Source: Lytechinus pictus (taxonomy: Eukaryota). Taken from it: a DNA stretch of 64,000 nucleotides. The notes under the pieces were generated by a model. The model was not told the origin of the DNA and searched no databases. It worked only from the letters and a program-made list of their open reading frames with translations. The position numbers and the translations under genes are program-made. Where the stretch lies: the NCBI RefSeq assembly GCF_037042905.1, contig NC_087251.1, positions 930,001 to 994,000 on the forward strand, in the 5' to 3' direction. Below are positions 1-64,000 of this stretch, piece after piece. How positions within the stretch are numbered: position 1 is the stretch's first letter; every line of letters begins with the position of its first letter.

Positions 1-564
1 TAAACTTTAAAATTCAATAACTTTGTTATTTGTTATCCGATTTTGATGAAATTTTCGGCATTTTGCTCAGTGAATTATACTCTATCTATTCAGCTATAAA
101 TACATTCAGCCCGGACCATCCCTTTAAATGCTAGTCTATTTTAATATCAAGTTTATTAGAATGATCTCCAAGAAAAATGACACATGTTTACCAATGAAAT
201 TTCATACAAAATCACACAAGAATGTTTTGTGTTGTCATTTCTGTTTAATTAGCAGAGGTAACATATTTATCAATAATACTATTCTATAGCATGAGTCTAT
301 TGGATGTAACCTCACTGTGTAAATGTCCTCTTTCGTTTGGAGAACAGTATCCCTTTAATAAAATTCACCTCATGGTGATACTAGCTTGCTGTGCAACACC
401 TTTCACTTTAAAACAAAGTGATCTCTAGTTGCAGTCTCAAGGTCCTTTAATACAGGGAATTATTTATTGAAGCCTTTCAACTGAATCAACAACTTGACTC
501 TAAATCAACTTTTGATTAAAGGTTATAATCAAGGTCTGTGTCTATAGACTAGGATGGTACCTAC

Positions 565-736
565 CTAGGAAATGTAGCAAAGACATGTGGATGAAGATCT
601 ATGAGACCAAGTTTGTTGTCTTCAAGTGAATTCATTGTTTCTAGCCATGCTTGAACAGGTTCTAATGTTGGATCAGAGTGAAGTAATTCTCTGCTTGTAA
701 CCAGAGGTAAACCTGATGCTTCATCACTGGAGTAAT
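565..736 (-). CDS. MRPL4: Mitochondrial ribosomal protein L4 (uL4m), coding exon 3; gene continues beyond left edge
   Basis: AG/GT-bounded 172-nt exon reading YSSDEASGLPLVTSRELLHSDPTLEPVQAWLETMNSLEDNKLGLIDLHPHVFATFP(R). Matches the MRPL4 segment I recall (PVQAWVESL...GLADLHPDVFATAPR). Phase fits exon 2. Confidence 0.88.
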
Positions 737-776
737 CTACACCATATATTGAACAAAAAATGCATAATAAATTGCT

Positions 777-1345
777 TTAAGGTCAAGTCCACCCTAGAAA
801 ATTGTTGATTGAATTGACAGAGAAAATCAAACAAGCATAACGCTGAAAATTCTAAGGGACAATTCTAAGTTTCGCTTATTCTTCACAAAACAGCTATATG
901 CACAACTCAGTGATATGCAAATGAGAGTCGATGATGTCCCTCACTCACTATTTCTTTTGTTTTTATTGTTTGAATTACCGGTATACAATATTTAGATTTT
1001 AACAGTTGACAAGGACCAACTTGACTTTTTAATCATTATCCGTTAAAATAATGGTCATTCCGCATGTTCAGGGAGGAATAACATTTTGTTTCATTCACAT
1101 GACAATGAGAAAATTATAATTTTTCATATTTCATATAACAAAATACAAAAGAAATAGTGAGTGGGTGATGTTGTCAGTCTGCTCATTTCCATACTGAAAT
1201 AACTATTTTGCAAAATTAAGCAAAATTTTAAAATGTCATAACTTTCATATTTTACATTCCATTTTGATGAAATTTTCAGTATGTTTATTAGATATTTCTC
1301 CTTTTATTCAAATCAACTTTTTATTGGAGTGGACTTGTCCTTTAA
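777..1345. mobile_element. TTAA-flanked MITE family A (Kolobok-like)
   Basis: TTAA|(a)ggtcaagtccacc...gtggacttgtcct|TTAA. Six copies in window. Purine-starting termini plus TTAA suggest Kolobok rather than piggyBac. Confidence 0.75.
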
Positions 1346-1618
1346 CAAAAAAAATCTGATAATGGTTTGACTTAGCTATAAGTGTGACCTTAGAGAAAAT
1401 TTGAAATGTCATACATGTTGGTATCACTTATTAGTGAATTAAGATAATAGAAAATGAACCTTTCATTGTCTTAAAGCTAACCGGGGCCTTCTTTCAATTA
1501 TATGTCATATCTTAGGCTATTGAAAGTGTGAAAGTAAGTGTTCAAATAGCAAAAACAAAATTGTCAAAGAATGTAATCTATATTTTATGTGATGTGCTAA
1601 AGTTAACAAGATACTTAC

Positions 1619-1733
1619 ATCTTTCTGTATTGCCATTCTTTTGATTGAACTTAATAAGCCATGAAGCATTCAGAGACCAGGAGGACCAGCATGATGATAG
1701 GGCTCCACTTCTACTAACTGATTTTACAAAAGT
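1619..1733 (-). CDS. MRPL4: MRPL4 coding exon 2
   Basis: Acceptor ttttttccag, donor gtaagt. 115 nt, phase 0 to 1, TFVKSVSRSGALSSCWSSWSLNASWLIKFNQKNGNTER. Joins exons 1 and 3 without stops. Confidence 0.78.
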
Positions 1734-2310
1734 CTGGAAAAAAGGAATTAAAACTTTAGTAAATTTGGGTTGATAAGTATGCTTTGGAGTGTGCAAGAAG
1801 TACAGTTAGGTAGCATCAAGTGCAGGTAGAGAGGGCAAGAGAGTTTAGTTTAGCTTCCAACTTCAGGACAAGGATAATGACCTTTTGCTTCACGACATCG
1901 CAAGAACTGCTTCATGCTTTAGGCACAGCATCCAAAACTTGCTTCATAAAATGTATGTGAGCACATGTTGGTTTGTTTTGGTTTTGAAAGTCCATCTACC
2001 TTTACTGAAACTATCTTCAGGAACTAATGAATAACTAGGTCAAAGTAAAAGTTCAACAGAATAACTGTCATTTCTGGGGATTTATTTAACAATTTCTGAC
2101 ATTTTACTATCATCTCATTCACCGATGGTGGCCCACTAGGCGAGAGCTGATGGGTACACGCATCCCCCAACATCTGCCAGCTGTCTATAGTATACTAAGC
2201 TAAGGCTGAAGCTCGAGGGCTACGCCAGGGGCCTGGCCTAGACCTAGTTTATGACACTCATTCAATGAACAACGTTATGATTAGACAGGAATAACTGTCG
2301 TTTCTGGGGA

Positions 2311-3726
2311 TTTTAGAGATCGTACTACTGATGGAGCTCATTGCGTTACTCTTCTTACATTGTTTATGATGATATACATCTTCTCTTCAACCTCGCGGTG
2401 ATAGCGGACGCCGCCGTGAACTTTTAAAGATCGTACTACTGACAGAGCTCATTGCGTTACTCTCTTACATCGTTTATGATGATATACATCTTCTCTTCAA
2501 CCTCGTGGTGATAGCGGACGCCGCCGTGAACTTTTAAAGATCGTACTTCTGACGGAGCTCATTGCGTTACTCTCTTACATCATTTATTGATATACATTTT
2601 CTTTCCAACCTCGTGGTGATAGTGGAAGCCGCCGTGAACTTTTAAAGATCGTACTACTGACAGAGCTCATTGCGTTACTCTCTTACATCGTTTATGATGA
2701 TATACATCTTCTCTTCAACCTCGTGGTGATAGCGGACGCCGCCGTGAACTTTTAAAGATCGTACTTCTGACGGAGCTCATTGCGTTACTCTCTTACATCA
2801 TTTATTGATATACATTTTCTTTCCAACCTCGTGGTGATAGTGGAAGCCGCCGTGAACTTTTAAAGATCGTACTTCTGACGGAGCTCATTGCGTTACTCTC
2901 TTACATTGTATGTGATGATATACATCTTCTCTTCATCCTCGTGGTGATAGTGGACGCCGCCATGACCTTTTAAAGATCGTACTACTGACGGAGCTCATTG
3001 CATTACTCTCTTACATCGTTTATGATGATATACATCTTCTCTTCAACCTCATGGTGATAGCGGACGCCGCCGTGAACTTTTAAAGATCGTACTTCTGACG
3101 GAGCTCACTGCGTTACTCTCTTACATTGTATGTGATGATATACATCTTCTCTTCAACCTCGTGGTCATAGCGGACGCCGCCGTGAACTTTTAAAGATCGT
3201 ACTACTGACGGAGCTCATTGCGTTGCTCTCTTACATCGTTTATGATATACATCTTCTCTTCAACCTCGTGGTCATAGCGGACGCCGCCGTGAACTTTTAA
3301 AGATCGTATTACTGACGGAGCTCATTGCGTTGCTCTCTTACATCGTTTATTGATATACATTTTCTTTTTAACCTCGTGGTGATAGCGGACACCGCCGTGA
3401 ACTTTTAAAGATCGTACTTCTGACGGAGCTCATTGCGTTACTCTCTTACATCGTTTATGATATACATCTTCTCTTCAACCTCGTGGTGATAGCGGATGCC
3501 GCTGTGAACTTTTAAAGGTCGTTTTACGGACGGAGATCAATGCGCTACTCTCTTACATTGTTTACAAAAATGATATGTCTTCTCTTCAACCTCGCGGTGA
3601 TAGCAGATGCCGCTGTGAACTTTTAGAGGTCGTTTTACGGACGGAGATCAATGCGTTACTCTCTTACCTCCTGTATGATGATAGACATCTTCTCTTCAAC
3701 CTTGTGGTGATAGCGGACGCCGCCGT
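2311..3726. repeat. Tandem minisatellite, ~110-bp unit, ~13 copies
   Basis: Unit TTTTAAAGATCGTACTACTGACGGAGCTCATTGCGTTACTCTCTTACATCG...GGTGATAGCGGACGCCGCCGTGAAC; copies diverge toward the right end. Confidence 0.95.
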
Positions 3727-4858
3727 CAATTTATTTGTCTTTGCAACTTCGTGGGGAGATGCTTCTTTTATATTTCTTCTTGGATATCAAAAGTTCATTT
3801 CTCAAGATAGTAATAAATTGACTTGAAAACGCTAGCTCCTCAAAACATTTTAATAACATGTTCCGAATCATTGCGCGTGCTTGCGACTTCTACTACGTTT
3901 TAATTGCACTTGCGACTTTAAGATGATGCGTCGTACGAGATCAAGAGATCATTCCAATAATTCTGAATCGCTAGCACCTAAAAATACTTATAAAAGATGT
4001 CCAGACGATCGTTCATTAACCTGTGATCTATGAGAATTATTTTTATTTCATTTTCCTTTGAGACTTTGCTCAGAAGATGCGTCATTCGTTTATCTTTCTA
4101 GTAAAAATCACTCGGTTTATTTTAAAGCAGTAACACCTCAAAAACTTTTAAAACATGTTCCAAACGATCGCGCATGTTGGCGACTTCCATTCCAATGCAT
4201 TCGACTTTGTGACTTTGTCAGGAAGACAAAACAAAATTTGATGTAGAGTCTATTCCTTTGTTTTTAAACATCGCCGATTCGATTTTTGATTCGATTTTAG
4301 AAGCGATATCTATAAGCCTTAACTGCCGATCCAATTTTCTATCTGATTTTTTTTCCGATTTACATTAGTTTTTTCCCTTTTAACTTAAGTTTATTTTTCC
4401 CATTTTGATGCGTTTCAGGCCAAAACAGAATAATAATCTTTATTTTGGCCTTTTGGTCCAGTTCTTTTTATATATTTTTATGAAATAAACTAAAGACAAA
4501 AATCGATAACCCCGTCGCGGGGATTTTGCATTGTTAACCCTAACCCAGGGAGCCCAGGGGCTTACCGTGTATTTGACCATACTCACGGGACAAGGGTGAT
4601 TTATGGTCTAAATATTTCTCCAAATGAATTGTGAAAACAGAAATTATGCACTTACCACGATTATATGGATGAAGGTCTAACGAGTGGCAGTTTCCTGACA
4701 TCTGGGCACAAACTGGAACCTCAAAAAAACGAAAAGTTCTCTCCTTTTACCACAATCTCGATCGGCCATTTTGTTACGATTCATAACAAAAATGGCCGAT
4801 CGAGACGGGGGTAGAAGGAGAGAACTTTTCGTTTTTTGAGGTTCCAGTCTGTGCCCAG

Positions 4859-5883
4859 CTGCCCGTTTCTCAACACATGGACAAGTTAGTCATATCTTTA
4901 TCCACCAACCACGGAGTTAGTTCCAATCTTACTTAACCTGTTTCTCGAAAGGCTTCCTAACTAGAATACCTTGTTATCAATACTATCGGTAAAAAGAGCA
5001 GACGAGATGTAGCCTTAGTCACAAAATAGCATAATTTTCAAAAAGAAAATTTATGACAAAATTGCAAATATTATGATGAATTGGGAAATAAATCTTTTCA
5101 AAATAATAGCACAGGTGAATTATGCATCATACATACTTAGACCATGAAGACTGGAGCATTCAATTGCAGAGAAAATTAAATTATGAATAATTCATTTCAT
5201 GACTATAAAATCACTTGTGGACGTTTAGATGGGTACCCCCAGGAGACCCAATTTTAATAGTTTACGAAAGTAAACCATAACGGTTTTCTTTGTAAAATGA
5301 TGATAATTATACGGACTTTTACGATTCCAAACGTCATTAAAATATAGTTTAACGAAACATTTTTAATCATTGATACTGAAAGATACGATATTGGACAAAT
5401 TATATGCATAAATTAGAGCTATAATTCATCCAACTGTTAATAGGGGTCTGAAAACAACAAATACGAGTTCAGTTATGGATGGCCTGACGTGGTAGAATCT
5501 TTATCGATTAAATCATTTTACTATTTCAAAATGAATGGTTTTGTGGCGTTTACCAACAGTTTTTATAGTTTCTTTGTATTACAATTATCATTGAATGCAT
5601 TAACCCACTTGTTTTGTGATGTAATTTCAACCACTATGATTGATTACGTAAGATTATAACTAAAATTTCTAGGCACTTTCGCATGTCATAGTCTACCCAC
5701 GTGATGCCACTACGTCATTAAGAAAGAAGTTAAGACAGGTTCGGAGGTGTCATAAATATTTAGTGAGGTTGTTGTACCCGATCTTGGTAAAGAGGGCTTC
5801 GTGAAACGGTTAGCGGACAAGTAGCTCACTATCTCCGATTTAGTCAAGAAGTTAGACTTATGACGGTGTTGAGAAACGGGCCC
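4859..5883. mobile_element. Harbinger-like MITE nested in the foldback element
   Basis: TIR GCCCGTTTCTCAACAC / GTGTTGAGAAACGGGC; 3-bp TSD CAG. Removing it restores the host arm symmetry. Confidence 0.75.
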
Positions 5884-5978
5884 CAGATGTCAGGAAACTG
5901 CCACTCGTTAGACCTTCATCCATATAATCGTGGTAAGTGCATAATTTCTGTTTTTACAATTCATTTGGAGAAATATTT

Positions 5979-6406
5979 GGAGTTCCATATGCACCCCCCA
6001 CTAAAATTGAAAATAAAAAGATGGAGAAGGTTCAGAATAATATATCTAGCCCTAATATCGAACATATATGATGGGGAAGTGGAAATACATTTATTCAGTC
6101 AAATTTCGAGCGAGATCTTGTGCGCGTAATTGTCCATAGACATCGGTTTATTTAGTCAGTAAAGGGTCTGCGAGTCAAGACTAGTCGAACTATCGCCTGA
6201 TAATCGTAAAAATACCCTTTCCGGTATCAGCGCTTCTCGCTAGCATAGCGGGAAAGGTCTTGACTGCAGATCAACCAAGGTGAATTCGAGTCCCCACTAA
6301 GGTAAGCAACAGTAAAAAAAATGATAGAAAAATCTGAAGTGAACGAACCGGAAGTCTCAACAATCTTTTGTTATTTTTGGTGGGGGGTGCATATGGAACT
6401 CTTTCC
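5979..6406. mobile_element. Small TIR element with 8-bp TSD, nested in the foldback element
   Basis: TIR GAGTTCCATATGCACCCCC / GGGGGTGCATATGGAACTC; AAATATTT duplicated on both sides. Confidence 0.72.
6234..6304 (+). pseudogene. Degenerate tRNA-Cys(GCA)-like sequence inside a MITE
   Basis: A-box TAGCATAGCGG, anticodon arm TTGAC-TGCAGA-TCAA (6260-6274), B-box-like ATTCGAGTCC. Acceptor and T stems do not pair well. Confidence 0.5.
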
Positions 6407-6732
6407 AAATATTTAGACCATAAATCACCCTTGTCCCGTGAGTATGGTCAAATACACGGTAAGCCCCTGGGCTCCCTGGGTTATGTTAACCCATGGTAGC
6501 TGCACGATAGCGAGCCGTCTGTGTACCGTGTACGAGGAGAAATTTAAAGATAATAAAAATGTTTTAAAAAACTCCTCAAAACAGACGGCTGCCAGCTTTC
6601 TAATGTCTGCCTAGTACCTAGCCTGGAGGCGTCTGGGGAGTGAAAGTAATATACTGTACGTATGGTCACATACATAGAGAAAACATATTGCATCTTGCCT
6701 TCTACGGCGCGTTCTCGAACAATTGACCTAGC

Positions 6733-6949
6733 AAAATGGCGGCGGTCACGTGACTTATCGAGTTCGCCGGCGATGTTTTGCTTGGGTGTACACGACTTCC
6801 ACATATTTTTCTAGTTCAGTGGTTGAAGCGGGACATTTTAGCACTTTTTAATCTAGCACCGCTCATGATTTTGCCGCCCTCTATACGCGTCACGTAACTA
6901 GGTCTAAATTAACAAAGGATCAAAGATGGCGATGTCAACAAGTGTAAGT
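6733..6949 (+). promoter_or_regulatory. CpG-rich promoter-like segment inside the Academ-like element
   Basis: YY1-type AAAATGGCGGC (6733), palindromic E-box GTCACGTGAC (6745), second AAGATGGCG (6923) whose ATG is followed after 6 codons by a gtaagt donor. Confidence 0.4.
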
Positions 6950-7193
6950 AAACTCTCTTCTACTTTTATTACTTCATATAATTTATTCGTAATTTTGTAA
7001 CCATAACTATCAATTTTTTGCCAAACGTTGCCAACCAATGTTTTTACCCATGTACAGCAGTCGTGACCTCAGATTCTAAACATAACTAGCAGTTTGACGC
7101 ATTTTTATACTTGAACTAATTATAGTTGCCTTTTCCCTCGATACGTAGGAGCCTATAGTTCACAATGCCAGGCGTTAGGGGAGTGACCATACG

Positions 7194-8198
7194 CAAGGCT
7201 CCACATTAACTTTTTTTGGTGGTGGCCCGTTCGGGCCACCAAAACCTTCAAATAATTTTTTTTGGTGGCCCGATATTAGATTTTGGTGGCCCCAAAAAAA
7301 TAAAGAAAAACATTAAAAATGAATAAATGGGTATAAATGGTTTAACCACAGTAAAAAAAAATGAAAGAAAGTAATAAAACTGCAAAAAAAGTGTGAGAAA
7401 ATTCCTTCCCTCTATTTGCCAAAATGTTGGAAAAATTCACATTTCATATTAATGAAATGCCTTCCCAAAGTATTTACTTTCTCAAGAGTTGTTTAAGAAG
7501 TCATTTATGAACAAGAAAGAAAGTAACTGTCTGTTTATTTTTGGCTAGAAAAGACCGGAAAAGACACAGCTTCGAAAGAAACCAAGTAACAACATTCATA
7601 CAAATGCACAGGTGGGAACGTGATGTATTCACCTATGTGTTTTTATGTGTATTATTTTCATTTGGAAATCGATCTTTTTTAGTCAAAAGAGAGGTCATGA
7701 TTCCTCTTTTTAATGCTTGCAAATAATCAGGATACACCAGATTTTAGCAAAAAAGTCTGTAGAAGGGCATTTCATTGGTGTAAAATGTGACTTTGACTTG
7801 GATTTTCACAGTTCTGTGGAAGATTTCTTGGCAGCAACATTTCGTATTGCAGCTCCCTGAGTCTGAATAGGCTGCTAACGCACAGCTGCTTCAAGCATGC
7901 AAAGCTCACGCCAGCCGGCCAGCGCGGCCGGCTGGATAAAAGCTACTTAATGCTATAGCGGTAGGCCAACTTTGTGTGTGTGTTTGTGTGTAGATCACCA
8001 AAAAGGGCGCATGACGAACTGGCTTGCAATTTGAACTGTAGAAAGTTGATAAATGCGTGCAAAATGGGGAGAAAAATTGCGCTATTCTGAAAATTATTGG
8101 TTGCCCGATTCGGGCCACCAAAACTTAATATTTTTTCAATAATGGTTGCCCGAGGTGAATTTCTGGTGGCCCCAGGCCACCGCTAATGTCGAGCCTTG
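7194..8198. mobile_element. MITE with CAAGG...CCTTG termini and 7-bp TSD (P/hAT-like)
   Basis: TIR CAAGGCTCCACATTA / TAATGTCGAGCCTTG; TSD CCATACG (7187-7193, 8199-8205); subterminal GGTGGCCC repeats. Confidence 0.82.
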
Positions 8199-8241
8199 CC
8201 ATACGTACAGTATATTACTTTCACTCCCCAGACGCCTCCAG

Positions 8242-9009
8242 GGGCCGATTGCACGAACAGTAGAGGCGCACGGCCAATATTGGAGACTGTCTCCAATGTG
8301 GGAGATTATCTCCAATATCAGAGACTTTTGTAAAGAATTTGGGGATCCAATTTCAGAGACAGTCTCCAGTTTTGGAGACCAATTTCCTTTGTTTACATTT
8401 GCTGCTAAAGGATTACCTTGGCGGCAAATAAAAATGTGATAAGCAGATTCCTCATGAAAAATTACCCCTTTTCACCGTCTACTTTAAAAATTCACTGTCT
8501 CCTTTTGTTTTGATAAGGATTTTTGTTGTCAATCACACACAAAACAAATGGGCTTCTGACCTCAGTGAGACAAAATTTTGGGTGGAAAAAATCATGCTTT
8601 TGTTGGTGTTGTTTCTTTTGTCCTTTTGCAAAGCAAGTCTCCAATGTGGGAGATTGTCTCCCCTATTGGAGAGAGTCTCCCATATTGGCCGTGTGCCTCT
8701 ACTGACGAAAGGGTCTTTCCAAGGACCGTCTTTCGTGTCGCCCATCTTTTATGATACGCCATGTGAAACGCATTTCAAATAAATTATCTGCAAATATATT
8801 TTATTTGTCCGTTAAAATAAACAAAATATTTGTTTATAAAATGATGTGATATCTTAAAATTGTATAAAATTTGATTTAAAAGCAAGCTTACGAATTTTAT
8901 TTGTTTATCATAAATTTCAGAAACACCCCGCTTATAAGTTATAGCGCATCATAAAAGATGGGCGACACGAAAGACGGTCCTTGGAAAGACCCTTTCGTGC
9001 AATCGGCCC
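8242..9009. mobile_element. Harbinger-like MITE
   Basis: ~60-bp TIR GGGCCGATTGCACGAAAGGGTCTTTCCAAGGACCGTCTTTCGTGTCGCCCATCTTTT, left copy interrupted; imperfect 3-bp TSD CAG/CCG. Confidence 0.78.
8258..8704. mobile_element. MITE with 5-bp TSD nested in the left TIR of the Harbinger-like element
   Basis: TIR CAGTAGAGGCGCACGGCCAATAT / ATATTGGCCGTGTGCCTCTACTG; TSD ACGAA (8253-8257, 8705-8709). Confidence 0.85.
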
Positions 9010-9234
9010 CCGGCTACTACTAGTACTAGTACTAGTAGTAGTAGTACCCGGCCCAGTCCTGGGCTCCGGCTCACAGCTCCCTGGGTTACCCTGCCGCCAG
9101 GCCAGGCGTCCAGGTCGTGCTCCATGCCGTTGACGTTGTGACTTGTGTGACTGAGTCACAAACTAAGCAGTACGAAGCAGAGGATGCTATCGCAAGTTCC
9201 CCAATCCGTCGACTTACATTGTCAATATACTCAC

Positions 9235-9309
9235 TTTATTTCCATAGGTGGTCAAGCAAGAAAAAGCTCTAGTAGATAAGCTTGTAATTCGGGGGAGAAC
9301 AGTAAACAT
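9235..9309 (-). CDS. MRPL4: MRPL4 coding exon 1 (mitochondrial presequence-like)
   Basis: aaaaATG then MFTVLPRITSLSTRAFSCLTTYGNK and a gtgagt donor in phase 0. R/S/T/L-rich with no acidic residues, as expected of a transit peptide. Confidence 0.78.
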
Positions 9310-10134
9310 TTTTGAACAACTTGATCCTTCGTTCGCGTTCCCGTTCCCAGCGCAGCATGTACCGTACCTTTTTATATATGCGGTGCCTCATGATAGATAC
9401 GGTGTTGGTAAAATGAAAGAAAGAAATAAAAAAAATCAGGGGAACATTATGAAAGGGTGAACTGCCGATTCGCATATAACCATCCCGTCCAGACGTCCAC
9501 ACATCACATGGTCTACCTTCATTTAGTCTATTGCCATTCCGTCCATCAATATTTCGTCTAACAACAATTTGGTCCAATAATCACTTCGTCTAGTGCACCA
9601 GTTAGTATATGACCAGGATGACCATTTCCTTCTAACCAGCTAATACCCATATCCTTTTCATTAATTTCGCCCAATTCACACTTATAGACCAAATGGTTTA
9701 TGGACTAAATGGCTATTAGACCAACTGGTTATTAGACAAAATGGTGAGTGGAAGGAATGGCAATTTGACCATGTGGATGATAGACCAAATGATATGTAGA
9801 CTAGTTGGTAATGAATTGGCATGCATTAGACCATGGACCTATAATGATTAGACCAATGAATGCTTCCCAGCTAAATCAAACTCAAGGAAAGGTGTAAGAT
9901 CTGACAGCTTGCCTTTTCAGACAAAAATGTTAATGAAACGCACCCACATCAAGCACTGGATTTCTGCGCTGGCTTAATTCAGTCAGGGCCCTGGTTAAAA
10001 TCAGTGATAATCAAAACAATTATATCACTACTATTGCATTTGAATAATAATGAATCAACCATCCATCCCAAAAAAAAATTGCACGGAAAAATAACAGGTT
10101 ATTCTGAATATCTTCAGCAAATAAATGAAGATAA

Positions 10135-10740
10135 CGGGATGGAGGGTAGGGGGAGATAACCTAAAGGTCACGAGGGTGACGTCACATTTGTTTCTCAATT
10201 CATTTGTACTTTGTATCATGAAGTTACACATCCGGTCAGACCTCTTTTACCCTTTTTATGTCATTCCTCCCTTTTTCATTTCTCTCCCACTTTCCTCCTT
10301 TTTTCTTCAATATTAAAATCCCCCTGCTGTGTTGCCACCCCTGGCAATTTTGAATTACTCTTTCCCAGGCATTTGGAGGGGAAGTTAGCAAATCATGCCC
10401 ATCATCACAAGTATTTGGAAGGAAAATTAGCAAATCAACGGGATGGAAGGTGGGGGGAGAGATAACCTAAAGGTCACGGGGTGACGTCATATTTGTTTCT
10501 CAATTAAAGTATACTTTGTATCATGAAGTTACACATCCCGTCAGACCTCTTCTTTTTATCCCTTTTATGTTATATTCCTTCCTTTTCCCTTTCCCTCCCA
10601 CTTTCCTCCTTTTTTTTTCAATGTAAACCCCCCCCCCCCCCCCTGCGCTGCCATCCCTAGCAATTACTCTTTCCCAGGATTTTGGAGGGGAAGCCAGCAA
10701 ATTATGCCCGACATCACAAGTATTTGGACGGAAACTAGCA
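10135..10740. repeat. Tandem duplication of ~300 bp (2 diverged copies)
   Basis: GGGATGGA..GAGATAACCTAAAGGTCACG..CACAAGTATTTGGA occurs at ~10136 and ~10440. Confidence 0.85.
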
Positions 10741-12116
10741 AAACCATATCTCCAAAACTTTAGGTTTGTCTAGAGATTTCTAACTATCTCTGAATAAAAA
10801 CTAATTCTTGACAAATAAATGGTAAAACCCTAATTCAGCCTCTAAAATATGCTCTTTCCCTGCCCGCATGTGATAGAGAAGACCACCTGTGTGGGGTGGA
10901 GGGAGATGTGAGCTATAGATCTGAATGATAGAGAACCATTATCAGCACTGGCGGATCCAGGCGGGGCACAGCCGGCCCTTGCCCCCCTTTTGAGATGCAA
11001 AATTAAAATTTGTAATGTAAAAATGCTGTTAAAACAAAAATGTGCCCCCCCCCCTTTGAAAGTGGAGACCTTTTTTTGAAGAAGAAGGTATGCAGGAGGT
11101 ATGCACTACCTAGGAAACATCACCCTATCTCACAATTAAGTAGGGCTAGTTACCAAGATTCACAAATTAGGGAAATAAACAAAACTCACTTTGTAGAACA
11201 AGCATTTGAGATATCTCCCAAATAAAATCAAGACCCTGTATCATAATAATTATAAATGCATAACTAATGCTTCAAATCTAAAAGTTTGTCCTTTTCCAAA
11301 AAAATATCTACACAATGTTAGTAGCTTATGACAGTAGCATTTAATTGTCAATAGTCGGTTCGATGAAACTGAGCCCTATATCATCTACTGTAGATGTGAA
11401 CTTTAATAGATCCCACCACTGCCACTATTTATTTGTATTGTTTTGTTTATTTTTTTGATACACTATTGATGTCTAAAATGGGAGATAAAAGCTGAAAAAG
11501 GAGCCCCTATTATTTTGTGCTGGAGATTTTTCATATTGGAGAGCTGTTCATCTCAGCTCGGATAAGTTTATTCTTAGCCAATAAATGGGAACACTATATG
11601 CATGTAATATTTATAACTCTAAGTTATCATGCCTTGCCATTTGTCACACAAATCATTATTGTTCAGCACAGCTGGGTGTGATCCTCTCTCTCTCTTTCCC
11701 TTTGTCTTCTATCTCCCTCTTCCTGCCTTTTCTAGCTTTTCTCTTATTCTTCTACATCTCACATTCCATCTCTCTGCTCTATCTGTCTCTCTTTACAAAC
11801 ACACCCACTTAAACCCATATTCTTGTATTGTTTTTTTTACAATCTAATATCAGGTAAAAATTGAATTATTTCTTACAAATGAGAAAATCTAAAATGACCA
11901 TGAGAACACATTAGGTATATTTACATGTATTTTGCATAATTTCCAATTTGATCAACGAGTATCGATTTAAATTTATTTATGACATAACTTATATGTCTAT
12001 ATTTAAATATGCTTGTAGTACTAGGTTATTTTACCTTGTTATTGATGATTTGTTTGAAATGTAAACTTTTGCAATTTGGCTTTGGCTGGAAAAAAAGTAT
12101 TTTTAATAAACAATTT

Positions 12117-12716
12117 TTAAAGGAGAATGAAACTCTTGGAGCAAGTTAGCTTTTGTGAAAGCAGAAAAATCGAAGAATAAGATCAACAAAAGTTTGAGTA
12201 AAATAGGACTAGCAATAGAAGAGTTATGAGCATTTGAATGTCGAGATCACTAATGCTATGGAGATCCTCCCATTGGCAATGCGACCAAGATCTATGGTGT
12301 CACAGATGAACAACTCTCCCCTTTTGGACACTGAAAATATACCCCAAAACATCTCTTTTTGCTCATTCTAATCATATGACAAACAATTCATCAATGATGT
12401 AATGTTGTGAAACCTCTGTACTTGTCCAGTTGTCCTCTCATAAAGAGAACACCTCACCTTGTGATAGACTCTATAAAAGTGAGAATATAAGTGAAATAAG
12501 TACTAAAGTAATGAGGGAGTTGTACGTGTGTGACATCACAGATCTTGGTCGCATTGCCAATGGGAGGATCTACATGGCATTAGTGATCTCAATATTCAAA
12601 TGCTCATAACTTTCTTATTATTCATTCAATCTTCCTCAAACTTTCAACAATATGTTTCTTTGATTTTTCTCTTTGATATGGATTCAGCTGGTTTCAAGGG
12701 TTTCATTCTCCTTTAA
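12117..12716. mobile_element. TTAA-flanked MITE family B (Kolobok-like)
   Basis: TTAA|AGGAGAATGAAAC...GTTTCATTCTCCT|TTAA with a long internal inverted repeat; near-identical copy at 53425-54016. Confidence 0.85.
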
Positions 12717-15160
12717 TTGAATTGAACCGTTGTCAGATATTGTCATTATTTGAAACATTTGTCATGTTATTTTAATGATAATAATTATACTCATCAGTTC
12801 AAATCATAGAAGCTCAGAGCATTTTTCCCCCTGATATCATTCCCTATCTCCTCCACAATTTTGAACCTATATAAATAAAGTAAAATAAAAATAAATTTAT
12901 TTTACTTCTTTACAACACATACACTGAAATTGAGGAAAAAGTAAGTAGCTTCTTTTTTTCAAAGTTTTATTTTAGTCAAATGAGACAGTTAGGTAAACCC
13001 GGATTGTATAACAACCCTTAAACAGGTACTTTTAATTTTTGCTATCCTCTCGAATCTTAAAACATACAGGGAAAAGATAAATTTGAAAGATTTTTATATG
13101 TTACTTAATATAACCCCCTCCCCCCAAAAAAAAACTACTCGGCATTCCTGAATTCTAATCCCATGTTTGGCATGAAAACATTTTCCAGGTAGACAAATAT
13201 AAAATCAAGCATCAAATTACAATTATATCTTAATGACTGAAATTTATTGCAAATGGAAGTGCGAATGCTTTTTAATGTAAGAATGTCATTAAAAAGTGCT
13301 GGTCTGACAAACTCCAATTTCAAATATTATACATAAAAATGTTTTATGTACAGTAGTAAGAAGTATTTAGTACACTCAACATAAATCTTTTACATGAGAT
13401 TCGGCCATTTCTCACAAGTACATACATCATAAATATTACTAGCCAAAGTTTCCTTGCTCTTTGAAGCACATGTATTTTGCAATGCACGACTGGAGTAAAA
13501 GCACTCAATATATGCACATTTAACTGCTCTAAGAGATGACATTATACACACCACATCTGGGTCTTGTTTACATATATTCAATTAAAGGGTATAATTTGGC
13601 TAAGATTGAAAAAGCTTGATCAATTCAGATGCTTCATACATAAAAGGCAATATATTCATCATGAGGTCTATTTTTATGTTATATTTTTGTGAAATAAAAA
13701 TGTGATATTTTCAGTGATATATCTTGAGCTGTACCTTTAAAGATAAGGAATAAATTTGATATTTTTTTTCAAAACATAGGGAAATTATCTTTAAAACTAT
13801 ATGCTATATTGAAATAATGCCAGTTTGGAGATCAACATGGAATGATGATCAAGAGACATGTATTGTCATTTCATGATTTAGCAGTCTGCAGTACTATTCA
13901 ACCTTCAGTAAGTCTATTCATTGCCAAAGTTGAAGCAAAGTTTCAGATTATATTATGCAATGCATGTGTATTTACTTATATTAAGTCAAAATTTGATAAG
14001 ATTTTGATAAAACATGAAATTCTTATCAAAATTGATTTTAATAAACCTTTTTTTTCCAAATCAAATTCACCATCTGTGACTGGCAGGATAGCCATTTAAT
14101 ATTTGGCTTAATAAGAGGCTAAAAAGAATTTACACTGACATTGTATATACAAACATCTACAGTCATCTATCAATAGCAAGAACAAATAATTTAGCTAAAA
14201 TATGTAGCAAACTGTGAGCATTATTGCATCTATCTTCCTAAATTTATATAGGCCTACATAAAGTGAAAAACTGTGAAGCTACTGATAAGATGAATGGTAG
14301 TACCACAAAATATTTTTGATGGTTGAATTTAATGGAATTTTAGCATAACACTAATTACAGATTGAAGCTTATTTACTTGCTATTCACAAAACGTAAGAAT
14401 TAAAAAAAAAAAAAAAAACACAAGCAGAGTGTCAAATCTATCATGCCCTCTTATTCAGCTCATTTTTTGTTTATATTTGTTTCTGACATGTTTTGAGAAG
14501 TACAAGTAAAAAAATCTTCAGCTTGTCTAAAGTGGTCAGTGTGATGTTTTGGGAAACTACTTGCTACACTGTAGTTTATTGAAACAATACAAACCTTAGG
14601 ATCAATATTTTAAAAATCAAGTAAAATACCACAAAATTATAACACAACAATTAATACCATGTTTTGTTGCAATAAAGTTGGTAAGATACATGAATCTGTA
14701 TGTACATGAACTGATAAATGAACATAATTCTTTATAGTGGGCAAGAATGGCTAGTAATAAACACTGTTAGTTTGATGGTTTATAAATATCCCTTGATATT
14801 AATACTTAATATTTATATCAAATAAAATAAATATCTTAATAAGTATTGAAAGGATGGAATTTAAATTAAATGAATTTCAGTTTCTGTGATATGTAATTAT
14901 GAACAGAAATATGATTGAAATTAAATTTCAGTTGTGGAAAACATTCACATATATATTTAATATCAAATTCCTTGATATATGTAGTTATATGCATGAAAAT
15001 TGAATACATTTTTACATACAGTGAAGGACATACATGTATATATTGCATAATGATTGTACTGGGATTTGAATTTCAGCATTAAATTACAAATAATTTTCTT
15101 AGTCTTTGGTGTGTAAAACACTTGGAAAAGTTCATCTTGTCACAGCTCATAACAATAATG

Positions 15161-15363
15161 AAGGGCAATTCCATAAACTATGTACCTCCAACCCTCTCAA
15201 CCCCTGTATGTGTGACCTAGAAATGGCTTGTCCCTACTTTCTTGTTCATATGAAAAGCTGTAATGCTCTAAAATTATCATTAGAAACAAGCAGTTCACAA
15301 AGAGCAATTAGAAAAATAAGGGTTGGGCATACCAAAGGGATGATTGTCTTATGGAATTTCCCT
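15161..15363. mobile_element. Short MITE with GGGCAATTCCATAA TIRs (Harbinger-like)
   Basis: AGGGCAATTCCATAA...TTATGGAATTTCCCT; related copies at ~19649-19853 and ~49033-49449. Confidence 0.6.
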
Positions 15364-16100
15364 GAATTCAATCACTATTTTGCAATTACACTGGACCCCA
15401 TTTTTAAAAATGAAATGAAAAAAAAAAGTGAGGAAAAAAAAACCCAGCAATAATTCAATTACACTAAGACTATAGTATGGCAACTGTAATCATAAACTTC
15501 TAGTACCTTTTTCTGAATTATTACAGTTTTTAAAGTGTTGCAAGAGATGGATGTGAACAAAATCTAACTTTTCATACACACTCAAATGTCCTGCTAATCA
15601 TGGTGGAAGTAAGTGAATTCAGCAATTTTTCTTTAGCCAAGAAATCAAAGAAGTGGAAGGACTTTAGATCTGTTGTGATCCAATTTTCAAAGAAATGGTC
15701 ATTACATTTGATATGAACATTCCAAGTTTCCAACCTATAAAAACTTAATGATCAAAGTACTGAATAATGGTATGGATATTAAAATTGAAATTCCAGTCTA
15801 TTTCCAGACTCCTTTTAAGATTAAAAGCAAAATCAATTCCAAATCGTCATGACATCATCTGCAACTTGAAGTCCATTTGGACTTTAATCTGATCACAAGG
15901 CTTGCATCAAAGTAGAATACTTGAATTTCCAAAATGAAAAACTCCAATCTGTTTATAAAAAATTACATCTAGTTGGATCAATTAGTGTGCAGCAAATGTA
16001 TTTTTAATGTGAACTCTTTTCTGATGAAGATAGCTGTCTTCAATACTGTCTCAGTCCTCCTTTACTTTAGTCTGACAAATATAATTTTTTATCATAACCC

Positions 16101-16383
16101 TTAAAGGGCAAGTACACCCCAACTAAAAGTTGATTTGAATAAAAATAAAAAAAAATAAAAGAAGCACAAAACTGAAATTTTCATCAAAATCTGATGTCGA
16201 TAACAAAGTTACACAATTTTAAAGTTTCATTTAATTTTACAAAACAATTATATGCACATCCTGGTCGATATGCAAATTAAGGGGAATGATGACATCACCC
16301 ACTCATTATTTATTTTGCATATCATTATGTGAAATTTTTTTTTTTTTTTCTTCTCATTTTTCTGGGGTAGACTTGACCTTTAA
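16101..16383. mobile_element. MITE family A, internally deleted copy
   Basis: TTAAAGGGCAAGTACACCCC...GGGGTAGACTTGACCTTTAA. Confidence 0.75.
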
Positions 16384-16482
16384 TACCTCATAGATGTATC
16401 TTTTGAGTTGTAATATGAATAATGCAAATTAACCGATGATCAAAGCATACTACTTTCAAGGTAATATATTTGTGCTTTTTAA

Positions 16483-17235
16483 TTACTTGATAATGGGAGG
16501 TAAACTATAAACAGGATCTTCTAGTTTTCTTGTTCTTTGTGACCCTCTAGCTGATTTCTCTTTTTGTTTTGTTTTCATAGAACTTCTTGAAGAATCTGCC
16601 TCCATTCTGTTAGACCATTCTTTCTGCAATTTCTCAGAAGACCTTATGCTCTGACTATTGTTTGGCAGATGGTTCTTTCTTGCACTAATTTTGGCATTAT
16701 GTTCATTCTGGGAGCTGTACGCAACATGAGGACTATGTCTGAATTTATCACGCTCTTTTCTGTTCACTTCGGCAATTTTGAATTCATTCTCTTGCCGAAC
16801 AACCTTATCATGTTGATGATGTTGGGGATCATGCTTATTTTGTTGTCTTGTTGACACTTCTTGCTTGGCTACAACATGTGACTCTACATGTAATACTGCA
16901 CCTTTTTGATGAAGTAAATGCGTTTTATGGTATTGATGGTTTCTTTGTGCTTCATGATGATGTGTGCGCTCAAACTGTTCAAATTCATCTCGGATTACTT
17001 GGAGGGCATCATCATGCCCATGCTTGTGATGCCGATGTTTCTTTCCTTTCCTGTCTTTCTCCCGATGTTCTTTGTTCCTGAGTGAGTCTTGACCATCAGG
17101 TCTATGTCTTTCAATGCTTGGATTCTGAATGGATCGTGATGAATGCCTGTGCTTGGGATGCAGACATTCATCATCTTTATTGCCCTCTGATATATTGCTG
17201 GATCTTAGGGACGTTTTCTGCAATTCTTTCTCCTT
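16483..17235 (-). CDS. Terminal coding exon of an uncharacterised His/Lys/Arg/Glu-rich protein
   Basis: 250 open codons starting exactly at a very strong polypyrimidine tract + CAG acceptor (17236-17290). KEKELQKT...VYSLPPIIK*. No recognised domain. Confidence 0.65.
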   Translation of the reverse strand, partial: KEKELQKTSLRSSNISEGNKDDECLHPKHRHSSRSIQNPSIERHRPDGQDSLRNKEHREKDRKGKKHRHHKHGHDDALQVIRDEFEQFERTHHHEAQRNHQYHKTHLLHQKGAVLHVESHVVAKQEVSTRQQNKHDPQHHQHDKVVRQENEFKIAEVNRKERDKFRHSPHVAYSSQNEHNAKISARKNHLPNNSQSIRSSEKLQKEWSNRMEADSSRSSMKTKQKEKSARGSQRTRKLEDPVYSLPPIIK

Positions 17236-17724
17236 CTGAAAAAGCAAAAAGAAAAAAAACAAGAAAACAAGAAAAAAAAAAGAAAATTTGAAAACCAACA
17301 AAACACAAGAAAAAGGGCAATTTTCACACCAAAAAGTCAAATTCCAAAACATAATTTTCAAAAATAACAAAAATATATATAAATACCTGCAATATTTATG
17401 CTCTTGATATGACTGAAATTTGATAAAAATTTTCAAAATCAATCTTTATTTCCGGCTCTGTGATATGTGATCACTAAAGATACTGAGTGTTCAATTTTTT
17501 AATTCCTGGGTACATGAGCAACATGCAAACCAAACATGGTATGACTTTTATAGCATGTGCATATTTGACTTCTATAAAGGAAGCTGTCATGAAAGAAGCA
17601 TGCAACTGTTTGTTTTTCCTCTTAGTTTGTTAAATTAAATGTATGGTCCATAATTTGCAAACAATTTGACAGATGAATAGCAGCTAATATTGCCATAGCT
17701 TGGTAAATATTCAATTCTAATCTT

Positions 17725-18306
17725 TTAAAGGACAAGTTTGATTTAAATAAAAAGAGAAAAATCCAACAAGCATAACACAGAGAATTTCATCAAAATCCAA
17801 TGTAAAATGAGAAAGTTATGACATTTTTAAGTTTGGCTTAATTTTGCAAAACAGTTATATGCACATCCTGGTCTGTATGCAAATGAGGGGACTAATTGAC
17901 ATCATCCACTCACTATTTCTTTTGTATTTTATTATATGAAATTTTCTAATTGTCTCCTCATGGTAATGTGAAAGAAGTTTTAATATTGCCTGGTTATGTG
18001 GAATTACCATTGTTTTAACATTTTATTGTTCAGTCAAGTTGGTCCTTTTTGTCAAATTTGTAAAATTGAAATATTGTATAATTCAAAAAATAAAAAAAGA
18101 AACGGTGAGGGACATCATCAACTCTCTCGTTTGCATGTCACTGAGTTCTGCATATAACAGTTTTGTGAAAAGTAAGCAAAACTTTAAAATGTCATAACTT
18201 TCTTATTTTACATCTGATTTTGATGAAATTTTCAACATTATGCTTGTTGGATTTTTCTCTATTTGATTAAAATCCAAAAGAATTCTGGGGTGGACTAGAC
18301 CTTTAA
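17725..18306. mobile_element. MITE family A copy
   Basis: TTAAAGGACAAGT...GGGGTGGACTAGACCTTTAA; body matches other copies. Confidence 0.78.
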
Positions 18307-19225
18307 TATTAAAATTAAATTTTGCACAGTTTTTTGAATAAGTTAAATAGGCTTTTAGCACTTTTGTACATGTAAACTAATAGATTGTACACTGATTAGC
18401 AAATCAAAGCTATAACGGTTCCCTTACCCTAAGTGAGCGTCTTATATCATCTTGAGTACACGACGCCCCTCGTGATATCAGTCGGGATTCCACACATGGC
18501 TGATTCGTCTCAATCTTTCTCTTTACTGAAAAGACAAAAATTAAATAAATACTTTTTTTTTAACACAAATTTGAATCTTTTCCCAGGTTACCTTAATCAC
18601 TTCACAATAATACATATCTCAAGTGGTTTTTTTCTGATTAATTCAAGACAACAATGTTGTGATTGTGTTGTATTCTTTTATAATTTGTATGTTGTAGTTA
18701 TTCTTTTAATCAAATGATACAGAATTTTGATGAAATTTGTGTTTTGAATGAAGAAGATAGTGACCAGGCAAGTATACAATGTAAGCTGGGGAATAAAAAA
18801 AAAAAAAAAAATTATCATTTAATCATACAATTCAGAAGTGATGGCAAAAATAAAAAAAATATATATAAAATAGATTATTAGTCTCATTTGTGTTTTCTGA
18901 TGACTTTTTGGAAATGAAACCACACATGATAACATATCAACTGTCTCTTCTAACCAATGCTATTCATCAACACCCAGGACAGCTCCTGCACAACTGTGCA
19001 CAGTACTAGTAGATGTAGCATTAATCTAATTTTCATTACTCTACACTTTCAAATTATTTTATATAATCCATTCACTAAACCATGTTTCTGAATGTATTTT
19101 AGCCAAATCTGAACAAATCTGCTAAATTTGACATCAGAATTATTTTTAATTCATCTGACAAAGTACTTCACAAAGTGTCAACTCCCTATTTGAAGTGGAC
19201 TGTATTTATTATGAAACTTATTTAC

Positions 19226-19270
19226 CATAGGTTGTACTGGTGGAGACACCTTGGCAGTTAGTAGGTACAT
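19226..19270 (-). CDS. Putative first coding segment of the orphan gene (within exon 19226-19447)
   Basis: Exon bounded by tttataacacag and gtaaat. All frames have stops upstream. ATG at 19270 gives MYLLTAKVSPPVQPM, phase 0 onto 17235. Upstream ATGs make the start uncertain. Confidence 0.42.
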
Positions 19271-20932
19271 ACTGCTGGGATGGAGTACTGGCTGGGCACA
19301 CTTGCCCCATCGGACATATATTACATCACATGCTGATTATTACCATGGTAACCAGATGGATTACAGGAATGATGGTGAGATGAGTGGACTGCTAATGGTG
19401 GAGATGATGATGGATTAGGTAACCATGAAACCTGGCAAATACCCAACCTGTGTTATAAAGGAAAAAAAGAGGCTTAGTAATAGAATTTGAAATGAAGCAT
19501 ATAATCACTATCTATTTGTTGTACTGATATGCCAAAAGTATGAATAATTATACATGTAAGATAACAAAAATATATATTATTTGAACATGTAAAAATTACT
19601 TTCAATACACATTTTAAGCAAATAAATACAAACACTTTATAGCTTTATAGGGCAATTCCATAACATATGTACATCATCCGTCCCCCTATAGGTGGGACCT
19701 TCATGAAATTTTCTGTCTCTAATTTCTTGTTCTTTTGACAGTCTGTAATGTTCTCAAAGGACAATGACTTGGTCAGTTTATAAAGTGAAGTAGGACTTGA
19801 GAAAAATGGGGGTCGGACATACAAAAAGGTTGATCATTTTATGTAATTGCCCTATAGAGAAATTTGGGAAGTCCTATTATTATTCAGTATGATGTTCCTT
19901 CTTGAATACTCTGTGATATTATTTGTTTGGCGTCACATGTGCCTGGGAGGCAAAAAGCGAACTGAATCACTATGACCCCCAGGTCTCTCCTCCCGATATA
20001 ACTGATTGAGTGCAGGTGGACCACTACACCGGGGTTTCCCCTTAAGTCAAGTAAACACTCAAGAATAAACGAGAACAATGGCAGTCATATTTAATTTGTA
20101 TTAGGAATGTACCAGATGTAGCAAATTACTATGCCATATCCATATTCCATACCCCCCCCAAAAAAAAAAAAAAAAAATGAACGGAAACTGAGAAAATTTA
20201 AAATCTTGAAAATATTTTTTTTCATCCAACCAATAATACCGTACATGTATAAAACTATTACAAAATTTAATGTGTTGTCTATTTCATGCAATGGTATTAA
20301 AATAAATTTTAAATCTAACAGAACATGAACTACAACTCTTTTTCTTAATCCAAACAGAGGCAAAAAATCTTTGCTGCTAGGAATTAATTTATAAACAATT
20401 CAAACTTCTGATCATTTCAATGTTCTTTCAAGAGATTGTTTCTACACGCAATAAAACCAGAAATAAATTTGATGTCCATGATAAAGCTTGTCAGAATGTA
20501 CCAGGTTGATGGTTCACAATGATTCAACAAAGTCAGTATTTAGTTTCAATTTTTTTAAGTAGGGCTTACAAGTTAAACTTACATGATTGAAAGCATTTAA
20601 AAAAATGTTGTTTTTATTTCACTTGGTATCATTTTCACATAACTCATACATATGTAGATATAAAATTCTGTGTGAATGAATTATCTCACTTTATAATCGG
20701 TGACACAACATCTGTCCCCCCCCCCCTTTGGCAATTGCTCCGGGCTTAATTTCGTAAAGATAAAGGGTTAGGGTTGTAATCGGATTTAATGTTAGGTTTA
20801 AGGTTAAGTTTAGGGTTGAGTGTAGTGTTAAATCAAGGTATCCCAAATTTTGTTGGGTAGACACTTGTAGAAAGTTGATGAAGGACACCTGGGGTGAATG
20901 GGGAATGGAAAGTTAAAAAGCTATGACCATGT

Positions 20933-21530
20933 TTAAAGGACGATTCCACCCCAACAAAAAGTTGATTTGAATAAAAAGAGACAATCCAACAAGCATAACA
21001 CTGAAAATTTCATCAAAATCGGATGTAAAATAAAAAAAGTTATGAAATTTTAAAGTTTCGCTTTAATAATTTCACAAAACAGTTATATGCACATCCTGGC
21101 TGGTATGCAAATGAGGAGACTATGACGTCATCCACTCACTATTTCTTTTGGATTTTATTATATGAAATATTCTAACTTCCTCCTCATTGTCAAGTGATAC
21201 AACAATTAATTCCTCCCTGAACATGTGGAATTAGCATTGTTTAATACTATAAGGTTCAGTCAGGTTGGTCCTTATTGTCAAATCTATGAAAAATGAAATA
21301 TTGTGTAATTCAAACAATACAAAACAAAAGAAACAGTGAGTGATGGACATCATCGACTGACTCACGTAGTTGTGCATATATCACTGTTTTGTGAAAAATA
21401 AGCGAAACTTTAAAATGTCATAACTTTCTTATTTTACATCCAATTTTGATGAAATTTTCAGCATTATGCTAGCTTGATTTCTCTCTATTTATTCAAGCCA
21501 ACATTTTCCTGGGGTGGACTTGACCTTTAA
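20933..21530. mobile_element. MITE family A copy
   Basis: TTAAAGGACGATTCCACCCC...GGGGTGGACTTGACCTTTAA. Confidence 0.82.
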
Positions 21531-24500
21531 ATTAAATGCAAATTTCAGATCTGTAACATTCTCAAAATAAGTTCCAAAAAGTATCCAGTGAAATGACAAC
21601 CCAAGTGTAAAAAAAAAATCATGTGCTAAATAATTCTGGAAGAAAATTTGTAACTGCTGAGAAATGTGAAAAAAAGGGTCTTTTCCAAGCAATAACAAAG
21701 GTTCACACATCAGCATATCAGTGTTGGTAATCTTTAGTGTGTTACATGTAGCTTCTTAGCATAGATTTCATCATTCTACAGACTATCAAATCGAATTTGC
21801 TCGCTGAAAGTACTTGAAATATAGCTTTGAAATAACCAAGTACAGATGTAGATCAGTGTGATAACTGTTTTCCTCTTGAAATTATTGCTCACTGCAACTA
21901 CTCAATCTTGGCTTCAAATGCTTCAATTTCTGACCATCGTGAAATATGCAAATGAGCAATGACACAGACGTGAGGAGGCACCCAAGGCACTGTTTTCTGT
22001 TTTTATCAAGAACACATTCCATCAATTCATTAGCATTCTACTTTGCCAGTGATGAAAGAGAAGATTAAAGCAGGCACGGATCTGCAAGGTGATTTGTGTG
22101 TTCACACAATTTTGTCATGAACATGAATCATGAATCAGAACATAGCTACACCGGGAGAGCATTAAAATTATCTTTTTATCGACACTGCTGATTACTCCCT
22201 CATTTCAATTCCTACACATTGCAGCTGTGAAGCATTACATGTATGTGCAGTGCAATTCAGGAATTATAGATTATTTATTGAGCAATACTGATTTCAGTGC
22301 AGTATGCAGCATAGCCTTAGGCAAGAAAACTTAACTGAAATCAAGCAATATTGAGACATACAATGTAGAGATGCTGATGATGATGGCTGTTAGTAACTTC
22401 AGTTTATGATATGGAACTGCTCTATGTGTCCCCAATACATGTATATAGCCAAGTGTTAAGCTACAACAAAGCAGGAGGTCCCATTTTGACAAATCTGGTA
22501 TGAACCGGCTGCTCTACCAATGAGCCAACATGCCATGCAAAACATCATAAAATCATTAGTACTAAAATCCCTGATCAACATGTACCAATCCTTCTGCAGG
22601 AATATAATATCTTTATGAAATAGTTCAAAATACACCCTATTTGGCATACAGTGTAAGTCTGTATTTTCTTAAATTTATGATACTAGCATGAACGTAATCT
22701 TTAAAAAAAATCTTAAAATGTTTCTGAAAACCATGAATTTGTAAGTTGGTTAAATACTGTGTATTGCTTGAACAGAGAGCTCAGTATGACCCCACCTTCA
22801 ATCAAGCAGTCCCAATCAATATCCTCTATACACAACCCATGGATGGATAGTGGAGGTGCATCTATAATGAGAACAGACCACTCAATCTATTATTCCCTAT
22901 GCGTACAGCAATAAATCCAACAACAAAAAATCTCTGACTAAACTGTACAGTCAGTCAGTCAGTCAGTCACTACTCTTTTCTTTCAAAATGAGAACTGCAA
23001 AGTCTAAAATCTCTCAGCTCACATAGATACAATTGCCTGGAAAATAAAAAATAAAATAAGCATAGCATAGCAGATAATCATGGGTATTTTACACACACAC
23101 AATAAAATAAAGCAATACATTCTTAACATTTATGGGTGGAAAATCACATTAGTCTCTACTGTCTACAGTTTTCAGATCATAGTTTTATGAGAGACAAATG
23201 CTATTAATATTCCACTACGAGTATTACATGTCACCCGAAATGTATTAGTCCAGGAATGCATTAGTGCAAATCTCACTGATAAAATTCATGCAGCCTGAAC
23301 GCATTTCTCACATCACATCATGTGTACTAACCTTTCAGAATAAGACAGTTTTTCTTCTTTTCCTTAATCTACTGAATCACTATCCAACTGTACATGTGCA
23401 TCATCTACTGAAGAAAGACTCCACTAAAAGGAAAACTTAAGTCTAAACTAAGAGAATACAGGTCCTTGACTTGCTTCACAATTGCTCTTCACATCTCAAT
23501 TGAAAGGGTTCTAAGAGCCAATCTCCAAGCCTCTAGGGTTTTCTCAATTCTTTCAAAGGAAGAACTTTACTAGTTCAATGAATGACCCTTCTGCATACTG
23601 TCCCATTCACTTTAAGTATAACTGCCAATATTTAGAGTTTTGTTTTCAGTGACAGGGAATGTTGATGGATTGCCATTGATACAGATGGTGGTTTACTATG
23701 CTCACAAAAGTCACAATAAAGTCTGATTTTTGGAGAATACATGATAAACAGTAAATCGAAAGGAGCTTGCTGTGGAAAACATGTACATAATACACAGCAT
23801 AAATCATAACTGAAATGACTGTGTTGATTTACAACGTACAGTGTAGTTCAACAAATACCTTCCAAATGTTATTTCTAATCGATACAATACTGCCACCAAT
23901 AAATTAATATAATTTACTTACATGTAGGCCTAGGTAAAAGTGACAAGGCAAATTATAAAACATGGAAAAAAAAACAAAAAAGTGTGAAATAAATATTTTG
24001 GAATTGGGAAAATATTTACAGAAACAATGATGAAAATCATGAATCCTGACATTGAGGCACAAAACTGGACCCTCCCCAAAAAAGGCAAAGTTAGACCTCC
24101 ATTCTGGGTATCGATCGGCCATTTTATTTTCAATTTTTGAAGAAGGAGAACGAACATGACAGAAATTTTCCTTTTTTTGAGGGTCCAGTTTGTGCCTCTA
24201 TGTCAGGATTCTGTGTCACGATAGACTTTCATCCATATAATCGAGGTAAGTGCATAATTCATTTTCCCCCCTTTATTTGGGGTGCTATTGCGACCCCATT
24301 CTACCCCATTTTGGAGAGTAACAGCTGCCTAATATTACACGGACGAGTCCTGGGGCTTACCGTGTAATTCACCATACCCACGGTAGTAGCGTGAAGTATG
24401 GTCTAAATAATTTTAAGAATAAATAGTTAAAACAGAAATTAAGCACTTACCACGATTATATGGATGAAGGTCTAACGAGTGGCAGCTTCCTGACATCGAG

Positions 24501-25116
24501 GCACAGACTGGAACCTCAAAAAACAAAAAGTTCTGTCGCGGTTGCTCTCCTTCTTTCAGAATTCAAAACAAAATGGCCGATCGAGACCGAGGCTATAGCA
24601 CTAGCGCATATAGACTTTGTCAAATTCGCGCATGTGCCCTACACCCTCGGTACTGGTCTCGAACGGCCATTTTGCTATGAATTCTGAAAGAAGGAGAGCT
24701 ACCGCGACAGAACTTTTTGTTTTTTGAGGTTCCAGTCTGTGCCTCGATGTCAGGCCCGGGGGGGGGGGGGGGGGGGGCACTCAGTATATAATGCATAGTG
24801 GGTATGTGCCGCGGAGGGGACCCCCATTTTTACACTCAAATTTCCGTTCCAAGGCATAGCATTTTTGTCTTATCGAGAAAAAGAAGAAAGAAAGCCGCTC
24901 CAAAGCATAGCATTTTCTTCTTATCGAGAAAAAAGAAATCCGCTCCAAAGCTTCGCATATTTTCGTTACGCCGTTCCGGTCGCATTGATCTGCTACAATG
25001 AGCTGCAATTTTGGTGAAAAGCGGCCGCAGAGCGCTGTCCGACCATTGTCTCTGCTCGAGCGCACCCGGCGGAGGCCGCGCTAGCCGGATCATGCACGCA
25101 TGCCCTTTCCATAGGG

Positions 25117-28100
25117 GAGCATGATCGGTTCATCACGGACGGACATTTGATAGATTTTGAAAACTTTGAAGGCTTGTAACAAATTAGGAATAAGATGAAC
25201 ATGGTTCCTTTGTGTTTTATAGTGAAGGGTAGGACAAAGTATGCTGAATGATGAAAAAAGTTTGTTGCCATGGTTACCTACAAACATAGGTAGCCACTAA
25301 ATGTGCCATATCACGGACGGACATGATAGAAATGTGGTTTTCAGAATTTTTGAACATTTTTATTGTTTCTATCTAAATAGCTTAACTTTGACCAATAATT
25401 GTTAATGCAACTCATACTCAGGTATGTTAGCTTCTATGTTCAGCATATTGAATTCTTAACCAATATCAAACTTCTGAGAGAATTGCAAATATTTTCCATC
25501 TCGGACGGACATCTCGGACGGACATCACGGACGGACACAATTAAAATACATTGGAAGTACCTTGTAAGAAGTTCTTATTACTTGTTTGGGGGAACAAATG
25601 CTATTGTATTGATGATTTGTACATTTTTATATATGATTAAACAATATTAGTTGCACAATCAAGTTGCTACAACTTGATTTAAGTTGTAGCAACATGGTTT
25701 CTATGCTAGACACACAAAATAAGGCATATGATTGCTTTTAAACACAGTTCTTTTCAAAATCAAATATCCTAATGCACATTGTCTTCTTTTCAATTTAGAG
25801 AATAGTTGGTACCAAATCAACATCCAGTGGATCAATGATCATGTTGATACTTTTTATGATATATCATGATGATACATGTTCATACATTTTTAGGCATTCA
25901 TTTTCGAAGAGCACATATTTTTTTATGTCCATTAAGTAAATCCATAAGATTCACAGGTTGCTGATCATTATGCTTGTTTGGTGGATCAAGTACGACCACA
26001 ACAGGGGCCGCGGAACGGTATTCAAAGTGGGGGGGGGGGGGGCTGAGCCAAAAGTGGGGGGGCTGACCATGCAAAAAATCACAATCATATGGTCATGTTT
26101 ACGTTTTTGTACACGGTTTTGGAAAAAAGTGGGGGGGGGGGGCTGAAGCCCCCCCAGCCCCCCGCTTCCGCGGCCCCTGCACAACACTTGTCCAGGCTCT
26201 CTTCAAATTCATCTTTTGTCCATATTAAAGTGGAGACACCCCTTCACATCAACAGTCCTCATGTATTTAGGCCCTGACCGAATCCAAAATTGAAATCAAA
26301 TACCAATTAAACTTCTAAACACTGCAGTGCAAGCTTTATATGAATTGTATGCATTTTCAGATTACCAGATCAGCAATTTGCTCAAAATTAGCTCCAAAAT
26401 GGACTTTAAAAAAAAGGAATTCTTGTACTTTTCACAAGCCTCAAGGACACATAAACACAATTATGCGGCTAATAGCAGCATAATTTGGTCGTAAAATCGT
26501 AGGAGGACCAGAGTTATCCGCATTATTTGATGCTGCTATTATCTGCATAATAGCGGCATCGGGACAAGATTTTGACTTTATGAACGCATTCCAAAGTAAT
26601 GCGGATAATTGCCATGGTGCGGTCACAAGGTCACCCTTTTCCAACACAGCCGCATCGGAGGGGGTGTGTGTGGTTGCCATGACGATAATCCGCCTTTTTC
26701 AGGACGGGCCTCGTAAAAATAATGCGGATAATTTTTGGAGTTTGTGAACGCAATTTTTATTGAATTATCCGCATTACTCTTAGGCGGCTAATTGGAGGAT
26801 GGGTTTATGAAAAGGGTATTAGAAGCATTGTGAATCCATAGGTTTGTACAGTATGGAAAAAAGGATTTTTTTTTTTTCTGCTTATCAGAATATGCATTCT
26901 ACTTTCTTCTTTTCCATCACTTTCTGCAAGCTTCAATTGATGAAATATGTAGCTTTTGACTTATTCTTGCTCTATTTAATTTCCTGCTTTTTGGCATACA
27001 TGTAGCTTCCAACTCTATCTGCATTCCAATTATGTTTAAAAAAAATTTCCTTACAACAATTAAGCCCAAATAACAGCCAAAGAAGGATTTCACAAAAATT
27101 GTAAAGAGTTGTAGGTTTCCATCGTTTTGAGTTCTGAATAATTCTCAGTACCATTTTTCACTGCAAATTGGAACTAAAATTAAATTCATAATCTGCTCAG
27201 TATTTGCTCATTGTCTGTCCGTGATGAATTTAATGTCCGTCTTGCGATTATTTTGATTGATTTATAATATGGATAAAATGTATGGATTTTAGTAGATATA
27301 AATTATGAAATGATGTACAGTGTCTAGTGAGATGCTTCTACACACTTTTATTTTTGTTTCTATTCTGATAAAGAATAAAAAGCTTAATCCATACATATTA
27401 TCCATATCATAAACTCAATAAAAATGATCACGGACGGACATTAATTTCATCACGGACGGAAATTTCAAAATGGAATGTTAACATCTACCAGAAAAATTTA
27501 CCTCCCATATTTTTCTACTAATTTATGTTTGATGATAGATTAATGTTCAGAGTACAAGAAAATCCAAACCAAATTGGAATTACTTTGAAAACAATAAAAC
27601 TAGAGTGAATTGAATTTGAGTGAATTTACATTGTCCGTCCGTGATGAAATTAATGTCCGTCCGTGATCATTTTTGATTGAGATTATGATATGGATAAAAT
27701 GTATGGATTTCAGCTATGCATGTTCAAATAAAATGATGTACAGTGTTTAGTGAGATACCTCTACACCTTTTTATTTTTTATTTCTATTCTGATAAAAAAT
27801 AAAAAAACTTTTTATATTTTTTTTCATCACGGATGGAAATTTCAAAATGGAAATGTTCACACCTACCAAAAAAAAAGTACTTCCCAAAATTTTTTTTCTA
27901 CTAATTTATGTTTGATAATAGATTAATGTTCAGAGTGCAAGAACATCCAAACCAAATTAGAATAACTTTAAAAACAATAAAACTAGAGAGAATTTAATTT
28001 AAGTAAAAATGTCCGTCCGTGATGAGAGGTAATAGCACCCCCACGAATAAAATGGACTATTCCAGTACTTTCGGATTTATCAATCTTCATGAAACTGAGT

Positions 28101-28203
28101 TCTTTGTAACCTGAGATATCAAAGATTATCTTAAAAGCAATTTTGATAGAAATATCTATAAAAAAAAATTCACCTCAATGCTAACCCTTAACCGATCATG
28201 CTC
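25117..28203. mobile_element. Sola-like non-autonomous element
   Basis: TIR GAGCATGATCGGTT / AACCGATCATGCTC; 4-bp TSD AGGG; internal CACGGACGGACA motifs in both orientations and an internal duplication at ~27210-28020. Confidence 0.75.
26002..26179. mobile_element. Small MITE nested in the Sola-like element
   Basis: TIR CAGGGGCCGCGGAA / TTCCGCGGCCCCTG; 5-bp TSD CACAA. Confidence 0.78.
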
Positions 28204-28510
28204 AGGGATGCATACGCACTCACACGCTGGCGATCCGTTCCAAGGCCCCCCGTTTTCACAAACATTTGTAGTTCCGAAGCCCGTTCCAAGGCCCCCGTTT
28301 TTTGTCTCGTCCGCGGCACACCCCTACCACTTTTTTGGCCGAGTGCCCCCCCCCCCCCCCCGGGATGTCAGGAAGCTGCCACTCGTTAGACCTTCATCCA
28401 TATAATCGTGGTAAGTGCTTAATTTCTGTTTTAACTATTTATTCTTAAAATTATTTAAACCATACTTAAAGCTAAAGTACTACCGTGGGTATGGTGAATT
28501 ACACGGTAAG

Positions 28511-30026
28511 GGCAAATATAGCGATCTTCAACGCTTATATATAAGCGTCGAAATTTGTAGCCATCTCCTTGTATTAGTCTATAATATACGACGTGTCAAA
28601 TTGTAGCGAACTAGTTCGCTATTTCCAGATCTCCTCTATATATATATACGAGGGGGAATTGTAGCGAACTAGTTCGCTATTTTCCAGATCTCCTCTATAT
28701 ACAAACGACGGGAAATTGTAGCGAACTAGTTCGCTATTTTCCAGATCTCTATATACATACGACTGGAAATTGTAGCGAACTAGTTCGCTATTTTTCGGAT
28801 CTCCTCGATATGTACACGAGGGGGAATTGTAGCGAACTAGTTCGCTATTTTCCAGATCTCCTCTATATACATACTACGGGAAATTGTAGCGAACTAGTTC
28901 GCTATTTTTCGGATCTCCTCGATATATACACAAGGGGGAATTGTAGCGAACTAGTTCGCTATTTTTCAGATCTCCTCGATATATACACCAGGGGGAATTG
29001 TAGCAAACTAGTTCGCTATTTCTCGGATCTCCTCTATAAATATATATACGAAGGGGCATTGCTGTAGCGAACTAGTTCGCTATTTTTTTATCTGACTACA
29101 TATACACGACCGGAAATTGTTGCTAACTAGTTCGCTATTTTTTTGATCTCATACTATGCAATATGGCAAACTGTAGCGAACTAGCTTGGCATTTTTTCCA
29201 AAGCTTACATTATTGTGAAGGCTTCAAAGTGAAAATCTGCAGGTTTTGGCTGTATATATTGGTGCCATATTGTCAAATTGTAGCGAACTAGTTCGCTATT
29301 TTTCGGATCTCCTCGATATTTACACGAGGGGGAATTGTAGCGAACTAGTTCGCTATTTTTTGGATCTCATACACCAGGCCCGGGGGAATTGTAGCAAACT
29401 AGTTCGCTATTTTTCGGATCTATATGCGACGGGAAATTTTGGCGAACTAGTTCGCAATTTTTCGGATCTCCTCTATAAAATTATATAGAGATCCGAAAAA
29501 TAGCGAACTAGTTCGCTACAATTCCTCCTTGGATATATAGAAGAGATCCGAAAAAGAGCGAACTAGTTCGCTACAATGCCCATCGTATATATATAGAGGA
29601 GATCCGAAAAATAGCGAACTAGTTCTACAATTCCCCCTCTTGTATATATAGAGATCAGAAAAATAGCGAACTAGTTCGCTACAATTCCTCCTCGTATATA
29701 TAGAAGAGATCCGAAAAATAGCGAACTAGTTCGCTACAATTCCTCCTTGGATATATAGAAGAGATCCGAAAAATAGCGAACTAGTTCGCTACAATTTCCC
29801 GTCGTATATATATAGAGGAGATTAGAAAAATAGCGAACTAGTTCGCTACAATGCCCCTCGTATATATATAGAGGAGATCTTTCTGAAAAATTGCGAACTA
29901 GTTCGCTACAGTTTGACACGTCGTATAATATAGACTAATACAAGGAGATGGCTACAAATTTCGACGCTTATATATAAGCGTTGAAGATCGCTATATTTGC
30001 CATCTATAAAATACCGAGCTCGGGTT
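28511..30026. mobile_element. Foldback element made of inverted minisatellite arrays
   Basis: ~110-bp near-perfect TIR (GGCAAATATAGCGATCTTCAACGC...); ~23 units of ~55 bp, each with palindrome TAGCGAACTAGTTCGCTA; orientation flips at ~29480; right end GAGCTCGGGTTA. Confidence 0.88.
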
Positions 30027-30286
30027 ATGTAAAACTATGAGAAATAAAAAAAGAATACCGGTATATTGTTAAAAAACTCCTCGAAACAAACAGCTTCCAG
30101 CTGTCTAACCACGCCCCGGCCCCCAGGCCAGTCCCAGCCTAGGCAGGAGGCTTCTAGAGAGTAAAAATCATTTACTAAAATACTAACGTATTGGGTAAAT
30201 GATTTTTACTCTAACGTTATAAGCCTCCTGGCTATCCCATTCCCAAGGCCCAGCCCAGGGACAGTTTGCGGTTGGTATACCCAGGG

Positions 30287-31080
30287 CAGTTGTGTGTCCG
30301 GACGATCAATTTTATTTTTAGAAAGTCATTTGGAAAAAATTACAAGCGAAGACCGAAGTTTCATCAATTTTTGGTACAGAATGTTAGAAAATATTATAAA
30401 GAACTAAAAAGAAGATGATTACAAGTATTGAATTCATATTTTTAGAGTAATCCAAAGACAAAAAAGAGGGCTTCAAAAATATAAAGTGTCCCGACACCCG
30501 ACCCCCCATCCTACTTGGTAGGCATTCGGGGCGTTTACTGGCTCTGCCTTCCGGCCGGCCGGGCAGGACGATAAACGAGTACGGTATGGTACCGTACCGC
30601 CTAACGTTTACGGTACGGCACATGAAAATTGAAGTGAAAGTAAATTTCCTTCAGATCGTTCCATCAAATTCAAGCCTAAAATACGGCAAATCAATCAATT
30701 CAGTGATGACAGATTTAACGAAATAATGAAAATATGACTTACCAAACAGCCAACAACGACGACTTAAGCCTAACGTTAGACTTTGTGGATTAAGACTAGA
30801 GACGACTTGGTCGGGCCGCCGCAGGTACCAGTACGTACCCCGGCCAGTTGTTGTGTGTCCGGACAGGTTGTGTGTCCGGACGATCAATTTTAGAAAGTAA
30901 TTTGGAAAAATTTACAAGCGAAGTTTCATCAATTTTTAGTACAAAGTGTTAGGAAATATTACAGAGAACAAAATAGAAGATGATTACAATTATTGAATTC
31001 TTATTTTTAGTGTAATCCAAAGACAAAAAAGAAGGCTTAAAAAATATAAAGTGTCCGGACACCCGACTCCCCATCCTACA
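30287..31080. repeat. Two direct copies of a ~225-bp repeat (30287-30513, 30867-31080)
   Basis: Both run GTTGTGTGTCCGGACGATCAATTTT...AAAGTGTCC(C/G)GACACCCGAC..CCCCATCCTAC. Confidence 0.85.
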
Positions 31081-32070
31081 CCGTAGTTGGGATAAAGCTT
31101 AAAGGGCAAGGACTTCCTGCATTATTTTTACAAGGGGGCCGGGCCGGGGGGAGCGGGTCAAAGAGGGAACAAGGAGGAAAAGGGAAGAATTTAGTGTCTA
31201 TATAACTTATCATGAAATTTTTTCACCTTAATTTGGATAATCGTCTGTAGTGTACGCTACAACACTATTTCTTTTTATATACTCGGGTATTTTTTACCCG
31301 AGTTTTTGCCCTGTATTAAAGTCAATGGCAGAAATCAGACTAACCTTAGTTTTCAGTTTTTACCGGAGTTTTCTCAGGTAAAAAGTATTATGCAACAGGC
31401 TGCTTGTTTTAAAAGATATTGCCCCATACCTGGACTGAAGTCAGGTTAAATCTAGACTCTGGTCTAAAGTTGTAGTTAGATAGCCAATTTGTGACAAATC
31501 TGTAACAGAAGAGATTCTACGAATCAGCTCATTTGACTAGCTCCCAAATCATTCCTAACTGTCTGGCAAGGATAAATAAGATAATTGTCTTCATCGTTGA
31601 AGATTTAGGAAAAAGCAGAAGTAGCATGTAATGTAATTAAAATTTTGACATATATGGCTCCCCGTAATTTTAGAACAGAGTTAAGACTTATGTTTCTAAT
31701 TGTAAATTTTGTCAATGTTATAATTGTTTTGGGGGCCATTCTCTACAAGCAGTTTGCTTTTTTATGGTCCTAGCCATATTTTGTACCATTTATTACATAA
31801 TTATGTACACTGTATGATTTGTATATACATATTTTTATGGTTGAATAAAATTGAATTGAAAACTATGGTCTTAGTTAAACCGGACTTCAGACGGGCCATT
31901 GAATCTACCTGCAGACCCGCCTGCAGGGCCTTAAGATGGAGCAACATTTTACTGCATGTATTACACAAAGGGTGCAAGATAAGCCCGGGCTAGTTTTAAA
32001 TTTTCCAAACCAAAGAACAAACTCCCATCTAATAGGTATAGCAAGTATGAATGATAATGATATACAGTAG

Positions 32071-32340
32071 GTATATTTACCCAGGGAAGCCACTTCAGTT
32101 CTGAAAACTGTTCTCCCAGCAGGCCCTGCTATTATTATTACCCCGGCTTTAGCTGGGCTGCCTAGGTGCTCAAAGCATTCAAGGAATTTCTTCCTACCGG
32201 GTACCCATTCACCTCACCTGGGTTGAGTGCAGCACAGTGGATAAATTTCTTGCTGAAGGAAATTACGCCATGGCTGGGATTCAATCCCACGACCCTCTGT
32301 TTCAAAGTCAGAAGACTAATCCAATGGGCCACAACGCTCC
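32071..32340 (-). mobile_element. tRNA-derived SINE
   Basis: Minus-strand head GGAGCGTTGTGGCCCATTGGATTAGTCTTCTGACTTTGAAACAGAGGGTCGTGGGATTGAATCCC with A/B-box-like motifs, then a ...AACCCAGGTGAGGTGAATGGGTACC core. Confidence 0.72.
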
Positions 32341-32514
32341 ACAACAATAATTGCAAACAACAACTTTTTCAGATACTAGTAAAAAAATCTGGCAAACAAA
32401 ATGTTTTCATCTGGAATATAAAAAGTAGATTTGAGATGGAAGGGAAATCCTTACTTTTTACAAATATTAATTGAAGAGAGTTTTTGCACAGCAAAGGTAA
32501 ACATGCTGCCCAAA

Positions 32515-32960
32515 TGCAACCAACCGACCGACCAACCAAATTTAGTATTCAATCAATGTAGTATTCAATCGATGTAGTATCCAATCAATCAACTAATCGA
32601 TCAATATAGAATTCAATCAATCAATCCATTAATCTTCCAACCATGATGCAATGGCTCAATCGTTTAATGATATATTAAATATATCAACCAATCAAGTTCG
32701 CACTGTCCTGTCAATTAAAAATCAATTCACTAAGATATTCCATCCATCAGTTAACAAACAAGAGTCTGTAATGATTTAATCAATAAGATGTTCTATCAAT
32801 CCACCAACAAAGTGTGTGTTAAATCAATCAAGTATGCAGCAATTTCATCAATTAATTACACAGTATATTCAGTCAACCAATGAAACATGAAATGTTTCAA
32901 TCCAATCAGTCAATCAGGTATCCAATGATTTTATTAAGAATTCAATCAATCATTCAAGCA
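32515..32960. repeat. Degenerate (TCAA)n low-complexity tract
   Basis: Many imperfect CAAT/TCAA/CCAA tetramers. Confidence 0.6.
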
Positions 32961-33764
32961 AGCAAATAAGGGTACGTCAAAGTCAATCAGACAAGGATAG
33001 ACTTTCTCATACACTTATTGCTTTCCTAAAAAAAAAAAGGAAACACATGTTTAATCTATTAGTCATGCCATTTATTCAAAACATAAAATCATGCATGTTT
33101 ATTTTCTCGGTAATATCTTCAGGCTTTTTATGCACAAGCAAAACAAAATATACATGTACGAGAAATGCAGAATCATTATGAAAATAAAGGAAAAGGCACT
33201 ATCAAAGTGAAGGCAATGGTCTACATAAATAACTACCTTCTAAAATCTCATCAAATTATCAAATTAATATTTCCCTACCACACCATTGTACTCCAAGTAA
33301 ATGATTACATTTCATAATTTTCATAATTCTATGTGATATTTCAAAGAAAAATGGACATGATTTAAGCAGAATAAAAAAAAATCCTGAGGTTACCTCCATT
33401 GCATTTATTATACTTTTCCCTTTTTTATTCAAGACTGATATTTACATTTATCTTCAATCTAAGATAAGCAAGTAAGAAAAGATATGTGTTTAACATATTT
33501 ACCAAACCTCAAAATCATCATCATACATGCACATTTTAAGCATATTTACAATCATTCTATATCACTTGCACCATAATACATACAACCAAATTCCCAACCT
33601 TTCACTACACTCGAGTGACAAACTCCATTCATACCAGAATATTGATTTATGTATTTGGCCATTCAGCATTTATCAAGTCTCTTTAATTAAACTAATGATC
33701 AATCATGGTTATTAACTAATACCACCTTCAGGTTGCAACTCTGTAAGAAATTAATTCAGTGTAA

Positions 33765-34718
33765 ACTAGAGATGCTCGGCGGGTCGCACAGCCGAGCACA
33801 TGTATCCCCCGAACCCACCGTGTCATCCGTCATTGCGATATATAGAGCTCACACAGAAATTTGACAAATAAATACAATCATCATGGCGACAATGACCCTG
33901 CCCACATTTTGCCTGTGGGTACCAAATTTGATGACAATAATATGACATAGCAGCGTGACTCTGCAGAACCTAAAGTATTGTCCAGTATCACCAATTGTAA
34001 ACTTTAACGTTGAACTGAAAAAGACCTTTGACCTTACCATATGACCTCCGACTGCAGCATAACATGCAGGTCCCCCAAGTCCATCTACCATCCAAGTTTG
34101 GTTGAAAAGTGACTTACGGTTGCGGAGTTAGGTGTCATAAGAGTCTTGCATGTAAACTTTAACGTTGACCTGAAAATGACCTTTGAACTTACCCTGTGAC
34201 CTCCGACTGCAGCATAAGATGCAGGTCCCCCAAGTCCATCTACCATCCAAGTTTGGTTGAAAAGTGACTTACGGTTGCGGATTTAGGTGTCAGAAGAGTT
34301 TTGCATGTAAACTTTAACGTTGACCTAAAAATGACCTTTGACCTTACCATGTGACCTCCGACTGCAGCATAAGATGCAGGTCCCCAAGTGCATCTACCAT
34401 CCAAGTTTGGTTGAAAAGCGACTTACGGTTGTGGAGTTATGTGTCATTAGGTTTGTGACGGACGGACGACATTTGGATCCCCAAGTCTCGCCTTTACCTC
34501 TGGTGGGCGAGAGAAAAACTCTTGTTACCATGGCAACGATGTCTCCGCCCACACCAAAATCGATAGGCGGCTTTGCTATACCATACTCTACCTTTATGCC
34601 AAGTTTGAAGATGATCGGAGAAGAAATGCAGCTGATAGAGTGCTCACAAGAAAATCTCTGCGGCGGCGGATGCGGCCAAATCCATAGTATCCTCCGAACT
34701 CTGTTCGGGGGATACAAT
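33765..34718 (-). mobile_element. Helentron-associated (DINE-1/HINE-like) element with internal tandem repeats
   Basis: Subterminal IRs TGTATCCCCCGAAC (33801) / GTTCGGGGGATACA (34703), adjacent short IR, terminal hairpin TGCTCGGC..GCCGAGCA, (GACG)n and (GGC)n tracts, 3 x ~155-bp repeats, A-rich flanks, no TSD. Confidence 0.72.
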
Positions 34719-37700
34719 AAATGTAACTCAATTCACTGAAATCATGTTTGGTATACCCTAATCTGAGGTGTGAAGAAAGGAGGATTGCAGTTCTGCAATA
34801 ATTACAAAATATTAAAGACATGACTCAGGTGCATGCTACCAATAGGTTGAAATAATGATTCTTTCTATATTCAGAGTTGGGTCTAAATTAACCTATATGC
34901 AACACGCCCCTGTAATCATCAACAGTAAAAAAGAAAAAAAAGAAGCATGAAGATTATTTTTCTTGAATATCAGTTCTAATACAAATCAATTTGTAAAAGA
35001 GGTCCAATACCCTTGCTATTTTGTAGGGGTTCTTCTAGAGCCATAAATTTGTTCACTGATACTTTGAAATATGATTAACATTAGAGATTTATTTTTTAAC
35101 CTTTTTGGTAATGATCACAAGGCACTTTACAAAATCTTATAACACATACATGTAACTGTTGAAATTATATAAGCCCTCTGTATAACATACAAAATAGCAT
35201 GTACCAATTTTCTGACATCAACGTGATCCTATACATACTTATAATCATACACCAAAAATCATACACATCGTATGTAAATTACCAATGATCATTAAATATT
35301 TGTTAGGATCAAATAATGAAAACCTATTCTTTTCAGAGACTCAACAACTACATGTATATACAGTAAACTTGCAGAAGTTGACCTTAAGTCGATGAATATT
35401 CTTATACTAGATTGTGCCAAACAAGTGTTATATACAACTTCCCGAGTCAAATCTCTCCTTCTCCTGACAATATGCTGTTACAATGGCAACACAGTTTCCA
35501 AAACATGGAAAAAATGTCTTGCCCATCTTTTACCCAAGACCAATGTGTGAGCTAAATTTCATGAGAATTAGTTAAAACAGATGTAGTTTGAACCACAAGA
35601 TTTTACCTATTTTTTTGCAAAAATGTACCATTACCATGGCAACACAATTTCCTTTGGGAAATTTTAACACATGTGAAAAATATGTCTTCTACATCTTTAC
35701 CCCCAAGGCCAACGTGTGTTCCAAATTTGAGAATTGGCTAAAAACTGAGTAAGTGGTTTGACCAGCATGATTTGCAACTGACCACACGCCCGACTGCCGA
35801 TTCCTAAGTTCAAACTTTGTTTGTCAGGGTATACAAAGAGGGAGAGAGGGGAGAGCCATCAAAGACAGATTCTTTGAATTAAGAATGGCAATTTAAATGA
35901 ATTTTATTGGTTAAAATTCAACCATTTTTCAATTATTTCATTACTTTCTTTATATCATCTGTTCATTATTATATTTCATTAATACCTTTATTTCAGAAGT
36001 TCAACACACAGGGAGAAAACAGAAAGCTATCAATTTAAGAAAATCTTGAAGAAATCTTGTTTCAAATCAGAGAGCAAAAAACTATTAACAAAATATTACC
36101 GAAGCTCATAATAAATTTAACATGTTTTACAGTCATGTCCACATCAAGAATTATCTTAAAAAGATTAAACTGATTTCATGAGATATTTAGAAAACAAATA
36201 TGTTTGAAGGTAACGACTTTGTCTAGAATGTTCTTGGAAAGCGAGCTAATATCTGTAGCATCATGTACTCAACAAAACAGATATAGGTCGTGTTTTTATT
36301 GACATTTCAGCAACTTGTGAAAAAAATAACAAATTTCACTAGTTTAAAATAATCTATTGACAAAAAGGATACATACGCAATTACAAAGAAATCTTGGAGA
36401 AAATAAGTGACTCACATTATTCCAGACAGGTAATCCTGAGTTCTAGAATCATTGACAACCCAGGATCTTACAAAATAAAGTATGGATAGAAAATGGAATT
36501 ATGGGTTAGCCAATGATATTTGACTAGTCATTATCAATAGTAAACACAAGTCTTCATTTCCCCCAAATTAAATTGTCTTCAGTAATCTGAATACTAAAAA
36601 AGAAAGATATTTTTTATAATTTGTATTATACACAGCAGAAACACATGTAAATTTCTGTGATTTAGAGATCTGAGGGGATGTGTTTAAGGTAGTGTAATTT
36701 GTCAGTTGTAGCATGTACAACAGGAGTAAATTACATTACAATTGGCTGGAACCGAGCATTGCGATAAGCAGAGGAAATCCATGTAATACAGTTGCATCTT
36801 TAAGGTCCAGCTAATTAATATGTACATGGCATCAAATCACTTCCCTTTCCTTTCCCTAATTCAACAGCAGTAAGACCACAAAACTGATAAACAAAAGTTG
36901 CACTATGGTATCTCTGTTATCCAATGGTTACTTCTATAGTATCCTTGATTTTGATTGGATGTTGAGCAATACTACCAAGGTCGTTACCATTGTCTGGAAA
37001 CATAACCAATATACATGTAACCTTTCTGCTACGGTCCGGGGAGAAGGGCAAAGGTAACCATGAGACAAAGAGACTTCACATGATAAAATCATATATCTAA
37101 TAGGCATAAACATCTCTTTTCAACTTGGGGTAATTAAGAACACCTGTTGATATGTTTTCAATTAGTGTTGATGTTAAACCGTCAATAAATATTATTTTAA
37201 AAATACATATAAAAAAAGAGAATAATTAAATAATTGAACATGTATATCCCCAACTGGAGAATGACTTAAATTTTACATGGTATTATATCAGTTAAAGGAT
37301 CCCTGCCTTTCACGAAATCCCATGACTTATAATTGAGGCTATTTTAGTGGTGGTCTCAATATATTTTACTGAGGAAGATTAACATTATATCTGGGTAAAT
37401 TACTTAATGACAAGGAGATTACGAAACTGAAAGGAACAGAGATATTTTTATATTTCATAGTTATGAGCCTAAGACAAATTATATTTTCATCAAATGAAAA
37501 TTTGCAATAAAGTGGCTAAATTCAGGATATCAAGAACATGTACAAGTATGTAATCCTTTTCGGGGAAACTGCTTGTCTTAAAGAGAAAAAATCAAAATAC
37601 TCAGAGGGTTCAAAAGACATATTCTGAGTAAATGAAAAAAACATCATTTTATTTGTAGATGTGGCATACAACCTCAGCATATTCCAACATAAAAGGTCCC

Positions 37701-38001
37701 CCAAATTAACCCCCCCCCCCAAAAAAAAAAAAATGACATTTGATTATGAGCAATAAGTACATACACCAATGATTCATGAATCAAGTTAGGACAAAAAAGT
37801 TAAAAATATATCCACAGCCATGATTGGAAACTAAAATTCTTGATAACAATGAAAAATATTCAATTTCGAATGTCAATCTTGAAAAGGAAATAAGACAATT
37901 CTATGCAATGTATATTACACAGTAACAAGCTAGAAATGAGACACAATCTTCAAATACAAATTCATGATAAAAAAGGGATATAATGATGATCCTGTTTGAG
38001 A

Positions 38002-41000
38002 TTACTTCTTGGGCTTCAAACGGAACCAGTTTTGTTTCTTAGTATTGAGTCCAGAAGACAGAGAATTCTTGTTTGATCTATGGGAGATACCATTGCTAGC
38101 GACCTGACAATCTGCCCCAGGTGGTTTCTCTTGTAGCTGATTACCTCGCTGATTGGGAAGTGAACTGATCTGCTTTTTATTACTCACTGAATTCCTTATT
38201 TCAGGTTTGGCAAGTTGTCTTGAGGAATTAGGAGTATTGTCTGTAGCATTCAGACCCTTTCTCTGTTCAGCTTCAGAGTTTCCTTTGATATCTTCAGACC
38301 TTATCTGCTTTTCACTTGTTGAATACCTATCAGGAGACTCCTTATCCAAAACAAAAGAAAAGGTTTGTGTTGGCATGTGTCTAGTAAGGGATGAGCCACT
38401 CACAAAGTAGCTCAGTGTTGAAGAATAATTTCGGTCTGTGTAGATGTGTCTATTTGCTTCAACGTATGCTTCAACTTCCTCCAGTGTGGCCAGCGTCTGT
38501 GTAGATTTCATTTGATTTTGTACTCTTTTTGACCATTTCTTTTTGAATGATGGAAGTTCTCTTTCTGGAAGGCTCATATTATATGTCTGTGTTCTGACGC
38601 TGTTCTTTGGTTCTGTTCTTCCATCCTGTGATCCTGTCACAATGATACTTGGTTCCCTGTACCATTCTCCCATTGCCTGAATATGAGCCTCAACTTCTTC
38701 CACTGGTACATCTGTTTGACATAAACAATGAGCTCTTACTGCACAAGGGAAATCACCTGTGCTAGATGGAACCGCTGAAAGGATGGGTGAAAGTTCGTGA
38801 GGATTCAACTTCTCAAGAATCGAAGGTGATTTACTAACACATCTCTTCTCCACCATTTTCTGTGGTGTTCTTGAAGGTCTTTTGGCGTCCCCTTTATCAT
38901 GCTCAATGGGTGGGTACACAGGCTTGACTTCATCTTCCAAGGAGGGTGATAATTCCAAGTTGTAAGTCTGGGTTCTCATATCACAAGTTGCTTTTATTTT
39001 TATAAGGCTTGGTCTGGGTATTACAAAACATGGTTCCAAATAGACTTTTCCTTTTGAAGTAACATAGTCCTCCACTTCCTTGACCGTTGCATATGTCTGA
39101 GTAGATGAGGTACTAGTTTCCTCTCTAACTGGTACATCTTTCTGGAGAGCCACTACACTGCATTCTAAGTCATCTGCTTTGGCAAAAGTTGACTGTGTTG
39201 TATCTGATTCAAACCTCCTCTTAGCTTTCTTAATACTTCTGTCAACTACATTCTCCAATAATTCTTCCTCACCAGGCATCTTTCTCTTCTTTGGTGTCTT
39301 TGAAGATTTGTCAAATGCATTAACAAGTTTCTTGTGTGGGCTTTCTCTCTTTCCTGAATAAGCAATTTCCATAATTTGTTTTCTAGGCCATCCCATCTTT
39401 TTCTTAATCTCAGAAGTATCACTTGGTTGTTTGCTATGACTTTCTTTCATATCAGAATCTGCGACATCCGCAACTTGTTTTCTCTGCCTTCCCATATGTT
39501 CCTTAATCTCAGAAGACCTTTGCATCTTTTCTGACTCAGCTTCCTTTCTAGGCCTTCCCATCTTTTTCTTAATCTCAGAAGTATCACTTGGTTGTTTGCT
39601 AGGACTTTCTTTTATATCAGAATCTGCGACATCCGCAACTTGTTTTCTCTGCCTTCCCATATGTTCCTTAATCTCAGAAGACCTTTGCATCTTTTCTGAC
39701 TCAGCTTCCTTTCTAGGCCTTCCCATCTTTTTCTTAATCTCAGAAGTATCACTTGGTTGTTTGCTAGGACTTTCTTTTATATCAGAATCTGCGACATCCG
39801 CAACTTGTTTTCTCTGCCTTCCCATATGTTCCTTAATCTCAGAAGACCTTTGCATCTTTTCTGACTCAGCTTCCTTTCTAGGCCTTCCCATCTTTTTCTT
39901 AATCTCAGAAGTATCACTTGGTTGTTTGCTAGGACTTTCTTTTACATCAGAATCTGCGACATCCACAACTTGTTTTCTATGCCTTCCCATATGTTCCTTA
40001 ATCTCAGTAGACCTTTGCATCTTTTCTGACTCAGCTTCCTTTCTAGGCCTTCCCATCTTTTTCTTAATCTCAGAAGTATCACTTGGTTGTTTGCTAGGAC
40101 TTTCTTTTATATCAGAATCTGCGACATCCACAACTTGTTTTCTATGCCTTCCCATATGTTCCTTAATCTCAGTAGACCTTTGCATCTTTTCTGACTCAGC
40201 TTCCTTTCTAGGCCTTCCTATCTTTTTCTTAATCTCAGAAGTATCACTTGGTTGTTTGCTAGGACTTTCTTTTATATCAGAATCTGCGACATCCGCAACT
40301 TGTTTTCTCTGCCTTCCCATATTTTCCTTAATCTCAGAAGACCTTTGCATCTTTTCTGACTCAGCTTCCTTTCTAGGCCTTCCTATCTTTTTCTTAATCT
40401 CAGAAGTATCACTTGGTTGTTTGCTAGGACTTTCTTTTATATCAGAATCTGCGACATCCGCAACTTGTTTTCTCTGCCTTCCCATATTTTCCTTAATCTC
40501 AGAAGACTCAGCTTCCTTTCTAGGTCTTCCAATATTTTTAGCTGTATGTTCCTGACTTTGATTATTTGCCTTACTTGTTGCAATAAGATGCAGTCTCAAA
40601 GTAGTGGATTCCTTTGAACATGATAATGGGCTGTCAACTTTCCCATCTTCTTTACTTCTTTTAACACTTGAGCAAACTCTAGGCTTCCACACCTTGTTCA
40701 TGCTTTCAGGAGAGATTTGAAAATCAATATCTTGTGTACTCTTTCGCTGTTTAGAATCACTTCTGGAGATTGAATGTGCTTTTTCACCATCTGATTTTCT
40801 GTTGATGGCAGGATGTGACTTTTTCCCAAACACAGGTGAGGGTTCCTGACATTCATCAGGTTCGATTAATGTTTCATGGGTAATGGCATTGTTTGATGTA
40901 GTTTTCCAGGGACTCCGCATGTGTGAACAGCAGTACTTCTTCTTGCGTAAATCTTTTGATAGATTTAGCCCCATGGTATCCATTGAAGAGCCAATATCTG

Positions 41001-44000
41001 TCTTTCCTTGGGCCAATGTTGGACTTTGCGATGAGTGGGTAGGCTTTGGTTCCTTTCTGGTGCTTCTACTCATTCTTTCTTCAGAATTTAAGAGAATCTG
41101 GACATCATCTTTTGCTTCTTTCCACACATCATCTCCTGTCCACAATTTCAAGAGTTCAGTTTTAGTTCTTCTATATTTTGAAGATTGAACTGATTTTTTT
41201 AGTTCCTCTTTCAACAAACTTCTGCACATCTTTCCTGTTTGAGACTCTGCTTCTGAACTTGTGAATGCAGTCTGGTTATCACCTGAATCCATTACACCTT
41301 CAGCCGCTGCTGAATTTTGTGGAGTGGTTATGTAGTCTGTCTGTCCTCTATCAGATTTTTCTTTCTTTTTAATTCCCTTTTCCTTTTCCCGTGTCAATTG
41401 AGGAAATTCTCTCTGATTTTTTAACTGCCGATTGTTTTTCTGTGGCATGATTTTTCCATCACTCATTTCAGGCAATTTTGCAAGTTCTCTATTGAATAAC
41501 TCGCCTTCACTGCTGGGAGCAGGCTCTATGTTGGGAGTTACACACATCACATTGTATGTCTGCGTATATCTACTCCTTAGTTTTCCATCTTGGATGAGTG
41601 TAGAAGACAGATTACCTGGTTCTCTGTAATGCTGGCCCATGGAAGCAAGATAGGCTTCAGTTTCATTTATACTAGCAGTTGTTTGTGATGATCGATCAAT
41701 CAGCTGCACATGTCTCCCTACATCTTGCAAACTTAAGTTACTCTTACTGTCAGCTGACTTGGTAGAAGTTTTGCCAGTGTTTAAAACAATATTAGACCTC
41801 TTGTGGATTTTACCAGGGCTTTCATTAACTTTAGTATCATCCTCTAGTTCTTCCTCTGTTAACAATGATACATCAAGCTGGGCATCTTTCTCATTTCTAT
41901 GTACACCACTGGCAGTTTTATCAGGAAATTCCCTATCACCATGCTCACTCTTGCCTCTACTGCTCTCAGACATTACATCATTATCTATAGCAAAGATTTT
42001 GAGTAAGCTTTTCCTTGACTTTCCCTTTTGACAAGCTTCCTCTGTACCAATATTACATGCAATGTCAATTCCTGTTACACTGATTTCCATCTTTTTGGAG
42101 GAATGAGGTGAAATATCATTGCAAGTTGGCTTCTCCATTTGTGAATTTCCATTTCTAGATCCTGCCATTAAACCACTCAATGCCTGGTTTTGCCTCCCTG
42201 ACCTTTTAGAAGAATTTTCAATTGATGGCCTTGTATGTTTTGGTGAGCATCGATCGAGAACTGTCTCTGCTGAAATGAGCTTGGTAGATGGCATTCGATC
42301 CTTGATTATGCAAGGGGATATGGTCTGCTTTCCAACTTTATTTGGAGAGAAACTGATACCCTTGAGACCATGTTTCTGTGCTTTGTTACGTGTCATTCTG
42401 GCATCTTCCTCAAGCAACTTGGACATATCATCTCTGAATTCCTTCCAGGTTTGATCATCCTTCCAAGCAGTCAGAATTCCCAAGGAATTTCTCTTATGCC
42501 TCTTTACACTGGATGATCCTCTACGATTCACATTCATTTCACCTGTTTCTTTGATTTCATTAATGGATGCAACAGATGATTCTGCTTCATGATCTAATAC
42601 TGCTTCACCAGAATCCTTGTTTCCTGTTGCACATGCACCATCTTCATCATGTTTTGGGTCTAATTTGTTACTCTTCTTTGAGGAAGTCAGCCCAGAATCA
42701 CATGGCATTTCAATGCCTGTGGTATCAAGGATTGTTATTGGGGTGGATTTTGCCCTCGCATCTTTGTTTATGACACTTCTTGTTGTCCTCCCATCAACTT
42801 GAATAAGGCTGACCAGATCACCTTTTGCTTCTTTCCATGTAATATCATCCTTCCATGAAGTAAGAGCATGTAGCTCTTTGGATCCCTCTGCTGAAACTGT
42901 CAAATTTGTTGGCTTGTCTGGTTCCTGTGGTTTATTACTCTGCTTGTTGCAGGAAATTGGATGGGAATTCTTAGCAGGAGCATCACTGGCTGATATTTTC
43001 TGCTTGACCATATACTTCGGATTTGTTGATCCTTTTGATTTTTTCCATTTGCCAGTAAATGAATCGCGTTTCGGGGTGCGATATCTATGACATGATTGAT
43101 GTAGGGGAGAAGGTGAATGAAGGGTAAGTTTCTGTTTTTTAGGCGATGGAGAGCATAGTGCTGTATCATCTGCCAACTTTATTCCATCTTTTTTCAAAAC
43201 ACTCCTTGTTGCTCTCCCATCAATCTGAAATAGATGATCAAGATCACGCTTTGCTTCTTTCCAAGATGTGTCATTCTTCCAAGATGTCAAATCTTTCACC
43301 AAATTGCTTTGCACATGCCGTAGGCCTTCGATAGATAATGCAACAACAGGGGTTTCACTCTCCTCTGACAAATTAACAGCAGCCCTAGCAGGTTCAGAAT
43401 TACCATGAGAGTCAACCTTGGGAGATGCTAAGCTTTGAATATTAGATATCCTTTGGGGGTAAACAATTGGTTTATGATTGATATCAGGACAGCTTGCATT
43501 GATCTCGTTTTCTTTTCTCTTAGCTGGCGTTGACCCATCTTTCTTCAATCCATTCCTTGTTGCTCTACCATCAACCTGTGAGAGTAAGGAAAGATCTTGC
43601 TTAGCCTCTTTCCAGGTTGAATCATCCTTCCATGATGTCAGATCATTCAGCAAACTTTCACCTTTTTTTCTTTTTTGTCGTGTAGAGTTTGATGGATTTA
43701 TTTGTGATTCTACTTCCTGTGAATGAGAAATTGGTATTTTCATTTGATCAACATCTGCATCATCTTCATTGGACAACGTGCTCTCAGCATTGCATGATTT
43801 ACCGGAAAGTGGTAATTTCTGAGCAATCTCCTCTCTGCTCAAACCACCAGCTTTTCTTTCCTCTCCTATAGTTTTAGAAGGTGTTTTCCCAACATTCTTC
43901 AAAGCACTTCTTGTAGCCCTACCCTCAACCTGAAATAACTGAACAAGATCCTGCTTGGCTTCTTTCCATGTTGTGTCATCTTTCCAGGACGTTAAAGAAT

Positions 44001-45680
44001 GAAGCAAGTTCTTAGTTTTGACTGGAATACCTTCCGTGTCTACAGGAACTATTTGTTCCTTAATCTCTTTAGAGAGCGGTAAAGGAGAGTTAGATTTTTG
44101 GAGAGAGGAGGCATGACCATTGTTGTTCTTGGTATCACATTGTTTATTCGGAAGAGGTAATTTCTGAGCATTGTCTTCTGTGCTCAAAGCACTGGCTTTT
44201 CTTTCCTCTCCTGTAGATTTAGAAGGTGTTTTCCCAACATTCTTCAAAGCACTTCTTGTAGCCCTACCGTCAACCTGAAATAACTGAACAAGATCCTGCT
44301 TGGCTTCTTTCCATGTTGTATCATCTTTCCAGGACGTTAGAGAATGAAGGAAGTTTTTAGTTTTGACTGGAATACCTTCCGTGTCTACAGGAACTATTTG
44401 TTCCTTAATCTCTTTAGAGAGCGGTAAAGGAGAGATAGATTTTTGGAGAGAGGAGGCATGACCATTGTTGTTCTTCGTATCATAATGTTTATTCGGAAGA
44501 GGTAATTGCTGAGCATTGTCTTCTCTGCTCAAACCACTGGCTTTTCTTTCCTCTCCTGTAGATTTAGATGGTGTTTTTTCAACGTTCTTCAAAGCACTTC
44601 TTGTAGCCCTACCGTCAACCTGAAATAACTGAACAAGATCCTGTTTGGCTTCTTTCCATGTTGTATCATCTTTCCAGGACGTTAGAGAATGAAGCATGTT
44701 TTTAGTTTTGACTGGAATGTTTTCAGTGTCTACAGGAACTATCTGTTCCTTGATCTCTTTTGAGAGAGGTACAGGAGAACTGGATTCTGGAGAATCTAAG
44801 CAGGAGGAAGATTCAAGTAAAGCATTTGAGTCCAGCAGCTTCTCTGATTGGGTTGAATTATGAAAGCCATTGCTGTCATTCAAGGATGCTTGCGTTTCCT
44901 GGCTTTCTCCTGAACTAGCTGATGCTTTAGATGGTGACCTCCTCCTCCACAGGAAAGATCCAACTGAATCCAGGATTCTGCTACCCCAGCTCAACTTCAC
45001 AGATGACTGGTTGCTAGTATAATGATTAACGTTAGTTTGTGTTGACATATTTCCAGAAGCAGATTGAAGGATATCACCCTTTTCACTCAACAATGATGAT
45101 TCTTGTGCTCCAGTCTCACCTGCAAGGCTACAAGAATTAAGATCTAATTTCCTGGCCTTCTTGTATTTCAATTTATTACTAGTCTTGCTATTCTTGCTCT
45201 TCTTGGATGAGCTGGCAGCTGGAGATAGAGATGGCATGCTGAGATTAGGAAGATTTATGTTTTGAGATGGGGGTTCCAGGGTCACGTAGCAATCTAACTG
45301 TGGAAGCAGTTCCCTGCACTTGGTAACGGATAATTCTCGGGAACTGCCATGCCCAGAATTTCCCCACTCATATGTTGGTGACAATGACACTCTAGGAAAC
45401 TTCATAGTTTGAAAGGGTGTAGATTTTGGAGAACTTGAAAGAGAAGATTGTTGAGTAGACACAGGTGATAAAGGTGGAATGATTGGGGTACTGCTCTGTT
45501 TCATCTTCTTTACAGGTCTGGGTGTTGTTGGGGGAGGACGTGGACGCTTCCCTTGGGACCTAATGGCTGATCTTGCTCGAGTGCCACTCTGACCTGGGGT
45601 TCTATTCTGCTGTGTTCCAAGGGAAGATGATGATTTTGAAGTATCATATCCTTCATTGGCAGCATTTTGCTCCATAAAAC
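38002..45680 (-). CDS. G2E3/PHF7-like gene, giant terminal coding exon (~2,559 aa, repeat-rich, largely low-complexity)
   Basis: Uninterrupted ORF. Acceptor tttatttcag at 45681-45690 gives GT-TTT-ATG, completing the phase-1 Gly codon from exon 49556-49677. Stop TAA at 38002. Confidence 0.88.
39380..40535 (-). repeat. Coding tandem repeat, 165 bp / 55 aa, ~7 copies, GRPRK AT-hook-like motifs
   Basis: ACTTGGTTGTTTGCT recurs at 39421, 39586, 39751, 39916, 40081, 40246 and 40411. Confidence 0.95.
43800..44780 (-). repeat. Coding tandem repeat, 345 bp / 115 aa, ~3 copies
   Basis: TTTCCAGGACGTT at 43981, 44326 and 44671. Confidence 0.95.
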
Positions 45681-47426
45681 CTGAAATAAATATAAAGCAT
45701 AAATAAGTTCAAATAAATGATTCAATAACTCATTCTTATCTATTGGCATTAAATACATTTCTTTGCAAGAATATGATATTCTAGTCCCACATGTAGACAT
45801 CCAGGTGCAGTAGAAGGCCCTAATTTGCATCTCATTAACGCCCCTAGTACTTTAGATTCTCAAAGAATTTCTCATACACATCGACACCTGGCAGATCCAA
45901 GTAAGAATCTTGTCTGTCTTATTGTGCACTTCGGTGGCCTTTCATGTGCTGAAATTTTCATGAAACAGAATGTAATAAGAAATATTACATTACATTTTAT
46001 GAGATTTTATATTTCAAACAAGGCTCACCCCTCAATTATTTGATGACACAACAGTAGCGCAAATCTCATGCTTATGGAAAGCATATATACATATTCATGA
46101 TCTGGTGACAGTGTTCGCTTGCTGGTCTTTAATTTTGAGAGAAAATCATATAGGCCTTGTATAGGTCTTTATAACACAAATGAGACTCAACGTAGAGCGA
46201 GAAATTACATCAAATTATGTCATGCAACGGTGAATGCTCTGCTTGCAATCTCGAAACATACTCAAATTATGTTTCAAACATGTAGGACCGTAGCAAGGAT
46301 TTAAGCAATACATGATATACGTGAGGATCAATTTCGACGTTGATTTTGGAGTGTGTTTTTTTATTGACATAACCATGATAAAAAGGTGAATCTTAGGTGA
46401 GTTTTAAATTGGAATTGTTTCATTTTGGATGTAAATAATTGGACTAGTGTATGGTTTATAAATTTATTACTACCTTTATTTTGTAAGTTTCCATACCAAT
46501 AATAATAGTAATGATGGAGATTTTGGCTTCAAAATTAGTTAATTTTATACACTATTTGGCTTCAAGTGTTTATGCAAATCACGTGCGCCCAGCAATGATC
46601 GTGAGGAAGGTAATTGGGGTATAGGCCTGCATTCATGTCAGTAAATTGAGCTTGACATCAACTGAAATGGATCTTTCAGTGTAAAAAATGAAGGGATTAT
46701 TTCTTACTTTCTTGATAGTTTCCAATTAAAACAAAATAATTTCAAGCAAATATGGAAAATAAGTACTTCATATATGTAAAGATGTGAAATTTCAGAAACC
46801 TATGGGGAAGGTTTTTTCTTTTGTCCCCCTGCCAGTTAACCCTAACTGCCCGTTTTCAAATGGCGTTTAAATGTTTTTCAAAATTAATATGACTCAGGCC
46901 TGCTTTCTAATCATGTTTAATTGTCATCATACCATACTAGATATACAATGGGTATAAAACAAATGTTTAAAAAATGTTATAAAAATGAAATACCCTGAAG
47001 CCTCTCCCACATCTAAATATAGGTACAAGCCTTCTTAAGCAAATGGCAATAATTATGACTGTTGAATAAGGTATTCACTTCAGTCAGCATCACTTACTTT
47101 ATAATATCATGAAAAATAACTTGCACATGAAAGTGGAGATTGATTTGATGTTTTTCCTTTCTAACTTTTTTCCTTGCCCGACAACCCCCCCCCCCCCTTG
47201 AATGCCACGACCACCGCGAGATCTGTTTTACATGCAGCCATGAACAGAGTAAAATAATATTTTTTAATCGCTTTTATTCCTTGAGGTTATGCTTGAGAGA
47301 GTGTATAGAACTACACAAAACAAAATGAAGTCAAATTTTGCAGAAAAGTAGATCAAAATCTGTGAAAGATATGACGGCATGGTATAAGAACGGGGTGACT
47401 TATTAGAATTCCTTTTTTTTCATCCC

Positions 47427-47902
47427 TTAAAGGTCAAGTCCACCCCAGAAAAATGATGATTTTAATAAATAGAGAAAAATCAAACTAGCAAAACACTAAA
47501 AATTTCATAAAAATCGGATGTAAAATAAGAAAGTTATGACATTTTAAATTTTCGCATATTTTTCACGAAACAGTTATATGCACATCTCAGTGACATGCAA
47601 ATGAGACAGCCGATGATGTCCATCACTCACTTTTTCTTTTGTTTTTTATTGTTTGAATTATACAATATTTCATTTTTTACAACAAGAACCAACTTGACTG
47701 ATCCATACAGTATTAAAACAATGCTAATTCCACATGTTCAGGGAGGAATTAATCTTTGTTTCACTTGACACTGAGAAAATTAGAATATTTCATATAATAA
47801 AATACAAAAGAAAAAATGAGTGGATGACATCATCAGTCTCATTTGCAAACCGACCAGGATGTGCATATAACTGTTTTGTGAAATTAAGCAAAACTTTAAA
47901 TG
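47427..47902. mobile_element. MITE family A, right-truncated copy
   Basis: TTAAAGGTCAAGTCCACCCCAG start; similarity ends at ~47900. Confidence 0.75.
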
Positions 47903-49555
47903 TTTACCTCGAATTTCATAGTTCATTTCGATAGCCGAGTTGTTCCAACAAGTTACAATAGATCTGATTTGTTCTTTAAACTATTATTATTTCCTAAATT
48001 ATGAGAAATGTTCAGCACAGTAAGCTTGTTTAATCACCCTCTTATCTGATACAGCACTATTGTGACAGACAATATCTGTCAGCTTTATAGAAGAAGGCAG
48101 TGTTCAATAAGTATTATATTCTGTCAATATTTTATTCAACCACACCCCCCCCCCCCCCGAGATCTCAGCTGCCGATCCCATGAGCATTGTGAAAATTGGC
48201 ATGATAATAGTGTGGGGTGTGTTCTACAAGGCTGTATGGTTATTTTTTCCAAAATAACAAGGTTTTTTAAATACAAATTAATTATGCTAAATTATGCACA
48301 AAACATACTTTTTGCTCTAATTCACTAACTCCTAGAATGCTAATTATTGGTGTTACTAACCTTTATACCATTGCTAACAAGTATAAATGAAAACAATTCT
48401 GGTTTGAAAATAAATTTCTTATGCATTTGGGGAATTTCTTTTGTTTTTCTTTTTTTTTGCCAAATTTATAGAAGAACCTTTTTGAAGCATAATTATGCTA
48501 GAATCAATTAATTTTGGCTGACGTCAGTAAAAATAATCATATCTTTATGAATAAGATGAGAAAACACAATTCACATTGACTCTGTACACAGAATCACGTG
48601 TTGGAGCAATTTTGGGTCTGACATGCACTTATGTAATGTTGCGTAACTTTTCAACCGCATACCCAGGTCATAAATTTGGTCTAAAAAATGCGCGAGACTT
48701 CAAAGTAAAAAGTCAGCAAGTGGCGCGGTCGAAAAATTTCACGCAGCGGAATTGTCGCGGAAATTGTTGAGGGGGCGTTGATTCAACCCCCCCCCCCCCC
48801 CAGCGGCTTTAGGGTTAAAGTGTAAATACTTCATTGATATGCACCGCAGATTAAGAATGTTTTAATATAATTTTCTTGACCAATCACTATGGGAATTTAG
48901 ACTAAAAACCTGAGTATGCCAAAAATTACTGACACACAAAAGCACAATTGGGCAACTCTAGTATGATTGCTTGAAAAAGACCCATCAACCAGATAGGTCT
49001 ACCATGCATATTTTACAGGACAATTACCCATTTGGGCAATTCAATAAAATATCAACATCCAGCCCCCTCCCCCTCCCCCCATCAGTGGGTTCATCGAGAG
49101 CCCTGTCTAACAAAGAGTTACGATTGATCCGATCAATCTCAAATATTTGTCAAGAAAACAGTGAACGTATGAATATAAATTATTTCTAGAAAACAGTTTG
49201 AACAAACATATATGTTAGATGTTGATGGCTTTCCATAGTTGTGATTGATCAGATCAAGCGCAACTCTTTCTAAGTGGGGACCTTGATTTCACTTGTTTCC
49301 CAATCTGGCTCGTATGTAAAGTTCTCATGCTGTGAGATTATCAGAGTAAATTATTATGTCATGTAAGAAATAGGTAATAAAATAAAATAAGTTAAAATAT
49401 GGAGGGGGGTGGAAATACATAAAGGTTGTTTATTTCATGGAATTGCCCACTCACTTACTACTGGAATATGACAAACATTTTTCATTTATGCATACAAACA
49501 CCTGAGAGGTCAAATGGACGTTACTATAACTGGATTTTTGTAGTTGTAGACATAC

Positions 49556-49677
49556 CTCTGGTGAAAGTTGAAGTACAATCTTTACATGCCCAGTCATCTA
49601 AAGCACTTAGTAATCCACCACAAGACACATGACACCCAGCTGAACCGCATAGATCACATAGTACAATTTCCCATTGA
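49556..49677 (-). CDS. G2E3/PHF7-like exon: third zinc finger (PHD)
   Basis: QWEIVLCDLCGSAGCHVSCGGLLSALDDWACKDC; ctcag/gtatgt; phase 2 to 1. Confidence 0.92.
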
Positions 49678-49980
49678 CTGAGATGGAAAAAAAATCAAAT
49701 TGAAAACAAAAAATATCATGAGGAATACATCAACTGAGTGATATAATATTCTTTGGTTTTCTGGATCATGTTTAAGAACTCCCAGTCAAATGGCAGTCCC
49801 TTTACTGTGCATAGTACAACATACATGAAATGCACTCTGTCATTACGTCAGTACTCTTGGTTTAAAGGTAAAGGGGTGTACCAGTAGTATATTTGTTTCG
49901 TTTATATCCTCTGACACAGAGTATTGTATTTTATTACATCTAAATCAGATTAAAACCATAGTGTATGAAAGACAACCTAC

Positions 49981-50097
49981 CCTGATTGTGTAGAATACTT
50001 TCTGCCTTTTGGACATCTACATTTACTGACATCACATTGGTTGTGTCTCTCATAGAGTTCTTGGTATGCTGAACTTCCAAATTCCCAATCAGCATCC
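49981..50097 (-). CDS. G2E3/PHF7-like exon
   Basis: DADWEFGSSAYQELYERHNQCDVSKCRCPKGRKYS, matching the family motif DAxWE...AYQEL...CD...CxC; ccag/gtaggt. Confidence 0.92.
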
Positions 50098-50649
50098 CTG
50101 GAAAACAAACAAAGACTATCAATTATATATCATTTGAAAAGGGTCATATTCTAATAGTACTTTTGTCTATTTAACAGATAGGATCTCAAATATTAAAAAA
50201 CATGCATTGTAGCAAATTCACTTCATGCAAAAAAGAAAATGAGGAAATCCAGATGTCCACAGCTCAATTCTTGATTTAAGGTTTAAAAGTCACATACTGA
50301 TTTAAGAGAAGCAGTTAATGGTAAACTTTTGTTAAAATCAAAGAATTTGGAAAGAAAATTACATGCTTATACCATTTTAATGGCAAAAGGATTTAATTTG
50401 TAAGTAAATGTCCATGTTGTACACTAACTAGACTAGGGTAATAATATGCAGAACTTACAAACATTATTATTATTATTATTCAGTTGGAACATGAAAATCA
50501 ATGTGCATTTTCCTGTTCCTGGCATCCATTTATAAGAATGCTGCATTCCATCTGATAAAACCTTTATTAAAAAATAGAAAGAATATTTCTGATTTGACAA
50601 AGTCCTAAAAACTCATTAATGTATTGATAGAATACATCAATTTCCTTAC

Positions 50650-50753
50650 TTTTCTGGTAGGTAGATACCAAATTTCTTCATTTCGTCTTGAAACTCATTC
50701 TCATTGTTACAGATGGCACATCGGAAGAAGTAACCAGCACTCAAAGCTTGCAT
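50650..50753 (-). CDS. G2E3/PHF7-like exon: end of RING
   Basis: [34 protein letters not shown](K); ttcag/gtaagg. Confidence 0.92.
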
Positions 50754-51478
50754 CTGAAGACACATATGAAACAATTACTGGTAGTTTTTTTTATGTCTTT
50801 ACTATCATCCAATTTTGATAAAAACCTACCAGAGCCCCATTGCATAAAAGATACTATTATATTAACTTTGCATTCCAATGATAACTACCATGGTAATGAT
50901 GATCCACAGGCAATCAAAATCAAGGATTCCATGCAAGTTACCATTGCATGGCACAGTTACATAACTTTTATGCAATGGGGCCCAGAAAGGGTTTTTTTTT
51001 TTTGGAGGGGGGTGTTAATTCCTCTTGAAATCCAATTCAAAGAGCTTCATTAAAATCATAAAAAGATATTTGAACAATCTTGGTCAGATTTGACACTCAT
51101 GACCCTTTCCATTAGAACCTGATGAGTAGGATGTCTACCCATTCCAACCTACTGCCATTCATTTATTACAACATGTAGTACTAATGATGTCTGAAAAATA
51201 AAGACTCATTTACAATATCAATCATGACATGTACTACATCCTCATCCCAAAGTCATTGAAGTTTTAATGATAGAATATTTTGATAGAACACTATACCAGA
51301 TATGGTGAGTCTGGTGACTCATTGGTGGAGCACCTACTTCATTTATGGTAGATCCTGATCACTAGTAATGTCATAACAAAGACCTTCTTGTCAGGAGATC
51401 AGCATACAAAAATGGGTAAATGTATGTTATGTAGGGCTCACTGGAAAGTTGGTATCATAGCTAAAGTATCTACAATAG

Positions 51479-52678
51479 CAAGCCTTGAAATAAGCGGGCG
51501 CTGAGCGCAAATTCGCGCTCATAAAGCCATCAATTACGCCCATACAGCCCCAAAATCATCAAAATTTTGACGACCGGGCGCAAATATTTTCCAGGTAATT
51601 GCGCCCGCCGTGAGTGAGCAGTGAAGCCATATCATACATGTAATTTAAATATCTGAAAAGCCAAAATCAAGTAACTTTCAATTTATGATAAGCACAATTT
51701 CAAATTGCCAAGTGCGTCTTTTTTTCTGTACCGGTACCGGGGTACCATAAAAAGTGAGCTACGTCCGTCTTTTTTTTCTGTAATACATGTGCGCGCGTGC
51801 TTCCAGTAGCGGTTTTTCCATACTTCACCATATGCAATTTCTAATGCACACATTTCCAGTTGGGATATCACAATTCTGCGACATAGTAATTCGAATTGCA
51901 CAGGAGATAAATCCCTGTTCACAGCACGTACGATGTGCGAGTCTTTTATCCTGAATTTAGACTCTCCCAGAATGAAAGGCATTTTCTGTGGAGATCTGCG
52001 TTTTCAAATAACTTGTGAAAAACTTAAGTTAAGGTACATGAACCTACAATACATGTACATAGCCTGTGGCTATGTGCTGGAATTTGAATAGACTGAGTAC
52101 GATATTGATTTCATTTCTTTAACATAATTTATATACAATCCAAGTGCACCTCACTGTCACAATCACACACAAACACTCACCCACATCCGTGATTCTAACC
52201 ATGAAAAAAAAAACTTAAAAATTATTTTTTTTTTCTAAATTTATTATTATTTGATCTGAATTCTCTCTTTCTCCATCTCTCTCTTTTTTTTTTATATTTT
52301 CATTTTATTCATTTATTTAGATTTTTTTGGGGGGGTTCATTGTTCGTGGTTCATTAAAGATGAAAAATAGATAAGCCCATGTGTGTGTGGTTGTAAAGGG
52401 GATGTGGAGTGAGGGTGTAAAAACACACTTAAACATTTAAATCTGATTTCTTAAATGTCAGCCTAATACTTAGCATGCTATTCATGTACTAATTAAAAAA
52501 TTGCAGGAGCTGCGCTTACTATAAACAAATTTGCGGTGTGGTTCACCGTTATGTATATATTTTTTTAATTGCCTCCGGTTCCAGAAAATTGCCCCCGGTT
52601 CCTGTAAAAAGCCCGTGAGCCGGGAGCAATTTTTTTTTTAAATTGCCCCTGGTCTGCAGCTGCTTATTTCAAGGCTTG
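51479..52678. mobile_element. hAT-like MITE
   Basis: TIR CAAGCCTTGAAATAAGC / GCTTATTTCAAGGCTTG; imperfect 8-bp TSD TACAATAG/TACCCTAG. Confidence 0.72.
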
Positions 52679-53159
52679 TACCCTAGGTATCATTGTGTAA
52701 CCCTACATGTAGGTATTTTTTAATTCAAGGTTTATTAAAAACATGAGTCACAGCCAAATGGCTAAAATTGGTCATATATATACAAGGTACAAACAATTAA
52801 AAGACTCATTACATATTTCAAACATTAAAAAGCAGTAACCTTTGTAAAAACTTACATGAGAAATATGTATATAGTTAATAAGGCAAGAATACTAATTAAG
52901 GCAATACAAATTAATATACATGTACATAAGATAATGAAGAAGTGGTAATGTAAGAATTAAAAAAAAATAAGCAAGTTGTAAAAGATCAATAAAAATACAA
53001 ACCTGATATGTAAGTACTTATGGTATTGCTTTCAAATCAGTAATGGGTTTATTGATTGGGCATGTCTTTATTCAGGAGATCTATGAAATATGGTATGGGG
53101 CTATTTCGAAATTGATTTGTTTTACATTATCGTGCAGCCCAAAGCTGGAGTTTACTAAC

Positions 53160-53328
53160 CTGGACACATTGTCTATGGAGCCAAGTACCTTTGCAGCATG
53201 GTGTCTTGAGTACACTATTGCTTGGTGTGGTCTCTACAGGCTCCATACATATTGGACATGTCCCTTTACTTGGTGAGCAAGAGGAAGGTAATACCTTCTG
53301 AACAGGACGATGCTTCGCGCAGTAAGAT
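53160..53328 (-). CDS. G2E3/PHF7-like exon: end of extended PHD (ePHD), start of RING
   Basis: SYCAKHRPVQ...CPICMEPVETTPSNSVLKTPCCKGTWLHRQCVQ; ctcag/gttagt. Confidence 0.92.
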
Positions 53329-53424
53329 CTGAGTTAATAATAATAATAATTTCCATTTTGCCTTTCTCATAAAGACTGGCCAGGAGAGGGATGATTTGAG
53401 ACACCCCCCTTCAGATTTTGGCTG

Positions 53425-54016
53425 TTAAAGGAGAATGAAACTCTTGGAGCAAGTTAGCTTTTGTGAAAGCAGAAAAATCAAAGAATAAGATCAACAAAAG
53501 TTTGAGTAAAATAGGACTAGCAATAGAAGAGTTATGAGCATTTGAATGTCGAGATCACTAATGCTATGGAGATCCTCCCATTGGCAATGCGACCAAGATC
53601 TATGATGTCACAGATGAACAACTCTCCCCTTTTGGACGCTGAAAATATTCCCCAAAACATCTCTTATTGCTCATTCTAATCATATGACAAACGATTCATC
53701 AATGATATAATGTTGTGAAACCTCTCTACTTGTCCTCTCATAAAGAGAACACCGCACCTTGTGATAGACTCTATAAAAGTGAGAATATAAGTGAAATAAG
53801 TACTAAAGTAATGAGGGAGTTGTACGTGTGTGACATCACAGATCTTGGTCGCATTGCCAATGGGAGGATCTACATGGCATTAGTGATCTCAATATTCAAA
53901 TGCTCATAACTTTCTTATTATTCATTCAGTCTTCCTCAAACTTTCACCAATATTTTTCTTTGATTTTTCTCTTTGATATGGATTCAGCTGGTTTCAAGGG
54001 TTTCATTCTCCTTTAA
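53425..54016. mobile_element. MITE family B copy
   Basis: Near-identical to 12117-12716; TTAA flanks. Confidence 0.85.
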
Positions 54017-54573
54017 TAGCACAATCACAATTAAAATCTGCACACAAATTGTCCGCGACTTGGTCTCCATGACTGAATAATACTTTTTCCACAAACTGTT
54101 TTATCTTTCATGCCTCCAGGTCCACATATGATAATGGAAAGTTTGGAAACCTAGCATAGTTTAAAACAATTCAATAGTTTGAATCAAATCTGACATCGTA
54201 CACAAAACTAAGCAACATTTTGTGAATAAAAACAATGAGATATGACAAGCAAAAAGAAAAAGTAGACCAACAGCACAATAATATGTCCAAAGTTGCCCAG
54301 ATAAACTTGTGAAGCGATTGAAAATGACTTTTGAAGTCACTGCGATATTCCCTCATACATGTAGCATGGATCATGACATCACAACTAAATTATCATGTCA
54401 CAAGTTTTACATGTACCATGCAATTTTAGATAATTTTTTCTAGACTTGAAGCATGTAATAGTAAGGCAATATGCAGGCTACATCTACATGTAAATACTAT
54501 GGTAAAAAATACTTGGTTTTATCACACCACAAAATATCTAAATGAGGCTTTAGAAAAGTAGTAGAAAACTTAC

Positions 54574-54698
54574 ACAAAACTGTCATAGAATAGGTAGATT
54601 GCTTCCTCATCTACACCACATCCATAATGATAGATCTGATGACATGCCTTCACTGAGCAACCTACTGAAGCTCCTTTCTTCTTACAGTACTTACATTT
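54574..54698 (-). CDS. G2E3/PHF7-like exon: ePHD core
   Basis: KCKYCKKKGASVGCSVKACHQIYHYGCGVDEEAIYLFYDSF; tgtag/gtaagt. Confidence 0.93.
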
Positions 54699-55293
54699 CT
54701 ACAGTAAAATACAATGATAAACACAGGATTATAAATTTTCATCCGAAATAACTATGCCACGGGGAATAAAAACTAGAAGACTTTCAGGGCTTAAAAAAAA
54801 TTAAATCCAGCAGCGGAATGGTAAAAAAATGTTAGGGGGGCTAAATAGGCCCCCACCCCTTGGGCTAGTGGGCTAGATAGCATCTATATTCAAACCTTTA
54901 ATTAACCAAGTAAAGCTATGGAAATAATAGTACTGAGCAGGATCTCTCAATTTCCTTGCTTCAATTTATCGGCCAATAACTCTATAATCCTTATGCATAG
55001 ACATGGACGCATTGTTTCCTCTGTTACTCTACTGTAGAACTGCAGTGGGTCAAAGTAACTTAAAGTCACAAACAGAAAAAAACGGCAGCCAGATATGGGC
55101 AACAAGAGACAAGTTATTTCATACGGGCCTCTTTTATACTAATTGAAGTTCAATGTTCTGAATCCATGTTTTATGAATTGAGCATTGCTATAGTATGTCA
55201 CACAATCTTCAAAGAGCTTTATATTGATGGGTTTCAGTTCTGCTGACCTTTATCTGCACATGCTCATACTGAAATTCCTTATTGTTGACTTAC

Positions 55294-55395
55294 CAGTTTT
55301 TGTGCCCTTTTTCTCTCAGCTAAGATATCCTTGATTAAGAATCCCTCAATCCCTTCATGGCTTTCACCACGCTGACTGAGTCCACAAGCAAATAG
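55294..55395 (-). CDS. G2E3/PHF7-like exon
   Basis: LFACGLSQRGESHEGIEGFLIKDILAERKRAQKL; tgcag/gtaagt; phase 0 to 0. Confidence 0.93.
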
Positions 55396-55514
55396 CTGCA
55401 AACACACACAAATGCATCATTATATTCAAAAGAAAGTTCATCATGACATTCAGTTCATGTTGTAAAAGCAGAAAAATGAAGAACCATCCTCATGAATATT
55501 TAGTGAAATTCTAA

Positions 55515-57157
55515 AACAAGTGGAACGCCTCTGGCAGTCTCGCCTGCATTACGCGATTTAATATAGCAGCAGTGCTAACTTTGAAAACTACTATAAAATA
55601 ATCATTCACAAAAACACCATTCATATAATGACATAATACCGCGTTCACTGACCATAAATGACATTTGAACGGTGACTAAGTTAAAGGACAAGTCCACCCC
55701 AACAAGAAGTTGATTTGAATAAAAAGAGAAATATCCAACAAGCATAACACTGAAAATTTCATCAAAATCGGATGTAAAATAAGAAAGTTATGACATTTTA
55801 AAGTTTTGCTTTATTTCACAAAACAGTTATATGCACATCCTGGCTGGTATGCAAATGAGGAGACTATGACGTCATCCACTCACTATTTCTTTTGTATTTT
55901 ATTATGTCAAATATGAAATATGCTACTTTTCTCCTCATTGGCAAGTGATACAGCGATTAATTCCTCCCTGAACATGTGGCATTAGGCGGATTAGCATTGT
56001 TTAATACTATATGTTTCAGTCAAGTTGCTCCTTATTGTCAAATCTATAAAAAATGAAATATTGAATAATCCAAACAATAAAAAACAAAAGAAATAGTGAG
56101 TGATGGACATCATCGACTGACCCACCAAGTTGTGCATATCACTGTTTTGTGAAAAATAAGCGAAATTTTAAAATGTCATAACTTTCTTATTTTACATCCG
56201 ATTTTGATGAAATTTTTTAGCACTATACTAGTTTGATATTTCTCTATTTATTCAAGTCAGTATTTTCCTGGGGTGGACTTGACCTTTAAGACTTGTCAAC
56301 TACACCCATGTCCACATTTCATTCACTCTATCCATAAACTTTCAAAGTTACATGTATGATGGCAATTAAACAATTACCCCAACATGGCTTAAGTTTATTG
56401 ACCTTAACTAGACTAACCTTAACTGACCTTTGACCTTGGTTTTGTGACCTGAAACTCACAGGGGATGTTCAGTGATACTTGATTACTCTTATATCCCAAG
56501 TTTTATGAACTAGATCCATAAACTTTCAGAGTTAGGATGGTAATTCAACAAATACCCCCAACACGGCCAAAGTTCATTGACCTTAAATGACCTTTGACCA
56601 TGGTCATGTGACCTGAAACTCGTTAGGATGTTCAGTGATACTTGATTAACCTAATGTCCAAGTTTCATGAACTAGATCCATATTTTCAAAGTTATGATAG
56701 TAATTCAACAAATACTCCCAACTTGACCAAAGTTCATTGACCCTAAATAACCTTTGACCTTGGTCATGTGACCTGAAACTCGAGCAGGATGTTCACTAAT
56801 ACTTGATTAACCTTATGCCCAAGTTTCATGAACTAGGTCCATATACATTTTTAAGTTTAATATGTCATTTAAAAAACTTAACCTTCGGTTAAGATTTTGA
56901 AAATAATTCTCCCAACATGGTCCAAGTTCATTGACCCTAAATGACCTTTGACCTTGGTCATGTGACCTGAAACTCAGGCAGGATGTTCAGTAACACTTGA
57001 TTAATCTTATGTCCAAGTTTCATGAACTAGGTCCTAGTACTTTCAAAGCTATGACATAAAAAAAAAAAACGTAACCTTGCAGATTTTAATATTGGCACTG
57101 CCACCTTTGGAAAAGCAGTACCGATAGTTTCAATCTGCTATGCAGGCGAGACAAAAA
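55515..57157 (-). mobile_element. Helentron-associated (HINE-like) element with internal tandem repeats
   Basis: Subterminal IRs GTCTCGCCTGCAT (55537) / ATGCAGGCGAGAC (57140); four ~160-190-bp units containing TGACCTTTGACC; A-rich flanks. Confidence 0.7.
55681..56289. mobile_element. MITE family A copy nested in the HINE-like element
   Basis: TTAAAGGACAAGTCCACCCC...GGGGTGGACTTGACCTTTAA. Confidence 0.85.
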
Positions 57158-57287
57158 TGTAGAGCTAATTCTGATATGATATCAAGAAAACTATTTCCTG
57201 TAAATTGTAATGTGAAGAATTTCCATTGAAACAAGCAAACGCCATGAAAAACAGAACTGTATCTAAAAGATAAATTAAAGTTCTCAC

Positions 57288-57388
57288 CATACAATAGTAA
57301 TGAGCACAGATTCCACTTTCTTCATGGTGAAGGAATTTACCATAACGTTGAACTGATTGCTCAGAACTGTCACAGAACACACAACATC
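57288..57388 (-). CDS. G2E3/PHF7-like exon: pre-PHD C2HC knuckle (most 5' coding exon found; start exon not located)
   Basis: CCVFCDSSEQSVQRYGKFLHHEESGICAHYYCM; tttag/gtgaga; needs an upstream phase-1 exon. Confidence 0.9.
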
Positions 57389-57537
57389 CTAAAGAATGAG
57401 AATGTGTTCGAAAGATAAAACAAAAAACGGTAAACTGGGAGATGATTTGGGATCATAGAATTGTTGATCTGCATGTACAAACTACTAACTAGTATTCAAT
57501 GTCACATCAACTACATGTATAACTGGCTAATGATTAT

Positions 57538-57794
57538 TTCATCATCATCACCACCACCACCACCACCATCATCATCTTCATTACCATCATCATCATCATC
57601 ATCATCTTCATTACCATTACCATCATCATCATCATCTTCATTACCATCATCATCATCATCATCATCTTCATTACCATTACCATCATCATCATCTTCATTA
57701 CCATTACCATCATCATCATCATCTTCATTACCATCATCATCATCATCATCATCTTCATTACCATCATCATCATCATCATCTTCATTACCATTAC

Positions 57795-57828
<34 letters not shown>

Positions 57829-58066
57829 TTCATTACCATTACCATCATCATCATCTTCATTACCATTACCATCATCATCATCATCATCTTCTTCATTACC
57901 ATCATCATCATCATCTTCATTACCATTACCATCATCATCATCATCATCATCATCTTCATTACCATTACCATCATCATCATCATCATCATCATCTTCATTA
58001 CCATTACCATTACCATCATCATCATCATCATCATCATCTTCGTTACCATCATCATCATCATCATCA
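57538..58066. repeat. Compound trinucleotide microsatellite (ATC)n with CTTCATTACC interruptions
   Basis: Directly visible; explains the poly-S, poly-D and poly-M ORFs. Confidence 0.97.
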
Positions 58067-58479
58067 CCTTCCTTGATGCATAATAATGCATTATACAACT
58101 GCATCTTAATCAAATTTTCTCATTTTGTGTGTATTTCCTATGGGGAAAAAGACATCTTCACCAAAAATAATCATGCCATACCATCAACATTATCAATGCC
58201 ATATGTACTATCATCATTATCAATACCATCATTGCTATCATGATCATCATCATAGTCATGTTCATCATTTATTCTCATAATCATGATCAACAATTAAGAT
58301 CATTGAGCAAAGAATTTTTCAATATGTCACAGCATAATCATCTCATATTATATCACATCACATGTTCAAAACCTTTCTCTGCCCCTGTATCGTCTCAAAT
58401 CACCGTTATTCTATATCACCATACCATTAACTTTATCATCATAATCAATGCCATACCATCATGCTAAAAAAAAAACATT

Positions 58480-59600
58480 GATGGCGCTCTTTGGATAAAC
58501 AGCTTTATGTGGCGGCTTTCCGAGAAAATCTACTAAAATTGCATTTTTTCAGCTCCCCTGAGTCTCTGCACCTATCTAACTAGTAATTATGAATAGTCAG
58601 ACGAAGAAGGGTAAAAATGACTACAAGCTTCGAAACAACCCTCGTCAAAATAAGCCAGGAAAAGAAGATTTGGTGAATCTGGGTGTGGCCGATGATTCTG
58701 ATGTGTCGGGCAAGGCTTCGAACTACGGCTCACCACGGTCCGCTTCCGCGGTACCCAGCCCTTCCGCCGAGCTTCAGCGATCGGACCCACCACTCTCTGT
58801 ACAGTTCGATGTTTTCAAGCAAGAAATGAAAGGTATGCTTTCTTCTATCAACAAAGTTATGAATGAGAGATTTGATCACGTGTTAAGGGAACTGTCCGGT
58901 TTTAGGCATGAACTTGAGGGAGTTAAGTCATCTGTTACCGATATTACGGCTAGCCTATCCGACACTTCTGAAAGGGTCGCACAACTTGAATCTGATAAGA
59001 TTCCTAAACTTCTGCTCACCAGGAAACGAAGCAACAACGGTGAACCTCCTGCCAGATGGGTTGAGTGGAGAGAGTAATTTATTTGAATGTGCTCTAACTG
59101 GAAATAATATCTACCGCTAAAGTGTTTTCAATGTCGTTATGATATTCTTCAAAAAAAAGTTGAAATGTTTTGGAATCTACCTGTTTATTGCTACCTTCGC
59201 GAAAGCCTATGTTCTGATTCTGTCAGTAGAAAAGTTATTTCAGCTCATTCATGGCAGGAAATTTTCAGGGCCTCTGAAAATTGCTCATCTTATATTTCAG
59301 TCGAGATGAAACCTACATTCTACAAAAAAGTCATACTCGGATTGAAGTTTGAGCCCATTTGATGCTACAACAGAAGACTGGAATATGGCTACAGGATATT
59401 TCATTTTAATTTCTCAATTGAAGCATGAAGTTGATCATTGCTATAAAAAAATGCATTTTTTTCGTGTAACTGTCAATACACCTAACTTCATATTGGCATT
59501 ACACGTGAAGTTTGTTAATATCTAATATTTTGATTCTTTTTATTCCGCTGACTATGTCCGTTGTATTTTTTTTAAACCCGATCCTCATCTTTAAAAAAGA
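58480..59600 (+). mobile_element. Degenerate non-LTR retrotransposon (L1/Tx1-like ORF1 5' part, possible ORF2 3' relic)
   Basis: ORF 58589-59077 has a basic N-terminus and heptad coiled coil (FDVFKQEMKGMLSSINKVMNERFDHVLRELSGFRHELEGVKSS) typical of LINE ORF1. Downstream is frameshifted; no RT seen. Confidence 0.5.
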
Positions 59601-60521
59601 AAGGAGAAAGAAAGGTCTTCTCAGCAAGTTTGTACTTTTCACTTTGGAACTATTTCGAAACTGATGTTTTGAGTTTGTATTAATGTGTAATTTGTAAGAT
59701 TCTGTCTTTACACAAGAGTAGAAACGAATATGTTGTTTTGGAATAAGAATGTACAGGATGATAGTTCTCATTTAATTTATTCCTGAGTAATTAATTCGGT
59801 AACATAGGACAAACTTTTTTAAGTATTGGTCTCATGCAATTTATATCTGATACTTTTGCTAAAAGAAACATTTTACTCCGCTTTTAAGAGAAGAAAGACT
59901 TTTTTCTTTCTTTCTTTTTAAACCTTACGGTCCCCCTCATGTCATTATTACACATAATTATTTCCTGATTTGATATTCGAAGTGAAATGCTACAGGATTA
60001 AGGTCACTTGATTGAACGATTTATTTTAAATGGTTCTGCCATTTTTATTTCCTCAGTAAACAAACATTACCCAGTGCAGCTATTTTGAAGTTGTTCCTAT
60101 AAAGGCGGTCTTCGATTTTGATAATTGTAGATTTTTTTTCAACTGTAGATGTGTATCTTCACACAAAAAATACTTCTAAAATAATTTCTTATGAGTTGAA
60201 TTACAATGTTTTCCTAAAATGTAGTATTTTGTGATGTAAAAACCAATTTTGTCTTCTTTGGCGATTAGGATGAAATGATACTGTATAAAATAAATTTATC
60301 ATTTTTTACATAAAAATGTCACTCTTATTTTATGGCAAACAAATTTTTAAAAATATGTACCTTTCGCTTGGGTATAGTTTTCATCTGTTTACCATAGATG
60401 AATGGTGTTTAATACGGATCCCTGTGGATTTTTATTTTTTATTTTTTGTGTGTCTTCATACTACAGAATACCTAACTTATGCTCGAGGTTGGTTTAAATG
60501 TACTGGATGATGGTCTCTTTA

Positions 60522-63089
60522 CAGGGGCGGAAATCTCTCCCAAAAGGTAGGGGGGACACAGGGGCGGATCCAGCCTTCGCCAATAGGGGGGGGGGGGGCG
60601 GAAATTTGTTTCAGCCATATTTTCACCAATCGGCAGCTCGAAGATGATTTGTGTTTGTTTCTTTGAAGGGGTAGTTCTCATTAGTCACTTCTTAGCTTTA
60701 TTCTTATAAATTCATATATAATTCCATAATCCTTATTTATATGATGCGAGCACGAAGCGCGAGCTAATTTTTTGGAAATTTTATGTATTTTTGACTAAAA
60801 TTTGAACATTCTGGGCAATGTTTGTTATCCTGAAAAAAATGTGTATGCAACTTAATAATTACTACGAACGCAAAGCGCGAGTAGAAATGAACTGATGGAA
60901 AAGATACTTGTTAAAGACTGCGTGCAGTTAGCATTTAACAATCAAATAATGCGAGCGCGAAGCGCGAGCTGATTTTTTTTACATTTTCACCTAAAGAATG
61001 GAAATTCTAAGCACTTTTTGTAACTCAAGCAGAATAGGTATATAAGTAGAAAATTGATAAGAGCGCGAAGCGCGAGCGGAAAATTTCGAGATTTAATCCT
61101 ATTATATTTACTGAACGAGACACTCTATTCATGTTTTGTAAATCATGAAAAGGATGAGTATTAATAATGCGAGCGCAAAGCGCGAGCAGAACATTTTTAT
61201 ATACGTTTTGAACTGGTACCTGTTGAAAAGGTACCTGTTAAGGACTGCTTGCACTTAGCCATGAAGGCGTTACATATTTCAACAATCAAAGAATGCGAGC
61301 GCGAAGCTCGAGCTGAAAAATTTTGAAAATTTCTAAAGAAAGAATGGAAAATTTTAATCAATTTTTGTAATTGTGAACAGGATAGCTATATAATTCAACA
61401 ATTGATGCAAGCGCGAAGCGCGAGCAGAAAAAAAAATCGAGATTTAGACCTAAAAATGGGCCACTCTGTTTATTTACCGTGTTTAAATTAAAATAAATCA
61501 ATCAAAATCAATGTTTTGTAAATCATGAAAAGGATGATGAGTAATAGGGGTCTTCCTACATTAATAATGCGAGCACAAAGCGCGAGCAGAAAAATTTTGA
61601 TATTGAAACTGGGTAATGATTTAAATAGAGAACAAGTTGAGTATTTGAATTGAATTGAATTGAATTTATTAGAACTTCACTGGCAATTGCCAGTATTTTG
61701 TTCATAACAAGAAGTACAAAATGATACAAGACAGATATTTGAATAAACATGCGCGCGCGTGTTTTATATTTTGACCTAGAATCTAGGCATTCTAAATACA
61801 TCTTTAATCAGGAAAATCATGAAACTTTGATATTCCGATCTGAAAAAAGAGTCAATTACAGCTTTATACTTCAAGCACTTTGTAGGAAAATTGTTAGGTG
61901 GATATGGATAGCACTTAAAAAAAAGTGCTAAAATTTTCATTATTATTACTTTGAGTTTTGACATAGGACCGGGACATCCTTACGACATGTCATGAAAATG
62001 ATGACTATCTTCCTATTCCTCTTGCTAAGCGCGAGATGAAACACAAGGGACAATTTAATTATCAAATTAATATCATATTCATTAATGCCTAATGAGGGCG
62101 CGAAATCTGATGATATTATGGCATAAAACTGGAAATTTCACTTTTGTAATTATGAATAGGATGCATCAGTTAATATATTTTTAACCATTAATGCGAGCGC
62201 AAATCGCGAGCTAAAATTTTTGATAAACTGTCATGAAAAGGGGATTTTAAGTAGTTTGTTGTATAATCAATATTGAAACATACATAACTCGCCAATAAAA
62301 ATGCCAGCGTGCAGCGCTAGCTGATACGTCTTGACAATCAGACCTGAAAAAGGATATTTTGAAGACTTTATGGAATACACAAAAATAATAAGTACCTGAT
62401 AAATCAAAATTTGCGAGCACGCAGCGCAAGCAGCAATGTTGATAAAATTATTCAGACCATAAAACTGACATTTTTACAGAGCACTTTTTAAAAACCTAAT
62501 GTGTAAATCACACAAAATAATGAAAGTTCGATTTCCGAGATGAAATATGTTTTGTATATTGACTTCCAAACTTGATATTTGAGCTCCATATTGAACAAGA
62601 TACGTAAATCACCTAACAGGCAATGCGAACGCGAAGCGCGAGCGAAAATTTTATATGGTGGCACGAAAGATTCTTTTTATTTTCCAAGTCTTCCCCTCGT
62701 CTTATTTTATGCACTCGTTGTCCTTCTCTTTTTTTCTCCTCTCTTTCTCTCCTTTTTTTCCTTTTTCCTTCTTCCCTTCTTCCCTTTTTTTTTCTTTTTT
62801 TTTGCTCCGCCAATAGGGGGGAGGGGGGGCCCTCGGCCCCCTGGATCCGCCTATGGGGACAAGGGGCGGGAAAATTTGACAAGCAAAAAAAAGGTTATCA
62901 TCCCAAAAGTACGGTCATCTCGTCCCAACTCGTCCCAAAATACATGTTTTATTTCGATTTAGAATGATGTATTTCTTACCATCATAAAAGACCAAAAATA
63001 GTAGGGGGGACATTTGATATTGTGTCCCCCCTACTATTTTGAGTAGGGGGGACACGTCCCCCCTGTCCCCCCTGGGATTTCCGCCCATG
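60522..63089. mobile_element. hAT-like MITE (outer)
   Basis: TIR CAGGGGCGGAAATC / GATTTCCGCCCATG; perfect 8-bp TSD TCTCTTTA. Confidence 0.85.
60559..62855. mobile_element. Nested TIR element with dispersed GCGAGCGCGAAGCGCGAGC motifs
   Basis: TIR CAGGGGCGGATCCAG / CTGGATCCGCCTATG; GGGACA duplicated at both ends. Confidence 0.82.
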
Positions 63090-63119
63090 TCTCTTTAACT
63101 TGTTTTATATGCCACATCA

Positions 63120-63720
63120 ATTCCATTCCTTCAATAGCAGGGGTCAAGCTTTTCATAGGCAGGTTTCCTTGATGTTGTAGAAAGGTTGGATTTTTTAATG
63201 AAAACATTGTTGAATATTGTTTCTTTAGGTCTTTATCTCCACATGGCTAATCATTTCCAAAGTGATACTGGAGATAAGTTCTAATATTCTTCTGATTGAT
63301 GGTTGTTTATTGGTCTTAAAGCCAGTATTTTTAGCAGATGTTGTTCAAATTTCTTTCAGAGTTTATATTCTCTTAGTTTCCCTTACCTTGTATTGAATGA
63401 TACACAGTGAAAACGCTGTTTAAGATTTTATACGGCGCTGTTTACTGTATGGACCTTGCAGTGTTTGTTTAACCGTTTAAACAATCATATTTAATTTATT
63501 GAAAATTAGATATTGAAAATTAAACTTTAAACACTTGTTTAAACTGTTTGAACAATTGCTGTAGGGTTCGTATGGTGGACAGCGTTGTATATATATATAT
63601 ATTTTTTACTGTGTACTACACCAGCCACATTGCCTAGCAAATAGTTTTTCCCAGATGTTATGATTTACTTTAAAATGAGGTGGTACAGAAGATTGATGAT
63701 ATGGAGTTTTCTTCCCCCTT
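63120..63720 (-). pseudogene. Degenerate GIY-YIG endonuclease relic (Penelope-like), split by a MITE
   Basis: Removing 63403-63616 gives minus-strand QCGWCSIIQYKVRETKR..TLKE.(frameshift)FEQHL...MKSLTP, resembling the CxxC..QYVGETKRxLxERFxEH motif. Confidence 0.45.
63401..63616. mobile_element. Short MITE with TA flanks
   Basis: TA-CACAGTGAAAA...TTTTTACTGTG-TA. Confidence 0.65.
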
Positions 63721-64000
63721 CTGGAAATTCTCTCACATCATATATCATCAAAATGATACTGAAATCTACTATGAAACCTAATTTTACCATGTTATCATGT
63801 TGATTTAAAAACGACTTAGAGATTGAATCAAAGTTTTCATTTTACACTGCTAACGAGCCTCGACCTTCTTAGGCATAACATACTGAGTTGTATTTCATAT
63901 AATTTTTAGTATCATAAAAATGGTGCATTTTGTATTTATAATCTATTATCTGCATTTACCACAGAGAGCTGCTATCGTCATTTCATTACATTTTAATGAT

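What the first reader, a model, noticed from the sequence alone, without database searches (positions are those of the whole stretch)
38002..57388. G2E3/PHF7-type zinc-finger E3 head fused to a ~2,560-aa single-exon, multi-repeat tail with no HECT domain
Seen: seven exons with consistent phases encode ePHD-RING-PHD and splice in frame to a 7,679-nt exon, giving at least ~2,840 codons. Known: vertebrate G2E3 ends in a HECT domain, while PHF7 is a short histone-binding E3 acting in germ-line chromatin. Inference: the tail here is a long S/K/E-rich, probably disordered scaffold with three unrelated repeat modules. That suggests a lineage-specific chromatin reader/ligase with multivalent DNA, nucleosome and LC8 contacts. 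The ORF track alone misses the fusion.
Basis: partly seen in the sequence, partly recalled or inferred. Interest (0 to 1): 0.85.

Follow-up and report, generated by a model that had tools for sequence, protein, structure and literature searches.

The report
Sea-urchin PHF7/G2E3 ligase with giant tail
This is a real, expressed sea-urchin gene in which the histone-ubiquitin-ligase zinc-finger head of the PHF7/G2E3 family is spliced to a roughly 2,560-residue disordered, repeat-rich tail instead of a HECT domain; public databases already annotate it, but only as an uncharacterized protein.

Summary
Seven small minus-strand exons (57388..49556) have AG/GT borders and consistent phases. They join in frame to a 7,679-nt terminal exon (45680..38002). 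A transcript contig joins the head exons to the big exon. Stranded RNA reads cover exons only, at similar depth, with none in the 3.9-kb intron.

The head matches solved PHF7 structures (E 7e-60) and is 48% identical to vertebrate G2E3. No HECT domain is found in the protein, the window or nearby. The tail is S/K/E-rich and predicted disordered. It carries three module types: 8 helical W-x6-WKEA modules, a 55-aa AT-hook-like array, and TQT[Y/F/L] modules.

The fusion is not new as a gene model. NCBI already annotates it in Lytechinus pictus (100% identical), L. variegatus, Strongylocentrotus purpuratus and Diadema. Sea stars have long-tailed versions too.

The LC8 reading is weakened: 34 of 37 echinoid TQT motifs carry a hydrophobic +2 residue, which is disfavoured for LC8.

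Verdict: a lineage-specific variant of a known E3 family, of moderate interest.

The parts
58068..58104 (-). Candidate first coding exon (exon 0): ATG plus 12 codons plus 1 base (MQLYNALLCIKE-G), donor GT
   Evidence: Found. An in-frame TGA lies 18 nt upstream of the ATG. Orthologue N-termini end ..LEG / ..LEKG before CCVFC. Adding it gives an 8,556-nt CDS of 2,851 aa. Transcript contigs carry 88 nt (X15 record 8, read off directly) and about 100 nt (X1 record 1, by arithmetic from its length) upstream of exon A that do not lie in 57391-57500.
57288..57388 (-). Exon A: start of the ePHD (CCVFC...HYYCM), carrying the first four zinc ligands
   Evidence: AG/GT borders and phase. Junction 55395>57288 has 23 (X19) and 24 (X20) reads. 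The NCBI model P0002 starts only at this exon's last codon.
55294..55395 (-). Exon B: ePHD middle (LFACGLSQRGESHEGIEGFLIKDILAERKRAQKL)
   Evidence: aligned to PHF7 and G2E3.
54574..54698 (-). Exon C: second half of the ePHD
   Evidence: Pfam zf-HC5HC2H, E 3.9e-9, 37 bits against a cut-off of 29.1. Junction 53328>54574 has 16/31 reads.
53160..53328 (-). Exon D: ePHD-RING linker and first half of the RING
   Evidence: Pfam zf-RING_2, E 1.5e-4, 22.4 bits, below the 27.3 cut-off. Single copy in the genome.
50650..50753 (-). Exon E: second half of the RING (FFRCAICNN...)
   Evidence: X1 contig piece 50649-50753; alignment.
49981..50097 (-). Exon F: RING-PHD linker carrying the W-E pair that contacts the E2 in PHF7
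   Evidence: W218/E219 (S. purpuratus numbering; PHF7 W231/E232) are invariant in 12 of 12 heads. Single copy in the genome.
49556..49677 (-). Exon G: C-terminal PHD finger
   Evidence: Junction 49677>49981 has 15/23 reads. The X1 contig joins this exon to exon H.
38002..45680 (-). Exon H: 7,679-nt terminal exon, 2,559 codons plus TAA, encoding the disordered tail
   Evidence: 100% identical to NCBI LOC129265183. RNA depth 24-34 at its 5' end. Composition and hydropathy.
45523..45594 (-). Basic stretch just after the PHD (GTRARSAIRSQGKRPRPPP); the only part of the tail alignable to sea stars
   Evidence: The BLASTP alignment of P0004 with Patiria P0011 runs through it. It is 76-78% identical to S. 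purpuratus.
41041..44706 (-). Eight W-modules (L..LTSW.DD..WKEAK.DL..L...DGR.TRS); the first three lie in a 345-nt tandem array (43807-44778)
   Evidence: Invariant residues W11 D14 W17 K18 E19 D23 L27 R33 R36. AF2 predicts helix-kink-helix, pLDDT 75.5. Echinoid-only.
39253..40554 (-). AT-hook-like array: 55-aa unit x about 7, each with GRPRK and GR(Q/H)RK cores and an SPSK site
   Evidence: TRF 39380-40507, period 165, 6.8 copies, 98%. 15 cores by pattern. Units listed. No Pfam AT_hook hit for this protein.
41539..41691 (-). First TQT module (SSQT..ETEAYL..Y.EP..YTQTYN)
38347..39111 (-). C-terminal cluster of three TQT modules ([ST]QT-x-EVEAY[VI]-x6-Y-x-EP-x17-25-TQT[YF])
   Evidence: 60-82% identical to S. 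purpuratus. AF2 mean pLDDT 36, with short helices at the EVEAY segments.
57539..58066 (.). 528-bp GAT/ATC-type microsatellite filling most of intron 0, starting directly at the exon 0 donor
37648..37653 (-). First candidate polyadenylation hexamer downstream of the TAA stop

Best explanation
One expressed minus-strand gene. It is the single-copy echinoid orthologue of the ancestral PHF7/G2E3 RING-type E3 ligase gene. Eight or nine coding exons encode about 2,851 residues.

Shown: the exon structure, the splicing of head to tail, transcription from the minus strand, family membership of the head, absence of a HECT domain, and the repeat anatomy and taxonomic range of the tail.

Inferred by homology to mouse PHF7: the ePHD binds nucleosomal DNA, the RING-linker-PHD clamps a UBE2D-type E2, the PHD holds the histone H3 tail, and the enzyme mono-ubiquitinates histone H3 and/or H2A.

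Inferred from sequence only: the 2,560-residue tail is an intrinsically disordered scaffold. It tethers or concentrates this ligase on chromatin through many weak contacts. These are AT-hook-like GRPRK cores for AT-rich DNA, helical W-modules ending in a G-R-x-T-R-S basic motif for an unknown partner, and TQT[Y/F/L] modules for another partner. Proline-directed (CDK-type) phosphosites in every repeat unit would switch binding with the cell cycle. Each lineage has amplified a different module, so valency is tuned by tandem duplication.
For: Gene structure: (AG/GT borders, phases, one open frame). One search gives the transcript contig that joins all head exons to exon H, the junction reads, equal exon depth, an empty intron and a single strand.

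Head: phmmer to PHF7 structures 8jwj/8jwu, E 7e-60 and 1e-59, over residues 15-294 of the S. purpuratus orthologue. 48% identity to turtle G2E3, E 5e-91. 69 invariant columns in 12 heads, including 27 Cys/His and the W-E pair. In PHF7 the E232R mutation of that pair abolished E2 binding (Lee 2023, section read).

Single copy: exons D and F each find only this locus in the 812-Mb genome.

The zinc-finger head is the active part of G2E3 and its HECT is non-functional (Grau-Bove 2013 citing Brooks 2008; passages). A HECT-less form can therefore still be a ligase.

Tail disorder: S 13.6%, K 11.3%, E 7.8%; mean hydropathy 0.383, below the charge-hydropathy boundary of 0.426. AF2 mean pLDDT is 36 for the last 387 aa. 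No Pfam, PDB or Atlas match.

Constraint on the tail: the frame is kept open in echinoids and sea stars. There are conserved islands of 60-82% identity within a 35-50% background. Nine W-module columns are invariant from Diadema to Lytechinus.

Motif enrichment against shuffles of the tail: TQT 7 against 0.52 (0 of 2000 shuffles reach it); G[RW][PQH]RK 15 against 0.01; [ST]P.[KR] 20 against 5.0 (0 of 500). The last is also above expectation in four other echinoderm tails.

Precedent: Drosophila Phf7 has a fast-evolving novel C-terminus that is needed for function (Yang 2021, passages).
Against: No biochemical step was tested. Several PHF7 contact residues differ here, read from the alignment against the residues named. 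K192>M, Y193>Q and P205>A lie in the RING-E2 face. Y245>H and F262>H lie in the proposed H3 site. Four of the six ePHD basic-patch residues are not conserved in place.

The Pfam AT_hook model gives no hit on the window's protein or on one repeat unit, even at E<=10. It passes its cut-off only in the S. purpuratus orthologue (19.4 against 17.4 bits).

Motif counts are inflated by tandem copies, which are not independent events.

Sea-star tails share none of the three modules, so no single tail mechanism is conserved across echinoderms.

AF2 on the tail used only 5 rows, about 3 of them informative, so low pLDDT is weak proof of disorder.

Tissue and stage of the RNA runs are unknown to me.
Confidence: 0.6

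Rival explanations
1. LC8-hub reading. The TQT motifs are dynein light chain LC8 sites. LC8 dimers zip two tails together into a ladder, as in ASCIZ/ATMIN, making the ligase dimeric and multivalent.
For: The TQT anchor is 13-fold enriched (7 against 0.52; 0 of 2000 shuffles). It is conserved at orthologous places in five echinoid proteins, with up to 13 copies in Diadema setosum. It lies in a region of low pLDDT. Positions -3 and -4 fit the rules in several copies, for example CDMRTQTY and NSVRTQTY. The genome holds 18 full-length intronless LC8 genes. Weak motifs can bind when clustered (Jespersen 2019, passages).
Against: +2 is Y/F/L/V in 6 of 7 copies here and in 34 of 37 across five echinoid proteins. 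The LC8 motif study states that hydrophobic residues are not well accommodated at +2 and lists 'Hydrophobic +2' among non-binder classes. It also reports that many TQT peptides do not bind (section 9 read). One copy has an aromatic at -2 (RSRYTQTY) and one has a proline at -2 (RHMPTQTF), both disfavoured. The strict conservation of an aromatic after TQT, and of the EVEAY..Y.EP helix between paired [ST]QT motifs, suggests a different and larger recognition unit.
Confidence: 0.25
2. Low-constraint tail. The ligase head does all the work. The tail is a fast-drifting, slippage-prone, low-complexity appendage whose repeats have no specific partners. At most it supplies nuclear localisation signals and bulk.
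For: Tail identity between L. pictus and S. purpuratus falls to 35-50% with large indels, while the head stays at 86-100%. Repeat unit and copy number differ by genus: 55 aa in Lytechinus, 33 aa in S. purpuratus, no AT-hook cores in Diadema. Sea-star tails cannot be aligned. No domain is detected anywhere in the tail.
Against: An open frame of 1,300-2,560 codons is kept after the head in 9 echinoderm proteins. Nine W-module columns are invariant between Diadema and camarodont urchins. The TQT-module cluster and the last nine residues NWFRLKPKK are 60-100% conserved. The fly precedent shows that a fast-evolving tail can be essential.
Confidence: 0.12
3. Two genes, or a different splicing pattern. 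The big ORF is transcribed on its own, or the zinc-finger exons normally splice to another 3' end, such as HECT exons further downstream.
For: The NCBI L. variegatus isoform X2 starts inside the RING, so N-terminally shorter products are modelled. Only 15 of 139 joints were shown, so minor isoforms cannot be excluded.
Against: A transcript contig carries the head exons and exon H in one piece. Depth is 0-0.09 across 46072-46919, directly upstream of exon H, so no promoter or read-through lies there. Exon depths are alike. No HECT match lies in the window or within 33 Mb on this contig. None of the 78 other ORFs of 75 aa or more in the window has a real Pfam match. The same fusion is modelled independently in six or more echinoderm species.
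Confidence: 0.03

Closest known systems
Mouse/human PHF7 (PDB 8JWJ, 8JWU; Lee et al. 2023, PMC10760634)
   Same: Same three-part head, ePHD-RING-linker-PHD, alignable end to end (E 7e-60). All zinc ligands and the W-E E2-contact pair are kept. PHF7 ubiquitinates H3K14 (and H2AK119). Its ePHD binds nucleosomal DNA and its RING-linker-PHD wraps UBE2D2.
   Different: PHF7 is about 300-380 aa with at most a short tail; this protein adds about 2,560 residues. Several E2-face and H3-site residues differ (K192M, Y193Q, P205A, Y245H, F262H; one search read). According to Yang 2021 (passages), PHF7 proper exists only in amniotes and some Diptera, so this gene is not a PHF7 orthologue in the strict sense.
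[quoted passage not shown]
   Same: The closest head by sequence: 47-50% identity over about 290 aa. It is the presumed ancestral gene of the family. Its ligase activity lies in the zinc fingers. It is the only family member found in this genome.
   Different: G2E3 is about 700-750 aa and ends in a divergent HECT domain (Pfam HECT at 475-746 of turtle G2E3). Here there is no HECT in the protein, the window or nearby. Of the 28 shorter relatives found, 21 carry HECT and all 21 are vertebrate. The nemertean, brittle-star and Ciona proteins do not carry it.
Drosophila Phf7
   Same: A conserved three-zinc-finger module joined to a lineage-specific, rapidly evolving C-terminus with no known domain. 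That C-terminus is functionally required for germline masculinization (Yang 2021, passages).
   Different: The fly tail is about 40% of a small protein. It arose independently and has no described repeat arrays. No sequence comparison was made here.
ASCIZ/ATMIN and other multivalent LC8 clients
   Same: A cluster of TQT anchors in a disordered region.
   Different: The +2 position here is almost always aromatic or aliphatic rather than P/D/E. The motifs come in pairs around a conserved EVEAY..Y.EP helix. Binding was not tested.
HMGA-type AT-hook proteins
   Same: Repeated G-R-P cores flanked by K/R, with a proline-directed phosphosite beside each core. Regulation of HMGA by CDK is recalled from memory, not taken from a call.
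   Different: The residue before the core is M/I rather than R. The Pfam AT_hook model does not score the window's units. The units are 55 aa long, 98% identical at the DNA level, and 6.8 in number.

Membership tests
PHF7/G2E3 zinc-finger E3 family (head) | N-terminal extended PHD (Pfam zf-HC5HC2H) | tested here: met
   Exon C alone: E 3.9e-9, 37 bits against a cut-off of 29.1. P0002: 56.3 bits. P0004: 62.7 bits.
PHF7/G2E3 zinc-finger E3 family (head) | Full-length collinear match of ePHD-RING-linker-PHD to a solved family member | tested here: met
   phmmer of the S. purpuratus orthologue P0004 (the L. pictus head is 86-100% identical to it): residues 15-294 match 8jwj_A residues 10-285, E 7e-60. 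BLASTP against G2E3 gives E 5e-91.
PHF7/G2E3 zinc-finger E3 family (head) | All zinc-binding Cys/His of the three fingers conserved | tested here: met
   27 invariant Cys/His columns across 12 heads from echinoderms, vertebrates, nemerteans and Ciona. For the window's own protein, the first four ligands lie in exon A.
PHF7/G2E3 zinc-finger E3 family (head) | Linker W-E pair that contacts the E2 (PHF7 W231/E232) | tested here: met
   W218/E219 are invariant in 12 of 12 heads. The role of the pair comes from Lee 2023, section 8.
PHF7/G2E3 zinc-finger E3 family (head) | Ubiquitin-ligase activity on histones | not testable with these tools
   Needs an in vitro ubiquitination assay.
G2E3 in the strict sense | C-terminal HECT domain (PF00632) | tested here: not met
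   No HECT hit in P0001 or P0002-P0005. None of the 89 genomic HECT matches lies in C7:930001-994000. None appears in 78 other window ORFs. Positive control: turtle G2E3 scores 40.8 bits.
PHF7 in the strict sense | Short protein (about 300-380 aa) ending soon after the PHD; an amniote or dipteran gene | tested here: not met
   The protein has 2,851 codons. The taxon is an echinoid (names). Family range as given in Yang 2021.
AT-hook (PF02178) | G-R-P core with flanking basic residues that scores over the Pfam cut-off | tested here: inconclusive
   Pattern G[RW][PQH]RK occurs 15 times. There is no Pfam hit on the window's protein or on one unit at E<=10. The S. purpuratus orthologue scores 19.4 bits against 17.4; L. 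variegatus scores 16.2, below the cut-off.
LC8 (DYNLL) client motif | TQT anchor in a disordered segment | tested here: met
   7 TQT against 0.52 expected; pLDDT 36.
LC8 (DYNLL) client motif | Favourable flanks: +2 is P/D/E and not hydrophobic; -2 not aromatic; no internal proline | tested here: not met
   +2 is Y, Y, Y, Y, L and F in 6 of 7 copies. -2 is Y in one copy and P in another. Rules from Jespersen 2019, section 9.
LC8 (DYNLL) client motif | Physical binding to LC8 | not tested
   The complex-prediction job was never accepted (queue full; see Tried and rejected).

The most novel reading that the evidence does not exclude
The echinoid tail holds two undescribed interaction modules. One is the helical W-x6-WKEAK...DGR-x-TRS module, whose basic G-R-x-T-R-S end also occurs once directly after the PHD in sea stars. 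The other is the paired [ST]QT-EVEAY-Y.EP-TQTY module. Together with the AT-hook-like cores they would turn a PHF7-type histone ligase into a CDK-switched, multivalent chromatin binder. Its valency would be retuned in each lineage by tandem duplication. A possible use is in germ cells of animals whose sperm keep histones rather than protamines (the sperm-chromatin point is recalled from memory, not taken from a call).
Probability: 0.15. Interest if true: 0.6.

Novelty: new variant of a known kind. Interest (0 to 1): 0.35.

Why it matters
The result places the constant and the variable parts of the PHF7/G2E3 family. The three-finger ligase head is ancient, single-copy here and highly conserved. 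What follows it is swapped by lineage: a catalytically dead HECT domain in vertebrates, a short novel tail in flies, and a 1,300-2,560-residue disordered tail in echinoderms.

Among the relatives retrieved, HECT occurs only in vertebrates. This suggests, but does not prove, that the HECT fusion is a late addition.

The urchin protein is a natural case for asking how a long disordered scaffold directs a histone E3. It sits in a species that is used as a genetic model.

As a gene model it is already in RefSeq, so the gain is in annotation and hypothesis, not discovery. One practical point: the L. pictus RefSeq protein appears to lack 45 N-terminal residues, including four zinc ligands of the ePHD.

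Tried and rejected
1. Complex prediction of the LC8 dimer (alignment A1 of six genomic LC8 copies) with the tail segment window:38518-38637 was never accepted. One search gave no usable answer. No result exists.

2. Run search: no listed holder is on record as RNA. The runs labelled 'RNA?' are guesses. I laid two of them plus two raw RNA runs of the same species label.

3. PF26054, listed among the precomputed domains of the orthologues, is not in the local Pfam copy, so I cannot say what it is.

4. The Pfam hits Reprolysin and ATP-synt_Eps on the tail have no stretch that passes on its own. I read them as repeat-summation artefacts.

5. The PDB hit of the S. purpuratus 33-aa array to the TALE-like protein BurrH (E 5e-9) is not reproduced by the window's tail (0 hits). 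I read it as a periodicity artefact.

6. The W-module profile hit P0040 (E 1.4e-4) is a TIR/NB-ARC repeat protein. Its per-stretch scores are below 10 bits. Rejected.

7. An SQ/TQ cluster (ATM/ATR target) reading is rejected: [ST]Q occurs 25 times against 26.6 expected.

8. The ESM Atlas gave no usable hit for the C-terminal 387 aa or for the W array.

9. The earlier-findings index had nothing.

10. Searches for LOC590024, LOC129265183 and LOC121419430 found 0 papers.

11. Wang et al. 2017 (PMC5454262) is not held. It may already describe the urchin gene.

12. KEN-box and K[KR].[KR] counts are not clearly enriched.

Full report
**1. What is in the sequence**

The minus strand carries a stop-to-stop frame of 2,568 codons at 38002..45708. 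Upstream of it, seven short open stretches encode cysteine/histidine-rich peptides. I located their borders from the sequence. The exons are 57388-57288, 55395-55294, 54698-54574, 53328-53160, 50753-50650, 50097-49981 and 49677-49556. Each is preceded by AG and followed by GT, and the large exon begins at 45680 after TTTCAG. Joined, one frame is open for 2,838 codons plus the terminal TAA; the other two frames hold 121 and 302 stops. The coding exon has a higher G+C content (0.39-0.41) than the introns (0.33-0.36) and is strongly A-rich on the coding strand.

**2. Is it one transcript?**

I searched the run index with the 5' end of the big exon. I then laid two contig sets and two raw stranded RNA-seq runs of the same species label on 44800-57500.
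- A 1,954-nt contig of run X1 lies, with contiguous record coordinates, on 44800-45678, 49554-49677, 49981-50096, 50649-50753, 53160-53328 and 54574-54698. This is the head spliced to the tail. The 2-nt offset at the 45680/49556 joint arises because both borders read AC on the plus strand.
- Raw reads of X19/X20 cross 49677>49981 (15/23), 53328>54574 (16/31) and 55395>57288 (23/24). All these joints have GT..AG ends on the minus strand.
- The raw-read rows for the other three junctions were not among the 15 joints shown of 139 in all (124 not shown). Those junctions rest on the contig.
- Depth is 24-34 in exon H and 0-0.09 in 46072-46919. Corrected for exon length, it is about 20 in exon G. 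All exon reads have the first mate on +.
- So there is no separate start upstream of the big exon in these samples. A processed DNA copy cannot explain the contig, because exons D and F each occur once in the 812-Mb assembly.

**3. The 5' end**

Exon A starts in phase 1 without an in-frame ATG. A candidate first exon lies at 58104-58068: ATG, 12 codons and one base, donor GT, with an in-frame TGA 18 nt upstream. Its product, MQLYNALLCIKE-G, resembles orthologue N-termini that end ..LEG / ..LEKG before CCVFC. With it the CDS is 8,556 nt, or 2,851 aa. The X15 contig carries 88 nt upstream of exon A that do not lie in the adjacent intron. The X1 contig carries about 100 nt there, inferred from its length. 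I did not lay that junction, so exon 0 is inferred. Intron 0 is almost wholly a 528-bp GAT-type microsatellite.

**4. Already annotated**

A search with the tail returned four proteins:
- NCBI 'uncharacterized protein LOC129265183 [Lytechinus pictus]', 2,806 aa, 100% identical over the whole query;
- L. variegatus LOC121419430 X2, 2,554 aa, 90% identical;
- S. purpuratus LOC590024, 2,620 aa;
- one metaclust protein.

The L. pictus model contains head and tail but starts at the Met that is the last codon of exon A. It therefore lacks 45 residues, including the first four zinc ligands.

A search with the head among long proteins added two Diadema species (2,373 and 1,916 aa) and four sea stars: Asterias amurensis and A. 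rubens, Acanthaster ('mucin-12-like') and Patiria, at 1,599-2,046 aa.

In print I found no paper naming the three LOC identifiers. A fish paper cites Wang et al. 2017 for high g2e3 expression in sea-urchin testis (passages). That paper is not held.

**5. The head**

- phmmer of the S. purpuratus orthologue against PDB sequences gives PHF7 (8jwj, E 7e-60; the PHF7-UBE2D2 fusion 8jwu, 1e-59), then PHF6.
- BLASTP against turtle G2E3 gives 48% identity over 289 aa.
- An alignment of 12 heads (echinoderms, three vertebrate G2E3, two nemerteans, Ciona) has 69 invariant columns. These include 27 Cys/His and the W-E pair.
- Lee et al. 2023 (sections 5, 8 and 9 read) show for PHF7 that the C-terminal PHD binds the H3 tail and that RING-linker-PHD wraps UBE2D2. 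They show that E232R abolishes binding, that the basic ePHD binds nucleosomal DNA, and that H3K14 is the preferred site.
- Some PHF7 contacts differ here (K192M, Y193Q, P205A, Y245H, F262H, and part of the basic patches; read). Specificity may therefore differ.

**6. No HECT**

Pfam finds no HECT in the protein or its orthologues. It does find one in turtle G2E3. A six-frame HECT scan of the whole genome gave 89 matches. None is in the window, and the nearest on this contig lie about 33 Mb away. None of the 78 other ORFs of 75 aa or more in the window has a real Pfam match.

Among 28 shorter relatives of the head, 21 carry HECT and all 21 are vertebrate G2E3. The 7 without are two nemertean proteins, a brittle-star protein, a Ciona protein and three fragments.

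Published work states that the G2E3 HECT domain is non-functional and that two of the zinc fingers carry the ligase activity (Grau-Bove 2013, passages).

**7. The tail**

Composition is S 13.6%, K 11.3% and E 7.8%. Mean hydropathy (0.383) is below the charge-hydropathy boundary (0.426). AF2 on the last 387 residues gives a mean pLDDT of 36, with short helices only at the EVEAY segments; the alignment was shallow. No PDB, Pfam or Atlas relative was found.

There are three module types.

(a) W-modules.
- Eight copies, with nine invariant columns that hold even against Diadema.
- Predicted helix-kink-helix, pLDDT 75.5.
- The first three copies sit in a 345-nt tandem array.
- A profile search of 1.84 billion representatives found only echinoid orthologues and one spurious repeat protein.

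(b) AT-hook-like array.
- A 55-aa unit x6.8, 98% identical at the DNA level, with GRPRK and GR(Q/H)RK cores.
- S. purpuratus has a 33-aa unit, and Diadema has no cores.
- Pfam AT_hook scores only the S. purpuratus protein above its cut-off.

(c) TQT modules.
- Four modules built as [ST]QT-x-EVEAY-x6-Y-x-EP-x17-25-TQT[Y/F].
- D. setosum has amplified this module with a 155-aa period, to 13 TQT motifs.

Full CDK-type sites [ST]P.[KR] number 20 against 5.0 expected, with one in each repeat unit. They are above expectation in four other echinoderm tails as well. Sea-star tails have none of the three modules and align only through a short basic stretch after the PHD.

**8. LC8**

The TQT anchor is enriched: 7 against 0.52, and 0 of 2000 shuffles reach it. 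But the LC8 motif study (abstract, passages and section 9 read) reports that many TQT peptides do not bind. It also reports that hydrophobic residues at +2 are poorly accommodated. Here +2 is Y/F/L in 6 of 7 copies, and Y/F/L/V in 34 of 37 across five echinoid proteins.

I prepared a complex prediction with genomic LC8, but the tool never accepted it. I therefore treat LC8 binding as a rival with odds of about 1 in 4.

**9. Verdict**

The gene is real and correctly read by the first stage. It is a member of the PHF7/G2E3 head family but fails the defining HECT feature of G2E3 and the size and taxon features of PHF7. It is best described as the echinoid orthologue of the ancestral gene carrying a lineage-specific disordered tail.

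The most likely mechanism is a histone-directed RING ligase tethered to chromatin by a multivalent tail that may be switched by phosphorylation. That mechanism is inferred, not shown.

It is already annotated as uncharacterized, so the interest is moderate.

Noticed in passing
G000 contigs C2 (16.58-16.63 Mb, 29.39-29.41 Mb, 31.5 Mb), C11 (23.28-23.32 Mb), C6 (22.08 Mb); loci L009-L014: The genome holds 18 full-length, intronless dynein light chain LC8 genes, mostly in tandem arrays. Each covers the Pfam Dynein_light profile from positions 1-3 to 86 in one open frame. The six that I read are 89 aa long and 90-92% identical to one another. This is an unusual copy number for a usually low-copy hub gene.
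   Followed up: partly
window 57288-57388 and 58068-58104: The NCBI L. pictus protein (P0002) begins at the last codon of exon A. It therefore lacks about 45 N-terminal residues, including four zinc ligands of the ePHD. RNA junction reads show that exon A is in the mRNA.
   Followed up: partly
window 53280-54127, 55400-57095, 47344-48191, 49040-49463: Intronic stretches show very high depth on both strands in RNA and contig runs, many loose ends and cross-joints between them (for example 47795 to 55888 on opposite strands). These are probably dispersed repeats or transposon fragments. A 160-bp x2.6 tandem repeat lies at 56426-56844.
   Followed up: no
window 57539-58066: A 528-bp GAT/ATC-type microsatellite begins directly at the donor of the candidate first exon. 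It reads as poly-Asp/Gly/Asn in the gene's frame. This may be why automated models missed exon 0.
   Followed up: no
G000: C1:26599713, C1:27815384, C6:3890098, C3:16228444, C3:48370413, C21:7422106, C8:40811174: Several single open frames of about 601-615 aa give weak HECT matches, mostly to profile positions 209-297 (42-292 at the first listed locus). They may be the divergent 'G2E3-like' HECT-only family described by Grau-Bove 2013. None lies near this gene.
   Followed up: no
window 16486-17445 (minus strand): A 320-codon open frame rich in H, K, R, E and Q, with no Pfam match. It could be an exon of a neighbouring gene.
   Followed up: no
window 28615-29064 (plus strand): A tandem repeat that reads as GNCSELVRYF(P/S)DLL.. 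units. Its Pfam hits have no stretch that passes on its own and look like repeat artefacts.
   Followed up: no
P0003 (L. variegatus isoform X2): This modelled isoform starts at the Met that opens exon E, inside the RING. It would lack the ePHD and half of the RING. Whether such a transcript exists was not tested.
   Followed up: no
PMC9128100 (sea cucumber): [quoted passage not shown] I could not check whether it is the orthologue of this gene.
   Followed up: no

What the first reader, a model, noticed from the sequence alone, without database searches (positions are those of the whole stretch)
38355..41690. Four-copy module bracketed by paired (T)QT motifs: candidate multivalent LC8/DYNLL1 platform
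Seen: SSQTTASINETEAYLASMGQHYREP..RYTQTYN (~41540-41690); STQTYATVKEVEDYVTSKGKVYLEP..MRTQTYN (~38945-39110); LCQTDVPVEEVEAHIQAMGEWYREP..VRTQTYN (~38570-38725); KSTQTLATLEEVEAYVEANRHIYTD..MPTQTFS (~38355-38510). Consensus: QT-x5-ExEx[YH]h..G..Y.EP-x~20-TQT[YF]. Copies are diverged at DNA level yet keep both QT anchors, implying selection. Known: (K/R)xTQT is the canonical LC8-binding motif, and ASCIZ/ATMIN and 53BP1 use multiple copies. Inference: up to 8 LC8 sites with a conserved helical spacer could dimerise this E3. I know of no such link for the G2E3/PHF7 family.
Basis: partly seen in the sequence, partly recalled or inferred. Interest (0 to 1): 0.8.

Follow-up and report, generated by a model that had tools for sequence, protein, structure and literature searches.

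The report
Sea-urchin double-QT module, probable LC8 sites
A sea-urchin chromatin ubiquitin ligase of the PHF7/G2E3 family carries four copies of an undescribed 50-residue docking module whose two ends look like binding sites for the hub protein LC8, although the second end fits a DNA-damage phospho-docking site equally well and no binding has been shown.

Summary
Four 50-55-residue modules lie in the 7.7-kb last exon of an ePHD-RING-PHD gene without HECT (identical to Lytechinus pictus LOC129265183). Three were checked in RNA and are transcribed. The module recurs in L. variegatus, Strongylocentrotus and Diadema orthologues and in no other protein among 1.84 billion searched; it matches no Pfam or PDB entry. 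QT-to-QT spacing is 41-44 residues in 15 of 16 copies, although the linker sequence drifts freely.

The LC8 reading is only partly supported. The anchors and several flanks resemble measured LC8 ligands, but 7 of 8 sites break a published flank rule and only 2 of 8 are (K/R)xTQT. The two ends differ. Site 1 is LC8-like and runs in fixed register into a helix and YxEP. Site 2 is T-Q-T-[Y/F], an aromatic that LC8 disfavours, and is exactly the pT-Q-x-F/Y motif that RNF8 and Pellino FHA domains bind in MDC1.

Best explanation (0.45): weak multivalent LC8 sites zip two tails together. Rivals: FHA docking or a phospho-switch, another partner, or one module clamping one LC8 dimer. The nearest module is about 1,330 residues from the zinc-finger head, so dimerising the RING is unlikely.

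The parts
41548..41700 (-). QT module 1 (site 1 at 41677-41700, helix+YxEP at 41617-41676, site 2 at 41554-41577)
   Evidence: 33 of 52 identical to the S. purpuratus orthologue; not covered by the RNA lay
38956..39114 (-). QT module 2 (site 1 at 39091-39114, helix+YxEP at 39031-39090, site 2 at 38962-38985)
   Evidence: 36 of 54 identical to S. purpuratus; transcribed; AlphaFold2 gives one helix only
38575..38733 (-). QT module 3 (site 1 at 38710-38733, helix+YxEP at 38650-38709, site 2 at 38581-38604)
   Evidence: 41 of 54 identical to S. purpuratus; transcribed
38353..38514 (-). QT module 4 (site 1 at 38491-38514, helix+YxD at 38431-38490, site 2 at 38359-38382)
   Evidence: 41 of 55 identical to S. 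purpuratus; transcribed
38002..45680 (-). Giant last coding exon (7679 bp to the stop codon) encoding the disordered tail of about 2560 residues; no HECT domain
   Evidence: AG acceptor, frame continuous with the upstream exons; 82% of 51-residue windows have negative FoldIndex; no HECT in Pfam; no splice joint listed in 37923-39375
49556..57388 (-). Seven exons for ePHD, RING and PHD: 57388-57288, 55395-55294, 54698-54574, 53328-53160, 50753-50650, 50097-49981, 49677-49556
   Evidence: all AG/GT; the exons in order give one frame that contains P0002 letter for letter; PF13771; PHF7 8JWJ E=7e-60 with the S. purpuratus orthologue
41044..44706 (-). Eight copies of a second repeat (Trp-rich helix followed by R-x-[T/S]-R-[S/N]) in the same tail
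39380..40507 (-). 165-bp tandem array (6.8 copies) encoding AT-hook-like G-R-P-R-K units between modules 1 and 2
   Evidence: the S. purpuratus orthologue passes the Pfam AT_hook cut-off

Best explanation
The module is a bipartite short-linear-motif cassette in the disordered tail of the sea-urchin G2E3/PHF7 orthologue, and its most likely partner is the LC8 (DYNLL) dimer. Shown: the repeat, its conservation, the gene it sits in, transcription of copies 2-4, predicted disorder with one helix, and an LC8 gene family in this genome. Inferred: each QT segment adds a beta-strand to an LC8 groove. Two chains are zipped in register, with LC8 dimers at site 1 and, more weakly, at site 2. The acidic helix and YxEP that follow site 1 without any indel pack on their twin or on the outward Tyr(+2)/hydrophobic(+4) face of a site 2 strand, as helices next to LC8 sites do in Panoramix, Swallow and the dynein intermediate chain. 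The likely outcome is a dimeric, more avid chromatin-binding tail, not activation of the distant RING.
For: Q at 0 in 16 of 16 modules at both sites; T at +1 in 16 of 16 at site 1 and 15 of 16 at site 2; -1 only S/T/C (four proteins, orthologues not independent). These are the buried anchor positions of LC8 ligands (PMC6607443). [STC]QT anchors fall inside modules in 8 of 10, 8 of 8 and 7 of 7 cases in three genera. Position -4 is polar in 19 of 24 sites against a 0.45 background. Near matches to measured ligands, by eye: S. purpuratus module 1 site 1 shares 6 of 8 residues with KIBRA QT1 (0.45 uM); its module 3 site 1 shares 5 of 8 with AMOT (1.2 uM); module 4 site 1 here shares K-x-T-Q-T-L with Bmf (0.7 uM). 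Rule-breakers bind in multivalent clients: a human ASCIZ site with Phe at +2 and a fly ASCIZ site with Tyr at -2 are listed as binders, and KANK1 binds through sites that fail singly. The tail is disordered and neither AlphaFold2 run gave a domain that would bury the motifs. The genome has 19 Dynein_light matches. Nuclear precedent with two sites plus dimerising helices: Panoramix.
Against: 7 of 8 sites here and 21 of 24 in three genera break at least one published flank rule. Site 2 has P/D/E at +2 in 0 of 12 and Tyr/Phe in 11 of 12; 0 of 62 measured rows have Tyr and 1 has Phe. The one Tyr(+2) peptide of PMC6607443 Table 1 (KCNQ2) and both Pro(-2) cases there (one weak, one non-binder in Table 2) bind poorly or not at all. 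Many TQT peptides do not bind. Linkers of 30-41 residues weakened duplex formation in ASCIZ, and the linker here is about 35. A ladder does not explain why spacing stays at 41-44 while linker identity between copies is 0-2 of 13. The helix has an unremarkable hydrophobic moment (36th-75th percentile of the protein).
Confidence: 0.45

Rival explanations
1. Site 2 is a phospho-docking motif. A PIKK kinase (ATM/ATR) phosphorylates the Thr of T-Q, and pT-Q-x-Y/F recruits an FHA-domain E3 of the RNF8 or Pellino type, as the TQxF motifs of MDC1 do. Site 1 may still bind LC8. Phosphorylation would evict LC8 from site 2, making a switch.
For: TQx[FY] occurs 5, 5 and 3 times in the three tails against 0.22, 0.26 and 0.17 in shuffles. 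The acceptor is Thr in 16 of 16 site 2 copies but in only 7 of 16 site 1 copies, as pThr-specific FHA domains need. +3 F/Y preference and RNF8/PELI binding to MDC1 TQxF are reported in PMC11884936. A Pellino FHA gene is in the genome. A phosphomimetic at -1 of a 53BP1 TQT site abolished LC8-dependent bridging (PMC12187134).
Against: The x position is Thr in 15 of 16 copies, whereas MDC1 has C, A, P, P. No S/T-Q cluster overall: 25 observed against 26.5. No BRCT domain. Motifs are 74 to 860 residues apart rather than packed in 70. Basic residues often precede the TQ, which ATM is said to dislike (recalled). An RNF8 gene was not identified here. The 53BP1 paper argues its own TQT site is not phosphorylated after irradiation.
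Confidence: 0.2
2. The module folds on binding, or is a marginal strand-helix-strand-strand mini-domain, for a partner other than LC8. The QT triplets are then exposed beta-strand residues and the helix, YxEP and Y-N-hydrophobic positions form the true interface.
For: Helix and YxEP are as conserved as the anchors: 13/20, 16/20, 17/20 and 15/20 identical to S. purpuratus against 3-7/8 for site 1. The Tyr of YxEP is kept in 15 of 15 full modules with no indel from site 1. Spacing is fixed. Most sites break LC8 flank rules.
Against: AlphaFold2 gave only a helix (pTM 0.28) for one module and pLDDT 39 for modules 3+4, both with shallow alignments of 6-7 rows. One Diadema copy has lost the helix yet keeps both anchors 26 residues apart, which suggests separable linear motifs. 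No family or fold match.
Confidence: 0.2
3. Cis clamp: one module fills both grooves of one LC8 dimer. The chain leaves site 1, lays its helix across the end of the dimer where the Tyr(+2) of site 2 emerges, and loops back to enter the second groove in parallel. The protein would then cap or sequester LC8 rather than be dimerised by it.
For: Spacing of 41-44 in 15 of 16 modules with a freely drifting linker. The anchors always come as an unlike pair. LC8 binds its two peptides in parallel (PMC5963919 figure legend), so the C-terminal ends of both sites would meet the helix; this is my geometric inference. 1:2 single-chain species are abundant for ASCIZ constructs with long linkers, though the authors read them as one site filled.
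Against: No such mode appeared in the passages read; in-register duplexes are described as the rule (PMC12017986). One Diadema copy has a 26-residue spacing and no helix.
Confidence: 0.12
4. Neutral remnants of old internal duplications with no function of their own.
For: The tail is full of internal duplications.
Against: Modules are 71% identical to S. purpuratus (151 of 213) against 55% (795 of 1454) for the rest of the aligned tail. Anchors persist in Diadema, where the whole protein is 35% identical, while paralogous linkers have decayed to 0-2 of 13.
Confidence: 0.03

Closest known systems
Panoramix (SFiNX/PICTS complex) with LC8/Cut-up, PMC7919418
   Same: Nuclear chromatin factor with two QT-type LC8 sites next to helices that add their own dimerisation.
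   Different: Panoramix has one closely spaced pair with the helices downstream; here the helix lies between the two anchors, the cassette is repeated four times and site 2 ends in Tyr/Phe.
ASCIZ/ATMIN and 53BP1 multivalent LC8 domains, PMC5963919, PMC10046861, PMC12187134
   Same: Several weak QT anchors in a disordered region of a nuclear protein; some proven sites break the flank rules.
   Different: Their sites are separated by variable unstructured linkers; none was described in the passages read as a repeated two-site cassette with fixed spacing and a conserved helix.
MDC1 TQxF motifs binding RNF8 and PELI1/2 FHA domains, PMC11884936
   Same: Four T-Q-x-aromatic motifs with an invariant Thr in a large disordered chromatin protein.
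   Different: MDC1 motifs vary at x, sit within 70 residues and come with BRCT and FHA domains; none of these holds here.
PHF7 (PDB 8JWJ; PMC10760634) and vertebrate G2E3
   Same: ePHD, RING and PHD in the same order with the RING zinc ligands kept.
   Different: No HECT domain (present in 3 of 15 hits, all fish); a tail of about 2560 residues that PHF7 lacks; none of those 15 relatives carries the module.

Membership tests
LC8/DYNLL client motif | Anchor: small or branched residue at -1, Gln at 0, Thr/Val at +1 | tested here: met
   8 of 8 sites are [STC]QT, 6 of them TQT; 23 of 24 in three genera have Thr at +1. SQT occurs in 4 of 62 measured rows, CQT in none.
LC8/DYNLL client motif | Flank rules of PMC6607443 (no hydrophobic +2, no aromatic -2, large -3, polar -4, no internal Pro) | tested here: not met
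   1 of 8 sites here and 3 of 24 in three genera break no rule, using my coding of the paper's text. Exceptions are known in multivalent clients.
LC8/DYNLL client motif | Canonical (K/R)xTQT | tested here: not met
   2 of 8 sites here, 1 of 8 in S. purpuratus, 1 of 8 in Diadema.
LC8/DYNLL client motif | Motif lies in a disordered region, not in a folded domain | tested here: met
   82% of tail windows have negative FoldIndex; the modules themselves are borderline (-0.04 to 0.10); no fold predicted with shallow alignments.
LC8/DYNLL client motif | Conserved in orthologues | tested here: met
   L. variegatus, S. purpuratus and D. antillarum; one Diadema site 2 has decayed.
LC8/DYNLL client motif | Adjacent self-association element | tested here: inconclusive
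   Helix predicted at pLDDT about 85, but its hydrophobic moment is ordinary; self-association not tested.
LC8/DYNLL client motif | Measured, anchor-dependent binding to LC8; LC8Pred score | not testable with these tools
   Needs ITC or pull-down; the LC8Pred matrices were not available.
MDC1-type TQxF FHA docking motif | T-Q-x-[F/Y] with Thr as acceptor | tested here: met
   11 of 12 site 2 copies; Thr in 12 of 12; enriched about 20-fold over shuffles.
MDC1-type TQxF FHA docking motif | Free x position and a tight cluster of motifs | tested here: not met
   x is Thr in 15 of 16; motifs are 74-860 residues apart.
MDC1-type TQxF FHA docking motif | BRCT reader or S/T-Q cluster in the same protein | tested here: not met
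   No BRCT in Pfam; [ST]Q 25 observed against 26.5 expected.
MDC1-type TQxF FHA docking motif | Reader present in the genome | tested here: inconclusive
   Pellino FHA found; 11 FHA exon matches, none assigned to RNF8.
MDC1-type TQxF FHA docking motif | Damage-induced phosphorylation and FHA binding | not testable with these tools
   Needs phosphoproteomics and phosphopeptide binding.
PHF7/G2E3 family | ePHD-RING-PHD head with RING zinc ligands | tested here: met
   PF13771; E=7e-60 to PHF7 8JWJ over residues 15-294 of the S. purpuratus orthologue; ligand pattern.
Vertebrate-type G2E3 | C-terminal HECT domain | tested here: not met
   No HECT in Pfam; frame ends at 38002 and no joint leaves the coding part in RNA.
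PHF7/G2E3 family | Ubiquitin ligase activity on histones | not testable with these tools
   Inferred from PHF7 (PMC10760634, passages).

The most novel reading that the evidence does not exclude
Each module is a switchable clamp. One chain fills both grooves of one LC8 dimer, with its helix capping the end where the site 2 Tyr emerges, so LC8 is sequestered or used as a folding core rather than as a dimeriser. Phosphorylation of the invariant site 2 Thr then releases LC8 and exposes a pT-Q-x-Y site for an RNF8- or Pellino-type FHA ligase, coupling a PHF7-like histone E3 to damage signalling.
Probability: 0.08. Interest if true: 0.82.

Novelty: new variant of a known kind. Interest (0 to 1): 0.5.

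Why it matters
If LC8 binds, this is a natural, four-times repeated test case for how spacing and an intervening helix set the stoichiometry of multivalent LC8 complexes, and a link between LC8 and the PHF7/G2E3 chromatin ligases that my searches did not find in print. A 55-residue peptide is enough to test it. If the module clamps one LC8 dimer in cis, it would be an exception to the view of LC8 as a dimeriser and a ready-made LC8 inhibitor scaffold. If site 2 toggles between LC8 and an FHA domain, it would be an overlapping-motif switch. The limits are that the module was found only in sea urchins and that every partner is inferred from short motifs.

Tried and rejected
Complex prediction of module 2 with two LC8 chains from this genome: no answer. 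Scores were 0.01 and 0.00 against a mark of 0.34, the alignments were not used and no controls were folded. It is counted neither for nor against binding.

AlphaFold2 of one module and of modules 3+4: no domain.

Known-family searches for the module were blank: Pfam, PDB sequences (best E 1.2), ESM Atlas. Word-indexed search with the four-copy alignment among proteins of 110-2000 residues: 0 of 1489 candidates.

Three of the six hits (P0007-P0009) were dropped as spurious: they are unrelated tandem-repeat proteins and score at most 5.6 bits with the 16-module profile.

The module is not related to the Trp-rich repeat (HHalign probability 0.1%). No copy of the module was found elsewhere in the genome (only 4 candidates were scored). 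The Reprolysin and ATP-synthase epsilon Pfam hits on the tail have no passing stretch and were rejected as repeat-summing artefacts.

My first module regex was mis-specified and matched nothing, so its null was discarded and redone. The sequencing-run search listed no holder on record as RNA; raw RNA runs of the same species label were laid instead. The primary RNF8 structure paper was not held and a search for its selected peptide found nothing, so RNF8 flank preferences beyond +3 are not cited. A position-specific matrix from the published LC8 ligands was not built; the comparison with that table is by eye. Earlier findings of the scan: none.


Full report
OBSERVATION. The four segments are real and lie in one open frame of 2568 codons on the minus strand (38002-45708). 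Their spans are 41548-41700, 38956-39114, 38575-38733 and 38353-38514. The strict pattern occurs 4 times and in 0 of 5000 shuffles; profiles built from three copies recover the fourth at 21-31 bits against at most 4.8 in 200 shuffles. Six anchors are TQT, one SQT and one CQT, and only two are (K/R)xTQT.

THE GENE. The region is 100% identical to a protein named Lytechinus pictus LOC129265183 (P0002, 2806 residues). Seven upstream exons and the 7679-bp last exon have AG/GT boundaries and give one frame containing P0002; the start-codon exon was not found. The head is ePHD-RING-PHD: PF13771, E=7e-60 to PHF7 8JWJ with the S. purpuratus orthologue. There is no HECT domain. Among 15 shorter relatives, HECT is annotated in 3, all fish. 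Three stranded RNA runs of one study, about 6% of each read, cover 37923-39375 at depth 5-23 with first mates on the plus strand, which in most such libraries means minus-strand RNA, and list no joint there. So modules 2-4 are transcribed. E3 activity is inferred from PHF7 (PMC10760634, passages). A sea cucumber g2e3 is reported as male-biased and inside a sex-determination region (PMC9128100, passages), which hints at a germline role.

DISTRIBUTION. A seven-row profile against 1.84 billion representatives gave 6 hits at E up to 0.001. Three are orthologues (L. variegatus, S. purpuratus, Diadema antillarum; names) and three are unrelated repeat proteins that I dropped. None of 15 other G2E3/PHF7 relatives has the module; none of them is named as a starfish or sea cucumber, and four carry no species name, so those groups remain untested. 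No second locus was found in this genome. Pfam, PDB and Atlas searches were blank. Diadema and the camarodonts split over 200 million years ago (recalled).

ANATOMY. Over 16 modules from four proteins (orthologues, so not independent): site 1 is S-[S/T/C]-Q-T (S at -2 in 13, Q-T in 16). It runs without any indel into an acidic helix and Y-x-[E/D]-P (Tyr in 15 of 15 full copies). A linker follows whose identity between paralogues is 0-2 of 13, against 9-12 of 28 for site 1 to YxEP. Site 2 is T-Q-T-[Y/F]-N-hydrophobic (T-Q in 16, T in 15, Y/F in 15). Q-to-Q spacing is 41-44 in 15 of 16; one Diadema copy lacks the helix and has 26. Modules are 71% identical to S. purpuratus against 55% for the rest of the aligned tail outside the tandem array. 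The tail is disordered by composition. AlphaFold2 predicts just the helix for one module (pTM 0.28) and nothing confident for modules 3+4 (pLDDT 39); both alignments were shallow, so this is weak evidence against a domain.

FOR LC8. The invariant positions are those that LC8 buries (PMC6607443). Anchors are confined to modules in 8 of 10, 8 of 8 and 7 of 7 cases. Position -4 is polar in 19 of 24 sites against 0.45. Several sites closely resemble measured ligands in DataSheet 1 of PMC12057147: KIBRA QT1, AMOT, Bmf, CIZ1 and ICE1. ASCIZ binders with Phe at +2 or Tyr at -2 exist, and weak sites cooperate in KANK1. Helices next to LC8 sites add dimerisation in Panoramix, Swallow and the dynein intermediate chain. 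The genome has 19 Dynein_light matches. All reads of the three RNA runs at 38727 carry an allele that puts Arg at -3 of module 3 site 1, as in L. variegatus, removing its one rule violation.

AGAINST LC8 AS STATED. Seven of 8 sites in the reference sequence and 21 of 24 in three genera break at least one flank rule. Site 2 never has P/D/E at +2 and has an aromatic in 11 of 12; none of 62 measured rows has Tyr there and one has Phe (by eye). Module 4 site 2 has Pro at -2 in three species. Linkers of this length weakened duplex formation in ASCIZ. The helix is not strongly amphipathic. The first module is about 1,330 residues from the end of the head, so RING dimerisation is an unlikely consequence.

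Site 2 is T-Q-x-[F/Y], the motif that ATM phosphorylates in MDC1 and that RNF8 and PELI1/2 FHA domains bind, with a stated F/Y preference at pT+3 (PMC11884936). It occurs 5, 5 and 3 times against about 0.2 expected, always with Thr, whereas site 1 tolerates Ser and Cys. Pellino is in the genome; RNF8 was not identified. Against a pure FHA reading: x is Thr in 15 of 16, there is no S/T-Q cluster and no BRCT. A site that satisfies both the LC8 anchor and the FHA rule suggests a switch; a phosphomimetic at this position abolished LC8-dependent bridging in 53BP1, though those authors argue the site is not phosphorylated after irradiation.

MECHANISM. I commit to a multivalent LC8 cassette that zips two tails in register with help from the helix (0.45). 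Rivals: FHA docking or switch at site 2 (0.2), a different partner or mini-domain (0.2), a cis clamp on one LC8 dimer (0.12), neutral remnant (0.03). Taken together, some LC8 binding is about 0.6 likely. All partner assignments are inferred.

LITERATURE. Searches for PHF7/G2E3/LC8 (14 papers with two terms, 12 listed; three pair LC8 with one of the genes, each with a single LC8 mention, listing only), for sea urchin with these terms (25 of 375 listed), for LC8+TQT+ATM+FHA+phosphorylation (one paper, listing only) and for single-chain binding (25 of 75 listed in the latter) showed no description of this module, of an LC8 link to this family or of a cis clamp; the library lacks most subscription journals. 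Seen: PMC6607443 parts 1-4 of 8; PMC12057147 abstract, sections 14 and 31, DataSheet 1 whole, DataSheet 8 part 1 of 2, Table 10 first five places per term, Table 4 searched without hits; PMC11884936 passages and sections 7-8; PMC3078936 abstract; passages only of PMC12017986, PMC10046861, PMC10760634, PMC3995210, PMC5963919, PMC3705210, PMC7919418, PMC12187134, PMC9128100, 10.1101/2025.07.16.665182 and 10.1101/2023.09.15.557927. Unread supplements (the rest of Table 10, DataSheets 2-3, bioRxiv files) may hold LC8 binders with Tyr at +2.

VERDICT. A real, undescribed module under selection, found only in sea urchins, made of known motif types in a new arrangement. New variant of a known kind; interest 0.5.

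Noticed in passing
window 41044-44706 (-), eight copies: A second undescribed repeat: Trp-rich helix followed by R-x-[T/S]-R-[S/N] (8 observed, 0.31 expected). Five copies in S. purpuratus and four clear copies in Diadema; no Pfam hit on the single unit and no PDB hit. The Arg motif recalls nucleosome acidic-patch anchors (recalled, untested). It may deserve as much attention as the QT module.
   Followed up: partly
window 39380-40507 and 43807-44778: Recent coding tandem arrays: 165 bp x 6.8 at 98% with AT-hook-like units, and 345 bp x 2.8 at 93% duplicating the Trp-rich repeat. S. purpuratus has its own array with a shorter unit; Diadema has none.
   Followed up: partly
G000:C2 and G000:C11; L001-L008, L012-L021: An expanded LC8 family: 19 matches, 18 nearly full length without a stop, clustered on two contigs; the C11 paralogues are 58-66% identical to L001. 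A divergent paralogue could be the module's partner.
   Followed up: partly
window 38515-38574 (-): The linker between modules 3 and 4 keeps P, E-L, K-x-K-W and R as far as Diadema, suggesting a further helix or a localisation signal.
   Followed up: no
window 57288-57388 (-): The named model P0002 starts at an internal Met and omits the first zinc knuckle of the ePHD, which is intact in this exon and present in the L. variegatus and S. purpuratus models.
   Followed up: yes
window 38002-38031 (-): The C-terminal nine residues (Trp-Phe-Arg with a basic end) are identical in L. pictus, L. variegatus and S. purpuratus although the preceding region diverges; the Diadema models end differently.
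   Followed up: no
window 38727: All reads of three RNA runs differ from the reference here, changing Cys to Arg at -3 of module 3 site 1.
   Followed up: yes
window 16483-17445 (-): A 320-codon stop-to-stop frame rich in His and basic residues with no Pfam hit; probably an exon or the antisense of another gene.
   Followed up: no
window 2311-3726, 28598-29932, 57539-58066: Non-coding tandem arrays of 110, 54-57 and 6 bp period.
   Followed up: no

Follow-up and report, generated by a model that had tools for sequence, protein, structure and literature searches.

The 64,000-nucleotide stretch of Lytechinus pictus DNA analysed here, called the window below, carries on its minus strand a gene with an enzyme core in small exons and one giant terminal coding exon. 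The core, an ePHD-RING-linker-PHD arrangement, was recognised by tblastn, an RNA contig, a PF13771 match and a match to the PHF7 structure. It lies at 49554..57390 in seven small exons (57288-57390, 55294-55395, 54574-54698, 53160-53328, about 50650-50760, about 49980-50100 and 49554-49677, all minus strand), and no first coding exon was found. One RNA contig joins five of these exons to the terminal exon, while the other two come from tblastn alone. The terminal exon (38002..45680, minus strand) starts at a splice acceptor at about 45678-45682 and encodes the tail of the protein in about 2560 codons of a 2568-codon open reading frame. It is supported by RNA depth, the spliced contig and loose ends. 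Three raw RNA runs show its minus-strand transcription and a transcript that extends beyond the stop into the 3' UTR, and the C-terminal NWFRLKPKK and the stop are shared with the S. purpuratus orthologue.

Its sequence places the gene among the E3 ligases of the G2E3/PHF7 family, with no HECT domain. In the S. purpuratus orthologue (P0004), residues 15-294 align with residues 10-285 of PHF7 chain 8jwj_A (E 7e-60), the N-terminal extended PHD matches 8jws_A (E 2.2e-21), and the protein is 93% identical to P0002 across 249 N-terminal residues. In P0002 the N-terminal extended PHD family PF13771 scores E 3.7e-15. No HECT domain was found among the Pfam matches of six proteins. In the numbering of PMC10760634, the E2-binding linker residues D228, W231, E232, Y242, R244 and N208 are kept and F238 is Y. 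Among the E2/ubiquitin contacts on the RING face of mouse PHF7, L162 is I, and S181, K192, Y193, P205 and Q206 all differ. Among the candidates scored in its own genome this is the only gene with such a three-zinc-finger core, and it is therefore most simply read from its sequence as the urchin orthologue of G2E3/PHF7. One candidate paralogue (L044, E 1.08) was set aside because its translation resembles, by eye, an unrelated RING protein. The identity of the host gene is missing from the first-pass annotation of this DNA.

The huge tail is probably floppy, with helix-break-helix islands predicted within a disordered chain. An AT-hook-like array (39379..40530, minus strand) contains seven GRPRK and one GWPRK, mostly in a 165-bp (55-aa) tandem repeat of 6.8 copies. 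The AT-hook family PF02178 is over the whole-protein cut-off in P0004 alone, under it in P0003 and unlisted for the window protein; AT-hook-like repeats occur in the tail in three of five urchin species. A second element, module B, is found in four minus-strand copies (41554..41688, 38962-39102, 38581-38721 and 38359-38502), each laid out as (S/T/C)QT, an EVEAY-like stretch, Y-x-E-P and TQTY, so that the TQT motifs are paired and putatively of LC8 type.

A further element of the tail is module A, a unit of about 30 amino acids present in eight copies in a single reading frame (open reading frame 38002-45708, minus strand). The 30-aa cores of copies 1-3 (44596..44685, 44251..44340 and 43906..43995) lie inside a 345-bp tandem repeat at 43807..44778 (no strand assigned; 2.8 copies, 93% matches). 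They are followed on the same minus strand by copy 4 (43552..43641), copy 5 (43201..43290), copy 6 (42775..42864), the diverged copy 7 (42385..42474) and copy 8 (41062..41151), which is the most diverged. The successive distances along the protein are 115, 115, 118, 117, 142, 130 and 441 aa. Both the eight copies and the tandem repeat with three of them had been described in the first-pass annotation, and all are confirmed here in one frame, with cores within about 10 bases of the positions it gave.

Ten residues (L, W, D, W, K, E, D, L, R and R) are constant in all eight copies. All eight occurrences of W-x5-W in the protein, and likewise all eight of WKE, fall within module A, whereas 2000 shuffles of the protein gave on average 0.25 W-x5-W, 0.21 WKE and 0 full module patterns, the full pattern being derived from the same eight copies. 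The earlier description of unrelated spacers around kept W, W-KE and Arg positions holds, in that the six non-tandem copies have an ungapped identity of 59% in the module against 10% in the 30 amino acids on each side. The W and R positions are also kept in orthologues, where their loss had been named as grounds for dismissing the module: the 28 copies of five urchin species all have W-K-E, one Leu and the two Arg. Within the Arg end, the T is present in 24 of these copies and S or N in all 28, and a W and a D/E are near-invariant.

The older copies differ from each other by pS 0.56-0.98, with synonymous sites saturated, and by pN 0.09-0.44, showing that strong purifying selection acts on module A. 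Copies 1-3 differ among themselves by pS 0.05-0.16 and are a recent amplification through tandem duplication. Compared with S. purpuratus, the modules are 80% identical (128/160) and the spacers 49% (275/562), with five of the eight modules aligned; a pairwise alignment with Diadema was set aside because the register was lost across the repeats. Copy 6 clusters with S. purpuratus copy 4 (support 0.92) and copy 8 with S. purpuratus copy 5 (support 0.93). It could be argued that the repeats are neutral leftovers of tandem duplication within a large exon, since such duplication did produce copies 1-3 and urchin species differ in how many copies they carry, from 4 to 8. This has almost no probability, and is already contradicted by the saturated pS beside a low pN and by flanks whose identity falls to 10%. 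The copies are moreover orthologous across genera and better conserved between species than the spacers.

Module A is lineage-restricted, being found in urchins only among the proteins examined. It was absent from 11 non-urchin relatives, a profile search of 1.84 billion proteins found it in two, both urchin orthologues, and a search of the urchin's own genome gave eight candidates, every one at the present locus. Relatives from starfish, hemichordate and insect have long tails without the module, so it is not a general requirement of the enzyme. A word-indexed search with the eight-copy alignment among proteins of 73-2000 aa scored none of 1528 candidates and is uninformative because it also missed the known carrier P0006 (1916 aa). 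The ESM Atlas gave no usable match to module A or B, and a blank there carries no weight. An ancestral form of the Arg end was sought in starfish, where a post-PHD motif gave the best window in two of four proteins, but its 6.8 bits fall within the shuffled range (95th percentile 9-10) and the idea was dropped as unproven.

No Pfam family passes the cut-off when the eight copies are scanned singly, which upholds the earlier statement that the module cannot be assigned to a named domain. The best single-copy scores were WWE (E 0.015) and DUF7904 (E 0.029), each in one copy of eight. Reprolysin (26.6 bits, over the whole-protein cut-off) and ATP-synt_Eps are summed repeat scores in which no stretch passes and single copies have no match. 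Ubiquitin-binding helices of the UIM/MIU type have a consensus of an invariant Ala with a flanking hydrophobic and Ser/Leu pattern. Module A has no such Pfam match, four of 28 copies have F or T in place of the Ala, and K/R follows this position in 27 of 28. A PDB sequence profile gave two sequences, both at E 0.27 over a 15-residue exosome stretch, and these were rejected. Foldseek gave no matches, and the best hits of a wide VIA search (Z 4.9) were generic helices with 0-17% identity. No description of the module was found in the freely readable articles on PHF7/G2E3, C-terminal evolution and sea urchin PHF7. Module A is a real, unnamed and lineage-restricted unit attached to a known enzyme core.

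The host is a G2E3/PHF7-family histone E3 ligase, and the chromatin context is therefore stronger than it was in the first-pass annotation. PHF7 is multivalent in nucleosome binding and prefers H3K14 (PMC10760634). The pattern [RM]-[AVILMT]-[TS]-R-[SN] occurs eight times in the window protein, always within module A, and is absent from the 11 non-urchin relatives. It resembles the anchor M483-V484-T485-R486-S487 of IE1, in which T485 and S487 bond H2A E64 (PMC9040877), and Ser is enriched next to arginine anchors (PMC10606924). The 11 residues starting at the first Arg of the module have a net charge of +2 to +4. Module A hence offers a conserved Arg with flanking Ser/Thr and basic residues, features that are necessary for an anchor and not diagnostic of one. 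Published surveys give no diagnostic motif for such anchors, among them one of 94 sequences (bioRxiv 2024.06.26.600687), so the likeness to IE1 is weak and the Arg-rich end is a lead.

With these data, module A may be a multivalent nucleosome tether whose helices and IE1-like R-x-T-R-S anchor sit on the H2A-H2B acidic patch, a partner that we infer; we hold this tentatively, at somewhat less than an even chance. Each copy would grip a nucleosome through its predicted amphipathic helix and an R-x-T-R-S end docked on the acidic patch, and copies 115-142 aa apart could engage several nucleosomes simultaneously. The core would ubiquitinate histone H3, judging from its family (K14 in mouse PHF7 and human G2E3). 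From the anatomy of the tail, further contacts with DNA might come from the AT-hook-like array, and dimerisation through LC8 from the paired-TQT modules. In this way the tail would lengthen the residence of the enzyme on chromatin and replace the vertebrate C-terminal region in targeting. The first-pass annotation had proposed a repeated short binding module; the repetition, the selection and the lack of a named domain stand, and binding to the acidic patch remains a lead. Its further suggestion of a histone-tail mimic finds little support, because H3 in the same genome starts ARTKQTARKS whereas R-x-T-R-S is internal in the module, and the likeness to the H2A N-tail is limited to a T-R-S(-S-R) stretch of 3-5 residues.

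Several observations speak against a tether. About 20 of the 30 conserved residues, including the two W, K-E, D and L, lie outside the Arg end and exceed what a peptide anchor needs, the 30-aa core has a net charge of 0 to -2 in seven of eight window copies (+1 in one), and 26 of 28 copies have an acidic residue two positions ahead of the first Arg. In the AlphaFold model the helix continues through the Arg end with pLDDT 49-56, a prediction that decides neither for nor against an extended anchor. Mouse PHF7, which has no long tail, is active on nucleosomes in vitro. The constant W-K-E and Leu, the near-constant W and D/E and the amphipathic helix resemble a shaped protein interface. Module A might dock a partner other than a histone, for example a heterochromatin factor, a remodeller or a component of the ubiquitin system, an explanation that we consider doubtful but the nearest competitor. 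The module would fold on its partner and bury W/A/L/L, the Arg end would provide charge contacts or a kinase switch, and the number of copies would determine how many partners are bound. A T-P-x-K site downstream of copies 1-4 is consistent with this, as is the lineage-specific tail of Drosophila Phf7, which is needed for one function and was proposed, without direct data, to be a bridge to other factors (PMC7973481). On the other hand, module A matched no known docking motif, nothing in the analysis hints at a partner gene, and constant Arg pairs in the tail of a histone enzyme would point to chromatin first.

Chromatin could also be reached through nucleic acid, if each module formed a small helical hairpin that, with its Arg pair, bound nucleosomal or linker DNA or satellite RNA and targeted the ligase to satellite chromatin. 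The chromatin association of human G2E3 is RNase-sensitive with an undefined RNA-binding module (PMC12920882), two constant Arg and two Trp would fit such a contact, and the T-R-S-S-R stretch of H2A is seen again in S. purpuratus copy 5. This is nonetheless improbable given a neutral to acidic core with conserved D/E and no match to a nucleic-acid-binding Pfam family, and in three of the five urchin species the tail already carries AT-hook-like repeats.

The helix predicted for module A is amphipathic (moment 0.32-0.71). Such helices recurring along a disordered chain, together with paired TQT motifs that suggest a dimer, might let the copies self-associate by their hydrophobic faces into a folded or oligomeric tail acting as scaffold or condensate. 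We find this slightly more improbable than contact with nucleic acid: it leaves the two constant Arg beyond the helix face unexplained, and no confident packing was seen in a model of seven modules (pTM 0.20, weak given its 5-row alignment).

A broader form of the nucleosome-tether proposal is possible, though we regard it as unlikely. A new nucleosome-binding mini-domain, a two-Trp helical hairpin with an arginine anchor, would have arisen on an old H3K14-ligase core and been amplified 4-8 times. A single 300-kDa chain, together with its AT-hook and LC8-binding arrays, could then span several nucleosomes in a row and direct ubiquitination to heterochromatin, needing neither a HECT domain nor an RNA adaptor, and the number of repeats would adjust how far it reaches. 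Papers on human G2E3 (PMC12920882) and on the fly Phf7 tail (PMC7973481) state that it is open how G2E3/PHF7 ligases find their chromatin. In the urchin, the tail breaks down into separate modules of 30-45 aa that are under selection and short enough for peptide synthesis, so that targeting can be put to a direct test in a tractable embryo. If module A binds nucleosomes, it would be a novel nucleosome-binding unit of natural origin and would clearly exemplify a binding module born and amplified inside one animal class; its occurrence in urchins only narrows the general reach of the finding.

Comparison with known systems shows a shared core and different tails. Mouse PHF7 (PDB 8jwj, 8jwu; PMC10760634) has, like the urchin protein, an ePHD-RING-linker-PHD core of about 280 aa and no HECT domain. 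It stops near residue 307, whereas the urchin protein has about 2560 further residues with three repeat types and differs at several RING-face residues (S181, K192, Y193, P205 and Q206). Phf7 proper has been reported in amniotes and some Diptera only, and G2E3 is the ancestral three-zinc-finger gene (PMC7973481). Human G2E3, a writer of H3K14ub (PMC12920882), has the same N-terminal module but is described as HECT-type, in contrast to the urchin tail of repeats and predicted disorder. The anchors in hCMV IE1 476-491 and KSHV LANA 1-23 (PMC9040877) have a second Arg nearby and a basic end, as in module A, where T-R-S is preceded by a mostly small or hydrophobic residue as in M-V-T-R-S of IE1. 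Three places before the candidate anchor, module A has Arg where IE1 has Met. Unlike these peptides, it is repeated eight times, and ahead of its Arg end lies a conserved helical part with two Trp and with acidic residues. The novel C-terminus of Drosophila Phf7 (PMC7973481) resembles the urchin tail in being lineage-specific and without known domains on the same zinc-finger core. The fly tail is fast-evolving and makes up about 40% of the protein, while that of the urchin makes up about 90% and contains discrete conserved modules.

The tail of the protein encoded on the minus strand of the window carries eight copies of module A, a repeat of ~30 amino acids, numbered here from 44596-44685 down to 41062-41151. 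The first-pass annotation had placed these copies in 41060-44700, three of them inside a 345-bp tandem repeat, and both placements hold: all eight are found there within a single open frame of 2568 codons (38002-45708, minus strand), and the tandem repeat contains copies 1-3. The spacing is 115, 115, 118, 117, 142, 130 and 441 residues. Ten positions are invariant in all eight copies, and the W-x5-W and WKE motifs each occur eight times in the protein, always within module A (shuffle means 0.25 and 0.21, respectively). When the L. pictus genome was searched, 8/8 candidates were at this locus, a lower bound given by the best candidates only.

The tail is encoded by a giant terminal exon (38002-45680, minus strand) that continues into the 3' UTR, and the coding exons of the ePHD-RING-linker-PHD core map to 57390-49554 (minus). 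A single RNA contig connects the giant exon with five core exons; raw reads back two CT..AC joints, and first mates from the giant exon lie on the plus strand only, which is the pattern of minus-strand RNA in most stranded libraries. The database protein labelled Lytechinus pictus (P0002) is 100% identical to the window protein over the queried region. The exon at 57288-57390 (minus), which encodes the start of the ePHD, is spliced in RNA and absent from P0002, which begins one exon downstream; the N-terminus of this model is probably incomplete.

The spacers of the non-tandem copies had been described as unrelated with the module kept, and this is borne out by six independent copies, in which ungapped identity drops from 59% within the module to 10% in the flanking sequence. 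Synonymous sites are saturated between non-tandem copies (pS 0.56-0.98, pN 0.09-0.44); copies 1-3 show small divergence (pS 0.05-0.16) and are recent in origin. Identity between L. pictus and S. purpuratus is 80% for modules (128/160, five of eight aligned) and 49% for spacers (275/562), and the corresponding values for L. variegatus are 97% and 89%. Copies 6 and 8 have S. purpuratus counterparts in a rough tree of short sequences, so some copies predate these genera. Across 28 copies from five urchin species, the invariant residues are W-K-E, one Leu and both Arg, W-K-E and the second Arg partly because the copies were chosen by WKE[AFT] and that Arg; the first Trp is present in 26 of the 28, and every copy has S or N at the final position. 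An unbiased profile adds one clearly degenerate copy per Diadema protein and nothing else. Module A is real and under selection, and it is very improbable that the repeats are neutral.

The five species have 8, 7, 5, 4 and 4 copies, excluding the degenerate Diadema copies. The 28-copy profile found none in 11 long non-urchin relatives, including four starfish, one hemichordate and four insects (best E 2.9). At E <= 0.001, HMMER against 1.84 billion representatives gave two proteins, each an urchin orthologue; a lone diverged copy elsewhere could score below that threshold. The module is so far urchin-restricted in a sampling that excluded sea cucumbers, brittle stars, crinoids and cidaroids. 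Searches of Pfam, of PDB sequences and of folds gave it no name, and it is unnamed in the libraries searched, as the first reading had it; no description was found in the literature, with subscription papers and supplements outside the scope.

The best reading, tentatively held, is that the array would act as a multivalent nucleosome tether. The host has a histone-directed ligase core, the same tail also bears AT-hook-like repeats, the Arg pair is invariant, and the T-R-S of module A matches the anchor of the hCMV protein IE1, in which T and S bond with H2A E64 (PMC9040877). Ser is reported to be enriched next to anchors (PMC10606924). Against the tether, anchors have no diagnostic motif according to bioRxiv 2024.06.26.600687, relatives manage without module A, and the Arg end holds a minority of the conserved residues and the core is not basic. 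Beside these points stands the possible, less favoured explanation that module A docks a non-histone partner. For one copy AlphaFold predicts two helices separated by a break, the first of them short (pLDDT 84-90, then 81, down to 49-56 at the Arg end). For an 801-residue stretch with seven copies it predicts, at low confidence (mean pLDDT 37), helices that coincide with the modules or shortly precede them, and coil in the spacers. In charge, the module core ranges from neutral to slightly acidic, with a basic end, and the second helix is predicted to be amphipathic. Binding of nucleic acid is unlikely, and self-association is slightly less likely still. Module A is a clean, directly testable case, but its distribution is narrow and its partner putative.

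Other repeats share the tail. Seven AT-hook-like GRPRK repeats with a 55-aa period are found at 39379-40530 (minus), S. purpuratus has 11 copies with a mostly 33-aa period, and none were found in either Diadema model; these differences in period, number and presence suggest that the arrays were amplified separately. Module B has four copies (41554-41688 and 38359-39102, minus) with (S/T/C)QT and TQTY/F brackets, an EVEAY-like stretch and Y-x-E-P. There are four copies each in L. pictus, L. variegatus and S. purpuratus, three in the D. antillarum model and nine in the D. setosum tail, which has no GRPRK; none were found in 11 non-urchin relatives. LC8-binding motifs usually have TQT as their anchor (PMC12057147). 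ASCIZ is reported as an example of multivalent LC8 binding, and module B is a candidate LC8 platform. A basic motif directly after the PHD (45538-45579, minus), RARSAIRSQGKRPRP, resembles the starfish orthologue stretch TRTAMKLMGKHPR and is, by eye, the sole tail feature common to urchins and starfish; its likeness to the module A end is not significant. The tail (38002-45680, minus) also contains twenty sites of the CDK-type consensus S/T-P-x-K/R; one follows each of module A copies 1-4, and six of the 55-aa repeats hold one apiece. CDK-type control of the tail is a possibility.

Elsewhere in the window, an open frame of 320 codons with abundant His, Lys, Arg and Gln (16483-17445, minus) is probably an exon of another gene, and a short open frame (564-776, minus) has an end that presumably resembles mitochondrial ribosomal protein L4. 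Tandem arrays comprise one of 110 bp x 13 (2311-3726), a 54-57-bp family in both orientations around 29480 (28598-29932) and a (TCA)n-like microsatellite directly upstream of the ePHD exon (57539-58066). In a histone repeat of this genome (locus L039), one H2B copy (1647-1979, minus) ends early with an altered C-terminus and three other retrieved copies are full length; it is either an assembly error or a pseudogene.

The urchin N-termini align with mouse PHF7 over ~280 residues (E 7e-60 for the S. purpuratus orthologue). Orthologues are labelled L. variegatus, Strongylocentrotus purpuratus, Diadema setosum and D. antillarum, and PF13771 is found at the N-terminus in four of these five urchin proteins, the L. 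variegatus isoform being shorter. A Pfam search of the protein found no HECT domain, and no second G2E3/PHF7-family gene was found among the genome candidates scored (best 15 of 23 ePHD loci compared). The three-finger module is described as derived from G2E3, with Phf7 only in amniotes and some flies (PMC7973481). Given the PHF7-like core, the lack of a second family gene among these candidates and the G2E3 origin of the module, the window gene is most simply read as the urchin G2E3/PHF7 gene. G2E3 is presented as the main mammalian H3K14ub writer in a research highlight that leaves its targeting open (PMC12920882). In sea cucumber, g2e3 is reported to lie in a candidate sex-determination region and to be expressed in the gonad with a sex bias (PMC9128100). 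PHF7 ubiquitinates H3K14; its ePHD contacts nucleosomal DNA and its RING-linker-PHD contacts the E2 (PMC10760634). Compared with mouse PHF7, the urchin protein retains the named linker residues but differs in several RING-face residues. The enzyme core is a member of a known family; the tail is a new variant in its architecture.
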